The notes beneath the pieces are model-generated. The model had not been told where the DNA came from. It made no database searches and saw only the letters and a program-made list of their open reading frames with translations. From Euglena gracilis (lineage: Eukaryota): a stretch of DNA of 64,000 bases. Shown piece after piece: positions 1-64,000 of this stretch; the stretch's first letter is position 1, and every line of letters begins with the position of its first letter. Location of the stretch: NCBI GenBank assembly GCA_039621445.1, contig CP154954.1, forward strand, positions 13,076,716 to 13,140,715, in the 5' to 3' direction. Both the position numbers and the translations under genes were made by a program.

Positions 1-2812
1 CCCTGAACCTGTCAGCTGTGGAAGGAGGTCTGTAGTTGGTGGCAAGTTGTCCACACTGCCCCCCTTGTTAAGTTTTCTGTGACACCCGCTTTTCGGCGCC
101 GAAGGTGCCGAAAATTTTTTTTGAAAAAGTGGGTGCCCCCCCAGGGGGTGGGTGGGTGGGTGGGAGGGGACCCCGCCTCCCGCCCCCCAGTCTTAAATAA
201 TCCCCAAGGGATGCATTGTGCCTCATTTTTGGACTAAAAATTTGGGGTCCTAGAGGGCACTTTAAATTTGAAATTGTGAGGATAAATCCTGGAAGTGCCA
301 TTTCTTTTGATCTTTCAGGGGTGAAAAATTAGTTTTTTTGCAGGCTCAAATTGCAATTTTGTGTTGTGTTTAAGATTTACAAAGTATCTCTCACCCAAGG
401 ATGCGCGAAATTCCAGTAATGCCGCATTCTCTAAGTGGGGTTTGTGTTAAATTTTGAAGTTGCACAAGTGGTTGGTGTGCGCAAATGTGCAAACCGACCA
501 GACAAATCATCTGTGCTATGTTTGCAAACAAATTATTTCCAGTTATTCCCGTTTTCACAACATTCAAATCTCAGCCGGCACATACGGCCGGTTTACACAC
601 GTGTGCACAAATGGACCATTTGCGCAAATGCACACACCAACTGCCAATTTTCTCATGGTGGCATGTGAGTCCAAGGATGGAAAAACTCCAGAAAGTGACA
701 CCCCTCCTCTGTTGGGCCCAATTTGACCAGGTCCAAATACATGGGCGGGGCGGGTAGCACAATTTTTGTATCTGGAATATTCAGCAACGGACCCAAAAAG
801 TGGACTTGGTGGATGCATATTTTGAAGCCTTGAAGCCTCCCCCCGTGGTTCAGACACAAAATGCCACTAATTTAATCATCCTGATAAAAAATCACCCTCT
901 CCCCCGGGGCCTTGGTTCCGCCCTGCCGGTGGTCAACGGCCCAGTCCTCGTCTGGTGTGGGTCCTGCTCATATCTACCCATACACTGGGCTGCATGCTGT
1001 CTGCCAAATGAACCGACATGACCAACGACAGGGCGGGAAAACTATTGTTAGATATTTTGGTTTTTGAAATATTTTAAAGATTGGCGACCTGTGAGGGGAG
1101 GGAGGGGTTGCCCCCCCCCCCCCCACCGACCTGTGTCTGGGGGTGGTTGGGTGGTTGGGTGCCGAACCTCCTCCCCTACTTTTTAATTTGGGTAGGTCTG
1201 CCCCTTGGCTGAGGGGGTCTCAGGCCTATTTGAATGGATGAAAGGCGGGATTTTTTGAAGTTTGGAACCCTGGTGGGTTGGGTGTGTCTGCTGGACTCCC
1301 TCCCCTCCCTTCCAAGGGCCAGTCCCTCTGGCAGAGGAGGGTTTTAGTCATTTTTGGTCTATTTTTTAACCATAAAATTGGCCCCGCAAAAAAAAGTGGG
1401 TCCCCGGACTCCGCCCCGTCGGTGGGGAGGTAGCTGCAGAGGTAGCCCCTGCGTTGTTGGGGGGGACCACCCCTTAAAACAAAATTCCACATGGGGGGCC
1501 TTAACTCTGATCCGCGCAGCCTGGTGGGCCGCGACGCAAAGCCTGGCGGGTCACGTTGAAGCCCTGAAGGAGCGTCGCCTCCGCTACAGTCATCTCCTCT
1601 CCCTTTGCACTGGCACCGCCTTGCGCCGACCCACGATACCCCCCCCTCCCTTGCCCACCGACAACCCCCGGTCGGGGGTTGCAGGTCAAGGGGTGGTTAT
1701 GATCACCCCCCTCTGGTCATTGTTGTAGTAACCGAGTCATTGACAAGGAGGGGGGAACGGGTACCGTACAACAACCTACCAGGGCATACCCAAACAAACA
1801 AAACATTCCAAACATGTCCGACGGGGTCGGAGATGTGGGTTCTCGATCCGAATGCAGGGAGGGAGGGGAGGTTTTCCACAGCTTTTATGCCAGTCGGACG
1901 TGGCAGTCTTTTAAGATGGCCCATTTTTTTGGCTTTGTATCCATTCATCCAGCCTTTACGGTCCCCCCAAACCGACCAATTTGATGCAGATATTCATCCC
2001 CTGCTCAACGAGGGGTGAAACATGAATAGTCCTCTGGGGTAATGTTTGACAGAAATCAAGTGAAGTGATATTTTTTTACGATGGAACATTCTTCATTTCG
2101 GCTCCTCTACCGAGAACCAAAATATTGTCCTTTTTTTCATTTTCGCATTTTGTTGGTCAACAAAACGTCACATATTTTTAAGCAAAATGTAAAATGTTCC
2201 TCAGCAGAGCTGAAATTTTTTGTAAGTCGTCTCCAGTGAAAAGTGCACATGTGTAAATTTTCTGTGTTTTTTTGTGTTTGTTAGCGTTTTTATTTTGTGT
2301 TTTTTTTTGTGTCGTGTTTTTTTCAGGGTCTTGTTGTTTGAGGCTCACCTGGTGGCAGGTTTTTAGTGTTGGTGTTGTTGTCCTCCTTGTGGTTCAGGTG
2401 TTCAACAATAAATGACATATTTGCCAAAGGACAAATCGAGTGAGTTATGATCTATCTGCAGGTGTGGCTGCTATGGGAGTGCCAGTGGTCACCTGTTTTG
2501 GCTTGCCAGGCTGCTGGTTTCTGTCCCTTTCTCCGAAAGAAGCCCGTTGCCCACTGCAGGAATACCACGTCTGATGCGACCCAGGCGCTTCCTTTGAAGC
2601 TATACCCCCCTTGACCAACCACCCTCCCTGGTTTTTGTGCAGATGTTGTTTCAACAAGTGTGGGAAGAATTGTGTGTTCAAATTTTCTTGTTGCATTTAT
2701 ATGTGTTCACAGCAGCATTTATTTGTCATTTGTTGGGAGAACCACCATAAAATGGCTGAAGATGCCAAAATTGCCCGAAAAAATGTCCCAGCAAATGTGG
2801 AATCCGAACTTT

Positions 2813-2905
2813 TGGTTACCTTGCCCTCCACGGAGGTTGGTTACCTTGAGCCTCCGCGGAGCCTGGTTACCTTTAGCCTCCGCGGAGGCTCCGCGGAGGC
2901 AACCT
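2813..2905. repeat. Tandem GGTTACCTT..GCCTCCGCGGAGG units with palindromic cores
   Basis: 3-4 visible copies. Confidence 0.75.
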
Positions 2906-4561
2906 ATAAGTTAGGATTCCACTTTTGCAATAGACCCCCTGAAAAAAGGACATTTTTTATTTACATTACATTAATATCACATTTACGTTGATATTTATTT
3001 TATGACCAAAAAAATGGTTACAAAGCGCCAAAAAAAGGTTAAAATTGACGGTTTTTTTTTGCGTTTTTTGCTCATTTTTACGCATTTTTGCACATTTTTT
3101 TCGAGGCCGGGCTAGTGCATCCCCCCCCCCAGGGCTCAGGGTCCAAATAAAAGCGCACCTCCTGTTATTGAACGCCGCGAAGCGCACCGCCATTTTGATG
3201 GTAGTTCTGAAGGAAATCAACAAAAATTAGACAGGTAGGGTCCAAATAGAAGCGGACCCCCTGTGTTGGAGGTGGTAGTCCACTATAAACGCACCCTCAC
3301 TTCAATTAGGAGAGGGGGGTTAGTGGTCGTTGCACCAGGGGAGAGGGAGGCATGATCTGCTTACTCATGTCCATGGGTATCAGTGCATTTTTTTTTTGAA
3401 ATTTCATGCCCCACCCCCTTACCAACCGACTACCCTTAAATACCGACCACCCGGTCAGGGTTTGCCTGTTACGCTGTATATATGAGAGCCCCCCCCCCTC
3501 GTTGGGCGTTGTAGGAACCTGGTCGATGGGCAAGGGGTGGGTGGGGGCAGGTACCAGACGGATTTGAGCACTGGCCTTGCACCATGCTCCTTGTCATCAG
3601 CACTAAAATGATTTGGCTTGTGGAGACGCTTGGAGCCGTGGTCCGCAACGCAGCGTAATGCAGTGTACGCTTTGCGTACCCTTCAGCTCAGTTGGGCATG
3701 GGCATTCGTCCTTCCCCCCCCCTTCCTCAGTGCTCTCTTGCTGTGCGAATGCGCCAAGGTCCGGCATATTGTGTTTGAAAACCCCACCCAGAACGACAAA
3801 TATTTGTGGTTTTCTGGTTGAGACCATGGGCCAGTCTCACATCGCACGCATATTCACTCACGCAACCATTTACATCACGGAAATAATAATAAGTGATAAT
3901 GTGCATACCTCTCTTTTGTGGCTTTTCATTGTTATCGTACCCCCTTGAGCTATCAAAACCACAAGCGAGGCTTCCCAAATGTTTGGCTTCAGGAATTATG
4001 GGAATCGTGTTACATTCGTCCCACACAACCCAGCAAACCTGGAAACGTTTAAAAGAGGCCTACTTGCTGTATGGCCGTCCCACAAAAGCTCCCTCTGGCC
4101 TGGAGATTTTTCCAGCATTTAAATAGAGTTTGAGTTTTGACAATTTAACAGCACACATTTTTCCCGTTTTTGGTGTGGATGGCCCAGGGGAAGGGAGTTT
4201 TATGTTTGGTGTTGTATTGTGGATTGTTGGATAACGCTAACCCTGACCCTGACTCTAACCCTAACCTGTGTTATCGTGTGACGAGGGCAGCCGTGAATCT
4301 TTCCCGGGTTTGAATGAAAACACCTTTTCCAGACTGCGGTTGGAATGAAGTTGCGTCCGATATTATTATTGTCTTCCTTCCGATCTTGTTATTGTCCTCT
4401 CCATGGAGGGTCGTACACCGCCATGGGTTTCAGCACTAAATCGACCAGGGTGCTGTCAGTCCCATATTCCCCTCAAGAACATTTATGGCCTGAGTTGGCC
4501 GACACAGCCTGGCCTGACTTGGGTAATATTTTCATTTTCCCGTGCTTGATGGTATACATTC

Positions 4562-4831
4562 CAGGCTTGCGCTTAGTCGGTGCCTACCCCACGGGGGGGG
4601 GGGGGTGGTGCTAGGGGCAGGCACCCCATAGCACCCGGAGGGGGCCTGCCCATAGCAGGCACCCCCCCTCCGACCCCGGCGCCGAAGGCACCGGGGGCCC
4701 AGAAAAGGCCATTTTCAATGAAAATTTTCTGGGTCCCCCCCTATCCCCCCCCGGGGGGGGTGCCTGCTAGGAGCAGGCACCCTATAGCACCCACCCCCCC
4801 TCCCCCCCCCCGGTTGGTAAGCACAAGCATG
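4562..4831. mobile_element. Non-autonomous hAT-like MITE (family A)
   Basis: TIR CAGGCTTGCGCTTA/TAAGCACAAGCATG, perfect 8-bp TSD ATACATTC. Confidence 0.85.
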
Positions 4832-6796
4832 ATACATTCGGTCCCATACGTGCTGGTTTTTCACGTTGGGAAGTTCGCCTCCCCTGGTGTCGGAGGCTGC
4901 AGGTGCTTGGGAGGAGCAGGAGCTTGACCCGAGCACACAGCGGCGATGGGCTCGACCGGCACACCACCGGTAGAGACTGCCTTGACCCTGCTGCAGCTGA
5001 ACCCGGGAACAAAACCCGGAGATGGTAGCCCCACCTGACCCCGACTTGCTGTCCCCGCACGATAGCAGGTTGGCAAAAGCAAGTTCTGGTTTCCAACTTC
5101 GTCCGTGTTGATTTTTTGTCTCATCTTAGGCAAAAATGAATTATTGGGGTGATTGTTTTCTCCAGAAAAAAGCTGCGTTCCAAGAAAATGGCATTGACAC
5201 AGGAGGGGTGGGGGCGCATCCTGCTCCTTAATGAGGGCAGTGGGAAGGAGCGTTTGGGCTCTGGTCCCAGCGTTCACTTCTGAAGAATGACGATGAACGC
5301 ATTGAACGAATGAACGAATACAAGACTGTTTCCATGAGACAGCCTTTGCTGCAGCTGGGAGCTCAGGTCGCTGGGTTGAGGTTGCTTCCTAAAACTTCTT
5401 CACAATTGCTGCTCACAAAGGTGAAACGAGGGAGGGTGAAAGGGCGGGTGTCTGTGATGCGTTGAGAGTGGACGTTGCCAAAAACCACAAATTTCTGATG
5501 CGAGGAAGGCTGTGGAACAGGATCCTCGGCCTGCACATCCTCCGGCTCTGCAACGCTGAAATCACGGACCTCAGAGGAACAGCGACATTGGGTGGCAAAC
5601 AAAACATGGCTCACAAGCAAGCAGCCCTGATGATGCTGGCGCTGCTGGGCGATGCTGGTTTTTTGGAGGCCAGAGGTGGGGTTCCGGTGCTGGGCGATGC
5701 AGGCCGACCGGGGGGGGGGATTTGAACGGGAAAAAATCTTGTGGAAAACTTCTGGATGAAATGTGAAAATTTTGTTTGAAGGTTTTTTCGCACCATTTTT
5801 AAGGATCCGTGGTAATGGTAATTTAGGAAGAATAGTCAATTTCTTCTTGTGAACACCAAAAAAAATTATTTGGCGCTTCGCGCCAATTCTGGGAACAAAC
5901 TTTTGTTCCAAATCACCTGTTTAAATGTGCACTGATCATCCAAAATGAAAGAATATATTTTATTTGCTTATTTTGAAATTTTGGAGTTTAGGATTTAACC
6001 ATTATTTGAACGTTGTATTGGAGGAAACCTCGGAATTTTGATGTGAATTCTGATGGCTTTTTCTGAGAAATGGGTTCAGAAGTTTTTTCCGTCCAGAATT
6101 CTTGGCCATTCTTCGGATGAATTTTTGACAATTTGGGGCCATTTTGTGATAATTTGGGGAGTATTTGGCTAATTTGGGTCAATACGAAATGTGACAGCGG
6201 TGAATATTTGGCTAATGTTTGGTTAATATGAAATGTTATGGCCAGGATGCAGACACTGGAGAGTGGCTGGAGAGGATGCAGATATTTGAGTGCATGCAGT
6301 TAGTGCAGGTGTCGGAAGTAACCCTCCCCCAAATAAAACTCCCCAAATAATCAGGGCGGTCCATAAGGGAAGTTCTTTTCCCCTAAAGGACCGCCCCTTA
6401 AGGACTGCCCTTTGGCCTAAGGGACGGCCAACGGCCGATCTGAGAATCGAATGGGGTCGGGTGGATGCGCGATGGTCCAAGGACACCAGAAATCACTTTT
6501 TCCCCCCAAAATCGACCCATTTTCGATATGGCTTTTTTTCGTCAGTTTTCCCTATTGAATTTTCGTTGAATGTGCTGGGACGGGAAGTTTTTTTTTTCGT
6601 TAAATTTTTTTTCCCTGCAAATGATACTCCCCAAATGATTTTCAAAAGAAATAATGATGCCTCTCCGACCTGTATTTTCACCAAAAAAAAATGTGGTTGA
6701 AAATCAGGATTCATGGCGATAAATGACCTAAAAAAATGTGGGTTTTTGTTGACCATGGGACACAAATATGTCAGTTTTTGCTTTAATAAAGTGGGG

Positions 6797-7324
6797 TGTT
6801 TTTGGGTGGTTATTTTGGGTCGTGTTGATTTTTGAAAGTTTTCGAAAATTTCGAAAAGAAATTAAAAATGAATGATACTCACCCCAAATAATGCCTCCTT
6901 GGACGGGGATTTCAGGCGAAAAAATCCCCCGGGGGGCATTATTTGGAGCAGACCATCATTTAGTGCGTATCACAACGTATCTGTGATACATTAATTTTAT
7001 TTTGGTGATACATATGTTAAACACTTAAAAAAATTTGGTGATATATATGTGATACACAATTGTTTTTGGGTGGTTATTTTGGGTCGTGTTGATTTTTGAA
7101 AGTTTTCGAAAATTTCGAAAAGAAATTAAAAATGAATGATACTCACCCCAAATAATGCCTCCTTGGACGGGGATTTCAGGCGAAAAAATCCCCCGGGGGG
7201 CATTATTTGGAGCAGACCATCATTTAGTGCGTATCACAACGTATCTGTGATACATTAATTTTATTTTGGTGATACATATGTGATACATTTAAAAGAATTT
7301 GGTGATATATATGTGATACACAAA
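6797..7324 (+). repeat. Near-perfect tandem duplication, unit about 264 bp
   Basis: TTTGGGTGGTTATTTTGGGTCGTG... occurs at 6801 and again at 7065. Confidence 0.9.
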
Positions 7325-8352
7325 TTTTTTTGTCTTTTTTTGTCAGCAAATTTCTCAGCCGCTCCTTCCAAAGGGAACCTTAAAAACGCGGAAGACAGGA
7401 TTCCGAGACAACAATTCCTCCAACCATTGACAAGAGTACACCCCACAAATAATACCCCCCGGGGTATTATTTTTCGCCCGAAGTCCCCCGAGGGGGGGGG
7501 GTATTATTTGGGGAGGGGTATTATTTCCCAAAATTTTTCGAAATTTTTCGAAGTCCCGTAAGTCCCAAATAGCACCCTTTGGGGTCATTTTTTGTACTTT
7601 CTCATAAAATTTAGCATTTTTGGAGGCCAGATGATCAAGAAAAATCGAAATTTTTCGTAGTTTGTTGTCAGAGATTGTTATTTTTACCCAACTTTTCAGG
7701 TCAAAATCCGGGTCGTCGGCCCGAGATTTGGGGGTGTTAATTCGGTGGCCGAAGTCGGACCCCGTATGGGGGAGTATTATTTGAGGGGGTGTTATTTGGG
7801 GGGAGGGTCAACCTCTTCCCTCCCGGGCGCTTGGCCCGGGCCATGATTGAAGGTAAAGCCAGGGGGCTAACCTTAGGGGGGCCAAGTTTGCATGTTAAGA
7901 ATTTTGGCGGCCATGTGCAAAGGGCCAAAAGCCAATTTTAGGGGGTTAAGTTTGCATGTAAGGAGGAGTGGGGCCAAGCGCCCGGGGGGGGGGGAGGTAA
8001 TCATTATAACCCCGACTACAGATTGGAAAAACTTTTGCCGGGGGAATTGGCGAGTCGTAACACATTGCCGAAAGCATTATCACAAGAAAAATGTTCCAAT
8101 TGTCTGCAGAGAGGCAAAGAAACAAGGATGAAAAGCGGAACAGAAAGGGGAAAAAACATTTTGATGTAAAAAAGGAAATGTTTATGAAAAAAAATTGGTG
8201 ATACACATGTGATACATAAAAATTTTATTGGTGATACATATGTGATACATTAAAAAAATTTTGGTGATACATACGGGATACATTAATTTTTAGGGTGTGA
8301 TACATGTGATACATAAAAAAAATTTTGGTCATATATACTAAATGGAGGTCTG
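7213..8352. mobile_element. hAT-like element with GTGATAC subterminal repeats. The left end is duplicated at 6949
   Basis: TIR CAGACCATCATTTAGT/ACTAAATGGAGGTCTG, perfect TSD ATTTGGAG. Confidence 0.85.
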
Positions 8353-9768
8353 ATTTGGAGGGGGGGGCTGGACTGGAGTGGATGCAGGCACATGGATATA
8401 GATATTGAAGTAGATGGGTGGATGCAAGTTGGAGGCATTGGAGTGAATTTGGATGCAGATATTGGAGTGGAAGGAGCGGACAATGGTATTTGAGTGGATA
8501 CAGATACTGGAGTGGGTGTTGGTATTAGATTGAAGGAAGGCACCAGAGTGGATAGTGGTATTGGAATGGTTGGAGCTGGTACGGCTGCGCAAGTGTGGAT
8601 GCAGGTACGTACGGGAGTGGATACGAGTATTGAAGCAAAGAAGACCAAAATGGGAAGATGCTTGTGGCTGGCCAAAAGTGGACTAAAGTGGTTTGAAACT
8701 GGCCGATCAAAGTGGCCTTGGCCTGGCAGTCACAAGTGGCCAGACAGTAAATTAGACGCCATCAAAAAGCCATCTAGCAGTGGCCAACAGTGTGGGTGAA
8801 ATTGGGCAACAGTGGCCAAAAGTGGCCATGTGTGGCTGAAAGTGGGGAAAGGTGGATGAAACGGACACAGGTGTTGTAATGGATGCAGCAGATGCCCCCC
8901 CACCCCCCCTGCTGGACCGTGAGGCGGGGAGGGTCTGACCTACACCCCACCTGCCTTTCTGTCGAACCCTGGGTGGGGGGGGATATTGTGGGCTCCATTT
9001 TAAGCCACCAGTTGGGGACGGGGTGAAGGAAGCGGACAAGATGCAGAAACAATCAATCACACCGAAGGACGGCGTTGGGTGACCAAGTGACAATGAGGGC
9101 ATTAGGACGTGTTCAAAGAAAATTAACGTGTTTTGATCCAATTCCGCACGGATGGATTTCTTCCGGGGGCGACGCGTGCCAACCGACCCATACCTACACC
9201 ATATGCTTGGTGCGGTGAGTGCATGAGGCTTCTTTTTTAGTCATATTTGCTTTCACAGAAAGTTTTTTCTGCAATTTTGATATCTATGCTCAAGTATCAC
9301 GGTATTGTTCTGGGACAAAAATTACTCCAGCACGCGCATATGTGTTCCATGCAATGCAACTTGTCGGCCAATAATTTACCAAAGCTGGGGTGGGATTTTT
9401 TTTCTTCTAATGAAGGTTTTTTGGGTTATTTCGCTTATTCATTATTTCCTCATTTGGCTCCTGCCTCCCCCCACCACATGCCCCCCCCCCCAGGCACTTG
9501 GTCCCCCTCCCTTGGCCCCCATAAACTTGGCCTCCAGCCTTACCTTGCGATATTGGCCTTGTAGGCTTTTTGGCCTGTTTTGTCTTTTTCCGACAAAACA
9601 CATACCGTAATATGCTAATTTGACCTCCACCAGTTTGGCCCCCGGCTTCACCTTCAATTGTGGACGAGGGGAGGTACCTCATAATTCCAGGTTTCTGACG
9701 TAAAAGAAGTCTCCCCAGCCAGCTCCAGCCCCAGCCCGATGGGAGGGTCTCCCATTTGTCCTCCCCAG

Positions 9769-9844
9769 GGAGAGACATCGTTGGGTCGCCCCGCAGCAAG
9801 GACCTGTTCAGCGCTCCTGCTGCCCAGCCCGTTTGGCGCTCCAG
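9769..9844 (+). CDS. Probable internal exon of an uncharacterised gene (RDIVGSPRSKDLFSAPAAQPVWRS)
   Basis: Pyrimidine-rich acceptor tcctccccAG, donor AG|GTCATT, open GC-rich frame. Confidence 0.45.
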
Positions 9845-12800
9845 GTCATTGATTCACTTAACACCCGTTTTGCCCCCCCAGGAGGGGTATTCGGGAATGG
9901 GTGGGTGGGTTGGGCCCTGGAAACCCCCCGGTGGGGGTCAGATTTTGGCCCGGCCGCAAAAAATTTTTCGGCATTTTTTTTTGGGCTGGGTTTTGGGTGG
10001 GTGGGTGGGTGGGTGGGTGGGTGGGTGGGTGGGTGGGTGGTTAACCCCCCAGGGCTCAGGTTGTGGGAGGGTGGGTTTTCAAAAAAAGCGGGTGGGTTGG
10101 TTTGGGCCCGAGGAAAAGGGACCCCCCGGTATGCCCCGGTATGGACACTAAGTGAATCTGTGGTCCGGGGCTGTGGGTCTGACCGCCGCCCCCGGGCCCC
10201 TCACACGCTGCTCTGCTGTCGACCGGTGACCAGCCACGACGGGAGCGCTTTAATTTGGTGTTCTCCGAGGTTGACATTTTCTTGGCCAGGAAGGCTTCCC
10301 GGGGGATAGCCAATTTGATAGTTTGTGTCAACGAGCAGAGAGATATGATTGCTGTTGTAGACTGGTTGGTGCCAAGGTTTCAGAGTTCCAAGAAGAAAAT
10401 GTATTAGCAGAAAATTGTCTTATAGCAGCGACAGTGGTGATGGTGATGGTGGTAAATGTGGAGACAATACATGTGGTGATGACGGCAGTATCATTCGCCC
10501 CAAATAATTTCAGCGGGAATGTGCGGTGCATGAAATATGCGGTACAAAAATTGGCGCAAAGTGGTAATTTGAAAAAAGGAGTAAAAATAGCAAAAATAAA
10601 AAATAAAAATGACCTTTTTTGAAGGTCATTTTTGGGTTATTACCTCAAATTTTTGTTTTTCAAAAATGCAACTCAGCTGGATTTGGGCTTTTTTTGCCTG
10701 TTTTCGGGTTCCAGTCCATCCCCAGCAGCTGGTAGACCCCCCAACCTTGACCCCCCAAGGGGGTTTCATAAGCACCTTTTTTTTGGCAGCACCTTCCGAA
10801 CGGCCGGCTGGATCCTCCAGGGGTCCAGAAGAAACTCCCTTGTCAGCGTATTGTCCCTATTATCCCTATTGTCCAGCGTTGGGGACAATAGGGAAACCAC
10901 ATTAGACCTCATCGGTATTTCTAAACTCACAGAACGAGTTGCCCTCCGGACCCGGCTTAGCAATAGGGGGATACGCGGAACGCATTTTGTGGATGTTTCG
11001 CATATTTGGCGCATATTTATTTCTGGACATATTTCTCATATTCTACATATTTTCAATTATTAGTATTTTTTTTCCAAATTTGAATAAGATTTTGTGGTTT
11101 TCTTGAAATTCTGCAAATTTCTGCAAAACACCAGATATTATCGCAAAAATTTTGAGTTGCTTTGATTTTTTTTCTTTTGTGCAAAGACAGCTAAACCCCA
11201 GACATCTGTGAAAAAATTGTCTTCTTATTATAATTTATCATGGATCGGTGTTGTAGCAGACAACAATTGTTGTGGTGAATTTTCTGAATAGTTAGCGCAT
11301 ATTTAGCACATATTCTTATATTTCCATTTTTTTTGCATATTTAGGTCCCCAAAATTCCCCCCCCACCCGGTCTTCGGTTTTCCTTTTTTTTTCTGTTCAT
11401 TTTAAGTTTCACAAAACGCCCACCGGGATGCAATGGTTTTCCTGTCTACTACCCTCCATGTGGCCCGACGCCTTCCCACTGCTGAATGCCTTCCCACGTA
11501 TTCACTAACCCTTGTCCCAGGGTGGTGGGTAGGTAGGTTTTCGGGGTAGGTGGACATGGGGGGCTATTGAACCCCTTCCCACTGAGCAGGTGGGTTACAC
11601 CTGTCAGTACTGCATCCAGTTAATCTGGGTCAGTCAAATATCCGCACAGAATATTGCAAACGTTTTCGTGCCATTTTGGGTGTGTTTGCAGTGGGTGGTT
11701 GTTTGAGTCTACTCCCCTTGGACAAGCTCCTGTAAAATGACTGGGTGTGACTGGGCGTGACTGGAAGTGACTGGTTCTGAGACTCTGACCATAGCACATA
11801 GGTGCTTGCCCTTTGACGGGGGGTCTGGACTAAAAAAGGGAATTTTTCATAACCAAAAAATATTCCAGCAAAATTCCAAAAAAAAACCCGGGAAAAAACG
11901 TCAAAAAAAAAAGCCCGCAAATTTTGCCAAAATCGAAAAACACAAAAAAAAACACAACAGCGTGTTTGCGTTTGTCCCCCGTGCTGTAGTAGTTCCCCCC
12001 CTTGCCCGGTTCCCGCCCTGATAATGATAATAGTGGGTGGGCAGGTTTGCTGGGACAGTGTCCACCTTCCCTGGGGGCTCGCCAAATGGATCCGTGGTTT
12101 TGGTCCCGCCCGAACGCCCACTGCGGTTCCCCTGTCTGGCTGACCCCCAACCCTGCGTTGCGTTCCTGCCCTGGTCCTGGTTTGGCTTGGTCTGACTGGT
12201 CAACCGGGAAATATCCGCAGAAATGAATCCGGTGTTTCAGGCAAAGCTTTTGGGAAAGTTCGAGAATTGTGTCTTTTCGAACGGTGTAAAGTCTATTGCA
12301 TACTAAAGTATAATAAAGCTTATTGAGTAATAAAGCGTAAGAAACAGTAGTTACACATAAACCAACAATTTGTTTTCCCCCCATTTGTTATTCAGTTTCA
12401 AGCTGCAGTTCATTTTGATGTGTTTAATATTTTTAATGCTCGGTTTGGATGTGGCAAGCATTGCGGATATCGATCAAATCCTGTTTACCAAGAAGTGCAT
12501 TCCGCATTCTGCGATCCTCATTGTTTCCCGTTCTGATGCGCAATTTCCTTGTTGCCACCGACAGCTCCTCTCCGCCTTCTACTCCTTCCTGGCAACCCCC
12601 CAGCGGCAGGGCTGAATGGGAATCCCAGAAACGCTGCCCCCCCCCTGCCAACGACCACCATATTCAACGACCACACAGTCGGGGTTGCAGGTCAGGGGGT
12701 GCGTACAACCACCCCTCCTGGTCGGGGGTTATAGGAATCTGGGGGTGGAGCCCCTCACCACTTCCCGTTTCCAGAAACCGGAAATATTCTGGGAAAAAAG

Positions 12801-13095
12801 TTGGGAAAGTGAGACCACCAATTCTCAGACCCCAAGTTCCAGGTCTCAGGTCGGGCCCAATCAGGCTTCCTTTCAGCGAACCTCGCATGGTGCGTGTTAT
12901 GGGTCAGGAGGGGGGTAGTGCGTCTCCCCCCGGCTTTTGGTGCTGGACAGTGCTGTGGCACACCCAGCCTGGCGCCTTCGGGGCCCGAAACTGGCCATTT
13001 TCAACAGAATGTTGGCGGCGACGGGGTCGGCCGGGCCGGAACCCAAAACCAAACCCCGGGGGAGGTGTGCCTGCCCCGAGCAAGCCCCCCCCCCC

Positions 13096-13167
13096 GGGCC
13101 CGTCCTGCCCGGCACGGCGTCCTCGGCATTCGGTCCGAGTGCCGCCGGCGCCGCCTCCCGGAGGTGC

Positions 13168-13202
<35 letters not shown>

Positions 13203-13288
13203 CCGGGTCGACAGCCGGCCAGGCGGCGTGTCCTCCCGGGTGCCTGATCTAATGGCAGAGACCCAGGAACAGGAATCCATGACCACAA
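13096..13288 (+). CDS. Two probable exons (about 13096-13163 and 13215-13288) split by a 51-nt poly-C GT-AG intron
   Basis: GPVLPGTASSAFGPSAAGAASR then AG|GTGCGG-polyC-GACAG|C, then RPGGVSSRVPDLMAETQEQESM. Outer boundaries are approximate. Confidence 0.4.
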
Positions 13289-15773
13289 GTCATACCGCGT
13301 TTGCATTTACGTGTGTTGAACAATCACGGCCAAATGTCCGCTTCCGGACCACTTTGAGAAATCTGCCAATCTGCTCCCACCCAGCTATCCAACTTGTTTT
13401 TGATGCCTCCCATTCACAAGGAGGAATCGATGCAGTTTTAAAGCAACGAAGGGTGTTTGATCAAATGAGTTTTGCACAAAACGTCTTTTTCTGTTGCCAC
13501 CAGTGCAGGTAGCGACGAGGGCAGGCATCCAATTGTTGTTTTTTTTAGTTTCGTCCAGGACTTTCGCCATTCTTCAAAGTGGCTTTTACTCCACCCTGGG
13601 GTGGTGTTAACTGACTGATTTTCAATACTGTTGGCTGGATTTCTAAAATTCTGGATTATAACCACGACTGGTTGTATAAATAACAATAACCGCAAAGGAT
13701 ATATGGGAAGCCTGGAAGTGTAAGGCTTCAGATACCATGCAAGGCAGAGAAATCTCATCTTATCTCCAATGTATGTATGAAGAATATTTTGGAAACAATT
13801 TAAAAAATGAAAGATAAAGAAGGTGGTGAGGAAGTATTGAGTTTGTTGTTAGTTTTCCTGAACAACCAGTTTTTTTATCTGAATTAAAAATATCTCAAAT
13901 TATTTTCATATCTGTCAAGTGAAAAAGTTTCACTTTTTTTGCATGCCTGTATTTGCAATTTTTAATTAATTTTCAGTTCGATCCATACCCGAACCGATTT
14001 TCAGGGAATCCCCCTGGGGGTTCTGGGCCCTCGACCCCTCCCCTTCCAAGTTGGAGAAGCCTGTTGTTTACATCCGGGAAAAAAGCCATTGTATTTATAT
14101 AGGTTTGCAACCCTCCTATTGGGCTTGGTGCCATTTGGCCCCCAAAAAAATGGAAACAAAAGGCAGAACATCCTGCCACGTACATTTTATGTTGGCACTG
14201 TTGTTGGTACAGCTGTTTTTTTTTTTTTGAAATTATACCGTACGCTGTCTCCTCCCGCTAAGCAGTCGCCCGGTCAGGGAAGACAGCCTGCAGCCACCTT
14301 CTCTCTCGGCCAGTGGCCGACCCGAACCGCCGCTGCCCCCGCCGGCCCTGCTAGCCGGCCGGGCGGCGGAGCCTGCAGCCGTGCAGTCGTGTCGTGGTCC
14401 TCCGCAGTCTTTGGCTCGTGCTCGCCGGGTGCAGGGATGTATGGAGAGTCCTTCATTTTGGAGGGAGGTGATGCACCCCCTTCCTTGGCAGGTTCCAAAA
14501 TGGCGAATTTTTTATCCGGTATGCAGCGCCGTAAAATGAAAACATTTGCCTTGTTTCTCACTTTCACGCATGTTTCACATTTTTTGATCCTTTGGGTATT
14601 TTCCACGTGAAAAAAATGTTCAAATATTTTTAAAAATTCAGTTTTTTTTGGATTTGCTCTCAAGAGAAAAATAATGATTTTCAAACAATTTTGGCCTGCT
14701 TTCATTGAAACCTTCCACAAACCCAAAAGTTTTTCCCAGCCTCCTTCAGTTTCAAGGTCAGGGGAGGGGACCGACCCAAACCCCCGCTTGTTGGTCCACC
14801 CTGTCCCCTCCCCAGGACCACCAAAATTCTGGTCTGTGCCACCTCCCTTCTGGTTGACTCCCTCCCAAATTTATATGCCCTCCATTGTCCAAGGCACAAA
14901 TGGGCATTTGCTGTAGTCATTTTTTAGTAGACATTTTGTAGTCATTTTTATTTTATGGCATTGTTCCGTTGACGCAAGCATGTCGTTCCCCCTATCAACG
15001 TCCCCTTCTTTGAACGGTGCCACGTGTTCAACAGGGTCTTTTCTCTTTTTTTTTGTCTCTTTTCGTTGTGTTGCATTTACATAGTCTCTCCAAACTTCGG
15101 CAGCTATTTTTATTTTTAATTTTTGGCTCTTTGGGTTTGGCCCATATATTCGGATGCCCATGTGTATCTACATACATTGCACATGGTATCGAAATGTGCT
15201 TTCTATCTTGCGTCTGGCAGAGGGATGGCGGGGGGCACAAAACCGGATACAGTCCAGACAAAAAGGATTGGAGACAAAAATTACGGGAAGCCACACCGAT
15301 TTTCCCATAATTTTTATCCTGCGTTTTTTGTCCAGCCTACGCCCTTTGGGGGAGTCAAACTCACGGGTAGGGGTGATCAATGTTCACACTCAAAAGGACG
15401 GGTTTATGTAACGTTGCCAATTTTTGGGGTTTGTAATATAAAAAAAAAGTCACCAGATAATCATTTTGTCCGTTATCTGGGAATTGGAGTTGGTTTTTTG
15501 CCAATATTTCAAATGAATTTTGAATTCAAATGAATCACCATTTTCCCTGAAATTTTCGAAATTTCCCATATTCTTTCCCAAATCAAAATTTTCTCATGAT
15601 TCTCAGTACAAACCAAGTGGAAATTTGTCTGTCCCTTTTGTCTGCACCTGATCAACTCAGAAACACTATGATCAGGTGAAAGACATCACTGGTACTGAGA
15701 ATGTTTTGGTCAACAATTTGCAGAAAGCCCCACACCCAGGCAGACAAAAGGTGAAACGGGGTGCAAAGACAAA

Positions 15774-15817
<44 letters not shown>

Positions 15818-16156
15818 CACAAAACACAACACATGAGCGCGACACACACACACACACACACATTCACTCATTCACTCACTCAATCACTCACTCACTCACA
15901 CTCACTCACTCACACACACCTGTGCACGTGCGTTCGACGATAAGTATGCAGCTATTCTCGCCAATTTTATTTTACACAGTGCGCTGGATATGCCGCTGTG
16001 GTGGTACAAAATGGCACTGATGCCAGATGCCAGATTCCAGAATGGTACCATGGAGGAAGTTGATGCTGAAATGTGCCAAACAGCAGGTGGGTCGTTACAC
16101 CTTGAAGTGTGTAGGCTGAAAAATATCCGTTTGAGCAAGTCAATTTGTCGTCCGTT

Positions 16157-16380
<224 letters not shown>

Positions 16381-16642
16381 TTATTTTTTGAAAATCACCT
16401 TCCCAATTGGCCATCATCTCCTTTGTGTTTTGCTCCACACAGCTCCTTCTCTTCCTCGATGGGCAAGAATTCCAACAACCTTCTCGCGATGGACTTGAAA
16501 TTCCCCTCTTTCGACCTGGAGACTGAGTCCCCGAAGTTCGTTCAGGCAGCCTGCTGCGTCGATGGCCCAGGGAAAGAAGTGCACAGAATTGCTGTTGGCC
16601 GGATTGATTGGTACGCAGCCTTGGAAAAACTCAGTTCACCAC

Positions 16643-17014
16643 CAGGGATTTTTTTTGGGGTCGTGGACCCCCGGGGGGGGGGGAGGGTGGGTGGGTCCGG
16701 CCGACCCCCCCCCCCCCCAAGGGGTCCCCCCCCAGAAGGGGTGGGATGTATTTTTCGGCACCCAAAATTTTTGATAAAGGTGCTAGTTTTGGCATTTTTT
16801 TCGATTTTTTGGCCCTTTTCAGGGAAAAGTGGGTGGGTCGGTGCTTGGTGCAGACCTCCCGTTCAAGGCCATCCCTTTCCAAATCAACATCCACCTTCAG
16901 GAATAATATGAAGCAAAAATTATCCAAACCTTTCAGCTGAAGTGGTGAACACCGGTTTTTTTTTTAAGACCGGGCGGTCCTTTTACCCACCCACCCCCTG
17001 GGGGGGGCCGGGTC
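16643..17014. mobile_element. hAT-like MITE (family B) whose right end and flank are inverted
   Basis: TTCACCAC|CAGGGATTTT at the left. GTGGTGAA|CACCGGTTTTTTTTTTAAGACCGG at 16942 is the reverse complement of the right end plus TSD. Confidence 0.75.
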
Positions 17015-17668
17015 GCTGATGCTGCTGTGTGATGCTGGGCGATGCTGGAATTTTTTGGACGGTTTTGAAGGAGTAAACCCATTTTTGGGATAAATAAGCA
17101 ATCATTTCCAAATCTCTAGCAAGGCCCACAAAAGGAGAAAAATGACCCAAACTGACCAAAATTGCATAAACGTGCTCATGTTGACCCAAATTTACCCAAT
17201 ATTTGCCCAAACATTCACAAAATGGCCCCCAAATCTGCCCAAAAATTACACCAAAATAGCAAAAAATGGGTTGTTAATATTTTTGGACCTTTTTGGTTAT
17301 TTCGTGCCATTATAGTTCAGTTGGTTGCTTTTTGGTGGATGCAGATACTGTATTGGCCAACTGAGTGGTGTTAAAGGGGCCCAAAGCCGCCAAAAGTTGC
17401 CAGAAAACAATTAAAAGCAATCAAAAAGCATATCTAATAGTGGCTGCAAGCTCAAATGTGGGAGACACAAGAAACCCAGCCACCCATGCCCACCCACCCA
17501 AAATCCAGCCGAAATCGGCCGAACCCCCTCAGAAAATCTGGTGCACCCCCACCCTGGGGGGGGGTCCAACCTCAACCTCAGGCTTCAACCCACACACCCA
17601 CTCTCAAAAGGGGGTGGGTCACACCGATACAGAGGTGGGTGTCTGATCAAACCGATAAACGTGCGGGT

Positions 17669-17815
17669 GGGGCGTGGCGGCCTGCGCCGCCGGCCACCCC
17701 ACCGGGCCGTGGCAGGCGCCCGGCGAGGCGTACGTCAACCGCTCCAGCAAGCTGCAGCACTGCCACTTCAACTCCTTCTTCGCCGCCGCGCACGGCCTCC
17801 GCCGCAGTCTGCACC
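17669..17815 (+). CDS. Exon (VAACAAGHPTGPWQAPGEAYVNRSSKLQHCHFNSFFAAAHGLRRSLH)
   Basis: Very high GC3 island. The 3' end is set by the predicted nonconventional intron. The 5' end is approximate. Confidence 0.65.
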
Positions 17816-18215
17816 GCCCACGGCTCGTGCGGTGTTGCCAATTGCTGTTTGTGTGTAGCGGATCGGTTTGCCACTTCGGAAATCTAAACCTTTTTTTTTT
17901 AAGAAAAACTCTAACCTCCCCTTAGTATAATGTATAATATATATATATATGTATATATATATATGTATATATATATATGTATATATATGTGTATATATAT
18001 GTATATATGTATATATATGTATATATACATATATATATATAATATATTATATATATATTATATATATATATATATATTATAAAGTAGTGTGTATATATAG
18101 TATATATATAATAAAGTATAATGCCCCCCCCCGGCGTTATATTTGGGGGGAAATCAAATTTTTTGAGGTGTCCTCTTTCGGCCGAAGTCAAATAAAGTCC
18201 ATGAGCCGTGCCCGC
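17816..18215 (+). other. Predicted nonconventional (euglenid-type) intron
   Basis: Starts GCC-CACGGCTCGTG and ends CATGAGCCGTG-CCCGC|A. The stem starts exactly at +4/-6 (11 bp including one G-U pair), with R at +1 and Y|R at the 3' junction. Joins in frame as LH-Q-STPVEE. An in-frame GT-AG alternative also exists. Confidence 0.55.
17925..18120. repeat. (TA)n-rich microsatellite
   Basis: Seen directly. Confidence 0.95.
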
Positions 18216-18358
18216 AGTCCACGCCGGTGGAGGAGGTGCTGCGGGTGGTGGGGGCGGGGCTGCGGTACCTCGCCCGCGCCCGGCTGTGGCTGCGGGTGCT
18301 GCGCGCCTTCCGGGCGGAGGGCTGCGTGCGGCGCGTGCCGCGGCTGCTGGGGCCGAAG
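18216..18358 (+). CDS. Exon (STPVEEVLRVVGAGLRYLARARLWLRVLRAFRAEGCVRRVPRLLGPK)
   Basis: Near-100% GC3, followed by AAG|GTGCGC. Confidence 0.7.
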
Positions 18359-18692
18359 GTGCGCCGTCGGGCAGGGCTGCCCGCTGTCCCCATGCGGTGT
18401 GACTGTACTAAACTTTGTGGGCCATCTGGCCTCCAAAATTGCCAATGTCTGCGAAACCGTTGCAAAGAAAAAGACCCACAAGGGCGGTTTTGGATTTTCA
18501 AAAAATTTCTAAATTTCCGAAAAATCATCACCCCTCAAATAATGCCCCCCAGGAGGGACTTCGGGCGAGAAAACAATGCCCCGAGGGTATTATTTTGGGG
18601 GGTCTACTGTGTGCACGGCGGTTGCAGAAGTGCTGCAGTGCTGGTCTGTATGCATGTGTTACATGTATGTATGTGTGTATGTATGTATGCAT

Positions 18693-19118
18693 CAGGCTTC
18701 TTTTTTTGACCCCCCGGGGGGTCCCCACCCACCCACCCAGGGTGGCGCGGGACCCCCCCGGGGGGCGGGGACCCCCCCAAAATTGGGCCCGTTAAAGGCA
18801 ATTTTCAAAGTTCAAAAGGTATACCCGGCACCTCCGGCGCGGGACACCCCCCCCGGCCCGGACCCACACCCCCCTCCCCCGGGGGGGGGGGGGGTCACAC
18901 CAACCACACAAGGTGAGTGTATGTCCCTACAGCGCTGGAATTACACCAGAGTTACTCACCCGACCAGGGGGAGCAACAAAAGAGGACTGGTGTAAGGGGT
19001 CCCTGGCCACTCACCACGCAGCAAACTGGGCCAGAAGCGAAGTTAGCGCCGGCCATAAACAAACAAGAAGCCTTAGTGCAACTAAGGGGGGGGGTCAGGT
19101 GACTTAAAAAGAAACCTG
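18693..19118. mobile_element. hAT-like MITE inserted in a (GTAT)n tract
   Basis: TIR CAGGCTTCTTTTT/AAAAAGAAACCTG, perfect TSD GTATGCAT. Confidence 0.8.
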
Positions 19119-19393
19119 GTATGCATGTATGTTTGCATGTATGTTTGTGTATGTTTCGGTATGTCTGTATGTATGCATGTACGTTTGTATGTATGTATGT
19201 ATGCATGTATGCATGTATGTATGTTTGTATATGTATATGTATATGTAACGTAATAGTATATATGTAACGTAATATTATATATGATGCAATATAATATATG
19301 TTATATGTACATGTTACTATTATGTGATTTCACCGCACCTCCTGGTGGAGATTAGATAGCCGTTGCGCACATCCTCGCGCCGCCCTGGGCCCC

Positions 19394-19593
19394 AACACGC
19401 CGCCTGCACGCGGCAGTGGCTGGCCGCCTGGACGGCCGCCGACGCAGATCCCCCCGGCGTCGGCAGCGGCGCGCGGGAGAGGGCCGCGCTGGGGACGTCG
19501 GGGCGCGGCCTGCCGCCGCCCGGCACGCCCACCTCGGCGCCCCGCGTCTCGCTGCCGGTCACCCCGGCGCTCGCGTGCGGCGCCGCTGAAGGC
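19394..19593 (+). CDS. Exon (HAACTRQWLAAWTAADADPPGVGSG...ALACGAAEG)
   Basis: High-GC3 frame. Candidate donor GGC|GTGCAG. The 5' boundary is uncertain. Confidence 0.65.
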
Positions 19594-20018
19594 GTGCAGC
19601 ACGGTTGGGGCGCTTGGGGCAGTGGCACGTGGCCAATGTCACAGTTTCCCAACGCCAGTTTTGTTTGACTTTAATTCTGCTTGGTTACTGCCCCCACTTG
19701 TCAATGGCGCACACCCCGTGTCAACCACATTTTCCCCGTGCTGCGTGTCAAGGTGCAGACGTATTCCTGACCATGTGTGCATTCCACTACACAACAGTTC
19801 TGTTCTTTTATCGTTCCCATTTTGACACAAAAAACTTGATTTTGTAAAATAAAAGATTTTTGTGTTTTGATGTCTCCACAGCAGAACTGATTCCGACTGA
19901 CAATTCAGTGTATTGTAGTGTCTTTGGTTTTTTTCACCCCCCCCCCCGTCAATTGTCAGCCCACCCCTGACACCTGGCATTTACAGCTTACATCGCGCCA
20001 AACTCACCCACCCCCCAG

Positions 20019-20196
20019 CGGCGCCGCACCGCCAGGGGGCAGGTGCTGTGGGAGCTGTACTGGCTGCTGCGGGCCCAGCACCAGCTGCGGCTGACGCGGC
20101 ACTGGGCCGCGTGGATGAAGCTCATGGCGCGCCGCGCGGCCCTCCGCTGGCACGCCCCGCGCCGCGGCCTTCCCGCCAACAACCTCCGGCAGTTTG
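20019..20196 (+). CDS. Exon (RRRTARGQVLWELYWLLRAQHQLRLTRHWAAWMKLMARRAALRWHAPRRGLPANNLRQF)
   Basis: Acceptor ccccccAG in phase 0 with the previous donor. High GC3. Confidence 0.7.
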
Positions 20197-22006
20197 AAGC
20201 ACGGGGCACCCCCCAGGCTGTACGGGAACTGTATGGGGTCCATAAAAGGACCGAGCCCCCCCCCCTCTCCCCCAGCCCTTCCCATATTTTTGGGCTTGCG
20301 CGGTGCTGAGGCGGTGGGGGGGGCAGGGAGTTTTGAAACATTGGACCCCCTGGGGGGGTTGGGTTGGTGGGTATGCTGGACCCCCTCCCCCTACCCGGGG
20401 GGTACCCCAAAGGCCTTTTGGTCCCCTGCCAAAGGAGGGTGTTTGGCCATTTTTGGCTTTTTTAATTTTAACCCTAAATCGGCCTCCAAAAATGGGTCCC
20501 TTGGACCCCCCCGAGTGGGGGCAGTGGGTACCCCAGGGCAGAACGGGAATCGGCCGAACAGCCAGGGTGTTGGGGGGGGGGGGGTCGACCCCCCCCCCCA
20601 CCCCCTGCATGGTGGGTGGGAGGGGATCGACCCCCCCACCACCTCTTCCCATATTTCCGGGAGCACCAATTTTTGGGCCCGAAAAAATTTTTCCGGCGCC
20701 TTCGGCGCCGGGTGTTTTTTTTTTTGACCCATTTTGGGACCCATATAGGGGGGTCACTCCAAAAACCACCCAAAACCCCATTTTTTTCACACCTTCCAAA
20801 AATTCAATATTTTTCCAAAATGTTGATTTTGAGAGGTTTTTGAAGCAAAAAATGTCAAAAAAATTTTCAACGAGAAAAAATGTCAGTAAAATTTGATTGT
20901 ACCAAAATTTTGTCCACTTTTTTTGACCTTCGTTTTTTTTCGCCCCCCTCCTAAAAACTACCAATTTTTAACCCAGAATTTTTTGGGATTTTTTTGTGAG
21001 AAAAATGTGGTTTTCCATCAAAAATCATGTGTTTTGGGTTCATTTTTCAAAAAAATTCAAATTTTTTTCTGGCCTAAATACATTTTCCCGAAATCGGTGA
21101 AAATGCTGTGGTGGGTGGGGGGGGGTCGACCCACCCCCCCACCTCCCGGGTGGGGGGGGGGGGTCGACCCCCCCACCAGGCCTTCCCGTTCTGCCCTGGG
21201 GTACCCCCTGGTTGGGCCCCCAGTCTTAAACAGAGGGGGATATGCGGAGCGTATATTTTGCGCATATTTTGCATATTTAGCCCATATTCAGCATATTCCG
21301 AGGGTTTTCAGGATTTTTCATCCACATATTTTTCCCATTCCCGCACATTTTTTGCTTTTTTTTTGCATCGTGTTGGGGCCATTTTCAAAATACTTTAAGC
21401 CATTTGCTTTCATTTTCAACTTTTGGACATTTTTTAGTATTTTTGGGCCATTTTTGGCATTCTGAGCCACCACTGTTGGCCATTTCTGGTCTTTTTTTTT
21501 TTGGCCACTGTTGGCAAATCAGCTGTTCTTTTGGTCATTTGGGCCATTTCCATCGCAAAATCATGTTTATTTGCTGAAAATGGCCAAAATTGGATGAAAA
21601 TGGCCCAAGGGCCTTCAAACTAGTTTAAATGGCCCAAAAATGTTTCGAAAAGGTCGAAAATGGTCCGAAAGCCGCTGATCGTGGTGATTATGGGCTGGAA
21701 TGGCCCCAAAATGACCCAAGATGGCTTGAAATGACTTGCCGGTTGGGTCACCTGAACTTGTCCAAATATTGCCCGATCTGGAAGAATCGCACGTTTTCGC
21801 ATGTTTTTCTGCACATTTGGCGCACATTCCCGCATATTTTGCCTAATGGGCCTATTGGGGTGCGGGCTTTTAAGCAAATTCCCCCCCTGTCAAAAAAAAT
21901 CCTGGGGGGTCAGCCCCACCAGGCCTTCCCATCCCGCCGGGGCATACCTCAACACCGGCAATTACGGAAACCCTGTGTTGTGCCGACGATCCGTGTCCGT
22001 GTTGTT
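20197..22006 (+). other. Predicted nonconventional intron
   Basis: AAG-CACGGGGCAC ... GTGTCCGTG-TTGTT|G. Stem from +4/-6, R at +1, Y|R, in-frame join F-G-PGAARR. Confidence 0.5.
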
Positions 22007-22161
22007 GGCCTGGCGCAGCCCGCAGGGTAGACGCTGTACCGGGAGGGCCTGTCAGCGCGGCACTGGACTTCTGGGACGGGGAGGCGCAGTCGCTGCCCGC
22101 CGTCAACGCCGCGCTCTTTGTCCTCGCGCTGCAGGAGCCCCGCTTCAACTGGTGCCCACCG
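22007..22161 (+). CDS. Exon (PGAARRVDAVPGGPVSAALDFWDGEAQSLPAVNAALFVLALQEPRFNWCPP)
   Basis: Open, GC3-rich frame that is absent from the ORF track. The 3' end is approximate. Confidence 0.6.
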
Positions 22162-22413
22162 GTCGGCCGCCTGTGCCCCTCTCCATTTCAGGTGACCAGC
22201 ATGGTTTCGTGTGGTGCCGGACCTCTATCGCTAACCCTGAATATATTCTTCATAGTTTTGTTAATATATGCATGTTATTATAATGCATTATTTATGTTAT
22301 TATCACAAAGATTCAATGTTCAGGGTCGCTTTTGGGAGCGATTGTCGATCGAAAGCCCCAGTGTTTCATCCACCGGACAAGGTGCAGCGTCTTGAGTCAT
22401 AAGAGCAAAATCA

Positions 22414-22920
22414 GAGACGCTGAGTGTGAAAATGGATGGTTTGTGTTCGGAGTGCCGAGCGGTGGGCGGTGCCATGATGTGGGCAGCAGCCTGCCGCTCA
22501 AAGAACTCCGCCACCCAGGGCTCGGGGAGGGGGGTGGCAAACGAACAGCTCAACTCTCAACTCTCATTTGCTTGCTTTTCTCTGTTGCAAATTTCCTGCA
22601 CAAACATGCACAATCGTGGGCGTGCACACACACACAGCGAATTCTGTTGATGTATACAAACACACATATACAAGCACACGTGTAATCACAAGCATACACT
22701 CAGACACACACACAACACATGCACATACACACGCACGCGCAGGAACACACGCACAGACAGACAGACAGACACACACATGCAGACACATCCATCAATATCG
22801 ATTGGAAGTGTCGGGTGGGTGCTTTTCCAGCACGTTCATGTAACGTAGCCCGTTCCCTGCTGGCGCATCGCAGAGGCCCATCTGTACCCAGTGTGGAACC
22901 ACACCATGGCCCAGTGGCAG
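22414..22920 (+). CDS. Two probable exons (about 22414-22512 and 22865-22920) joined by predicted nonconventional intron 22513-22864
   Basis: Intron reads ACC-CAGGGCTCGGG ... CCCGTTCCCTG-CTGGC|G, with CAG at +4 and CTG at -8..-6. The join reads SLPLKELR-R-IAEAHLYPVWNHTMAQWQ. Confidence 0.55.
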
Positions 22921-23459
22921 GGTACCCAAACGACAACGGTCGCCAATTGTCCTGCTTTTCAGCTATTATTGTGCAGCCTGGCTTTGAAGTTTACTTTCTT
23001 TGACTTGGTCAAGTTCCTGAACGTCTGACTTGTATGGGCTTTCCGAGCCTTTTTTTTTCCTTCTCCCTCCAAAATATCTTCAAAATTGAGTGCCGAAGAG
23101 CTGTACGTGTTAAGGTTGCTACAGAAGTCAATTTTCTGCGGGTTAATGGGAGAATGCATTCAAAAACTAAAGAAAACACAGGAAGTCAAATTATGGGATA
23201 AAAAGTGCAGACAGTCAATATAGGAAATATTTCATTTTTAAAAAAGTCTTGCTTCTGGGTCATAAATTGCAGTGGGGGGGAAATCACAGGAAAAAATTTG
23301 GGTTGCTGTTCGTTTGGTGCTATTTTTTTGGCTACCATATTGGGATTGTATTATGAAACGAGCTTTATCGGGGGCACTGAGTCATCGAGCGGGGTTTTGT
23401 TTTCTGGGCATACCCTGTCGTAGGCACACCATATCATTGACAGACAAATCACCACCAAC

Positions 23460-23660
23460 CCACCAACCCACCCACCCACCCCCCCACCCACCCACCCACC
23501 CACCCACACACACACAACACACAACACACAACACACAACACACAACACACAACACACAACACACAAGACACAACACACACACACACACACACCACACCAC
23601 ACATACGCAACATACACACACAACACAACACACACACGCACACACACACACAACACACAC
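23460..23660. repeat. (CCCA)n/(CACAACA)n/(CA)n compound repeat
   Basis: Seen directly. Confidence 0.9.
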
Positions 23661-23837
23661 TGTCAATCACATTCCCGGCACACAACCTGGCACCATTCGC
23701 AGAAGTGCGGTTGCCTTGACACACTGTGTCAACGTCTCAATGTTGGCCCACAACCACGCCAGCCGCACCCCCCGGCCACAGCCTCGAACACAAGGGGGCG
23801 GGTCGGACCCCGCCAACACCCACCCCAAACCGTCCAG

Positions 23838-24015
23838 ACGGGGCCCTGGCGTGGGGTCGACCCGCGGCTGCCCCGGACCCTCCAGCGGGCGACGCCGACC
23901 GTCCTCGCGTTCCTCGCCTCCCCGCTCTGCACGGAGCCCGACTGGCTGTTGGAGCGCTGCCAGCGCCCAGTGCCCCTCATCCCGGAGTTCTCCCCGAAGC
24001 TGCTCACCGGCCGGG
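23838..24015 (+). CDS. Exon (TGPWRGVDPRLPRTLQRATPTVLAFLASPLCTEPDWLLERCQRPVPLIPEFSPKLLTG)
   Basis: Acceptor cgtccAG, high GC3. The 3' end is uncertain. Confidence 0.65.
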
Positions 24016-27000
24016 GGACGGGTCTCCCCTCGCCCGGGCACCGAGTGTTTGTTGGTTTTTGTGTAGGAGGAGGTGAGAGAGGGGCCCGCCCACCCCCCTC
24101 TGTCTCTCTGTATGGGATCCCCCCAGGGTGGAGGGGGGATCCGGATCACACCCCTCTGGGGTCTGGGGACCAAAACCCTGGAACCAAAACATTTTCTTCC
24201 CCGGCGCCATGCCCCAGAAGATTTATGTTTTTATCAGCTGTATTTGTCAATTTGGAGAAAACTCACCAGAAAACCGCAATTTTGGGTCTCCCACAAAAAT
24301 TTTGTGGTGTCGCATGGTGTTTTTTCTCCGACCCCTCCCGGATGGGGGTCATGCCAGCCAGCAGCCTTCTTCAGGGGGGGAAATGCGTTGCGCATTTTCC
24401 CACATTTTTGCGCCTTTTTTTTGCGCATTTTTTGCACATTCCCCCCCCATTTTTGCACATTTTCCATTTTTTGCGCATTTTTTGGGGGCATTTTTTTTGC
24501 CATTTTGCACATTTTCCATTTTTTGCACATTTTCCACCCAAATCACATGCTCACCGAATTTTGCCGACGTTCAACTGACCCATTTCTGTAACCAACCAAC
24601 CGATTTTCGCACTTTTTTTCCACCCAAGGGACCCGCCTCAAGAGAAAACCCTTGGATGATGAGGTGTGGGTACTCATCCAATGACGATGAGGACATTGGG
24701 GGTTTCAGAGACCCCACATTGACACGTAACCAAGGCGGGAATCCCACTCCCCTGGTCACAAGTAAGGGGCAACCATCGCTGACATTGTTGGTTATGGTGA
24801 ACGGAGAGTGACGCCTTGGTCATGCATTTTTTTTGGCCTAAATGCCTTCATTTCAGCTCTTTTTGGTGATTTTGGTTTAATTTTGGGTTTACTGTTGGAA
24901 ATTTTTCCAAGTCCTTTTTCCCTAAGGAATGTCACAAACTCAGCGCATTTTTTGCGCATTTTTTTGCGCATTTTTGCGCATTTTTTCTGAGGGCTGTCCA
25001 GCGCATCCCCCCCCCCTGCTTCTTCCAGCCAGCAGCCCTGGACCCACTCCACACAGGTTTTTAATTATTTTCCAGCCGCCCGAAAGGCGGTCAGACGGTA
25101 ACGGGTTTTTGGCTTTCAGGGGTGCAAAAATTGGGCGAAAATGGGCTAAAATGCGTCGGACTTTGGCTGGCCAGGGCAAATTTTGGATAAAAAAAAATCC
25201 ATTTTGCGTTTTTGGGGGGGGATTTTTGGTGTTTCGGTTTTTGGTACCTGCTTCGACCCCAGCTCGGGCCCAGTTCCAGCCGGGGATCCCTATGGGGGGG
25301 GTCCGCTAGCAGCCTTTTTCCAGCCAGCCTTAATTTTCCAGCCTCTGAGCTGGACCCCCCGGGTCACTAAGCGACACCCTGCTTGGAATTTCGCCTGTTT
25401 TTTTTTGAACCATGATCAAACACCGTGCTGACTGATGGTTGTGGGGGCGTGACTGGACGTGACTGGATCTGTGATTCTGGAGGACTGCACCCACCCCCCC
25501 CCCTTTGTCCAAAAACAAGCCATTTTGCCATTTTGGCAAACCCCCCGTGTCCATGCCATGCGCACAAGGAGGGGGAGGGAAGGGGAGTCAGGTGTGTGTG
25601 CAGGAATCTTTACCCTGCACGGTGGCCGAGGTCCAGCCAGCCTTCTTTTGGTATTGGCGCAAGCTTGTTGTGGCGAATGCGGGTGCCATTGGTTTGGGGC
25701 CTCAGGTGGAGTGGGAAGCCACGGGAAGTGTTTGCGGGGGGGGGGGATGACGGCTGCCTCCAGCCGCTGCCAGACCAGACCACAATTCAGGGTCTCAAAA
25801 TCGAAAGTGGTTGGGTCGCGGTTGGCCGCAGCTCAACCCTGAACCAAATTTTTAGTTGGGACCGCGGCCGGCTGGCCCAACCAACGGCGGCCCTTCCTCT
25901 CGGGAGTGACCTCCCCGGGGGATGCGGGGATTGTGGGAGAAAGATGTGCACAGAACACGGAGAGAAAGAGGAGTCAGGGCTGCGGCGGCTGCGAGCTCTG
26001 GCAATGGTTTCTCCCGGATGCCTGGGGAGTGGGGCAGGCGCGCTGCAGACCCGTGCCCCAAGGGGGGGGTCAGACCCTCCCCTGTCTCTGACCGCCGCTC
26101 TCAGAGTGTGCCGCACATCCTGGATACCGAGGCAATGCCGCTAATCCCAAAGCGCTTGCCATGCCAGCATTGCCCGGTTTTGAGGGCGAAGTTTGCTTTG
26201 GTCTGCGGCATTCTTAATGACACGCAGGGTCATTAAGAACCCTGCAGCCCAATCCAGCCCTATCAGGGGTCATGATTCAGGGGAAGGGTGAAAGGAATAG
26301 CATTTATTTATCTGGTGACTGCATCCCAAGGAGTTCTCACCCATGGAATTGGGAGAATTTTATGGCATTAGCAGTCCTCGCTGCATCGGAATGTTTCAGG
26401 GTTCTGGTGCTAGCTCACCTGTGGCAGTTTCACAGAGAGGGAATGCTCTTTTCCACAGTCTTTGTGTGTGCTCGATTTCACCATTCCAGTCAACGTTCCA
26501 TTTCTAGGGGTGGGCAATCCCAACGATAGCGCCTGCCTGGTTACCCCGATGCGATACTCAACAGTCCAGACAATTTTCATTCCGCGGATTATCATACCCC
26601 CCAGCAGAATGGCAGTGCCTGCTTGGGTAGGCACCCTGTGCATACTGGGACCCCCCAACATGCCCCCCCGGGGAGGTTGGTCATACTCAGCCTGCTCGGA
26701 GAGCAAGGCGTGTGCGGGGGTAGGACTCCGCCGCGCTTTGCCCCCGCCGCCCGCCAAACCCCCACACCCTCCGCCGGCACACGCTGCATGACTCACGCCC
26801 ACGGTTGTATGGGAAGCTCCGCAGATATAAGGTAGGTGGCAGGGGGGGGTCACCCTCCCCCTTCCAAAACTAGGAGGGGGTGTGGAGAACCCCCACCTAC
26901 CCCCAGTTTTCAGTCGCCGAAAACTTCGGCAGTTTTTATGGGGGTCAAATTCATCAATTTTTTTGAAATTTCTCAAAAATGGCAGGAAAGCAGAGGAAAT

Positions 27001-27103
27001 GTCAGGAGAACCAAATTGAAGCCCGAAAAATGCCGTAGGGGGGTGACAGGGGTAGTGGTAGGGGGTCCCCCCCCCTCCGAGATCCCCACACAACCCTGCT
27101 CGC

Positions 27104-27195
27104 GCCTGTTCAAGCGCGGCAGCCTGCCGCCCGCCCTGCCCCCCACCGGGCTGCCCCCCCGACGGGCCTCACTGGCGCCGCTCCCAGCCCCGCAG
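27104..27195 (+). CDS. Probable exon (LFKRGSLPPALPPTGLPPRRASLAPLPAPQ)
   Basis: GC3-rich. Preceded by CCCTG-CTCGC|G, a nonconventional-type 3' end. Confidence 0.45.
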
Positions 27196-27239
27196 GCCCC
27201 TTCTTACCTTCCCCTCCCTTTTCGGTTGGGTTGCTTATG

Positions 27240-27456
27240 CAGGGGTTTTTTTAGCCGTGGACCCGGGGGGGGGTGGGTGGGTCCTGCCGAGCCCGGGGGG
27301 GGGGTCCCCCCGGAGGAGGGTGGGATATACTTTTCGTTCCCAAGGCGCCGAAATTTTTTGAAAAAGGTGCAATTTTTGGCATTTTTCGGGGAAAAGCGCG
27401 TGGGTCCCCCGGGACCCCCCCCCCAGGGTCCCCCCGGTCTTAAAAAAAAACCCCTG
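27240..27456. mobile_element. hAT-like MITE (family B)
   Basis: TIR CAGGGGTTTTTTT/AAAAAAACCCCTG. Body similar to 49985-50233. No clean TSD. Confidence 0.7.
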
Positions 27457-28209
27457 GTTGGTTGCCAGTATGTGTGGCTCTTCATGGCGGGCGGGGGGGG
27501 TGCGATCCTCTGAGGATTTTGCTGTGTGTCGTCATTTGTACACGTTGAGTGTTAGATTTGTTGGAGGCGGTATTCCAACCAAACATTCATTCAAAACCTG
27601 CGTGACCCCTCCAGGCGGGATTTCAAGAGAGAGCGGGTGGGTTGGGGGACCCAGGTGTGCGGAACAAAAAGCCAGGCCGCAAAATATTTTTCAGGAGTAC
27701 CCCATCCCGCCCAATGGGGAGGGGAATCTGCACTGCCCTCACCAGGCTGGGAATCCCCCGGGGAACAAAATTTTTCTTCTCCATCACTTTGTGCTGGAAT
27801 ACCTATTTTGTCTTTTTTTTGCAATTTGGTGAGGACCTCAACTGAAATGCGGGGTTGGGAACTCTTTGACTCCAAAATTTTTTCTTTCAGAAAGTTTTCG
27901 GAAAAAAAAGGTTCGGTATAAGGAGGGTTTACGGGGTTTAGGTGGGAGGGTGTTCCCGTCACAGCCCCCTCCAAGTCCGGGCCAACCTCCCCACTGCCAG
28001 ACCGACCCCGGCAAAGTGCCCGGGACCCGGAAAAAGTCACGTTTTTGTTTCCGCGTTTTGCCGCCAAAAATTATTCGCGTTTTTGACAGTTTTTTTTTTG
28101 CCCAAAGAGTGTCCAAAAGTGGCATTTTCGGCCAATTTTAAGGAGGCAAAGCCCCAGGCCAAAAATCAGTCAGCCGGACCGCGCCACTGTTCGGGTGGAG
28201 GGGGTCACC

Positions 28210-28420
28210 TCCCCAACCTGCCGCGCCGGCCTCGTGATGCGAGGGGGCCTGGCCCCACGGTGCCCATCCCCGGCCGCCGGGGCAGCGTGCCCGCCGAGGA
28301 CCTGTGGCGCCTCGCCCCCGCCGGCCTCCGCGTTGACCCGCTGCGCACCGCCGCGATGGAGACGCTGCTGCTGCACAGCGACAGGAGGGGGCCCCCCCGG
28401 CCGCCCGGGGGGCCCCCGAC
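28210..28420 (+). CDS. Exon (PNLPRRPRDARGPGPTVPIPGRRGSVPAEDLWRLAPAGLRVDPLRTAAMETLLLHS)
   Basis: GC3-rich island. Boundaries are approximate. Confidence 0.6.
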
Positions 28421-29138
28421 CCGGTGCGGCGCATGGCCTGGGGGGGGGGGGGCGGGTGGTGTTACCTCGCCTCCCTGGTCATTGACACGGCGTGCTGTTG
28501 ACACCCCCCCGCGTCAGTGGCACTTTTCTGGAACGCAATTTTTTCCTTTGTGTTGGCCATGGTTTCTGAGGAATATCCGCCAAGGCACTTCAAAATTGTG
28601 CCGGATCTTCTTCCCAGCCAGCCACGGCGACGAATGCTTTCCCCGCTGAATGTCGTGATTTGGTGCAGTATGAGAGGTCCGATGGCCGCCAAGCATTTCC
28701 GCCGAAATTGAACGGGCCTGAATGGACTTCCTGTGCGCCAGAAATTTCTTTCAAGGTTGATGTCCCGGGGCGCGGCAAGGGGGCCGTCACATGATCAGAA
28801 ATTTATTTGAACTTTGGAGAGATTCCAACATCCAGCCTCCAAGCTTTTTTGTCACAGGAGGGTCAGCAACCCCCCCAGGTCCATCCCCCCCCCCCGGGCT
28901 CCCACCCAACCAACCCCTTGGATTTTTGCCTTTGACTGGTTTGAGCGGATGGCTGGTTTTACGCTGGGGTCACCCCTTTTCCTGCGGAGGCGCCCCGGTG
29001 GAAAGGCGGGAACGGTCGGCGTCGCTGCCCCGGCTGGTGACCAAGCATTTGTCTTTTGACTGACCTCAGCCATGCCGAAGCAACGCGTCGCAGTGCGACC
29101 AGTTGCTGGCTGCCGGTCGTGTGTGCGTTACCGGACCT

Positions 29139-29330
29139 GACTGGAGCGTTACTGGAACGTGACTGGGGCGTGACTAGAGCGTGACTGGGGCGTGACTGGA
29201 ACGTGACTGGGGCGTGACTAGAGCGTGACTGGGGCGTGACTGGAACGTGACTGGGGCATGACTAGAGCGTGACTGGGGCGTGACTGGGTGTGACTGGGGC
29301 GTGACTGGGTGTGATTCGGGCGTGACTGAA
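29139..29330 (+). repeat. 11-bp minisatellite (GACTGGGGCGT variants)
   Basis: About 17 units. Short versions occur at ~11737 and ~25448. Confidence 0.9.
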
Positions 29331-30245
29331 CCTGGGAATTCAGATGATTGCGGGCCACATGTGCTTGCGGGGGACGATCGACGACAAGACGGCGCTCAGC
29401 CAGAGTCAGCGGGCGGGGCGGGGCTCCTGAGGGGCCGGTCGGTGACCCCGCCGTGCTTCGCTTTTGGGTCTATCGGCCTGTGTCATTCCCCGTGCAACTT
29501 GAAAGGTATCCAGTGCAGCCAGATGGAACAGGGATGAAAGTACCAAAAAGAATAATATCATGTTGGTGTTGGTGCCGTCGTTGGCAGCCTTTGCGTCATT
29601 TCGGCTAAGCGTATTTTTTTTGCCTCATCCCAGGACATTTAAAGGAAAGGAACGAAAGCCCAGCGTGCTGCCTGTTAAGAAGATGCCCCATTTTGTCCAC
29701 TACAATTACACCAACAACTTCATTATTCAACGCCTTAAACACATTGTTGCGACGTATTTATTACTTGCCCCTCATTTTGCATTTTCCATTTTGAACCCAA
29801 TTGTTCCCATCGCAGATCTTTCAATGTTGGTTCTTCATGTAAACTTCTGTCCCAGTGATGAACAAATTATTGAAATTTCGGGGCGGAATTTGTTTCCCCA
29901 CAAAGAAAATCTCTTTTGTTATATTCACGTGGACGTTTAAGTCAGTTATGTTAATGACGCATGAGTAGTTTCATTTGCCTCTCTTGAAGGTTGAAGGCGG
30001 GCACCTCCCTGGGTTCTACAAACTGAATGATATTTCTGCATTTTGGCGTTGGCATAATGGAGCATCGCGAGGCCTCAACTGTTTCTCCTTCCACCTATCT
30101 CGTGACCGCTGATTCCCGTATTCCCATTCCCCCCTCCCACGCTCCCCCAGGAGACATTCTCCCCGGGTGGCTGTCAAAACAAACCAGGACCCTGCTGCGG
30201 CATTTATTTGTTTGCTTCGCTGTGGCAGTCACACTGGGCCCACTG

Positions 30246-31149
30246 CTGGGTTTTTTTTTTGTCTTGGACCCCCTCGGGGGTAGGGTGGGTGCGTCCGGCC
30301 GAACCCCCCCCTCCCCCCAGGGGGTCCCTCGGAGGGGGGTGGGATATATTTTTCGCCTTTGGCACCGAAATTGTTTGAAAAAGGGTGCTTTTTTAGCATT
30401 TTTCGCGATTTTTGGCCATTTTTGGGGGAAAGTGGGTGGACCCCCCCCCAGGGCCCCCCCGGGGGTGGGTGGGGGGACCCCCCTCCCCCATGATCTTACC
30501 CCCCCCTATGTCCAACGACCCCCCTATGTCCAACGACCACCCCCCCGGTCAGAGGACACCTTTTCGGAGGTTTGATGTTTTTTTTTGCAGGTGTGTGAAA
30601 ACCGGAGGTTTGTCAGCCCTGAAAGGCTTTTCTTCCGCCCTTGTCCTCTACCCCGCAGCCCATCGTCCGTTGAAATGTTCCCTCTGGGGAGTTTTGTGCA
30701 TTACAAGCGCTCCGCCGGGGAGATAGTGCTTGCGGTTGTTGAAGGAGCTTCACCACACTCCCAACATTCCACCATGACATTTTCGGGTGTTTCCCAGGTT
30801 GCATGATGGAGTGAAGATGGTTGATGGAATGCAGGGATTGTCAACTGGGTATCTTTGTTTTTTTTGAAATCCCGCGGCGTGAAGGTACGTTTTGGGTGTT
30901 ATTTGGGGAAATATTTGTTGACAGGGCTGGAAATGGAGGCGCGAAGCACCGGAAGTAAAATTTTGACCTGTTTTGGGGGGTTTCGGCAAACTTTTTTTCC
31001 CCGACCCCGTGTCCAACGACCACCCCCCCAGTCAGAGGACACCTTTTTGGTCACTACCCTATGTCCAACGACCGCCCCCCCCCGGCCAGAGGACAGAGGT
31101 TACCGGTCGTTGGACATAGGGGGGGGGGGAGGGTAAAAAAAAACCCCTG
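30246..31149. mobile_element. hAT-like MITE (family B) carrying a nested TA-duplicating element
   Basis: Ends CTGGGTTTTTT/AAAAAACCCCTG, perfect TSD GCCCACTG. Confidence 0.85.
30499..31133. mobile_element. Tc1/mariner-like MITE (TA TSD)
   Basis: TIR CCCCCCCCTATGTCCAACGACC/GGTCGTTGGACATAGGGGGGG. Inserted at the TA of the host's TCTTAAAAA end, and the TA is duplicated. Confidence 0.8.
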
Positions 31150-32462
31150 GCCCACTGGTGCGCTTTGAGAGGGCGGAGGTTGAGGGTGTGTGGATTTGGG
31201 CTGCTGACCCCCCATTTTTTTCAATGATTTACTGCTATTTTTGGTTGTTTTTTTTGTTTGCCATCCTTGTTGGGTCGGGGCATGGGTTGGAGTGGATATC
31301 AATAAAAATTGCTTTGGGGGGGATGGATTTGGAGCTGAAAGGTCCCCAGGTGCCCCTTTCCCCTCCCCTGTCTGTCTGTCTGTGGGGTGTGAATGGCTAT
31401 ATATCCATGGTCAACAACCCCCCCTAAAAAGGCAAAACCACTCAAAAGTAAGACCCCCAAGACCCCCAGGCAAAAAAATCCAAAAGCAAGTCCCCCGACG
31501 GCAGGAAGCGCCAGAGGAGGTAATTTTCCCATGAAAATTATCCCAAAAACCGCAATCTCAGATGCAAAAAATGGTGAAATTTCCGACAACATTTTGAATG
31601 AAAAACATTTCGGATGCTTAGGATCAAAAAAAATGTGCTAATTGTCAAACTGTGCCGATTTGCACATGGTGTGAAGCGCCAAAGGAATCATTTTTGGTGT
31701 TTTGGAACCTGAAAGATGATTTTTTGGAGGGGGGGGGGCTCGGATCAGTCTAGAAAAACACAACCCCCCGAAAAAAAAAACACCTCTTCCTGGAGGTGTC
31801 CAGCAACAGACCCAAAAATAAAACCCGTTAAAGTTAGTGTCAAACAGCGCCCCCCAAAGCAAAGGGAATTTCCCCCAATTCATTTCCAGAAATGTTTCGA
31901 ATTCCAGAGAATTCTGGGCCCTGACGTTTTGAACCTGCGTTGAGGCAACCAAGAGAAAGGATTCCATTCTCACGAATGACCCAAATGTTTCCTCTTTGTC
32001 CATGTCTTTGACAAGGTGAGGTAGTGTGTATTTCGTGTATGGACCTCTCCCCCCTGACAAGTGCATATGTGCGCCTTTTTTTGAAATCTTTTCAGGGCCT
32101 TTGTTTCACTTTTTCCTTATTCTCCTATCAAATTCAAGCACTGTATCAACTTTCCTGCGACATCAGGTGATAATTATGTAACAGGATTTCAAATTTATTT
32201 CAAATTTTCAAAGTAGAAACAACCAACAAACTACCACCGAGTTCAGTTGGGTTGTGTTCAACCTTCAATCCAATCCAGCTTGACATTGTGCAAAATTGCA
32301 ACAAACAGCCAAAGGTACCCCCCACCCCACCGCCACTACCTACCGGCACCCTTCAAACCGAACACCCCCGCCCCCCTGTCGGGGGTTGCAGATGTTGGGG
32401 TGCGTACGAGTACGACCCCCCCGGTCGGGATTGGAAGAACCAGGTCGGTGGGGGGGTAACCA

Positions 32463-33254
32463 TAGGAGGAGGCTCAATATTGAGCGCTCGAGATTGAGCC
32501 TCCTCGAGCTTTTTTAAGCCCCCCCCTCAAGGGGGGGCTTAAAAAAAGTAGCCTCGAGTGTCGTCGAGCGTCACTCGAGGAGGCTCATCGAGTAGCCTCG
32601 AGCGACGTGTCCAGCCTCCTCCCACGTACATACCTCCCCCCCATGCCTAATGAACACCCTTGCCCAATGAACAGGGGGTGTTCGGACCGTCTAGATTGTC
32701 ACCATATACTTTATCTACACAGAAACCTTTCCCCAAGCCCAATGAACACCCCCCCATTCGGACCGTCTAGATCATCACCTTATTGTTCATTGGGCTGGGT
32801 GGAGGGGAGGTGCATGCATGTATCCCGAGACTCGGATGTGTTTCTCCTGCTGCCCACTTCTAATCTTCATTGCCATTCGTGTGGCAAGTTGTGCCGGACA
32901 TTGTTTTGGAATTGTATTGGATTTTGAGCAACACAAGGGATTTGCCCCCCAAAACGACTTGGAAACACAAGGTATTTGCCCCCCAGAACGACTTGGGAAC
33001 ACAAGGGATTTTGTTATTTTGGGGCCCTCGAGCAGTTGAGCAACAAAAAGGATTTCCCCCCCAAAATAATTTGGAAACACAAGGGATTTGCCCCCAAAAA
33101 TGATTTGGGAACACAAGGGATTTTGTTATTTTCGAGCGTTTTTAAGCCTCGAGTGTCGTCGAGCGTCACTCAAGGAAGCTTTCGAGTAGCCTCGAGCGAC
33201 GTCGAGCGACACTCGAGGCTGCTTGAGATCCTCCTCCTACGGAGCCTCCTCCTA
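32463..33254. mobile_element. TIR element with CTCGAG-rich subtermini. Contains a nested TIR element (~32630-32812) and an ~33-bp tandem array (~32925-33135)
   Basis: Ends TAGGAGGAGGCTC/GAGCCTCCTCCTA. Array unit ACACAAGGGATTTGCCCCCCAAAACGACTTGGA. TSD not clear. Confidence 0.65.
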
Positions 33255-34259
33255 ATTTAACCCTCCCGGGGTGTGGGCAAGAGAGGGTTAACCAATAAGT
33301 TGCCTTCAGATTGCCTGAAGATGCCAAAAACTGGCCAAAAGTGGTCAAAGTGATGAAAGTATACCCAAAAAAAGGGCCAAAAATTAGCCGAAGTGGCAAT
33401 ATACCCCCGCCGCTGAGTGTATCGAGTCATCTCCCCCTCCCAGTCTAATGACACCTGCTTGGTCAGAGACAGTCATTGGCTGTTTTAACGACCGCCCCCT
33501 TGGTTTGAACATTCGTGTTCATTGGACAGGGGTGCGGGACGTTGGCAAACATTTTTGTTTGACAGTCGTGACACATGAAGGTCATTAAGGTCGTTGGGGG
33601 AAAAGGGGGGGAAATTCAATTAGAGGCCTAAGAGACACCCACAGAACGCTCAAAAAAGTCCGTCTGAGAAGAACAAGATGTATGGCATTTTGACTTCGGG
33701 GTAGATTTTTTCAGGTTTCGTGACCTGACGGGGGGTGGGTCCCAAACAACCCTCCGGGGTTGGGCTGAGTGGGTAGGTACCCCACCAGAGGTGGGGTTTC
33801 TTGTATCTTCGGCGCGAATTGTCAAAAACTTTGTCCCCAAATTGACCCTAGCCAACTGTGTCCCCCGAGCACTCCCCTTCGGCGGCACATCTCGCACTTG
33901 ATTTTTTTTGGCCAGGGTGCTCATTTTAACAAATTGACAAAAATTTATTTGGGCACCAGTGTGCAAGGGGTGATAGCGAGAGGGAGCACATTTGGACAAC
34001 ATACGAGCAAAGTATCATTTTTGGCCCCTGCTCTCCCGGGAATATCTCGCACTCGAGCATTTTGGTTTTGTCGGTGTGGGCAAATGTGTACATCGACATT
34101 TTTTTTTAACAAAACCCAAGCAATACCCAGAAAACCCCAAAATTGTCAGCAGGATGTGGTGTGGTGAGATGGAATCAGGGACTTTGGCAAGTAAGGTGCC
34201 TAAGGAAAGGTGTAACCACAGCATGTGGTATACACAACACCCAGCATTTGTTTAGATCC

Positions 34260-34700
34260 TGCAGTGGCTGTGAATTTAAGATATTTACTGAACGATTTGG
34301 GCAGGTGTGCCTAAGCCTGAAAGGATACCCTGAAATTTGGTTGTGTGAGAAATTGTTGGTCGGTGTGGGCAAATGCGCAAATAGTCGGTGTGCACAAATG
34401 CGAACACCAACCTTGAATTCGTGAGAAATTGTTGGTCGGTGTGGGCATTTGCACATATGGATGGTGTGTGCAAATGCACACACACCAACCACTTGTGCAA
34501 CTGTGAAGTTCGCAAGCTGCAATTGATGTGTTTGCAAAATTGTGCAAGTGGTTGGTTTGTGCAAATGCAAAAACCGACTTTTTGTTCGGTTTGCGAACCT
34601 GCGCACAACAGCCACTTGTGGAATTTAACACACGTACCATTTAGAAGGTGCGGCATTGTTGCAGTTTGAAAATCCTTAAGTGCGAGATATTCAGTGGTAT
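34260..34700 (-). repeat. Dispersed repeat with GTCGGTGTGGGCAAATG/TGCACAAGTGGTTGG units. An inverted homologue lies at ~410-660
   Basis: Shared AATGCCGCA...GTGTTAAATT...TTGCACAAGTGGTTGGTGTG. Confidence 0.7.
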
Positions 34701-34859
34701 TTACGTACAACTAAAGGACTAGACTGCCGGCACTAATTTGGTCATCAACAATTAATTGGGCCAGTGAAAACCCTTTTCTAAGGCCGTGAACCATGAAAAT
34801 GAACAAGATCTCCAGGTTTTCCCTGAAAACCCGAGTTTAAAAATGCCCTTCACCCCCAG

Positions 34860-35015
34860 TAGTTGAATCCGAAAATGAGGCAAAATGCTTTTTCTGAAAA
34901 TGAATGTGTCTGTTAACCTGCGTTCAGGGTACCACATAATTCATTTGACCTTCTTCGACATACCAACTTCGACTTACAACACCACCACTTTGAGCACCTC
35001 CACACGCTGCTCTTT
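34860..35015 (-). pseudogene. Possible decayed BED zinc finger of a hAT transposase
   Basis: With one restored base it reads KSSVWRC(F)KVVVL*VEVGMSKKVK*IMWYPERRLTDTFIFRKSILPHFRIQL, resembling S-x-VW-x-x-F...CxxC...L-x-H. Confidence 0.3.
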
Positions 35016-37082
35016 TCATGTTTTCCACTCTGTTGTCTCAGGAGTTCTTGCTGCCAAGGCTTCAAAATGAAAAGAATTTTGTTTGGTGTCCATAATTGGG
35101 AAAAGCAAACATTTGATGTGTGCAACTGCGCACAGCGACCACCCAAAAAAAATACTAGCATTATTCAAAAGAGGTGGTGCAGCACCTCAGGGAGGTTCTA
35201 TCGCAATTTCATCACATTCATTTTCCAGCTCCAAACACACTGCCATAGGAGGCTGTTGGTTGGTTTTAAAATGGTCGGCATGCGCAAATGCGCACAGGTC
35301 CGTGGGTGCCACAACAGGGCCCTCCCCCGGCGATGCACTCCGATTGCGCCGCGCCACCCGTTCCCTCGTACGGGCCCCAGTTGAGGTAGGGGCTTCCCCT
35401 TGGGCCTCTGGGACCGTCTCTGTGATCGATGCGAACTGTTGTCGCTCTGTCACCTCAAACGCCATTGAATAGCGTATGTCAACAAAAGTGACTCTGAATG
35501 ATATTCTTTGACTGTCATCATATTCTGATTGCTCATCAGTAGTTTAAGTCTCAAATTGTTGGTTTCCAGTTCCCCTGTCATTGTTTTGAATTTCCAGCTT
35601 GTTGACCTTCGTTCCATCTTTTCTTTCCATCTTTGCTGAGGGACTGTTCATCCATCTCAGCAACTGTGCTCGCCTCAAGGTGCTTTTCCCCTCAGTGGTT
35701 TCGACACCGCCCATTCTCCCCCCTTCCCAGACAATGATTGCCAATGACTTCTGCAGTGATTGCCCCCTCTCCCCACCTCATACCATTTGGTGTGCAGGGC
35801 TGGGATTTGGACCATTACTGCATGAGGTTGGTTGTGGGAGTTATTTTACATTTGTCCCATGTCTGCTTGTTTTTGTCATGTGTATTTATCTCTAATTTTT
35901 TTTAAAAAATAATTTATTAGGCATCCATCCCCCTGCCCTTTCTGGCAAATTTCCATTGGAAGATTGATTGGGAAGCATTTTTGACCCAGTCGGCTGTAGG
36001 GTGTGAGTTCAGCACAAAGTCTGGAAAATCTGAAAATAAAAACGGTGGTGGATTGACCATATGGGCACTGAATCTAATCCAAACAAAATTTCCAGTATCC
36101 AGGCTTCTGTTTAAGGGGTCGCAGCACCCCTGAGGAGGGTGCTCGACTGCAGCCAGTCCAAATTTGGACCCTCATTCCCTGCTAGCAGACCTTTTTTGGA
36201 CTCCCAAAACCTGCCAAAAATACCCATTTTTGGACATTTTTACGCAAAGTCAGGCAAGGAAAAAAGTATACTGTAACTCTGTAATTTTTGCATAAAGTAC
36301 CTGTAACGTGGTAACTATATTGAATAATTATCCAATGTATTTCATTTTTATTATTTCATTGTATTTTTTTATTTATAGTATTTCATTGTTATTTGTATAA
36401 CCGCCCAAAATTGGCAAAAACACCAGTGTGTGCACTTTTTGAGTAAAAAAAGCAAAAAAAAATGCTTGGCAGTGCTAAGAATTTCGGGCTCAAAGTGCCG
36501 AAAGGAAAAAATTGCCCATTTTGGGGGCTGGGTAACCCTCAATCCGATTTTTTTTCAGAGAAACCCATGTCCCACAACCGGTCGTTGGACATTTTGGGGG
36601 GGACGTCCGCTGCTGAGACTCAAAATACCACTACAGCCGCTACTGATGCTCCTGAGGCATATAAACATATTGTAGCAGCAGCGTGTATTTTTCCAAACGT
36701 TCCCGGCAGCCGCCGGGCAGCTTGGGGAATGCCCGAGTGAAAAATTGAATATAAAACACTGGTGCCATCTAAAGGACATCAAAGGATGACGTTATTCAAC
36801 AAGAAATGTGACGAAAATTCAACAAAAAAGTTAAATAGCTACTGCTTTCATTTTGCCATCTGTGATCACCAACCGCATTGTAACTTTGGCTTTGTGGAGC
36901 CCACAATTTCAAAAAAAAAAATGATTGTATGTGCACACCGCGGAGAATGGGCAAAATTTTAAAAAGATTAAGTTTAAGATTTCTGGGGGGAAAAGCATTG
37001 GAATATGGGGGCGTCGCTGAGATCTTATCCCTTTAGGGTAAGAGCGAAGCTTACCCCTGGCGAACCCCCCCCCCCCCCTCGA

Positions 37083-37113
<31 letters not shown>

Positions 37114-38115
37114 GTCGGGGCCACCAGGAGAACCGATGGATTATCATCATGATCCCGGCCCGGTTCCCGGACTTTTTTTTCAGTGAGCGACTGGATTTCT
37201 AGTTTCCGAATCACCTGGATTTGACCCCCAACTCCCCGCCAGGCCCGAGTTATTCACGCGCGAAGGGGTCTAAACTGGGCAGGACCCAAGCCCCCCCCCC
37301 CGTTGGACTCAGCCATTTCAGCCAAAAAAATGTCCATTTTCAAAATATCTCCAAAATCAAGCCAATCAAAGGAAATGTTGGGAGACCTAATTTGAAGCCC
37401 TCGGAATGCCCTATCCAGCCATATTTTGATTTCCCCGCAACTCCCCGCCTAGCCCGAGATACGACCGTTTTTCAGCCCAGATGGCCGTTTTGTACACTTT
37501 TCCCACTGTCCGACCGTTTTCGGGGGGTGGGGGGTCAAAAAATCAATGTTTTCAAAATTTCTCAAAAATGATGCAAAGTCAAAGGAAATGTCTGGAGACC
37601 TAAATTGAAGCCCTTGGAACGCTCTATCTACTGGTATTTTGGTTTCCTCGCAGCTCGCCGCCTAGCCCGAGATACGGCCAATTTTTTTTCGGCCAATTTA
37701 GGCCATTTTGTACACTTTTTCCACTGGCCGATTTAGCCGTTTTCGGACAAAAAAGGTCAAAAAATCGAAATTTTTTTTTGCCCGAAACGATGTTTTTTGG
37801 CCTCCCGGACCCGGAAAAGGTGCTTTTTGAGCCAAAAATGAGCGTTTTTCCACCCCCTGGCCTCCTGTTTCGGGCACAAAACCCTTGCATTTCAGTCAAA
37901 GAGCTCCATGGAGTGGGCTGGTTTACATGGGGGGGTCAATGAAAGGGTGGGTGCGCGTTTATTAAGAGCTCAGCACTATTCAAAACCTGGTTCAGCGGTT
38001 CGCTGGGTTGTAAATATCTTGGATGCTACGAGCTGGATGTCCATTTTTGTCAGAAAATGACCACAAATATAATAGAAAGAATAATGAAAAATAAAAAGAG
38101 AGTAAACAAATACTA

Positions 38116-38514
38116 CCCCCCCCCTATGTCCAACGACCCCCCTATGTCCAACGACCACCCCCCCGGTCAGAGGACACCTTTTTGGAGGTTTGGCAAAAAT
38201 TTTGGTCCCGGCGCGAAAATTTTTGTGCCCCAAATCGGTCAAAAATTGGCCAAAATGCCATTTTTGGCACTTTTTGGACAAAAATTTGTCAAAATTGCCC
38301 AAAATTTTCGGCGCAAAGCGCTGGAAGGGAAAATTTGACCTTATTTGGGGGGTGGAGACCCGATTACCCGCCAACATTTTTTTTTTTGACCCCTTGTCCA
38401 ACGACCACCCCCCCCGGTCAGAGGACACCTTTTTGGTCACTACCCTATGTCCAACGACCACCCCCCCGGTCGGAGGACAGAGGTTACTGGTCGTTGGACA
38501 TAGGGGGGGGAGGG
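38116..38514. mobile_element. Second copy of the TATGTCCAACGACC Tc1/mariner-like MITE
   Basis: Same TIRs and subterminal repeats as 30499-31133, flanked by TA. Confidence 0.8.
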
Positions 38515-41492
38515 TAATTGGCGTTGTTATCATAATGAATCACAGCCTATTTGATGCCTCTATTTAATAAAGAGCGCAGTACCTCAGTACCTCAGGGAAT
38601 AAACTCGGATCGATATATGGCTCCCCCCCCCTCCTCCCGGAAAATTGTCACCAGACAGGTTGGCCGGTGCCCTGACCTGGGGACCCTGACTGTTTCCCAG
38701 GCTGGGCAATTGGCGAGAAAGTCACAAAATAAAAGTTGAACCTGACAGGGTAGCCAGAAGCCAGGGATCCTGAAAATTTGCCACATTTCCCAGGTTGTCC
38801 GGGATGGGGCAGTTTCATTGTCCGTTTCTTGTTGTTGGACCCTGACAGGTTCTCAGCCGCAATAGTTTCCTGCAAGGTGGGGGGGGGATAGGTAACTTCC
38901 GGAAGACACAAGAAAGGACAATAATACCTGCACCTTCTCGCCGTTAACAGCTGAGCAATATACTAAAAAAATAATAAATATATATGATAATTCAAACTTG
39001 AAAAATGGCGGTGGGGGACATGCATTTCTCTTAGCGGCAGAGACGTTTAAAATATAATTTAAAATATAATATATAAAAATACAATGCATACAGAACAGGA
39101 TTCCAGATTCATGACTTTAGGGTGGAAGGGGACAAAACAATTGGAAAGCAAAGGTAAAGCTAAATTTTTTGTCAACGTCTTTTGAACGATTTTAGAGTAC
39201 ACACATAAATCAAACAGATATCCAAAAAAACGGAACAAATGGTTTGACAGAGAAAATGACAGAGACCCACACCTATTTTGTGCTCCGCTTATTTCGCAGG
39301 TGAGTTGTGATATTTTTTTTGCTCTGCGAAGGGAAAATTATGTTGCTGGCCGTGAACCAGGAAAAATCCTGCAAGCAAAAACCAAAATTGCATTAAACAT
39401 CTCCCCAGTTGGCTTTTGCTTAAGGACCCCCGGGGACACTGGCTGCCATTTTGCTAGAAACTGAAAAGACATATCAGGGGACCCTCGGACCCCCCGCTGG
39501 CCAGGGGTCCGAGGGTCCCTTGATTGGAAAAACAATCCCTCCGGTGCGTGCGTGGTCAAAATAGGATTTTCAATGAAAGATTTTTAATATTTAATGTTTA
39601 ATTGAAGCCTTTCAATGAATATTTCTGATTCAAATCATGTTTTTTTTCCATTTTTGGAGGTGGTAAAAAAGCCAGATTTCACATACATGGGTCCCAGTTC
39701 TACTTCCCCCACGGACGGCAGGGTCAACATCTGTGCATCACTATTTGTGCATTGCATTGCTGATAGTGGGCGGCTTGTTCACCACAGCAGTGTCCTCTTA
39801 CCCCCCCCACCTTAGCCGGCTGCTGCTCGGTTTTTGTCTTTACATCTGGGCAGAAATCCTGATAGAAAAATTAGTGATAAAGTGTCTTATTCGACGATGC
39901 TCGCATGTGTGAGGATATCTGGCCTGTTGACTTTGTATTACTGAATAATTTTTTGATGTGCCAGGGTAGCTGCCATAAATCACCACCCGCTGAACATCTC
40001 TCCCCCTCACACGTGTGTAAGAGGGCAGCCCAATTCTTCTTCCGCATCCGTGTTGGTATCCTGCGCCGTTGCGAGCCTGCAGCTGTGCCCTCTTTGATTG
40101 CCTGTTGAGCAAGTCGATGACGAACGACCTTGATTTGGTGGCAAAAGTAGTCTCCCGAGGGAGCTTCCAGAATGAGTGTTCAGCAATGTCACAAGTGTCG
40201 GCATTGTGATAAGTGGCATTGGTGCATTGGTGTCATCAGCTGACACTCATTGTCCTCGGTGTCATCACCAATGGCGTCAACGGCTGTATAAGAAATGGGT
40301 GTATTTACAACAAAGCATTTCCACAAATTTATTAGCCAAAGTTGGTGGCAAAGGACCGAGTTATTGAACCGAATGCAAGTCGCAGAAGTGAGGCACCGTG
40401 TCCGAAATTAAGGAATTATTGCGATGTGATCAAGGATAAATGATTAAGGATCTGTCCGATGTGATTTATGTGCATTTTGATCAGGCAAGCCAACGACACT
40501 CCCATCTCCAAGTACTCGGCAATTTTTTGTAGGCCAGGAAGGAATTGGCGTCAGACTTGCTTCCTTCTGGTTTTTTCCTTGCCGTTAATTTCCCCCAGCA
40601 TACTACATACAAATTTCGATTCCCTCGGGTGTATCCCCCCAGTCGTTAGGCTGTCCCAGCCAGACACCGAACTGCTCTCAAGACAGGGCCTGACCACGAC
40701 TCTAACTCTTCAACCCCCATCCCCGCACTGCATGGGTTTCGGCGCGCCCGTCCACCCCCAGCGCCGCCGCCTGTGTCGCCTGTCTGTACATCCCTCGACC
40801 CCGATCGTTCTGTCCCCCTGTTCGTCGTGTCCCCGTGTGTCTCACGCCCACCGGTTGCTTCCGTCCCCCAGAGCGCGGCCATCTGTGGCTCAATTCAATG
40901 GGTCTTCTTCAATGGGGTTCAGGATGCAAAAAAAGTTTGTTCAAAGCCTTCAAAGTGTTTTGGAGACTAGACCCATTTCGGATTTTTTTTCCAGCCAGGT
41001 TCCCCCCCACTAATTTTATACCCCACCGTTCTTACCCATTTTTTCTGGTTTTCCAGACAAAGAGGGAGGTTCCTATAGATTTGTTTGTCATTATTATTTA
41101 ATTTTTAATGGATCTCGTGGATTTTTAGTGTATTTTGAAAAGAATCAGGATCACCAAATCCCCAGTAGTGTGCAAAATCACAACTTTTTCACATAGGCTG
41201 TGTAGGAAGTAATATCGAGGTGGTGACGATTTTGTTCCCATCGCAGCCACGTCGTCGAAGTCACTGCCCCCTCAGTCTGGGTTGGCAGGGGTAACCATCT
41301 CGTGATATCATAAACATGGAGCCAATTCTACTCACCGCAGCGTGATGCTGAGTTTGTTTTGCAAATTGAAGGGGTCCGAAAAGCAGAATGACCTGCTCTC
41401 GCAGTATTTTAGCTTGGATTCCGGTTTATTCCGGTTTTCGCTATTACGGTTTATTCCGGTTTATTCCAGACCGAAATATCTCCCTGCCCCTG

Positions 41493-43591
41493 CATCGACC
41501 AACCCCCAAAACAACCCAAAAAGGGGTGGGGGTTGGTCAGTGGGCTGAGCAATGGTGACCATTTACTCAATGTTTTCATTTAACCCAATGTTGCTCCAAC
41601 CCAACAACCTAAAATTTCAGAATCCTATGCGTGATATCAGGAGAATACCCAAACCCCCCAAAACAGTACTTTCCCGCACCCCGACCCCCATATACCCCAC
41701 CCTTACCCCGCGCCGCTAAACAGCCCACCCTGGGTCGAGCTCAAAATCTGGAAAATTTGGTCCAGTCAGGAAAAGGCTGCTGGCTAACCCCAATCCCCAT
41801 CCCACCCTACATTTGGGGTCAAATCCGGTGTCAAAACTTTTAACCGGAATAACCGGAATAAAAGTGCCAGCCAATGGCTTGAAAATTCTGCAAGGCACAA
41901 GGCAATGAAGGTGAAGTTTGATATATTTTCAGGTTTCAAAATCAAAAGAGCAACAAAAGAGTGGAAGCATAGCACAGTCGGCACTTAATATCTGATGCAC
42001 ACCTCACCTTTGGCTGTTTCCCCCCCTAATTGAATGCATTTTTTGTTTGTATTTTATCCCCATTTGTGGGGCTGCAATTAGTGAATGTTTGTCCCTGAGT
42101 TCTTTTTAAAGGGACATGAACTAGGACAATATCAACGCCGATTTTTGGGGGCAGGGATCCCATTGAACAAAGTGAATCATCTTTCAATCAGGGGGTAATA
42201 ACACTCTTAGGCGGCCTAATTCGCACTTAAGGTTTTGACATTTGCATTGCGCAAAAAAATTGCACTTTGAAAAAGGTTCAAAAACCCAGGTTTGAATGCC
42301 AGGACACGTGAACAGCAACACCAGCCTAACTCGCATTTAGCTTTGAAAGTGTAAAATTGCGCCGACGCGCAATCTTGCAAAGAAGTTATGTTATCGAACA
42401 CCGAGGTCTGAGACAGTCCGAATTAGTGTCTCCCTACCCCCAGGGCCTGGGGACGAACATAACGACTTGGACATCTACAGTGTACGGACACAGGGCTCCC
42501 TGGGCCCTGTGTGCATAACCCCTAAGCGCTGGGTAATGAAACGAGGGAACTCCATTGCGCAGTTGCGCCATGGCGCAGAATTTTTTCATTACAAAAAAAA
42601 TATTGCGCTTTGGCGCAATGTTTTTTATTGTAATTCTAAATAATAATGCGCATTTGCGCAATAATAACAGCATATGCGTCAACGTGTGTTTTCATTGCGC
42701 ATCCGCAAAGAAAACACGCTCATGTAGAAAGAAAATTTAAGAGTTATATTGTGACATGGCGCAATAGAAATACAAATTTCAAAATTCAGGATTAGCATGG
42801 CTGTTGCGTCGAAGCGGACACCGCAGCAGGCAAACCTTCACGAACAGATTGTAGAGCCTAAAAAGCAACAGAACGGGCCAAAAGTCACCTGGCTTGTGTA
42901 GCACCATCTGGGGAACACAGTCGAGGCTTCAAAAATGAGGGAGACACAATTGGGCCTAAGATAAGGTGTACACCCAGCGGGACAATTTTTGGGAAGAAAA
43001 CAGACAGCGGTGCCAGGGACCCGCCTCAGGAGAAAACCGCGAGCACCAATTTTCATCGGCTTGTTTGTCCCCGGAAAGGCCGGGGTCTGCTGTGGTGTGC
43101 AGACCTGCATCACCAAGTGCGAAGTGACCACTTGGTGGGGTGGGGCAAGCAAGGAATGCAAATCTATTCCTGAAGCCCGGGTGAGCGCCTCGCCCAATTG
43201 TGCTTCGAAAAATCCTAAGTCCATTCAGACAGAAATTGACCGGAATAAACCGGAATAAATTCCGGAATAAACCGGAATAACCCGGAATAAACCGGAATAA
43301 AACACCGGAATTAAATTTTCGGCCGACCGGAATATCTCCCTGCCCCCCCAGATTTTGAGCTCGACCCAGGGTGGGCTGTTTAGCGGCGCGGGGTAAGGGT
43401 GGGGTATATGGGGGTCGGGGTGCGGGAAAGTACTGTTTTGGGGGGTTTGGGCATTCTCCTGATATCACGCATAGGATTCTGAAATTTTAGGTTGTTGGGT
43501 TGGAGCAACATTGGGTTTTAAATGCTCACCATTGCTCAGCCCACTGACCAACCCCCACCCCTTTTTGGGTTGTTTTGGGGGTTGGTCGATG
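41493..43591. repeat. About 250-bp near-identical inverted repeat pair (41493-41751 and 43348-43591) with CCGGAATAAA arrays
   Basis: Direct reverse-complement match. The ORF track shows near-identical peptides on opposite strands (ISGE.PNPPKQYFPAPRPP). Confidence 0.9.
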
Positions 43592-43637
43592 GAATTCCTG
43601 GCCCGTGGATTTTTTTTAATTATTAGCAATGGGGCTG

Positions 43638-43646
43638 ATAATAATA

Positions 43647-43703
<57 letters not shown>

Positions 43704-43772
43704 TAATAATAATAATAATAATAATAATAGTAATAATAATAATAATAGTAATAATAATAATACTACTACTAA
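43638..43772. repeat. (AAT)n microsatellite
   Basis: Seen directly. Confidence 0.95.
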
Positions 43773-44683
43773 TGGTGAGAAAAAAATCAAACAATGAGTT
43801 TTTTGCTCATTTGGCAATTTTTTTGGTCTTTTTGACACATCAAATTATATTTCACCAAGTTTTTCACCTACTTACCAAAAGAATGCGTGGTCTAGTTGGG
43901 GAGGGGGAGTCGGTCACACACGGAAGTCACATGTTTGGAAGGAAACAGTATTGTGAGCCGTCTATTATTTAAGGGTTCGCAGGACTGGACTGCAGCTCGT
44001 CCAAATTTGTCCAGCGAAAATTCTAGTGGAATCCCCGGGGCCAGGGGAGGGGGGGGGTCTGTCAGCAGGGCCAGCTAATGGACTTTTTTTTCCAGTCACT
44101 GGCACGAAGCAAAAATGCAAAGCCCCAATGTGATTGGGCGGCACTCAGGGGTATTCAGTGCAACACCGGCGCTGACAGCCCCCTGTCTCCCTCAGTCTAC
44201 GGTGCCGTTTGACCTGCACCCCCTGCCATAGCAGGAGCATTTCTGCTTCTCTGACCGCTCCACCACCGTCTCACCATTTTTTACCTTTGATGTTCTGTAT
44301 ACACATTCCATTCCTGTGATTTGGGTGTTCTGTGATCCCGTAACCTAACGCCAAAGTATTTCAAACCTAAAACTGGCTGGTGCTGCTTTGACTCCCTGTG
44401 GCCCAAATTTCAACATTGAATTTTTCAATTTTTTAACTATTTTTAAAGGTTCCACCAGTAATCCAGTAACACATATATATAGAGTAAGGCGCAACCACGG
44501 CAAGGATTTCGAATGTATTGCCAAACTGCAACAAAAGGATAATTTTGGATTTCTTCCTGAAGTGGTGTGATTTGGTTTCTTCTGTGGACATGGATAGCAC
44601 GTTTTTTTCCGTTTATTCAAGAACAACACCTCCCTGATTTCATGATTTGATTTGTTCCACGCCGAAATTTTTGACATACCCTG

Positions 44684-44684
<1 letters not shown>

Positions 44685-44736
<52 letters not shown>

Positions 44737-44805
44737 GGTGGGTGGGTGTGTGGGTGGGTGGGGGGGTGGGTGGGGGGGGGGGGGTGGGTGGGGGGGTGGG
44801 TGGGT

Positions 44806-44864
<59 letters not shown>
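44685..44864. repeat. (GT)n/(GGGT)n microsatellite
   Basis: Seen directly. Confidence 0.95.
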
Positions 44865-44867
<3 letters not shown>

Positions 44868-47800
44868 CGTGATTTGATTGAGCCGTCATGACAGAACATC
44901 CACTCTATGGCCACCACCGCCTGTACAGTTCACAGTTCGCGTACCAGCATCTTGCCCAAGGCCTTCGTCCTAGTTGTCAGTTTCAGCTCCATCTGTCCAT
45001 TCGGAAGGGGTCGATGATGTGTGATCCACACAGCTGTCTTGCAGTGCAGACTGTGCTAGACGTGCAAGTGGGCGGTGAAATTAATTGTAATGCATTTTTG
45101 TAATGTGAATTTTATTTACAGGGACAGGGACAAAAAAATTGCATGTTAGATGTTTTTTGGCAAAATTTAATCTCATTTTTATTTTTTTTCGACGCGTGTC
45201 AGTTTCCTCCGCCCTCTTGCATGACGCTTCAGCCCAAAGTGATAAAAATGGAAAAAGGGGGGGAAGGAAAAAGGAAATGCTGGAAATGGCCTTAAAATGA
45301 CAAAAAAAAGCATATAAGGTTTACCCTTCAGTTTTCCCAATGACAAGCAGGGATAAAAGGGTTCGAAAAATGCCGGGAGGATGCTTCGCATTTTTTTCCG
45401 CATTTTTTTTCAAAATTTTCCAGCTTGCATTTTGTGCATTTGTCGCTTTTTGGCACAGGTTTTTTAACGTTGTTTTTTTTACAATTCTTCTCAATTTTTT
45501 GAAAGTTTTTGATTTTTTCCCACCCGACATTTTTCTGATAATTCCATATGATTTCTTTAAATTTGGTCAGTTGGCGCCATTTCTGGCCTCTCATATTTTC
45601 TTTCGTGGCATGTTTCCCCGAAATGCGCATTTTTTTTGCGCATTTTTGTGTGTTTTTTTTCCGAGTCCAGGCTGGCGCATCCCCCCCTATACGTGGCAAA
45701 AAAAATACTAAACAGCGATTGAATACCGAATATCACCAAAATTGTTTACCAGATCAAACGTCTTACCGAACAGTTTTTACTGCAAAATTTTATTGTAGTT
45801 TTTCTCTAACTTGACGTAAATTGTGTGTTTAACCTCGGAAATATCATGCTCCAAGAGCTTTCAGGATGCAGTCCTAGCAAATGGGAGAAATGTAAGGTTC
45901 CGAGTGTGTTCCATCCTGGAAATTGTTAGCGTCTTGGCATTGAGTTTCTTGAGGAAGGAGGAAGCCGTGTTTTCAAATATATTTATGACATAACCGGCAG
46001 CTTACAAACTTACACAGGGCTCCATGAATCATACATCCTCAATTTTTTATCTCGACAATTTATACTACATCCACCCCCTCCTTTCTCCAACCCTAATATT
46101 TGGTCCAAACAGCACCAAAACATCATAAAAGAAAATAATAGCTGACCATTGACGATCCATTGACGGTCCGGTTCCATTGATAAAGTGTGTCGTTGACAAC
46201 TTGGGGGGGTTACTACCCCGTGTCAAGAGAACATTCCCTGAACATTCTTATGTCTTGGACAACGGAGGTTAACACCTTAAAATGAAAGGCAACGTGAAAG
46301 GAACCATAAACACGCCATATTATCCTGTTGTAAACCTCAATCTCAAGCCCGGCTTTCCAGAATGACGCAAATCTTCCAACAGAGTGCCCCTTTGGACACC
46401 TAATGAGAGTTGGATTTGAACAGCCCCTGGACTCAGGCAGGGGGGGGATTTCCAGGAACCCTTCACAAGCGAAATGCCTCCTCCCAGGCGTTTGCTCCCC
46501 GCCCTTCCTCATATGCAAACCTGGCCTCAAGCCCCCTGTCTTTAATTTCAAGTGCGGCCCGAACCCAGCTCCCGGGGGGGGGGGGGGAGGCAATTATTCT
46601 CCAACAGTCCAACGCTTGCCAAACATTTAATATTTAATATTGTTTAATATTTTGCCGTTTTATTAAAAAAAACGGCACCTGTAAACACAACTTTGGGTCA
46701 TTTTGAAGCCCAACAAAAAAGTGCCAGCTTCTTCACCGGTTTTTCCCCCAATGCGCGGGGGGACCCTGCAGGAGGGGATCTGAACGAAAGGGGAAAGGGA
46801 ATCCAAACCCCGTTTCATTTAAAGTTCTGCCCTCGGCGTTCCGCGAAGGATCTAAATAACACCCCCCCCCCTGCAATTGCGTAATTTCGAGAAGATGAAT
46901 CACGAGTTCCGGCACGCAGGTGTGGCATCCTCGGGGAGACGAACCTGTCAACCCTCTGTGTCCCGACCGCTCTTGTCTGTGTGGTGCAGACCGTTAAAGA
47001 CGAGCTCTGCGTCACTCTCCCAGGGGTGGGGGAGGGGGGGGTGAAAAACGAGCCCCAGAAACAAGGCAGCACAAGACGGAAAAATGGCTACATCACCTAC
47101 AGGGCACCCTCCGGGACAACACCCTTTGGGGAGGGCCAACTGGGGGTTTTTACCCGCCATCATGGGGTGCCAACTTACCAGGATGGTTATTCGCCATTCC
47201 ACTCTTCAGGCCTAGATGCAGATGGCGGAAAGGAACCCAGCCGGATTCCCAACGTGAGTTTCACGGCACAGGTTTGTTTTGGTGACAGTGAGGTTACCCA
47301 GAATTCTATTTTCTCTTTTTTTCTACATATTATGCTGCAGTGTGGTGCTTCACATAAAGCCCGGACCGACCCAATGGGAGGGACTATTTTGGGAAAGTAA
47401 GTAGTTCAATGTCAGTTGCTTGCACTCTTTTAAGAGTTGTATTAAGCTGTCCAGAGTTGCTTCAAAACATTTTTTTGTGTATTATTTAGAACCTCTTTTC
47501 CCAATGATTAATAATTACCAAATCATTTTACAATTCCCCCACTGCAATTTCATTGCGTTTATTATGTTGAAGAGACAGATATATGTAATTTTGGGTAGGC
47601 CGAGATATATTCATCTTTTTTCCTTTTCACGCTCTTTGCGGTGTTCCCAGACAAAAATTTAAATATCAAAAATCTTGCACCACGTTTTCAACAGAGTCAA
47701 AATTTTTGTAATCAAAGCTCCAAACTCCTGGGCGGTTAATTGTGTCCGTCGCATTCCCCCGCAAAAACGGTGCTGGACAATTATTTGCTTTCGGCCAGCA

Positions 47801-47942
47801 GTGAAGACATTTTTCCATCCAGAATGTGTCTTGTGTGGGTGGATGGGTGGGTGTGCGCGGGCATTGTGTCCGTCATTTTTTTCTGCCCCCGTGAGAGCTT
47901 ATGTATTCAACCCCTGGCGCCTTCCGTCCCCCTTCCCTCCAG

Positions 47943-49310
<1,368 letters not shown>

Positions 49311-49984
49311 GTGCCTCGCTGATGCGCCGCCTGTTTGGGCTAGAGTGTTACGAGGGAGTGCAAAGAAATAAGGTCTGGTTGCCTTTTTGTTTTTTTTTGC
49401 ATTTTTTTTTGCGATATCACCGGAGTTGCAACATTTTTTGCCTTTTTTTGCCAGGCAATTGCTTTCAAATTCTCACACTTCAGAGTCTTCCATGTTTCCA
49501 ATAATGTCCTCATCTGCACTTTCGAGTTTAAATGTTTCATACATTATACTTTTTTTTCAATATCAAGATGTTCTCAATGGAGAGATCTTTGTTTTTTTTG
49601 TTGTTGGCGCAAAATGCGGAAGAATGAAGTTTCCAACCGAACACCTGAGCCAAACACCATTGAATTCTTGTTGTTTGTAAATCTGGGTTTGTAAAGTTAG
49701 TATCGGCCCGGCCCTCCACCAGGAATCTCCCACGAACTTCTCATTTTGCGGAGCATAACAGACGGCTTGTGACGTTTGCAAATAACTACTACAAGGCATC
49801 CTGGATCTTTTCATCCATTTTGTACTCGCCAAAATGAGGCTTCCTGACCACTACCCTCCTCCCTATGGCTAGAAAGGCAGATCACCAATTGTGTTACACA
49901 TCCCACGCAGTCTTTGCAGATTTCATGGTTTGAGATTTTCCCAGATAATTTTTTGTCCATTCGGAATTTTATACAGTGTGAGAC

Positions 49985-50233
49985 CAGGGATTTTATAGTC
50001 GTGGACCTGGGGGGGGCCGGCCGGGCTCCGGCCGAGCCCCCCCCCCCCCCGGGGGGGTCCCCCCAGAGGGGGGTGGGAAATACTTTTCGGCCGAAAATTT
50101 TTGAAAAGGCGCTATTTTTAGCACTTTTCGCGATTTTTGTGGGTCCCCCGGGACCCCCCCCCCCCGGGGGGGCCCAGGGGGTGGGTAGGTGGGGGGGACC
50201 CCCCTCCCCCCCGGTCTTAAAAAAAAAACCCTG
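49985..50233. mobile_element. hAT-like MITE (family B)
   Basis: Ends CAGGGATTTT/AAAAACCCTG, perfect TSD TGTGAGAC. Confidence 0.9.
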
Positions 50234-50985
50234 TGTGAGACACCATTGTATACCCTCTCTACCCCCGCTACTGTGTGTTCCGAGTGGACTCCCTTTCCTC
50301 AGAGTGCGACCCTGGAAACCCCACAGAATTCCGGCCAGGCCGTTGCTTTGGTCGCTTGACAATACCTTTTGGGTAAAGCCACAGGCACCACGGCGTACAG
50401 GATGCTCGGCTCAATTTCCCAAACAACAAAGCCTGCTGACTTGAGCATCTGTCAACCCGGGCTGTGGCCAAGCTGTGTTGGAAGGCCCCCTCCATTCAGG
50501 GGAGAGGAAGTGGATTATACGGAGAACAGCTGTAGGGAATTTTTGGGACAGCTTTTGGTGCAGACGGCGTCATTTATTTGAAAGTAATTTTTGAATGGAA
50601 TTTTGTACGTCCACTCCAGCTGGGCATCTGCTCAAGTTCACAATCCCCGGGGGGGGGGGGGGGGTCCAAATTTGGCTCGTGGAAATCCTAATGGATCTCC
50701 CGGGGGTTTACCAGCAGGGCCAGCTGGTGAAAAAAATTCCCAGTGGCCTCCGCAAAGCGCTGGAAAAAAATTGCCCAAAACCTGCCGGAAAAAAATGCCT
50801 ATTTTTGGCCACGGAAGAAAATCGGCCAACAAACCGCATTTGACCACCCCGGGATGTGTCGCCGGATGGAGTGGTGTGCCACACTGGGCGACGCCGGCAA
50901 TTTTCGTGTTGGGGGACACGGGGATTGGTTTTTGAAATCCACCCCCTTCCCCCCCCCTCCCCCCAATTGGAAGTCCCTCCCCCGA

Positions 50986-51234
50986 TGGGCCGCCCTCGCC
51001 GCGCCCTGGCCCCCGGCGCCCCTCCCGCTGCCGGAGGTCCCCGTGGCGCGGCCCGAGGTCAAGCCGCCGCTGCTGGACCCCCAGTGGATGTGGATGCAGC
51101 GCATGGTGGACTCCAAGGCCTCCGGCGGTCTGCCTTCCCCCGCCCGGGCGCACACTCGCACGCACTCACACGCTTTCACTCACACATACACACACCCACA
51201 CGCACACCGTTACACACAGACACTCACGCGCGCG

Positions 51235-51307
<73 letters not shown>

Positions 51308-51470
51308 AACGCACGCACACAAGGCACGCACACGCATACACACATTCATGCAGAAACACACAGGCGCAAGCATGCACACATATGTGTACACAAGTGCGTA
51401 CACACACACACATACACACAGCAACACAAACAGACAGACAGACAGACATGCACATGCACATGCGCACGCG

Positions 51471-51525
<55 letters not shown>

Positions 51526-51534
51526 ACATACACA

Positions 51535-51571
<37 letters not shown>

Positions 51572-54500
51572 CACAAACCGCCAGTGCATTGTTTCCGGCA
51601 GTTCCGCGGGAGCTGGTCACTAGGCTGCTGGACGTGCAGGAGAAATGGAAGGAGGACCGGAAGGCTTTAGTCGACCTGCAAACCGACCTGCTGTACGTGT
51701 TGGATCAGCTGGAGGAGCAGCGGAGGCAGGTGTGGTTCCTGGATGGACTGGTTCGTCAAACCCTCAAAAAAGGGCGTGCCAAAAATGAATTCAGGAATTG
51801 CATGTAATGTTAAGAAGAAGATATAATTTCATGTATATTAATATTAAAACTGGTTCGATGTTGTATATTATTCTTAAAAATGACAACATTCATTCATCAG
51901 AGATGTTCGTGGATTCCCACTGCGAACGTGTATCAGCCCACATATTTTGTATAAGGTTGGTGTCCTCGCATCAGAAAGGGGTTTAGCCATCCCTCTTTTC
52001 TCCCCAAGGCAGAATGAGAATCCCGATGGGGGCAATCGACCACCATCGCTCTCCTTGGTTGGCAGGGGGGGGGGGCTCCCACCACCCCTAACCCTAACCC
52101 CTTCCAGTGGCGCCGATCTTTTCAAAATTATTTTTGTCAAATTTTTCCATTTTGGTACCGATCCATTTTTACTGGCAACGGTGTGGGTCGTAGGTCCGAC
52201 TACTGCCCCACCACCTTCCCTCCCTGGGAGGTTTGTGGATTCGGCCAAATGTGTGTCTTTGAAAACCCTTTCTTTTCGTCCAGACTTTTTTTGACATCCC
52301 AACCACCTGTCCATGGCACGCGGGGAACAGTGATTTTATTAAGCCGAAGGGGAAGATGATAAAAGATGAAAAACAATCAGCAGAAAAATAGAAAATTTGA
52401 GATCAAATGAATGAAGTGGTGTATTTGCCATTCGGGATTGTGCAAGGAAGAGAAGGGTACCCACCGGGCACCTGGGCTCTTCACAGTTGGGGGTCGCCTC
52501 ACCTTTTTCCCGGCCAAGAACTCCCAGCTGGGCTGCAGAATCTGCAGAACCAGGAGTGGAAGTAAAGTTTTTAACACCTCGGCACAGTGTGCCAATTTTT
52601 TTTTGCAAATGGGATCCGATATTGTCAAAAATGCTGTTTTTTTGCGAAAGTGTTAACGTATTTTCCTGAAAAGATTGGCAACGACATTTAAAGTGACCTC
52701 TAAATAATACAATGATTGCTTGAGAGGAACCCCAAACAGGCTCTTTTTTAAGACCCCTGGGGGAACGGGAGGCGACCCGCCGGGGGTAGAACCCCAAAAA
52801 ACCAGGCCACCTGAATGAATTTCTCAGAATTTTTCCGGTGTTTTGTATGAAATCTATATTATATTTATATGTAGAAAAGTATATTGTATTACTGCGGTAT
52901 GCTTATGTCGAAACTGGCCCAGCAAACCTCCCAGCAGGGTATTTCACAGGGGGCTGACCGGCAGGTAAATGGTGGTAAACCCTCCCCCCAAATAATAACC
53001 CACCAAATAATACCCCCCAAAATAGCTTCAGAAAAGGTGCCAACCCAGCAGAATGTCTCTGATTATGGGTCCCAGTCGGGTCCAACCCACCGGCCAGATG
53101 GACTGGACCACTCCGTTTTTCAGGTGGATGGGGGCCCCTGGTGTTTTTTTTTGGTGGTATTTTTGTCAACGTTGGCGTTGCTGCTTTGTGTTTTGGTCGG
53201 CAGGCTGCTCGGCATCAAACCGCAGTCATGGCAGAGCAGCGCCGGGTCGCGCGCTACGAATGGCAGACAGAAGCGCTTGCCCAGGTGGCGATGAATGCGG
53301 TCGGTTCCGCCATTGGGTATGTGCCCCTGTGACCCAGCTCTGTGTGCTGTGTGTGCATGCGACTGGGTGTGCGCACATGTGTGGGTGGGTGGGTGGGTGT
53401 GGGTATGAGTGGGGGTTGTTTGGGTGGGTGGGTGGGTGCGGGTGTGTTGTGTTTGTTGGTGTGGGTGTGGGTGTGTTGTGTTTGTGTTTGTGGGTGTGGG
53501 GGTGGGTGGGTGGGTGTGGGTGTGAGTGGGGGTTGTTTGGGTGTGGGTGGGTGGGTGTTGGTGGGTGCTGTGTTTGTGTGTGCACGCATGTGTGTGTGTG
53601 TGGTTGGTGGGTCGGCAGGTGGGTGGGTGCTGTGGGCACGTGTGTGTGCCATTTGTTGTCCCCTTCAACATGCCATATGAACCACCAACAACTGTAACTT
53701 TTCAACCCTCATTCTGCCATTTGGTTGTTTTCACCGTTTTGCTTTTTCAAAACCATATGATCGGCCTTCCCCCAGGACTGGGCACCGCGTGGTGGTGCAC
53801 ATCTTGACCCAGGAGCAGGTCCAGCAGCCCTCAACATCCATTTTTCTGGGTAGAGGGAACGGTGATGACACAATGGGAATTCAGCAGAATTTCATTTGCT
53901 CCTTGCAAGGTCGAACCCGAAATTTCAGTTCCCCCAGAGGAATTTCTGCATTGGCACCTCTGTTTTGTCCCTCATATGCTGTTTTCAGATTCATTTAAAA
54001 ACCCCCCAATTATAAAGCCCCCCCCCCCGGCTTTATATTTTGACGGATTTCAAGACCCTCAGAGGGGGCTTTATATTTGGGGGGGGGGGCTTTAAATTTG
54101 AGGGGGAAATCAGATTTTTTCTGATGGCCTCTATGACGTTCGGCAGCCTTTAATTGTGGCCAAATGCCAATTTTATGCCAAATTTCCGTGTGTGTGTGTG
54201 TGTGTCTTATTTTCCCAAATAATCCGCAATTATTATCCAAAATGGAGCATTTTTGGTGAAAAAAAAATGTTGTGTCCACCCAAAATTTTTAATTTTTTCT
54301 TGAATGGCACCAGTGTCTGGCTCCCATCGGGGGGGGGGGGAGGCTTTATATTTGGGCGGCAAAACCAAACACCGCAGGGGGGGCTTTATATTTGGGGGGT
54401 TTACCTTACAAAATTTGAAATACAGAGCTTTGATATCTTCGTCCCAATTATTTGCATTTTTTTTGCTCTGAATGTGTCAGGCGAGACGGCAGCGGAATCA

Positions 54501-56294
54501 GCAACATTTCTTGTCCTGCCGCCTGGAGAGAATGGAAAGTGCGCTGATGGCGCGCGAGGACCGATTCAACCCAACAGTGGCCCAGGCGTGTCCGAGAATT
54601 GAGTTTATTTGGATGATTTCCACCCAGTTTGTGGGATCAGGTTCATTCCCCTCCCCATTTTTAATTCCTCTGAAGTCCATTGCCTGGTTGTGTCGACCCC
54701 CCCACAATATTGTGTTTTGTTAAGTTTATTTTTTCCGAATAGTTGTCCCTAACGAGTGATTTTCATTTTGTTTCATATATATTCATCGCAAAAAATGAAG
54801 GAGTCAAACCCACACGTGATGACACACGCAGCATGCACACACAGCGTACACATTCACTTGTGAATTTGCGGGCATTTTCATATGCACATGTACATACACA
54901 CATGTGTTCATACACAGACACATTTTCACACACGCGTGCACGTGTGCGCATTAATATATTATTAAATGCTGCCAGCGAAGCTTCTCATTGTTCTCTTTCT
55001 CCTGCCTTCCATTTCCAGGGCGAAGCCCCCAACCAAACCGCCACTGCCTTGGTAGGAGCCGCCATCACCGCCATGCAGGTGTGCCGACCACGTCTCAGAG
55101 GGCTATCACTCCTGGAACGAAAGGCGAGGGGCTGGAAGACGAGTGTGCGAGACGGAAATGTTTGTCTCCATTTAGGAATTTTTGGAGAATATTCCGAAAA
55201 GTACATTTTTTGCATTTTTGCATGATTTTTGGACCTAAAACCGCCAGACAACTGGAAGTTGCGTGTTGCTCATTTTGGGCCAATTTTGTATGGCTGTTGC
55301 ATAACAAACTATAAGTGCCTGCAACTGGGTGCAGTTTGTCTGTTTATGTTTTGTATTGTATTTATTTGGTTTTTGATTGTATTTTTTTTGTATTTTTGCA
55401 TTTCTTTTCCAGCAAAGTGTCGAAGGCTCTTTGTTTAATTATGCTTCTTTATTCTTTGGCAAAAAATATATTTAAAATATTAAAAATGTGTGAATATTTT
55501 CCCAAAACAAATCCATCGGGTTGGTGATGATTACAATTTTATAAAATGTGGGGTGAAAAATAAAATGTGTTTTGATCTGCCAAGTGGGTCTTGCCAAGTG
55601 GGTTGCCACCAGGTATTTTCTTCAACATTACCGCCCTACCAGAGCGGGTGAGTGGTTTGCACGCGAAAAAAGTGGTATGGAAGTCCTGCCAAATATTTCC
55701 GTTCCGTTTTGGCCAAAACTGCCAAATTTTTCCACTTCGTTTTTGGGAAATTTTTGAAGATTCCCCCTTTTTTTGATGGAGTTCGTTCAAAAAAAAAGTG
55801 CTCTGGTCTTTGATTGTCAGTGACCTGTAATTTTTTTTCTTTCAGAATACATATCAGGCTTTCTTGTTTCAAAATGTCTGGGCCGTTTATGACTTGCTGA
55901 TGCGATTCAGATGTGTGTTTTACTTTGAATTTGGGTATGGTGAGGCCTCCAATGAGTAGTCCCATATTATATATATTCAAAGGTTCTGGCATCCATGTTT
56001 TTTGGCACCAATCCCAATGTAATGAACGACATACTCTCTCCCCTCTGCCTGTCATAGGCAGACGGGAACACTGTCACTGCGTCCTCACTCCTCACAGTGG
56101 TGGTCAGTGCCCTTCAGGTGTGTTCTTGCTTTGTGCTTTTTTGTTTTCCTTTGCTGAACTGCACCCAACCGATATATGTGGTTCGAAGTAAATTATCAAA
56201 GAACCATAACCTCCCCCCAAATTAACATCCCCCAACAATACATTCATACATACATACATTCATACATACATACATACCTACATACATACATACA

Positions 56295-56328
<34 letters not shown>

Positions 56329-57840
56329 CATACATACACACATACATACATACATACATACATACATACATACATACATACATACATACATACATACATA
56401 CATACATACATACATACATACATACATACATACATACATACATACATACATACATACATGCATGCATGCATGCATACATACACACATACATACGTACATA
56501 TTTGCATGCATGTGAGCATGTATGTGTGTCATGCGCATACGTGCGTGCGTGCGTGCATGCATGCATGTTTACAATCATGCATACATACTCCATGTGCACA
56601 TATTTATATACATATGTTACATATGTATGAATGCATACACATGTGCCTCCCCCCCCCCTTGTCGTTGACACGGCGTGTCGTTGACACACCCCCCGTGTCA
56701 ACGACACTTTTCTGGAACATTACCTATTGAATCCCAGTGACATGGCATGCCGTTGACACACCCCCCGTCAACGGCACTCTCCTGGAACATTGGCGTGTCA
56801 AACGACAATGGGGGGGGTACGCGCACAAACACATATACACCGTTCCTCTGCAGCTCGTTAGGGGACCGCAGTCCCCTACCGCAGCGAAGGACGTGCGGGA
56901 GACGGTGGCGGAGCATGTGCTGCAGATCCGGGGTGAGGTAGCCCCGGCGCTTGGGAAGTTCGCGGAGCTGTTCAGCTACAACCAGCCTTTTGTGAATGTG
57001 TGTCACAATTTGGTAGGGGTGATCGATATTGCGATTTTGACACGGTTTCCCCCAATTTTCGCAATTAGCTTTTATTAGCTCTTTAGCCAACAAATTTCCA
57101 TCGTTTTCACACTATTTTCCCAGCGTTATAATATTTTTTGATTTTTTTGAAATATTAAAACGACAATTGAAATCAAACACCGGTGCATAATGAATAGCAT
57201 TTTCGTTGAAAGGTGAATTTTCTCTGTTCCAGCAGAAACGTGGAAATTTCTGATATCAATTTTCCCAGAAATTGTTTTGAAGCCCCCCCCCCCAGGCGAG
57301 GTCTGCGTTCCACCAGCGGTTTGCACAGCTTGTCCATGTCGAGTCACTGCCTGTGCACTCCCTCCCAATGGGGAACAGCTTCCAGAAATGTTGGCAATGG
57401 CATCGCTGTGGACAATTTTGTTATCAATGTGTTCGGAAAACCAATCACATTCCATTGCACATACCACTTTTCTCTGACTGCTTTGTGCTTCTAATTGCAT
57501 CATGATTGTCATGCCGTTTAAGGAATGACACATCGGAAGCAGTTCTCATCCCCGGGGAAAAGGTGCAATTTCGATTTTCTATGAATTCTGTTTTATTCCA
57601 GATTTTCATCAATGTTTTCATTTCGGGCTCTTCGTTGTTTTGCTCTTGCTGACCATCCCCCCCCCCCTCGATTCGTTGTCTTCTTTCCACCACCCCGGCC
57701 ACTCTCTTGTGCGCCCCCCCCCCCGCCTCCGCCCCCCCCCCCAGACCGTCGGTGGGCTGCAGCGGTCCCTGACCGCGGCGCTGGACGCCATCCTGACCGC
57801 CATGGTGCACTGCCAATGCCGCTCCGCGGAGCAGACCATG
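50986..57840 (+). CDS. Multi-exon segment of an uncharacterised, partly coiled-coil-like protein. Exons ~50986-51127, 51602-51729, 53204-53316, 53776-53818, 54481-54585, 55019-55078, 56854-56991, 57745-57840
   Basis: Phase-consistent GT-AG chain: G|GTCTGC..CAG|TT (phase 1), CAG|GTGTGG..CAG|GCT (0), GG|GTATGT..CAG|G (2), CAG|GTCCAG..CAG|GCG (0). Reads ...[80 protein letters not shown]... Additional small exons may be missed. Confidence 0.75.
51150..51570. repeat. (CA)n-rich intronic microsatellite
   Basis: Seen directly. Confidence 0.9.
53999..54402. mobile_element. TIR MITE, probably TA-duplicating
   Basis: AACCCCCCAATTATAAAGCCCC at the left, GGGGCTTTATATTTGGGGGGTT at the right, with internal copies of the same motif. 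Confidence 0.65.
56238..56640. repeat. (CATA)n microsatellite, degenerate at the 3' end
   Basis: Seen directly. Confidence 0.95.
56646..56818. mobile_element. Short TIR MITE (GTTGACAC family)
   Basis: CCCCCCCTTGTCGTTGACACG ... CGTGTCAAACGACAATGGGGGGGG. Related fragments at ~19690, 28463-28535 and 46185-46230. Confidence 0.65.
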
Positions 57841-57899
57841 GGCCAGGCCGCGTGCCGGGGCACTGGAGGACTGGAGGAGGGTCCACTGGGCTTTTCACT

Positions 57900-58150
57900 C
57901 GGGGTTTTTTTTTTTAAGCCTTGGACCCCCAGGGAGAGGTGGGGGTGGATCTGGACCACCCCCCTCCGGGGGGGTCCCCCCAGAGTGGGATATGCTCTCC
58001 GGCGTTGAAGGCGCCGAAATTTTTTTGGAAAGGTGTGATTTTTAACAGTTTTCGCGATTTTTAGCCATTTTAGGGGACAGTGTCCCCCGGGACCCCCCCC
58101 CCCGCCCTCCCCAGGAGTGGGCTGTGGGGGGACCCCCCTCCCCACCCCTG
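57900..58150. mobile_element. hAT-like MITE (family B)
   Basis: Ends CGGGG/CCCTG, TSD TTTTCACT/TTTCCACT, family-B body. Confidence 0.75.
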
Positions 58151-59286
58151 TTTCCACTAGCCTTGGACTAGGTCCGATCCCCCTTGATTACTGCAAACCT
58201 TAAGCAGAAGCCTGTTCTGGCATCTGCCACTGTCCTCATCTTTAATGCATTGCAAATCAACATGTGCAGAACTAGAGTTTTCGGCAAAATCTGACTCCCT
58301 ACCAAGAAACCAACACATAAGGTGTGGGGGGGGGCGGGTATGCTGGGCTATTGGATAAGTTTTCAAAAACAAAGTCATTCTTCAATAATAACCTTTTAGC
58401 AGCGAAGACTCGGACATTAGAAGAATCCGTTCGATTCTATTGCCAAATCCCGATTCCAGGCACGACAGAAATCGTCGCAGGTGAAGCTATTTATAGCTAA
58501 CCGGTGAAGAATTTATCAAAGGAACAAAAAATCATTTTTCAGGATTTATGTGTGTGTGTGTTTTGGGGAAAGGACATGTTGAAGACTCCTGCTGGAGCAT
58601 GCATGTTTCCAAATGAAAAAAATTGAGGGCTTTTGAAAATGCCGAATGGGCTTTCAATGTCAAAGTTCGTCAAAATTTTCAAAACGCCAAACTTCATTGC
58701 CCTTGGAGTAATTGACGCAGGGTCGGGGCTTTAAAATGATTATCCTCATTTTCAACCATAATGCGACCCCTTCCGCTGGGTGCGGGTACGCGGTGACATG
58801 GTTCGGGCCAGACACCCAGGAGTCGGGCTGAAGGGGAAACCCTGTGGGGTGTGTGGGAGGAGGGGTCCGACAATTTCCCACCCCCATCGTGTCGTCCCCT
58901 CCCCCACTCCCTGCTATTTCCTTTTTTGAACTGCTGTCGTGGGTGGGGGTTCGGACCCAGGCTATTTTGAAACTCGAAAGCCTCCCCCGGGGGGAGGGGA
59001 GTGGGTTGGTGGGTCCGTGGTATGGGTTTCGGCGCAAAGCGCCAGAAAAATGTGGGAAATGCCCTCCGACGGCCCGATTTTTGGGGTTCTCCTGGAGATG
59101 CTGTGCCACGTGGGTGACCGCCCCCCCCCCCCCGGGGGGGAGTCCTACCAGGGGGGGGCCTGGTAGGACTCCCCAGGCGCATTGCACACCGGGCCTTCCT
59201 TGGCCCCACCCCCCGCCCCACCCCCCCCCGCCCCACCCCCCCCCCCCCGCCCCAACCCCCCCCGGCCCCCAACGCCGCCTGCCGCG

Positions 59287-62200
59287 GAGATGGCGAAGAG
59301 CCTGCGGCTCACCTCCACGAAGGGCGACGAGCAGGCGCGCCGCCGCCGCCGGTCCAGCGTGTGGGAGTCGTTTGAGGAGTCTCGCCCAGGCCGCCGGCCG
59401 GTGACGGAGCAGAGCGGCAGAAGGGCCTCCTTTTTGTGAATGACCTTATTTTGTGTCGCTGTTTGGGGTCCCTCCGAAGTGCAGGGGTGGTGTTGGCCGG
59501 ATGCGTGCGGGTTTTATTTGCCTGGTTTTGTCTGGGTGGTTCCCCGGTTGTTGCATTGGGCATCAGGCTGTAGTTTAGTCGGGTCAGGCCGACCCCACCC
59601 CAGGGGGGGGGGGGGTGCCTGCCTGGGCAGGCTCTCCAAGACTTCCAATCCGACCCCCCAGGGGGGGGGCACACGGCCAAAAGTGCCCTAGCACAGCCCC
59701 GGCGCCAAAGGCGCCTGGGAGCCAAAAAAAATAGCCTATTTTCAAAGGAATGTGCCTGGGCACAGGCCGAAATCCGACCCCCGGGGTAGTGCCTGCCTGG
59801 GCAGGCACTCAAAGGCACTCCGGACCCCCCCCTCCCCCCCGTGGTTGGTAAAAAAAACAGCCTTTTGGACATCGTTTTGGGCATTCGCCAGGTCAATTTC
59901 CAGATGGCCATTGCAGCGTCTTTTCAGTCCCTCCATAGATGTTTGCCTTCGCTTCTACTGCTATTTTGTTTCGCATTATTGGAGGGAGGGCCTCGCACTC
60001 CCAGTCGCCGCTGCCTGGCCGGCGCACGGTGACCACCAAGTCGGGCAGCATGCGGCGCATCACAGAAGCGGCATGCAGTTGCGTTTCTGTAGATTTTGCC
60101 AATGCATCCCCACCCCCCGCGAGGACATCTCTGCCTTCATACCGGAGGTGTCCCAGGTGCTGTTTGGAATCATTTGTTGGTATTGACGGTGTCTTGTCCC
60201 TTTTTTGGTGTGAGAAGTCATCGCGAAACGTTGCCGTCACACGTCCAACCTGTGCACACCGTGCTTGGCCTCTGGGTACCCCAGCACCGTGTCATCTCCA
60301 CAGAGGCAGAAGGGGGTCTCGGCGTTGGAGCAGGCGACCAGCTTGAACAAGACGCTGCAGGTGCTGTACCTGGAACCCAGGCCGCGGCCCGCGCAGGGCA
60401 TCGTGGGGGCGCATTACTACCCTGGCTCATCCAAGGCACTGGTTGTTGTTGACGCACGGCACACGCACGCGCTCACACACCACACATGCTGACGCACACA
60501 ACACTCAACACACAACACGCACAACTCTCTCTCACACACACATCTCGCACACAACACATAACACACAGACACACACGCAACACGCAACACACACACACAC
60601 ACGCAACACAACACGCAGACCCAACACACACTCACACACATCCACAGATGCATGTACACACACACACACGTGCTGAATAGAGCCCCTTCCCGAAGCGACT
60701 AAAAGGACCCCTTCCGAGGAGGAGGAAAAAGCTTGGTAAATACACGATGTTCGTCTGAGGCCTGAGATGAGGAGTCAGAGCACATTTCTTCCATCGATGC
60801 AGGGTGGGCCAGCACAAGATGTTTTTTTTTACGAAAGGTATTTACGTTGACCACGGAGCCGAAGGCCAAACTTTACCAAACTTTCAAGTAAAGTCAATTA
60901 ATTTTGCTCCATGTTGGCCAAATGGCCAGAGTGATGGCCCCTGTGGGAGGAGTGGGGCTGCAGCAACGTGCCGCTGCGTGCGGGCGTTGCAGGAGAACGC
61001 ACTGCAGTTGCACCAACGGCTGAGCGCCGTGATGCAGACGGTCAGCCCAGCCCTCGCGAGGCGTGTGCCTCGTGGGTCAGCCCCATCCGTCCCCCCCTCG
61101 CCGGTGGGCTCGACGCGAGGATATAATAGTACAATGGTTTTGGGTGGGGGCCACCAACCGCCCTCCCAAAATAAAACCCTCCAAAATAATACCCAGAGCA
61201 ATACTTTTTTTTATATAAAAAAAGGGTTGACACCCCCCAAAATGAGACCTGATATTTTCATTGGTTTCATTTCAAGTTTTTTGTTGGGTGGCGTCCGATG
61301 CCTGATTTGTCGGTCTCCTTGGGCTCACAGCGGGGGCAGGGCCTCTCATTGGCTGTTGTGTGAGGGTCCAGTAAAAATGTGCTGGTCCACATTTTTGGAT
61401 CAGCCAAAACAAGGCCGGAAGGATTAAGGAAAAAATTCGTCCATCATAAACGTTCTTTTACTGCACATCCTGAACCGCAAGTTCCCCGTCAAGCAACAAA
61501 CCCTCATTGACACCTGATTGCAACCCCAGCCAAAGGCCTCCCACCCAGGGTTTGATATAAGGAGGGCGTACATGGTTTAGGTGGGGGGTGTCCCCACCCC
61601 CCCCCCCCTCCTGGCCCGCAGGGGAGGTCCGGAACGCCCCCCCCCACCTGCCAGGGGGGTCCGGACCGACCCTGGGGGGGTATCCGGGACCCCCCTCAAA
61701 AAGGGTCATTTTTTTCCTCCGGCGCTTCGCGCCGAGAATTTTTTGCCTTTTTGGCACATTTTTGTCCAAAAAGTGCCCAAAATGGCACTTTTGGTCGTTT
61801 TGGGGGTCAAATATTTTCGGTCACTCAGACCGCGCCACTGTTTAGATGGGGGGGGGTGTCCCCCCCACCCCCCCCCTCCTGGCCCGCAGGGGGTGGGGTC
61901 CGGACCACCCCCCCCCCACCTGTCCTTATATCGAACCCTGCTCCCCCCCACGCATTCGAATGCTGCTTTTCAGGCCCCGGCCGGCCCACCCCCGCCGGGG
62001 GGTGCCCAGGCACTCCGGGGCCTCCGTTCCCACCGCAGCCCATCGTCCGCCGCCGAGGACGGGCCGCCGCCGCTGCGAGCCACGCCGCGCAGCCGCCACC
62101 AGGGCGCCGCGTAAGACGAGGGGCACCCCATTACCGGGGGGGGGACTTGTGCGGGAAAAAATGTTGTGGGAAGAATTCTGGACGAAATTTTGTCCAGGAT

Positions 62201-63105
62201 TTTTCCCGCCTTTTTATAGATCCGTCCAGGATTTTTCCCGGCAGATTTAAGGAAAGTCCAATGTCCTCCAGTGAATGACCCCCCAAAAAAATCTTCGGCG
62301 CTGCGCGCCGATTCGCAGCAGGAATATTCATAATTTATAAGTTGTGTGCCAGGAACCGCTTCATGTCTGTCAACACAGCGGCCTTATCACCCCAGCGGAA
62401 CGTACGAATGTGCGCTTTCTGTTTGGTTTCACAGGTGCAGCCATGCTTTCTCATTCAATTGTCGGTTGGCGCAAAACCTTTGTGTTTTTTTTTTCAGCTG
62501 TCTTATATTTTTTCCCACCTGGTTTAAGCGAGCGTTCAGGACTTTTCCCGGCATTTTAAGGATTCGTCCAATATTTTTCCCGGCAGAATTTTTCCCGTCG
62601 GCAATTGTTCCCGGTCAGATTCCCCCCCCCCCCGGTACCGGGGGTAGGGGTTCCAGCCAACGGCTTTTTCCCAGCCTGGACCCCCCCTTTTTTTGTTTGT
62701 AGCCACCACGAGTCGAAAGGGCAGCTCGGCAGCGATTTTTTGCTTTGGTGAGGGTGCAAAAAAAATGGGTCAAAAATGGCAAAAATACAGGTCAGAACAG
62801 GATGGCCAGGGCAAATTTGGGATCAGACAGTCATTTTTTTCATAATTAGCACATTTTTCAGGGCAGCATTGCAGAGTCGACATTTTGCACCCATTTCAGC
62901 CCGGGAACCCCGGTGGGGGGGGGGGGGTAGAGGGTCAGGAATCGTTGTCCCGCCAGCCTAACGCTGCCACGCCTCTTCCCGCCTTAACCCCTTCCCTCCA
63001 GGGGGCGGAGAGGTTAAGCGACCCCCTGGCCGCAACGCCGCCCTCCTGGCAGCCCTGGCCAACGACGCCGCCAGCATGGGCAAACTGGCTGGGGCGCTGG
63101 ATCGG
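59287..63105 (+). CDS. Continuation of the gene. Exons about 59287-59400, 60005-60070, 60304-60434, 60964-61040, 61974-62096, 63034-63105. The gene continues past the window end
   Basis: GC3-rich islands [110 protein letters not shown]. Some internal boundaries are ambiguous. Confidence 0.6.
59564..59864. mobile_element. hAT-like MITE related to family A
   Basis: Ends CAGGCTG.../...CAGCCTT, TSD TTGGGCAT/TTGGACAT. Shares internal GGTGCCTGC and GGTTGGTAA motifs with 4562-4831. Confidence 0.75.
61546..61940. mobile_element. hAT-like MITE
   Basis: 18-bp TIR CAGGGTTTGATATAAGGA/TCCTTATATCGAACCCTG, TSD CTCCCACC/CTCCCCCC. Confidence 0.85.
62097..63033 (+). mobile_element. Predicted nonconventional intron that is also a hAT-like TIR element (62100-63028) plus one TSD copy
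   Basis: GCCGCCAC|CAGGGCGCCGCGTAA ... TTAAGCGACCCCCTG|GCCGCAAC. TIR 12/15, TSD 7/8, in-frame exon join. Confidence 0.55.
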
Positions 63106-63121
63106 GTATGTGCGCTGGTGT

Positions 63122-64000
<879 letters not shown>

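Follow-up and report, generated by a model that had tools for sequence, protein, structure and literature searches.

MITE-like elements with 8-bp target site duplications alongside nonconventional introns of matching geometry in a 64-kb window of the Euglena gracilis genome

Two genes and their introns

The window, that is, the whole 64,000-nt stretch of Euglena gracilis DNA analysed here, carries two genes on the + strand. Both correspond to transcript-derived E. gracilis proteins, P0003 and P0004, with 95-98% identity to the window. Intron junctions were defined by protein alignment, and when joined, the exons encode aa 1-500 of P0003 and all 479 aa of P0004.

16459..29427, + strand: coding portion of gene 2; 15 exons that encode the full 479 aa of P0004 (eukprot EG_transcript_3752); 14 introns, all nonconventional (NC)
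47957..63105, + strand: initial 18 exons of gene 1, encoding aa 1-500 of P0003 (956 aa; eukprot EG_transcript_1913); 17 introns

The window thus holds 31 introns in total, 19 of which are NC, with no GT/GC-AG option. Within gene 1, 12/17 introns have a GT/GC-AG option and 5/17 are NC.

The lead to gene 1 came from an amino-acid log-odds scan; gene 1 then served to train a crude codon model, which pointed to gene 2. Other routes to coding sequence were less productive. Across the window, a 3-base periodicity scan for exons returned repeats only and a GC3 filter gave no useful exon candidates; ORFs running across MITEs excised in silico were non-coding in appearance, and a protein search with 15930-16109 gave no match. 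A Pfam scan of 150 window ORFs of at least 105 aa (of 177 passing an entropy filter, from 255 of at least 100 aa) detected no transposase family, just 7 stray single matches with E of 6e-5 or weaker. Separately, six contig sets presumed to be RNA contain 0.07-0.10 of the words sampled from 24001-34000.

MITE-like elements and their target site duplications

A sequence-only reading of this DNA had listed nine intronic elements ending in CAG...CTG, or a one-base variant, with 8-bp target site duplications (TSDs). Eight of the nine are indeed MITE-like, combining CAGG-type inverted ends with direct 8-bp TSDs (5 exact, 3 with one mismatch); the element at 16643 turned out to be rearranged. The elements of the window, given without strand, are as follows.

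4562..4831: MITE; ends CAGGCT...GCATG; exact TSD ATACATTC at 4554-4561 and 4832-4839
7213..8352: MITE of 1140 bp; CAGACC...GGTCTG; exact TSD ATTTGGAG
16643..16990: family-A MITE, rearranged, in gene-2 intron 1; left end after TTCACCAC
18693..19118: MITE; CAGGCTTC...GAAACCTG, terminal inverted repeat (TIR) 11/12; exact TSD GTATGCAT; inside NC intron 18369-19393
20534..21198: MITE missed by the earlier list; TIR 14/14 (CAGGGCAGAACGGG); exact TSD GGGTACCC; inside NC intron 20154-22023
27240..27456: family-A MITE copy; CAGGGG...CCCCTG; no recognisable TSD; inside NC intron 27190-28256
30246..31149: family-A MITE; CTGGG...CCCCTG; exact TSD GCCCACTG; a further repeat within
41640-43459: GG-terminated element with 8-bp TSD
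49985..50233: family-A MITE; CAGGGA...CCCTG; exact TSD TGTGAGAC; inside conventional intron 49305-50303
57900..58150: family-A MITE; CGGGG...CCCCTG; one-mismatch TSD TTTTCACT/TTTCCACT; inside NC intron 57841-59286
59564..59864: MITE; CAGGCTG...CAGCCTT; one-mismatch TSD TTGGGCAT/TTGGACAT; inside NC intron 59384-60023
61546..61940: MITE; CAGGGTTTGATATAAG...CTTATATCGAACCCTG, TIR 11/12; one-mismatch TSD CTCCCACC/CTCCCCCC; inside conventional GC-AG intron 61061-62038

Ten elements, the nine listed plus 20534-21198, form the basis of the counts below. The TSD is exact and direct in six, direct with one mismatch in three, and exact and inverted in one (16643), which is without a normal right end; at ~16942-16990 it has, in inverted orientation, a right end of the family type together with an exact copy of its 8-mer. 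Among the nine elements with a direct TSD (at most one mismatch) the 8-mers differ from one element to another, as expected of genuine target duplications. The TIRs match at 10-12/12 positions, with a maximum of 14/14. The 5' start is CAG in 7/10; of the remaining three, one starts with CTG, one with CGG and one with CAG opposite a variant end. One-base variants of the CAG...CTG termini are CATG at 4831, CTGGG at 30246, CGGGG at 57900 and CCTT at 59864. The insertion site of MITE 7213-8352 is the end of another repeat, and a later 264-bp tandem duplication copied its left end.

Elements of this anatomy occur in clear excess over chance. A strict scan (CAG...CTG, TIR at least 9/12, exact TSD) gave 5 hits representing 4 distinct elements, whereas none of 100 Markov-1 simulations produced a hit. 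A relaxed scan allowing one TSD mismatch gave 6 hits representing 5 distinct elements; 60 simulations averaged 0.2 hits and never exceeded 2. As had been proposed, several families are represented. The members of family A (16643, 27240, 30246, 49985 and 57900) are mutually 65-78% alike, and 4562-4831 and 59564-59864 are 70.5% alike over 156 bp. MITE 49985-50233 folds with its ends paired (z = -3.75).

The description of the nine as intronic is borne out for six of them (16643, 18693, 49985, 57900, 59564 and 61546); MITE 30246-31149 sits ~0.8 kb beyond the stop codon of gene 2. All MITEs that could be placed are contained in a larger intron or lie outside the coding part, and none is the intron itself. 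Two of the nested MITEs (49985 and 61546) occupy conventional introns.

Geometry of the nonconventional introns and identity of their flanks

The NC code of Euglena is given by Nomura et al. 2025 (PMC12501133) as N3-CDG...CH'G-N5-6|R, with 'slidable' introns, those with direct repeats, excluded from derivation of the logo. The arithmetic put forward by the sequence-only reading, in which the unpaired nucleotides on the two sides of the stem, 3 before and 5 after, add up to the 8 bp of the TSD, fits this code and holds for 13/19 NC introns in the window, which leave 3 + 5 = 8 bases unpaired. Over all 19, the spacer sum (unpaired bases outside the stem) is 8 in 13, 9 in 4, 7 in 1 and atypical in 1. 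Terminal stems of the NC introns run to 5-12 pairs (at least 8 in 11/19), those of the 12 conventional introns to 4-7. The published code in its strict form describes 9/19 NC introns, and the spacer sum is 8 or 9 in 17/19; ten have other terminal triplets within the same geometry, e.g. CAC-GTG, CAA-TTG and TGC-GCA. On the + (sense) strand the code also describes 3/10 MITEs (7213, 49985 and 57900). A CAGG[C/G] terminus is common to 8/10 MITEs and 10/19 NC introns.

If an NC intron had begun as an insertion with a TSD, its flanks should retain identity in the 5 + 3 register, a check that the sequence-only reading had proposed and that came out in its favour for the NC introns of the window. In the 13 introns with spacer sum 8, cognate 8-bp flanks match at 51/104 positions versus 3.01/8 in non-cognate pairs (permutation p = 0.0077); the permutation preserves position-specific composition, the non-cognate match rate reaching 0.51 at some positions. 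Flanks match at 6/8 or more in 3/13 of these introns, compared with 3.2% of non-cognate pairs (p = 0.011), and at only 1-5/8 in the other 10/13. The signal therefore comes chiefly from three introns, which belong to two genes of a single locus, because the intronic half of the compared positions is free to decay. The three introns are:

26797..27103, + strand: NC intron, gene 2; GCC, then CACGGTTGT...ACAACCCTG, then CTCGC; flanks CTCACGCC/CTCGCGCC, 7/8 in the 5 + 3 register
29039..29372, + strand: NC intron, gene 2; GAC, then CAAGCA...TGCTTG, then CGGGG; flanks CTGGTGAC/CGGGGGAC, 6/8
62097..63033, + strand: NC intron, gene 1; CAC, then CAGGGCGCC...CCCCCTG, then GCCGC; flanks GCCGCCAC/GCCGCAAC, 7/8

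Intron 26797-27103 has an internal module in common with a repeat at 37.3-37.7 kb and folds with its ends paired (z = -2.15). Intron 62097-63033 is recovered by a gene-blind MITE-type scan as 62100-63028, one of 5 distinct elements, and its internal modules recur elsewhere in the window. The 9-bp flanks of the four sum-9 introns, compared by eye, match at 5, 3, 3 and 1 of 9 positions, i.e. no signal, with a run of five in 50333-51014.

Other expectations fared unevenly. The shared families of introns and MITEs that had been anticipated were not found: within the 64-kb window no NC intron end matched a MITE family and only internal modules are shared, a window too small for this to count against a genome-wide relationship. 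The TSD accounts for the sum of 8 in the asymmetric +4/-6 rule but not for the 3/5 register in which it is divided. A purine does stand at intron +1 in 16/19 NC introns and at exon +1 in 19/19, as the proposed mirrored R would have it, but cognate identity at TSD position 6 (4/13) does not exceed the 0.41 seen in non-cognate pairs.

Origin of the introns and comparison with known systems

Both the origin of euglenid NC introns and the enzyme removing them are open questions in the field. We think it likely that the NC introns of both genes are older exon insertions of the same kind of element, the 3/5 cut removing the element together with one TSD. On this reading the window is nuclear DNA of E. 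gracilis type that combines two expressed + strand genes with many non-autonomous cut-and-paste MITEs, with CAGG-type termini and 10-14-nt inverted repeats, whose insertion created an 8-bp TSD. Most likely, such elements landed in exons long ago and became NC introns. The terminal stem of an NC intron would be the former inverted repeat, and the TSD copies on either side would supply, from their inner portions, the 3 unpaired bases before it and the 5 after it. A cut by the NC machinery at a fixed distance from the stem, 3 nt before it and 5 nt after it, would take out the element along with exactly one 8-bp TSD and restore the pre-insertion mRNA. That the signature suffices for splicing is known from print, synthetic N3-CAG...CTG-N5|R sequences being spliced out of an E. 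gracilis exon (PMC12501133). The role of MITEs as intron generators, proposed by the sequence-only reading, gains from the shared CAGG[C/G] terminus and the flank identity, but no listed MITE is itself an intron. Several observations weigh against descent from exon insertions: flanks match at just 1-5/8 in 10/13 sum-8 introns; the strict code describes only 9/19 NC introns; no NC intron end matches a MITE family within the window; the 150 ORFs scanned with Pfam yielded no transposase; the junctions derive from protein alignment; the spacer sum is other than 8 in 6/19 NC introns; all placed MITEs are intron-nested or non-coding, and no insertion was caught acting as an intron; and the exonic targets reconstructed for the 13 sum-8 introns do not have the T2 lean of MITE TSDs (2/13, p = 0.57).

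The transposase is presumed to be hAT-like, an unproven label drawn solely from TSD length, termini and target-site tendency. The termini of hAT elements are typically of CAG/TAG type. T stands at position 2 in 7/10 MITE TSDs (p = 0.006) and A at position 7 in 5/10 (p = 0.059), a lean in the direction of the target of the hAT element Hermes, 5'-nTnnnnAn-3' (PMC10368747); in the exon target sites reconstructed from 13 NC introns, T2 occurs in 2/13 and A7 in 6/13 (p = 0.009). A possible but less likely alternative keeps the connection of introns with transposons and changes the superfamily, to Merlin, P-like or an undescribed transposase with an 8-bp TSD. Two Merlin families with 8-bp TSDs have been reported in E. 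gracilis (PMC8101967), the literature search found no paper describing a hAT transposase in Euglena, and the Merlin TSD of 8-9 bp would allow for the sum of 9 in 4/19 NC introns. Merlin has a conserved terminal 5'-GG-3' (PMC8101967), however, whereas the elements here start with CAG, CGG or CTG; only 41640-43459, with its 8-bp TSD, begins GG and would suit a Merlin-type source. The T2/A7 lean of the MITE TSDs may likewise favour hAT.

It is improbable that the agreement between 8-bp TSDs and the 3 + 5 need is a coincidence between unrelated things, with NC introns arising by drift of conventional introns or by break-repair fragment capture and flank similarity reflecting a Y|R junction preference of the splicing machinery. 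Such an account would sit well with the baseline identity of the majority of sum-8 introns, the strong position-specific composition (non-cognate match to 0.51), the absence within the window of a family shared by introns and MITEs, and the published break-repair view of an 8-nt repeat (PMC4770533). It has more difficulty with the permutation, where p stays at 0.008 although position-specific composition is preserved, with the 6-7/8 flank matches of three introns, with the CAGG[C/G] terminus of both MITEs and NC introns, and with a MITE-type scan that finds an intron; break repair, for its part, predicts neither a constant 8 bp, nor inverted repeats, nor multi-copy families. The reverse direction, in which MITE-like elements are excised NC introns copied back into DNA from RNA circles, draws on the release of NC introns as circular RNAs described in a 2024 review (PMC11282704) and is very unlikely, since a circle would bring one fixed 8-mer, whereas each copy here has its own 8-mer on both sides, as a staggered cut in the target DNA leaves behind.

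Descent of NC introns from exon insertions is not a new idea. As the sequence-only reading noted, a mobile origin had been suggested in general terms: a MITE origin was proposed in 2014 (Milanowski et al., PMC3935182), at a time when, according to that paper, no transposable elements had yet been identified in euglenid genomes. A strain-specific, newly gained NC intron with an 8-nt direct repeat followed in 2016 (PMC4770533), the repeat being taken there as a mark of double-strand-break repair, and TIRs with TSD-like repeats at NC introns are described in the 2024 review (PMC11282704). The advance over print is modest, as earlier papers already contain the MITE idea, the equivalence of TIR and stem, TSD-like repeats and one example of an 8-nt repeat. 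What is new is the sum rule in explicit form, and the occurrence of free-standing copies whose 8-bp TSDs are intact next to introns that share their geometry. The literature search found no paper linking 3 + 5 to an 8-bp TSD or to hAT, and the terms TSD, target site duplication and hAT are absent from the text of PMC12501133. The distribution of repeat lengths may already be contained in the sliding-distance data or intron tables of PMC12501133 or in Table S3 of PMC4770533.

The chances seem to us about even that euglenid NC splicing as a whole works in effect as excision at the RNA level, tuned to a single type of transposon. The fixed 3/5 register would then owe its existence to the deletion of the element and one 8-bp TSD copy, and each new CAGG-ended hAT-like MITE that inserts into a transcribed exon, with a purine in TSD position 6, would be a precise intron from the outset. 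If this is so, introns would still be gained today, with differences between strains, and the burden of insertions would be almost without cost. The fact that ~70% of Euglena introns can be NC without harm would also be explained, by RNA-level repair of insertions from day one. As a design rule, such an element together with its duplication would be a portable intron. If the spacer sum is the TSD length, the origin is directly testable with existing genomes and RNA-seq.

Among other lineages, DNA-transposon introners have reportedly been found in Micromonas and Aureococcus by Huff et al. in 2016; the Micromonas elements have canonical splice sites, whereas the Euglena window follows a separate non-GT-AG rule. 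Maize Ds is also said to have served as a de novo intron (Giroux 1994, as cited by Milanowski 2014). The MITEs of the window have in common with hAT elements of the Ds type and Hermes an 8-bp TSD and short TIRs from CAG; their TSDs also tend to T2/A7, while the reconstructed exonic targets of the NC introns do so at A7 only. Compared with the code of Nomura et al., 17/19 NC introns agree in a spacer sum of 8-9 and 10 deviate in their terminal triplets. Earlier work on euglenid NC introns and the MITE hypothesis (PMC3935182, PMC4770533, PMC11282704) describes junctional direct or 'TSD-like' repeats and ongoing gain and, in the available text, neither equates 3 + 5 with TSD length nor names a superfamily; the window differs from the Milanowski work in its free-standing copies, in introns or outside coding sequence, which carry intact 8-bp TSDs beside same-geometry introns. 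Comparable too are the introners of Amoebophrya (PMC7789003), non-autonomous TIR elements that serve as introns, with direct repeats over the exon-intron borders and an end-joining hairpin; their direct repeats are variable, at 3-5 nt, in contrast to the constant 8 bp of the Euglena window.

Gene models and intron geometry

Two genes were mapped on the + strand. An amino-acid log-odds scan pointed to 51631-51792; 51580-51792, used as a protein query, matched P0003 (956 aa, eukprot EG_transcript_1913) at 98% identity. By exact 5-mer mapping, aa 1-500 of P0003 occupy 18 exons at 47957-63105 (gene 1) which, joined and translated, reproduce that stretch with 3 substitutions. Training a crude codon model on the gene 1 exons led to 20016-20231, matched in a protein search by P0004 (479 aa, EG_transcript_3752; 95% identity). 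Gene 2 comprises 15 exons at 16459-29427, and the joined exons encode all 479 residues of P0004. These two maps mark the window as Euglena gracilis-type nuclear DNA carrying two genes that are known from transcripts in spliced form. Neither protein carries a Pfam domain in precomputed annotation. Long GT/CA microsatellites, reaching ~0.9 kb, occur at 16158-16381 upstream of gene 2, within gene 1 introns (48641-49053 and 51177-51568) and directly beyond the last mapped gene 1 exon (63124-64000).

Junctions were placed by protein alignment, with all donor/acceptor pairs that reproduce the protein enumerated. Intron type contrasts sharply between the neighbours: a GT/GC-AG option exists for 12 of the 17 gene 1 introns, leaving 5 nonconventional, and for none of the 14 gene 2 introns. 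Terminal stems run to 5-12 paired bases in the 19 nonconventional introns (at least 8 in 11 of them) and 4-7 in the 12 conventional ones. The strict published nonconventional code is satisfied by 9/19; the others keep the geometry with the triplets CAC-GTG, CAA-TTG, TGC-GCA, CCG-CAG or CAC-CTG. Among these, 17816-18215, 22897-23858, 26145-26745 and 19573-20033 retain the 3 + 5 spacing and have stems paired fully or almost so, with CAC-GTG, CAA-TTG or TGC-GCA in place of CDG-CH'G. Exon position +1 is a purine at all 19.

The sequence-only reading had proposed that the three and five unpaired nucleotides of such introns add up to one 8-bp target-site duplication (TSD). This geometry match is supported both by the window introns and by published experiments. 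Unpaired bases between stem and both junctions sum to 8 in 13/19 nonconventional introns, 9 in four, 7 in one, and are atypical in one (60375-60987, gene 1); 50-bp synthetic introns conforming to N3-CDG...CH'G-N5-6|R are spliced, according to PMC12501133. A TSD accounts for the sum of 8 but not for the 3|5 split. Intron 60375-60987 starts ACC|CAGGCCGCGG as its neighbours do, but CTG is missing from -8..-6; the best stem it can form is set 11-12 nt inward of the 5' junction on one side and abuts the 3' junction on the other.

Flank identity

For the 13 nonconventional introns whose spacers sum to 8, all from one locus with two genes, the 8 nt preceding the stem were compared with the 8 nt following it. 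Cognate flanks are identical at 51/104 positions, against a non-cognate mean of 3.01/8 (permutation p = 0.0077). Matches of at least 6/8 occur in 3/13 introns versus 3.2% of non-cognate pairs (p = 0.011):

62097-63033, flanks GCCGCCAC/GCCGCAAC
26797-27103, flanks CTCACGCC/CTCGCGCC
29039-29372, flanks CTGGTGAC/CGGGGGAC

The anticipated excess appears within this locus; the remaining 10/13 introns are at baseline. Intron 62097-63033 is also recovered by a gene-blind scan for MITEs (small non-autonomous elements) and contains modules that recur at 5.7 kb and 25.1 kb. The two ends of intron 26797-27103 pair when it is folded, and one of its internal modules recurs in a repeat at 37.3-37.7 kb. Families common to introns and MITEs, also expected, were absent from the 64-kb window.

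MITE-like elements

Elements with direct 8-bp TSDs are as follows.

4562-4831, exact TSD
7213-8352, exact TSD
18693-19118, exact TSD
30246-31149, exact TSD
49985-50233, exact TSD
57900-58150, one mismatch
59564-59864, one mismatch
61546-61940, one mismatch
20534-21198, a clean element newly added; terminal inverted repeat (TIR) 14/14, TSD GGGTACCC

Of nine elements originally credited with 8-bp TSDs, five are exact and three carry one mismatch; at the ninth, 16643, the right end typical of its family and an exact second copy of the element's 8-mer lie inverted at ~16942-16990. The layout of 16635-16990, with right end and flanking 8-mer inverted ~300 bp downstream, is as expected if a ~150-bp post-insertion inversion spanned the right end and TSD.

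The elements are real. Requiring CAG...CTG ends, a TIR of 9/12 or better and an exact TSD gave 5 matches (4 distinct) versus 0 in 100 Markov-1 simulations; with one TSD mismatch permitted, there were 6 (5 distinct) versus a simulated mean of 0.2 (60 simulations). Similarity is 65-78% among five copies of one family and 70.5% between two copies of a second, and the 8-mer differs from copy to copy, as expected of target duplications.

The description of the nine as intronic holds for six, but 30246 lies ~0.8 kb downstream of the gene 2 stop codon, and no element is itself an intron. Four gene 2 nonconventional introns each contain one element (16643, 18693, 20534, 27240); in gene 1, 57900 and 59564 lie within two nonconventional introns, and 49985 and 61546 within two conventional ones. 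A candidate exon near 4562/7213 had no match in a protein search.

A 264-bp tandem duplication (6797-7332, 97% identity) takes in the left 120 bp of MITE 7213 and therefore postdates its insertion; the terminal repeat in which this MITE sits belongs to another foldback-like element (GGCATTATTTGGAG...). At 34479-34561, an 83-bp CAC...GTG inverted-repeat unit (13/14) has CAAATGCA on either side; it sits within a 76-bp tandem repeat (34345-34490), so this apparent TSD may be mere repeat periodicity.

Transposon superfamily and published systems

The hAT element Hermes generates 8-bp TSDs with the target pattern nTnnnnAn (PMC10368747). The MITE TSDs have T2 in 7/10 (p = 0.006) and A7 in 5/10 (p = 0.059); exonic targets reconstructed from 13 introns have A7 in 6/13 (p = 0.009) and T2 in just 2/13. 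Merlin elements of E. gracilis, as described in PMC8101967, share the 8-bp TSD but have GG ends, unlike the elements at issue. No transposase was found in the 64-kb window. hAT is therefore a reasonable but putative label. Separately, a 1820-bp element at 41640-43459 (ends GGAGAATACCCAAACC...GGTTTGGGCATTCTCC, 13/14; exact 8-bp TSD TGATATCA) shows no coding remnant and resembles the reported E. gracilis Merlin families in its GG terminus and 8-bp TSD.

A MITE origin of nonconventional introns was proposed in 2014 (PMC3935182), and eight-nucleotide direct repeats at a new, strain-specific intron were reported and interpreted as break repair in 2016 (PMC4770533). A 2024 review depicts CAG/CTG as a TIR, with TSD-like repeats at the junctions (PMC11282704). 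The N3-CDG...CH'G-N5-6|R code was established through knock-ins in 2025, with direct-repeat introns left out of the logo derivation (PMC12501133). No paper tying 3 + 5 to an 8-bp TSD or to hAT was found in openly accessible main texts of the Euglena literature (including PMC11170887, PMC12621601 and PMC6221363). The TSD-geometry idea is a refinement of a published hypothesis rather than a novel kind of system.

What the first reader, a model, noticed from the sequence alone, without database searches (positions are those of the whole stretch)
62092..63036. A predicted intron that is still a transposon: hAT-like TIR element plus one TSD copy equals a euglenid nonconventional intron
Seen: between two GC3-rich exons the sequence is GCCGC|CAC-CAGGGCGCCGCGTAA...TTAAGCGACCCCCTG-GCCGC|AAC. 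The ends form a 15-bp imperfect TIR (12/15) flanked by an 8-bp direct repeat (GCCGCCAC/GCCGCAAC, 7/8). Removing 62097-63033 joins TPRSR to [13 protein letters not shown] in frame and puts CAG at +4..+6 and CTG at -8..-6. Established: that is the euglenid nonconventional intron consensus, and hAT elements make 8-bp TSDs and often end CAG...CTG. Inference: a young intron created by insertion into an exon and spliced without a footprint. Caveats: +1 is C rather than the usual purine, and a phase-compatible alternative exists in another frame (C|GTAAGA at 62111 to CCAG|GG at 63001).
Basis: partly seen in the sequence, partly recalled or inferred. Interest (0 to 1): 0.9.

Follow-up and report, generated by a model that had tools for sequence, protein, structure and literature searches.

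The report
Transposon-shaped nonconventional intron, spliced as predicted
This is a real, spliced Euglena-type "nonconventional" intron built like an old hAT-like transposon insertion plus one copy of its 8-base target duplication, which gives a concrete example for the long-held idea that such introns began as mobile DNA.

Summary
The described sequence is there. The ends of 62100-63028 form a 12/15 inverted repeat. They are flanked by GCCGCCAC and GCCGCAAC, which match at 7 of 8 positions.

A 2659-nt spliced transcript contig joins 62091|63029. Raw RNA-seq depth follows the same exons, so the GT-AG alternative is not used.

The intron fits the published Euglena nonconventional code exactly: three bases, CAG, ..., CTG, five bases, then a purine.

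Evidence for transposon origin:
- In this window, 7 of 309 CAG...CTG pairs with good terminal inverted repeats have 8-bp flanks matching at 7 or more positions, five of them perfectly. Shifted-flank controls average 0.54.
- The 3' 380 nt of the intron has two diverged copies elsewhere in the window, and the better-resolved one ends on the same CCCTG.

Evidence against "young" or "still a transposon":
- Both repeats are imperfect.
- A high-copy TA-flanked MITE is nested inside.
- The relatives are only 63-74% alike.
- The 3' terminal 76 nt is single-copy at 90% likeness; the outermost ~29-36 nt of the 5' end appears so too.
- No transposase was found.

The upstream exon starts at 62037/62039, not 61974.

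Verdict: an ordinary member of a very common intron class, and a useful, testable case for a hAT-like origin.

The parts
62037..62096 (+). Upstream exon as used in the transcript. The start is ambiguous by 2 nt (62037 or 62039), and the last 5 nt, GCCGC, are repeated at the intron's 3' end.
   Evidence: X16 contig record 9 has 55 letters between its pieces 60986-61058 and 63029-105. The bin depths 8.52 and 7.63 equal depth 23 over 30 nt and 25 nt, which places them at 62037-62091. X21 raw RNA reads cover the same bins on one strand.
62092..62099 (.). Left copy of the 8-bp direct repeat (putative target-site duplication), GCCGCCAC.
   Evidence: It agrees at 7/8 with 63029-63036. The local chance of 7/8 or better is 0.59%.
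62097..63033 (+). Nonconventional intron, 937 nt. It reads CAC-CAG at the 5' end and CTG-GCCGC at the 3' end, followed by exon base A.
   Evidence: It is removed in X16 contig record 9. There is no X21 RNA depth on its unique part 62634-62876, against about 5-7x on the exons. It fits the code 5'-N3CDG-/-CH'GN5-6|R (PMC12501133, section 11).
62100..62114 (+). 5' terminal inverted repeat arm, CAGGGCGCCGCGTAA.
   Evidence: 12/15 complementary to 63014-63028.
62100..63028 (+). The TIR-bounded element proper (CAG...CTG, 929 bp, no long ORF with a Pfam match).
   Evidence: It is one of 7 of 309 CAG...CTG TIR pairs whose 8-bp flanks match at 7/8 or better. No Pfam match.
62134..62635 (.). Nested high-copy MITE. 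Its ends are CC+G-run and C-run+GG, flanked by TA (62132-62133) and TA (62636-62637).
   Evidence: inverted repeats I2 and I8. X1 summed contig depth is 76,575-599,408 over 62148-62633, against 63-78 for the unique contigs on either side. X16 loose ends at 62145 and 62621 show another copy with TA and then unrelated flanks; a partial copy lies at 5710-5898.
62651..63028 (+). 3' body of the element. It belongs to an old dispersed repeat family whose homology, in the better-resolved copy, stops at the terminal CCCTG.
   Evidence: nhmmer E 1.6e-16 to 25024-25394; profile hits 25023-25381 and 10572-10837 (E 1.7e-4); alignments, with terminal block TAAGCGAC.CCCTG.
63014..63028 (+). 3' terminal inverted repeat arm, TTAAGCGACCCCCTG.
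63029..63036 (.). Right copy of the 8-bp direct repeat, GCCGCAAC. Its first 5 nt are the intron's 3' spacer and its last 3 nt begin the next exon.
63034..63105 (+). Downstream exon. It is followed by a GT-type intron start at 63106 and a (GT)n array.
   Evidence: X16 record 9 lies on 63029-63105, and its loose end behind 63105 runs on into other sequence. GT array at 63124-64000.

Best explanation
62097-63033 is a working euglenid nonconventional intron.

How it is removed. In the pre-mRNA the two ends pair through a CCAGGG/CCCUGG core plus further pairs. The nonconventional splicing machinery cuts 3 nt before the CAG and 5 nt after the CTG. This joins ...GCCGC to AAC... in frame.

Where it came from. 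Its body is most likely the remnant of a non-autonomous, hAT-like DNA transposon with CAGGG...CCCTG ends and an 8-bp target-site duplication, which landed in an exon. The cut positions add up to 3 + 5 = 8 nt, so splicing removes the element plus exactly one copy of the duplication and leaves no footprint in the mRNA.

Age. The insertion is old, not recent. The inverted repeat (12/15) and the duplication (7/8) have decayed. A TA-flanked MITE has since landed inside it. Its relatives in the window are strongly diverged.

Shown: the junction, the fit to the code, the architecture, the existence of the CAG...CTG / 8-bp-TSD class in this window, and the repeat-family nature of the 3' end.
Inferred: that an insertion created the intron, that the superfamily is hAT, and the pairing-guided cutting. 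The cutting model is taken from the published code and circular-RNA work and was not tested here.
For: Splicing.
- A 2659-nt contig of run X16 lies on 60986-61058, then 55 nt placed at 62037-62091 by record coordinates and bin depths, then 63029-63105. It therefore skips the intron at the predicted junction.
- In the raw RNA run X21, one-strand depth of about 5-7x is confined to the same exon bins. It is 0 on 62634-62876.

Code (against PMC12501133 sections 8 and 11).
- The spacer is 3 nt, then CAG ... CTG, a 5-nt spacer, and purine A.
- The E. gracilis consensus CCAGG at +3..+7 and CCTG at -9..-6 (PMC11170887 section 10) is also met.

Transposon class.
- Of 309 CAG...CTG pairs with TIR 11/15 or better, 7 have 8-bp flanks matching at 7/8 or better: 5 at 8/8 and 2 at 7/8.
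- One shifted control gave 0 of 309. Across 210 shifted controls the mean was 0.54 and the maximum 4.
- The perfect cases are 6949/7213-8352, 18693-19118, 20534-21198 and 49985-50233.
- The 395-bp element 61546-61940 (TIR 14/15, TSD 7/8) is bounded exactly where many DNA contigs diverge (loose ends at 61545/61546 and 61940).

Repeat family.
- 62651-63028 aligns to 25023-25381 (E 1.6e-16) and, weakly, to 10572-10837.
- The best-conserved block is the terminal TAAGCGAC.CCCTG, and in the 25k copy similarity stops after it. The CTG splice motif is therefore supplied by the repeat's own terminus.

Local chance of the 7/8 repeat is 0.59%.
Against: - No second copy of the 5' end exists in the window. 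The 64-nt query found only itself, and the pattern searches found no plus-strand partner.
- The two relatives have no detectable 5' TIR or 8-bp duplication.
- In DNA run X1 the terminal bin 62958-63038 has the depth of a single contig (77.7). The contig that spans the 5' end (61920-62161) is unique with 0 differences. So no copy of 90% likeness or more of either end was laid.
- Terminal pairing is required for nonconventional splicing, so the inverted repeat is not independent evidence of a transposon. Its duplex energy (-20.6 kcal/mol) is matched by 33% of mononucleotide shuffles and by 12% of random CAG...CTG pairs. The whole-intron MFE fold does not contain the terminal stem.
- Short direct repeats flank 84.4% of all E. 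agilis introns, conventional ones included (PMC12501133 section 5). A repeat at the junction is therefore common.
- No transposase domain was found in 168 ORFs of 110 aa or more, nor in 15 ORFs of element 41640-43459.
- The RNA junction rests on one contig of a run whose RNA nature is a guess, plus bin depths. The joint rows for the raw RNA runs were among the 171 rows not shown.
Confidence: 0.72

Rival explanations
1. It is a genuine nonconventional intron of non-transposon origin, or of unknowable origin. On this view the inverted ends exist because splicing needs them. The GCCGC/GCCGC repeat is chance or microhomology in GCC-rich coding DNA. The dispersed repeat in its 3' part came in later and only happens to end at the splice motif.
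For: - Pairing is part of the splicing code.
- 84.4% of introns have junction repeats.
- The duplex energy is not exceptional.
- The 5' end has no relatives.
- The relatives lack TIR and TSD.
Against: - The CTG motif lies inside the best-conserved terminal block of the repeat family, and homology stops right after it. A later insertion would have had to replace the old 3' splice motif base for base.
- The 7/8 flank match has a local chance of 0.59%.
- The same architecture with perfect 8-bp duplications recurs in the window well above control.
Confidence: 0.2
2. One reading: a young, possibly still mobile transposon copy that has only just become an intron.
For: Recognisable TIR and TSD. The genome holds very abundant CAGGG...CCCTG elements with many copies of 90% likeness or more (61546-61940).
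Against: - The TIR is 12/15 and the TSD 7/8.
- A high-copy MITE is nested at 62134-62635.
- The relatives are 63-74% alike.
- Both ends are single-copy at 90% or more in X1.
- The filled site, at 75% of sampled words or more, is held by 14 of the 24 runs listed.
Confidence: 0.05
3. A conventional GT-AG intron using 62111 and 63001.
For: GT at 62111 and AG at 63000-63001 exist.
Against: - The X16 contig joins 62091|63029 instead.
- X16 depth in bin 62958-63038 is 2.84, which is depth 23 over 10 nt, so cover starts at 63029 and not at 63002.
- By my reading, that splice in the transcript-supported frame runs into a stop at 63015-63017.
Confidence: 0.01

Closest known systems
Euglenid nonconventional introns (Milanowski et al. 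2014, PMC3935182; Nomura et al. 2025, PMC12501133; Gao et al. 2024, PMC11170887)
   Same: Non-GT/AG borders, CAG at +4..+6 and CTG at -8..-6, spacers of exactly 3 nt and 5 nt, a purine at the exon start, pairing ends, and a short direct repeat that makes the border slidable.
   Different: Nothing in the splicing signals differs. What is added here is that the ends and flanks can be read as a specific transposon layout, and that the 3' end belongs to a dispersed repeat. Its +1 base is C, whereas the review (PMC11282704) describes a pyrimidine|purine tendency.
Non-autonomous hAT elements (Ac/Ds type). Ds creating an intron in maize is cited in PMC3935182 as Giroux et al. 1994; I saw only the reference-list entry.
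   Same: 8-bp target duplication, short imperfect TIRs starting CAGGG (the Ac/Ds terminus and the YARNG consensus are recalled, not from a call), no coding capacity, and removal from the transcript.
   Different: No hAT transposase was seen. Removal uses the euglenid nonconventional code, not the spliceosome's cryptic GT/AG sites, and it is footprint-free. P and Merlin elements also make 8-bp duplications. Merlin is reported in E. gracilis but has GG termini (PMC8101967).
Introner elements and TIR/TSD introners of Micromonas, Aureococcus, dinoflagellates and Amoebophrya (as summarised in PMC11282704, passages seen)
   Same: A DNA transposon insertion becomes an intron, and the target duplication helps define the borders so that the mRNA is restored.
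   Different: Introners occur as many near-identical intron copies and are mostly removed by the spliceosome. Here no near-identical copy of the ends exists, and the splicing system is the nonconventional one.

Membership tests
Euglenid nonconventional intron (code of PMC12501133) | Removed from mRNA at borders that are not GT/GC-AG | tested here: met
   the X16 contig skips 62092-63028, which is equivalent to 62097-63033. X21 exon-only depth agrees. None of the 6 equivalent placements starts GT or GC and ends AG.
Euglenid nonconventional intron (code of PMC12501133) | CDG motif exactly 3 nt inside the 5' border | tested here: met
   CAC then CAG at 62100-62102.
Euglenid nonconventional intron (code of PMC12501133) | Complementary CH'G motif followed by a 5-6-nt spacer | tested here: met
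   CTG at 63026-63028, then GCCGC (5 nt).
Euglenid nonconventional intron (code of PMC12501133) | Purine as the first base of the downstream exon | tested here: met
   A at 63034.
Euglenid nonconventional intron (code of PMC12501133) | Ends able to pair and bring the splice sites together | tested here: met
   12/15 complementary. The predicted duplex is -20.6 kcal/mol with a 6-bp core. It is not better than GC-matched shuffles, and it is absent from the global MFE fold.
Euglenid nonconventional intron (code of PMC12501133) | Excised as a circular RNA, after the conventional introns | not testable with these tools
   This needs divergent RT-PCR or RNase R data.
hAT superfamily, non-autonomous element | 8-bp target-site duplication directly outside the TIRs | tested here: met
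   7/8 here. Four other CAG...CTG elements in the window have 8/8, and the repeat does not extend to a ninth base.
hAT superfamily, non-autonomous element | Short TIRs with the hAT-type terminus (consensus recalled from memory) | tested here: met
   CAGGG.../...CCCTG, 12/15. The consensus itself comes from no call.
hAT superfamily, non-autonomous element | Mobilised by a hAT transposase encoded in the same genome | tested here: inconclusive
   0 of 168 ORFs of 110 aa or more, and 0 of 15 ORFs in 41640-43459, hit any Pfam family above its cut-off. The whole genome is not held.
hAT superfamily, non-autonomous element | Other copies of the same element with both ends | tested here: inconclusive
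   The 3' 380 nt has 2 diverged copies. The 5' end has none in the window. Neither end has a copy of 90% or more in X1.
Conventional spliceosomal GT-AG intron | GT...AG borders used in the transcript | tested here: not met
   the junction is 62091|63029, not 62110|63002.
Introner-like element family | Many near-identical copies serving as introns in different genes | tested here: not met
   The ends are single-copy at 90% or more in X1. The relatives in the window are 63-74% alike and lie in flanks that do not look coding.

The most novel reading that the evidence does not exclude
The euglenid nonconventional splicing code may be the RNA-level mirror of hAT-like transposition. The machinery cuts 3 nt before CAG and 5 nt after CTG because 3 + 5 equals the 8-bp target duplication of the CAG...CTG-ended MITEs that fill these genomes. 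Any such element that lands in an exon with a purine at position 6 of the duplicated target would then be an intron at once and would be removed without a footprint. On this reading, most nonconventional introns, and the junction repeats seen at most introns, descend from such insertions.
Probability: 0.4. Interest if true: 0.85.

Novelty: new member of a known kind. Interest (0 to 1): 0.58.

Why it matters
Nonconventional introns make up 71.8% of introns in E. agilis (PMC12501133). Their origin and their removal machinery are unknown. A MITE-like origin has been proposed since 2014, but the papers I could read name no transposon family.

This locus gives a worked example. The intron is RNA-verified, its 3' splice motif is the terminus of a dispersed repeat, and its borders are exactly 'element plus 8 bp'. 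It sits beside elements of the same layout that have perfect 8-bp duplications.

This turns the hypothesis into a simple genome-wide test (8-nt identity across the N3/N5 spacers). It also suggests a knock-in experiment with a natural MITE in the published assay.

Tried and rejected
- Whole-genome search for further copies: no genome is held for this window.
About half of that query later proved to be intron.
- Whole-intron RNA fold: the terminal stem is not in the MFE or the centroid; z is -2.24.
- Plain blastn of the intron against the window found only internal repeats and two short 74-75% matches. The family was seen only with nhmmer.
- Search for 5' partners or duplications of the copies at 25k and 10k: none convincing. 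The best is 4191 with TIR 12/15 but TSD 4/8.
- Generic scan of all TIR pairs regardless of terminus: 107 of 26,460 have flanks of 7/8 or better, against 84 in the control. Overall there is no enrichment, because TA, poly-G and poly-C repeats dominate. Only the CAG class and 41640-43459 have complex duplications.
- Metagenome scan with the 18-nt terminus of the abundant MITE: in all 17 of 17 loci only the 18-22 nt match, and nothing beyond it. These are taken as chance hits, and no further copies were obtained.
- Rfam: 0 families in the window.
- Earlier notes of this scan: nothing.
- Whether the joined form exists in other runs was not given (table 5b), so the empty site could not be sought.
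- Considered and dropped: a Helitron reading of the 3' hairpin (62983-63018), because the copies do not end in CTRR (a motif I recall from memory); and a Merlin reading, because Merlin TIRs start GG.
Full report
**The observation.** One search shows the letters as described.
- The upstream coding sequence ends in GCCGC (62092-62096).
- Next come CAC and CAGGGCGCCGCGTAA (62100-62114).
- At the other end TTAAGCGACCCCCTG (63014-63028) is followed by GCCGC (63029-63033) and AAC.
- The two 15-mers are complementary at 12 of 15 positions.
- The 8-mers GCCGCCAC and GCCGCAAC agree at 7 of 8.

These values are unusual but not extreme. In the window, 69 of 66,418 CAG...CTG pairs lying 60-4000 nt apart reach 12/15. 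Of 3,920 8-mer pairs between the two flanking exons, 23 reach 7/8.

**Is it an intron, and where is it cut?** I laid two raw RNA-seq runs (X21, X24), one contig set guessed to be RNA (X16) and one DNA contig set (X1) on 60690-63110.
- A 2659-nt X16 contig (record 9, depth 23) lies on 60986-61058 (record 1029-1101) and on 63029-63105 (record 1157-1233).
- The 55 letters in between are not listed as a piece. The bin depths place them: 8.52 is depth 23 over 30 of 81 nt, and 7.63 is depth 23 over 25 of 81 nt plus 3 nt of another contig. That puts them at 62037-62091.
- The contig therefore joins 62091 to 63029.
- Bin 62958-63038 has depth 2.84, which is depth 23 over 10 nt. Cover thus begins at 63029 and not at the AG-defined 63002.
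- The contig skips three introns, so it is a spliced transcript whatever the library label says.
- The true RNA run X21 shows one-strand depth only in the same exon bins (1.3, 2.84, 2.63, 2.38, 0.86, 5.12). It shows none on the unique intron part 62634-62876.
- The joint rows of the RNA runs were among the 171 rows not shown, because the DNA run's repeats filled the table. I did not see individual junction reads.
- The upstream exon begins at 62037/62039 and not at 61974.
Two minus-strand frames are open too. The plus strand therefore rests on the GT at 63106 and on the asymmetric 3-nt/5-nt spacers.

**Fit to the known code.** Nomura et al. 2025 (PMC12501133; I read the abstract and sections 5, 8, 11 and 12) defined the code by knock-in mutagenesis as 5'-N3CDG-/-CH'GN5-6|R. 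The 5' spacer does not tolerate length changes.
- Of the six equivalent placements of this intron, only 62097-63033 gives CAC-CAG ... CTG-GCCGC|A. All elements of the code are met.
- Gao et al. 2024 (PMC11170887, section 10) report CCAGG at +3..+7 and CCTG at -9..-6 in E. gracilis. Both are present here.

**Anatomy of the intron.**
- *Nested element.* The interior 62134-62635 is a separate nested element. Its ends are CC plus a G-run and a C-run plus GG, which are inverted repeats (I2 and I8), and TA stands on both sides.
- *Copy number of the nested element.* In DNA run X1 the summed contig depth over 62148-62633 is 76,575 to 599,408. The unique contigs on either side have depths 63.1 (61920-62161, 0 differences) and 77.7 (62609-63110, 0 differences). 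The tool warns that this is not a copy number. It does show a highly repeated sequence.
- *Another copy of it.* X16 contigs from elsewhere break off at 62145 and 62621. Their loose ends read TA and then unrelated sequence. A partial copy at 5710-5898 has GA instead of TA on its left.
- *Unique remainder.* Without this insert the intron would be about 433 nt.
- *3' terminus.* Its last bin (62958-63038) has the depth of a single contig. No other copy of the 3' terminus at 90% likeness or more was laid.
- *5' terminus.* The outermost ~29-36 nt (62097 to about 62125-62132) is covered by a unique contig. The bin itself is contaminated by the start of the G-run.

**A repeat family ends on the splice motif.**
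- nhmmer with 62638-63060 finds 25024-25394 at E 1.6e-16.
- A two-sequence profile also finds 10572-10837 at E 1.7e-4 and a fragment at 41731-41851.
- In the alignments (mean column identity 74% and 63%) the similarity starts near 62651.
- The best-conserved block is the very end: TTAAGCGACCCCCTG against CTAAGCGACACCCTG. Beyond it the flanks differ.
- The third copy ends ...AACTCCCTT.
- The flanks of the other copies do not look like exons.
- The CTG of the 3' splice motif is therefore the terminus of a dispersed repeat. The five intron bases after it are host sequence, as the transposon model requires.
- Against this, the 5' 34 nt has no relative in the window. No 5' TIR or duplication could be found for the other copies.

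**Does a CAG...CTG / 8-bp class exist here?** I took all CAG...CTG pairs 60-4000 nt apart with 11/15 or better terminal complementarity. That gave 309 pairs.
- Their 8-bp outer flanks match at 7/8 or better in 7 pairs: 5 at 8/8 and 2 at 7/8. One shifted-flank control gave 0 of 309. Across 210 shift combinations the mean was 0.54 and the maximum 4.
- The perfect cases are 6949 or 7213 to 8352 (ATTTGGAG), 18693-19118 (GTATGCAT, in an ATGT-rich context), 20534-21198 (GGGTACCC, TIR 15/15) and 49985-50233 (TGTGAGAC).
- None of the duplications extends to a ninth base.
- The two 7/8 cases are this intron and 61546-61940. The latter is a 395-bp element in the upstream intron with ends CAGGGTTTGATATAAGG / CCTTATATCGAACCCTG (14/15).
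- That 395-bp element is palindromic to itself (E 6.2e-15). It has summed X1 depth of 0.9-2.2 million. It is bounded exactly where many DNA and RNA records diverge: 61544-61546 and 61940-61941.
- The other five elements lie in flanks of 33-74% G+C with junction-spanning frames of GC3 0.39-0.69. Only 61546-61940 has a GC-rich side (74% G+C, GC3 up to 0.69). Only the intron sits between GC-rich exons.
- A scan that ignores the terminal triplet is swamped by TA and homopolymer repeats: 107 against 84 in the control, of 26,460 pairs.

**How it most likely works.** The published code says the cuts fall 3 nt outside CAG and 5 nt outside CTG. The two spacers here are the last 3 nt of the left duplicate and the first 5 nt of the right duplicate. 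Splicing therefore removes the element plus exactly 8 nt and restores one copy of the target.
- The one mismatch lies at position 6, with C in the intronic copy and A in the exonic copy. This is the position that must be a purine for splicing.
- Whether the exon copy changed (a His codon becoming an Asn codon) or the intron copy drifted cannot be told without orthologues.
- Pairing-guided, spliceosome-independent cutting with release of a circle is taken from the literature (passages of PMC11282704; discussion of PMC12501133). It was not tested here.

**Comparison and membership.**
- As a nonconventional intron it meets every sequence criterion tested.
- As a hAT element it meets the 8-bp duplication and the terminal motif. 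The motif consensus, the Ac/Ds terminus and the hAT target preference are recalled and come from no call.
- No transposase was seen. Among 168 ORFs of 110 aa or more, one had only sub-threshold hits. The 15 ORFs of 41640-43459 had none.
- P and Merlin elements also make 8-bp duplications. Merlin is documented in E. gracilis but with GG termini (PMC8101967, passages).
- 'hAT-like' therefore describes how the element is built. It is not a proven family assignment.

**What is already known.**
- The MITE-like origin of these introns is stated in PMC3935182 (passages), PMC11282704 (passages), PMC12501133 (discussion), PMC11170887 (background) and PMC12621601 (passages). This includes reading CAG/CTG as TIRs and the junction repeats as TSD-like.
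- PMC3935182 wrote in 2013 that no transposable elements had yet been identified in euglenid genomes.
- I found no paper that links the code's 3+5 spacers to an 8-bp duplication or to hAT. The search 'Euglena, hAT, target site duplication, intron' gave 0 papers. 'Euglena, hAT, transposase' gave 1, the Merlin paper. 'Nonconventional intron, target site duplication' gave 5, none making the link in the passages I saw. 'hAT', '8 bp', '8-bp' and '8 nt' do not occur in the 2024 review.
- Subscription papers and unread supplements may hold it.

**Verdict.** The intron is an ordinary member of a very abundant class. The transposon reading is well supported as to architecture and for the 3' end. It is unproven for the 5' end and for the superfamily. 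'Young' is wrong. The locus, together with the CAG...CTG / 8-bp elements around it, is a good starting point for a genome-wide test of where the nonconventional splicing code comes from.

Noticed in passing
window 61546-61940: A 395-bp MITE in the upstream intron. Its ends are CAGGGTTTGATATAAGG and CCTTATATCGAACCCTG (14/15), and its 8-bp flanks are CTCCCACC and CTCCCCCC. It is self-palindromic. In the DNA run its summed contig depth is about 10^4 times that of neighbouring unique contigs, and 21 further partial matches lie in the window.
   Followed up: partly
window 62134-62635: A TA-flanked MITE with G-run/C-run inverted ends, nested inside the intron. It is highly repeated in the DNA run, and another copy is seen in transcripts with TA followed by unrelated flanks.
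   Followed up: partly
window 6949-8352, 18693-19118, 20534-21198, 49985-50233: Four CAG...CTG-ended TIR elements with perfect 8-bp target duplications (ATTTGGAG, GTATGCAT, GGGTACCC, TGTGAGAC). All lie in flanks that do not look coding. The left end plus flank of the first one occurs twice (6949 and 7213).
   Followed up: partly
window 41640-43459: A 1.8-kb element with GG-initial TIRs (GGAGAATACCCAAAC / GTTTGGGCATTCTCC, 14/15) and a perfect 8-bp duplication, TGATATCA. This is the layout reported for Merlin elements in E. gracilis, but none of its 15 ORFs of 60 aa or more hits Pfam.
   Followed up: partly
window 60375-60985: The transcript contig also skips this intron. It starts ACC-CAG as the code demands but has no CTG at -8..-6 (the nearest CTG is at -12..-10) and no junction repeat. 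It is a nonconventional intron outside the published signature.
   Followed up: partly
window 61059-62036: The intron upstream of the finding can be placed as GC...AG (61062-62038 by sliding 2-3 nt). It carries the abundant MITE.
   Followed up: partly
window 63124-64000 and 60495-60669: A long (GT)n / (GGTGT)n array fills the next intron to the end of the window. A CA-rich array follows the exon that ends at 60374.
   Followed up: no
window 1-64000: No Pfam domain above its cut-off was found in any of 168 stop-to-stop ORFs of 110 aa or more, and there is no Rfam family. The window is mostly interspersed repeats, with one short-exon gene supported by RNA at its 3' end.
   Followed up: partly
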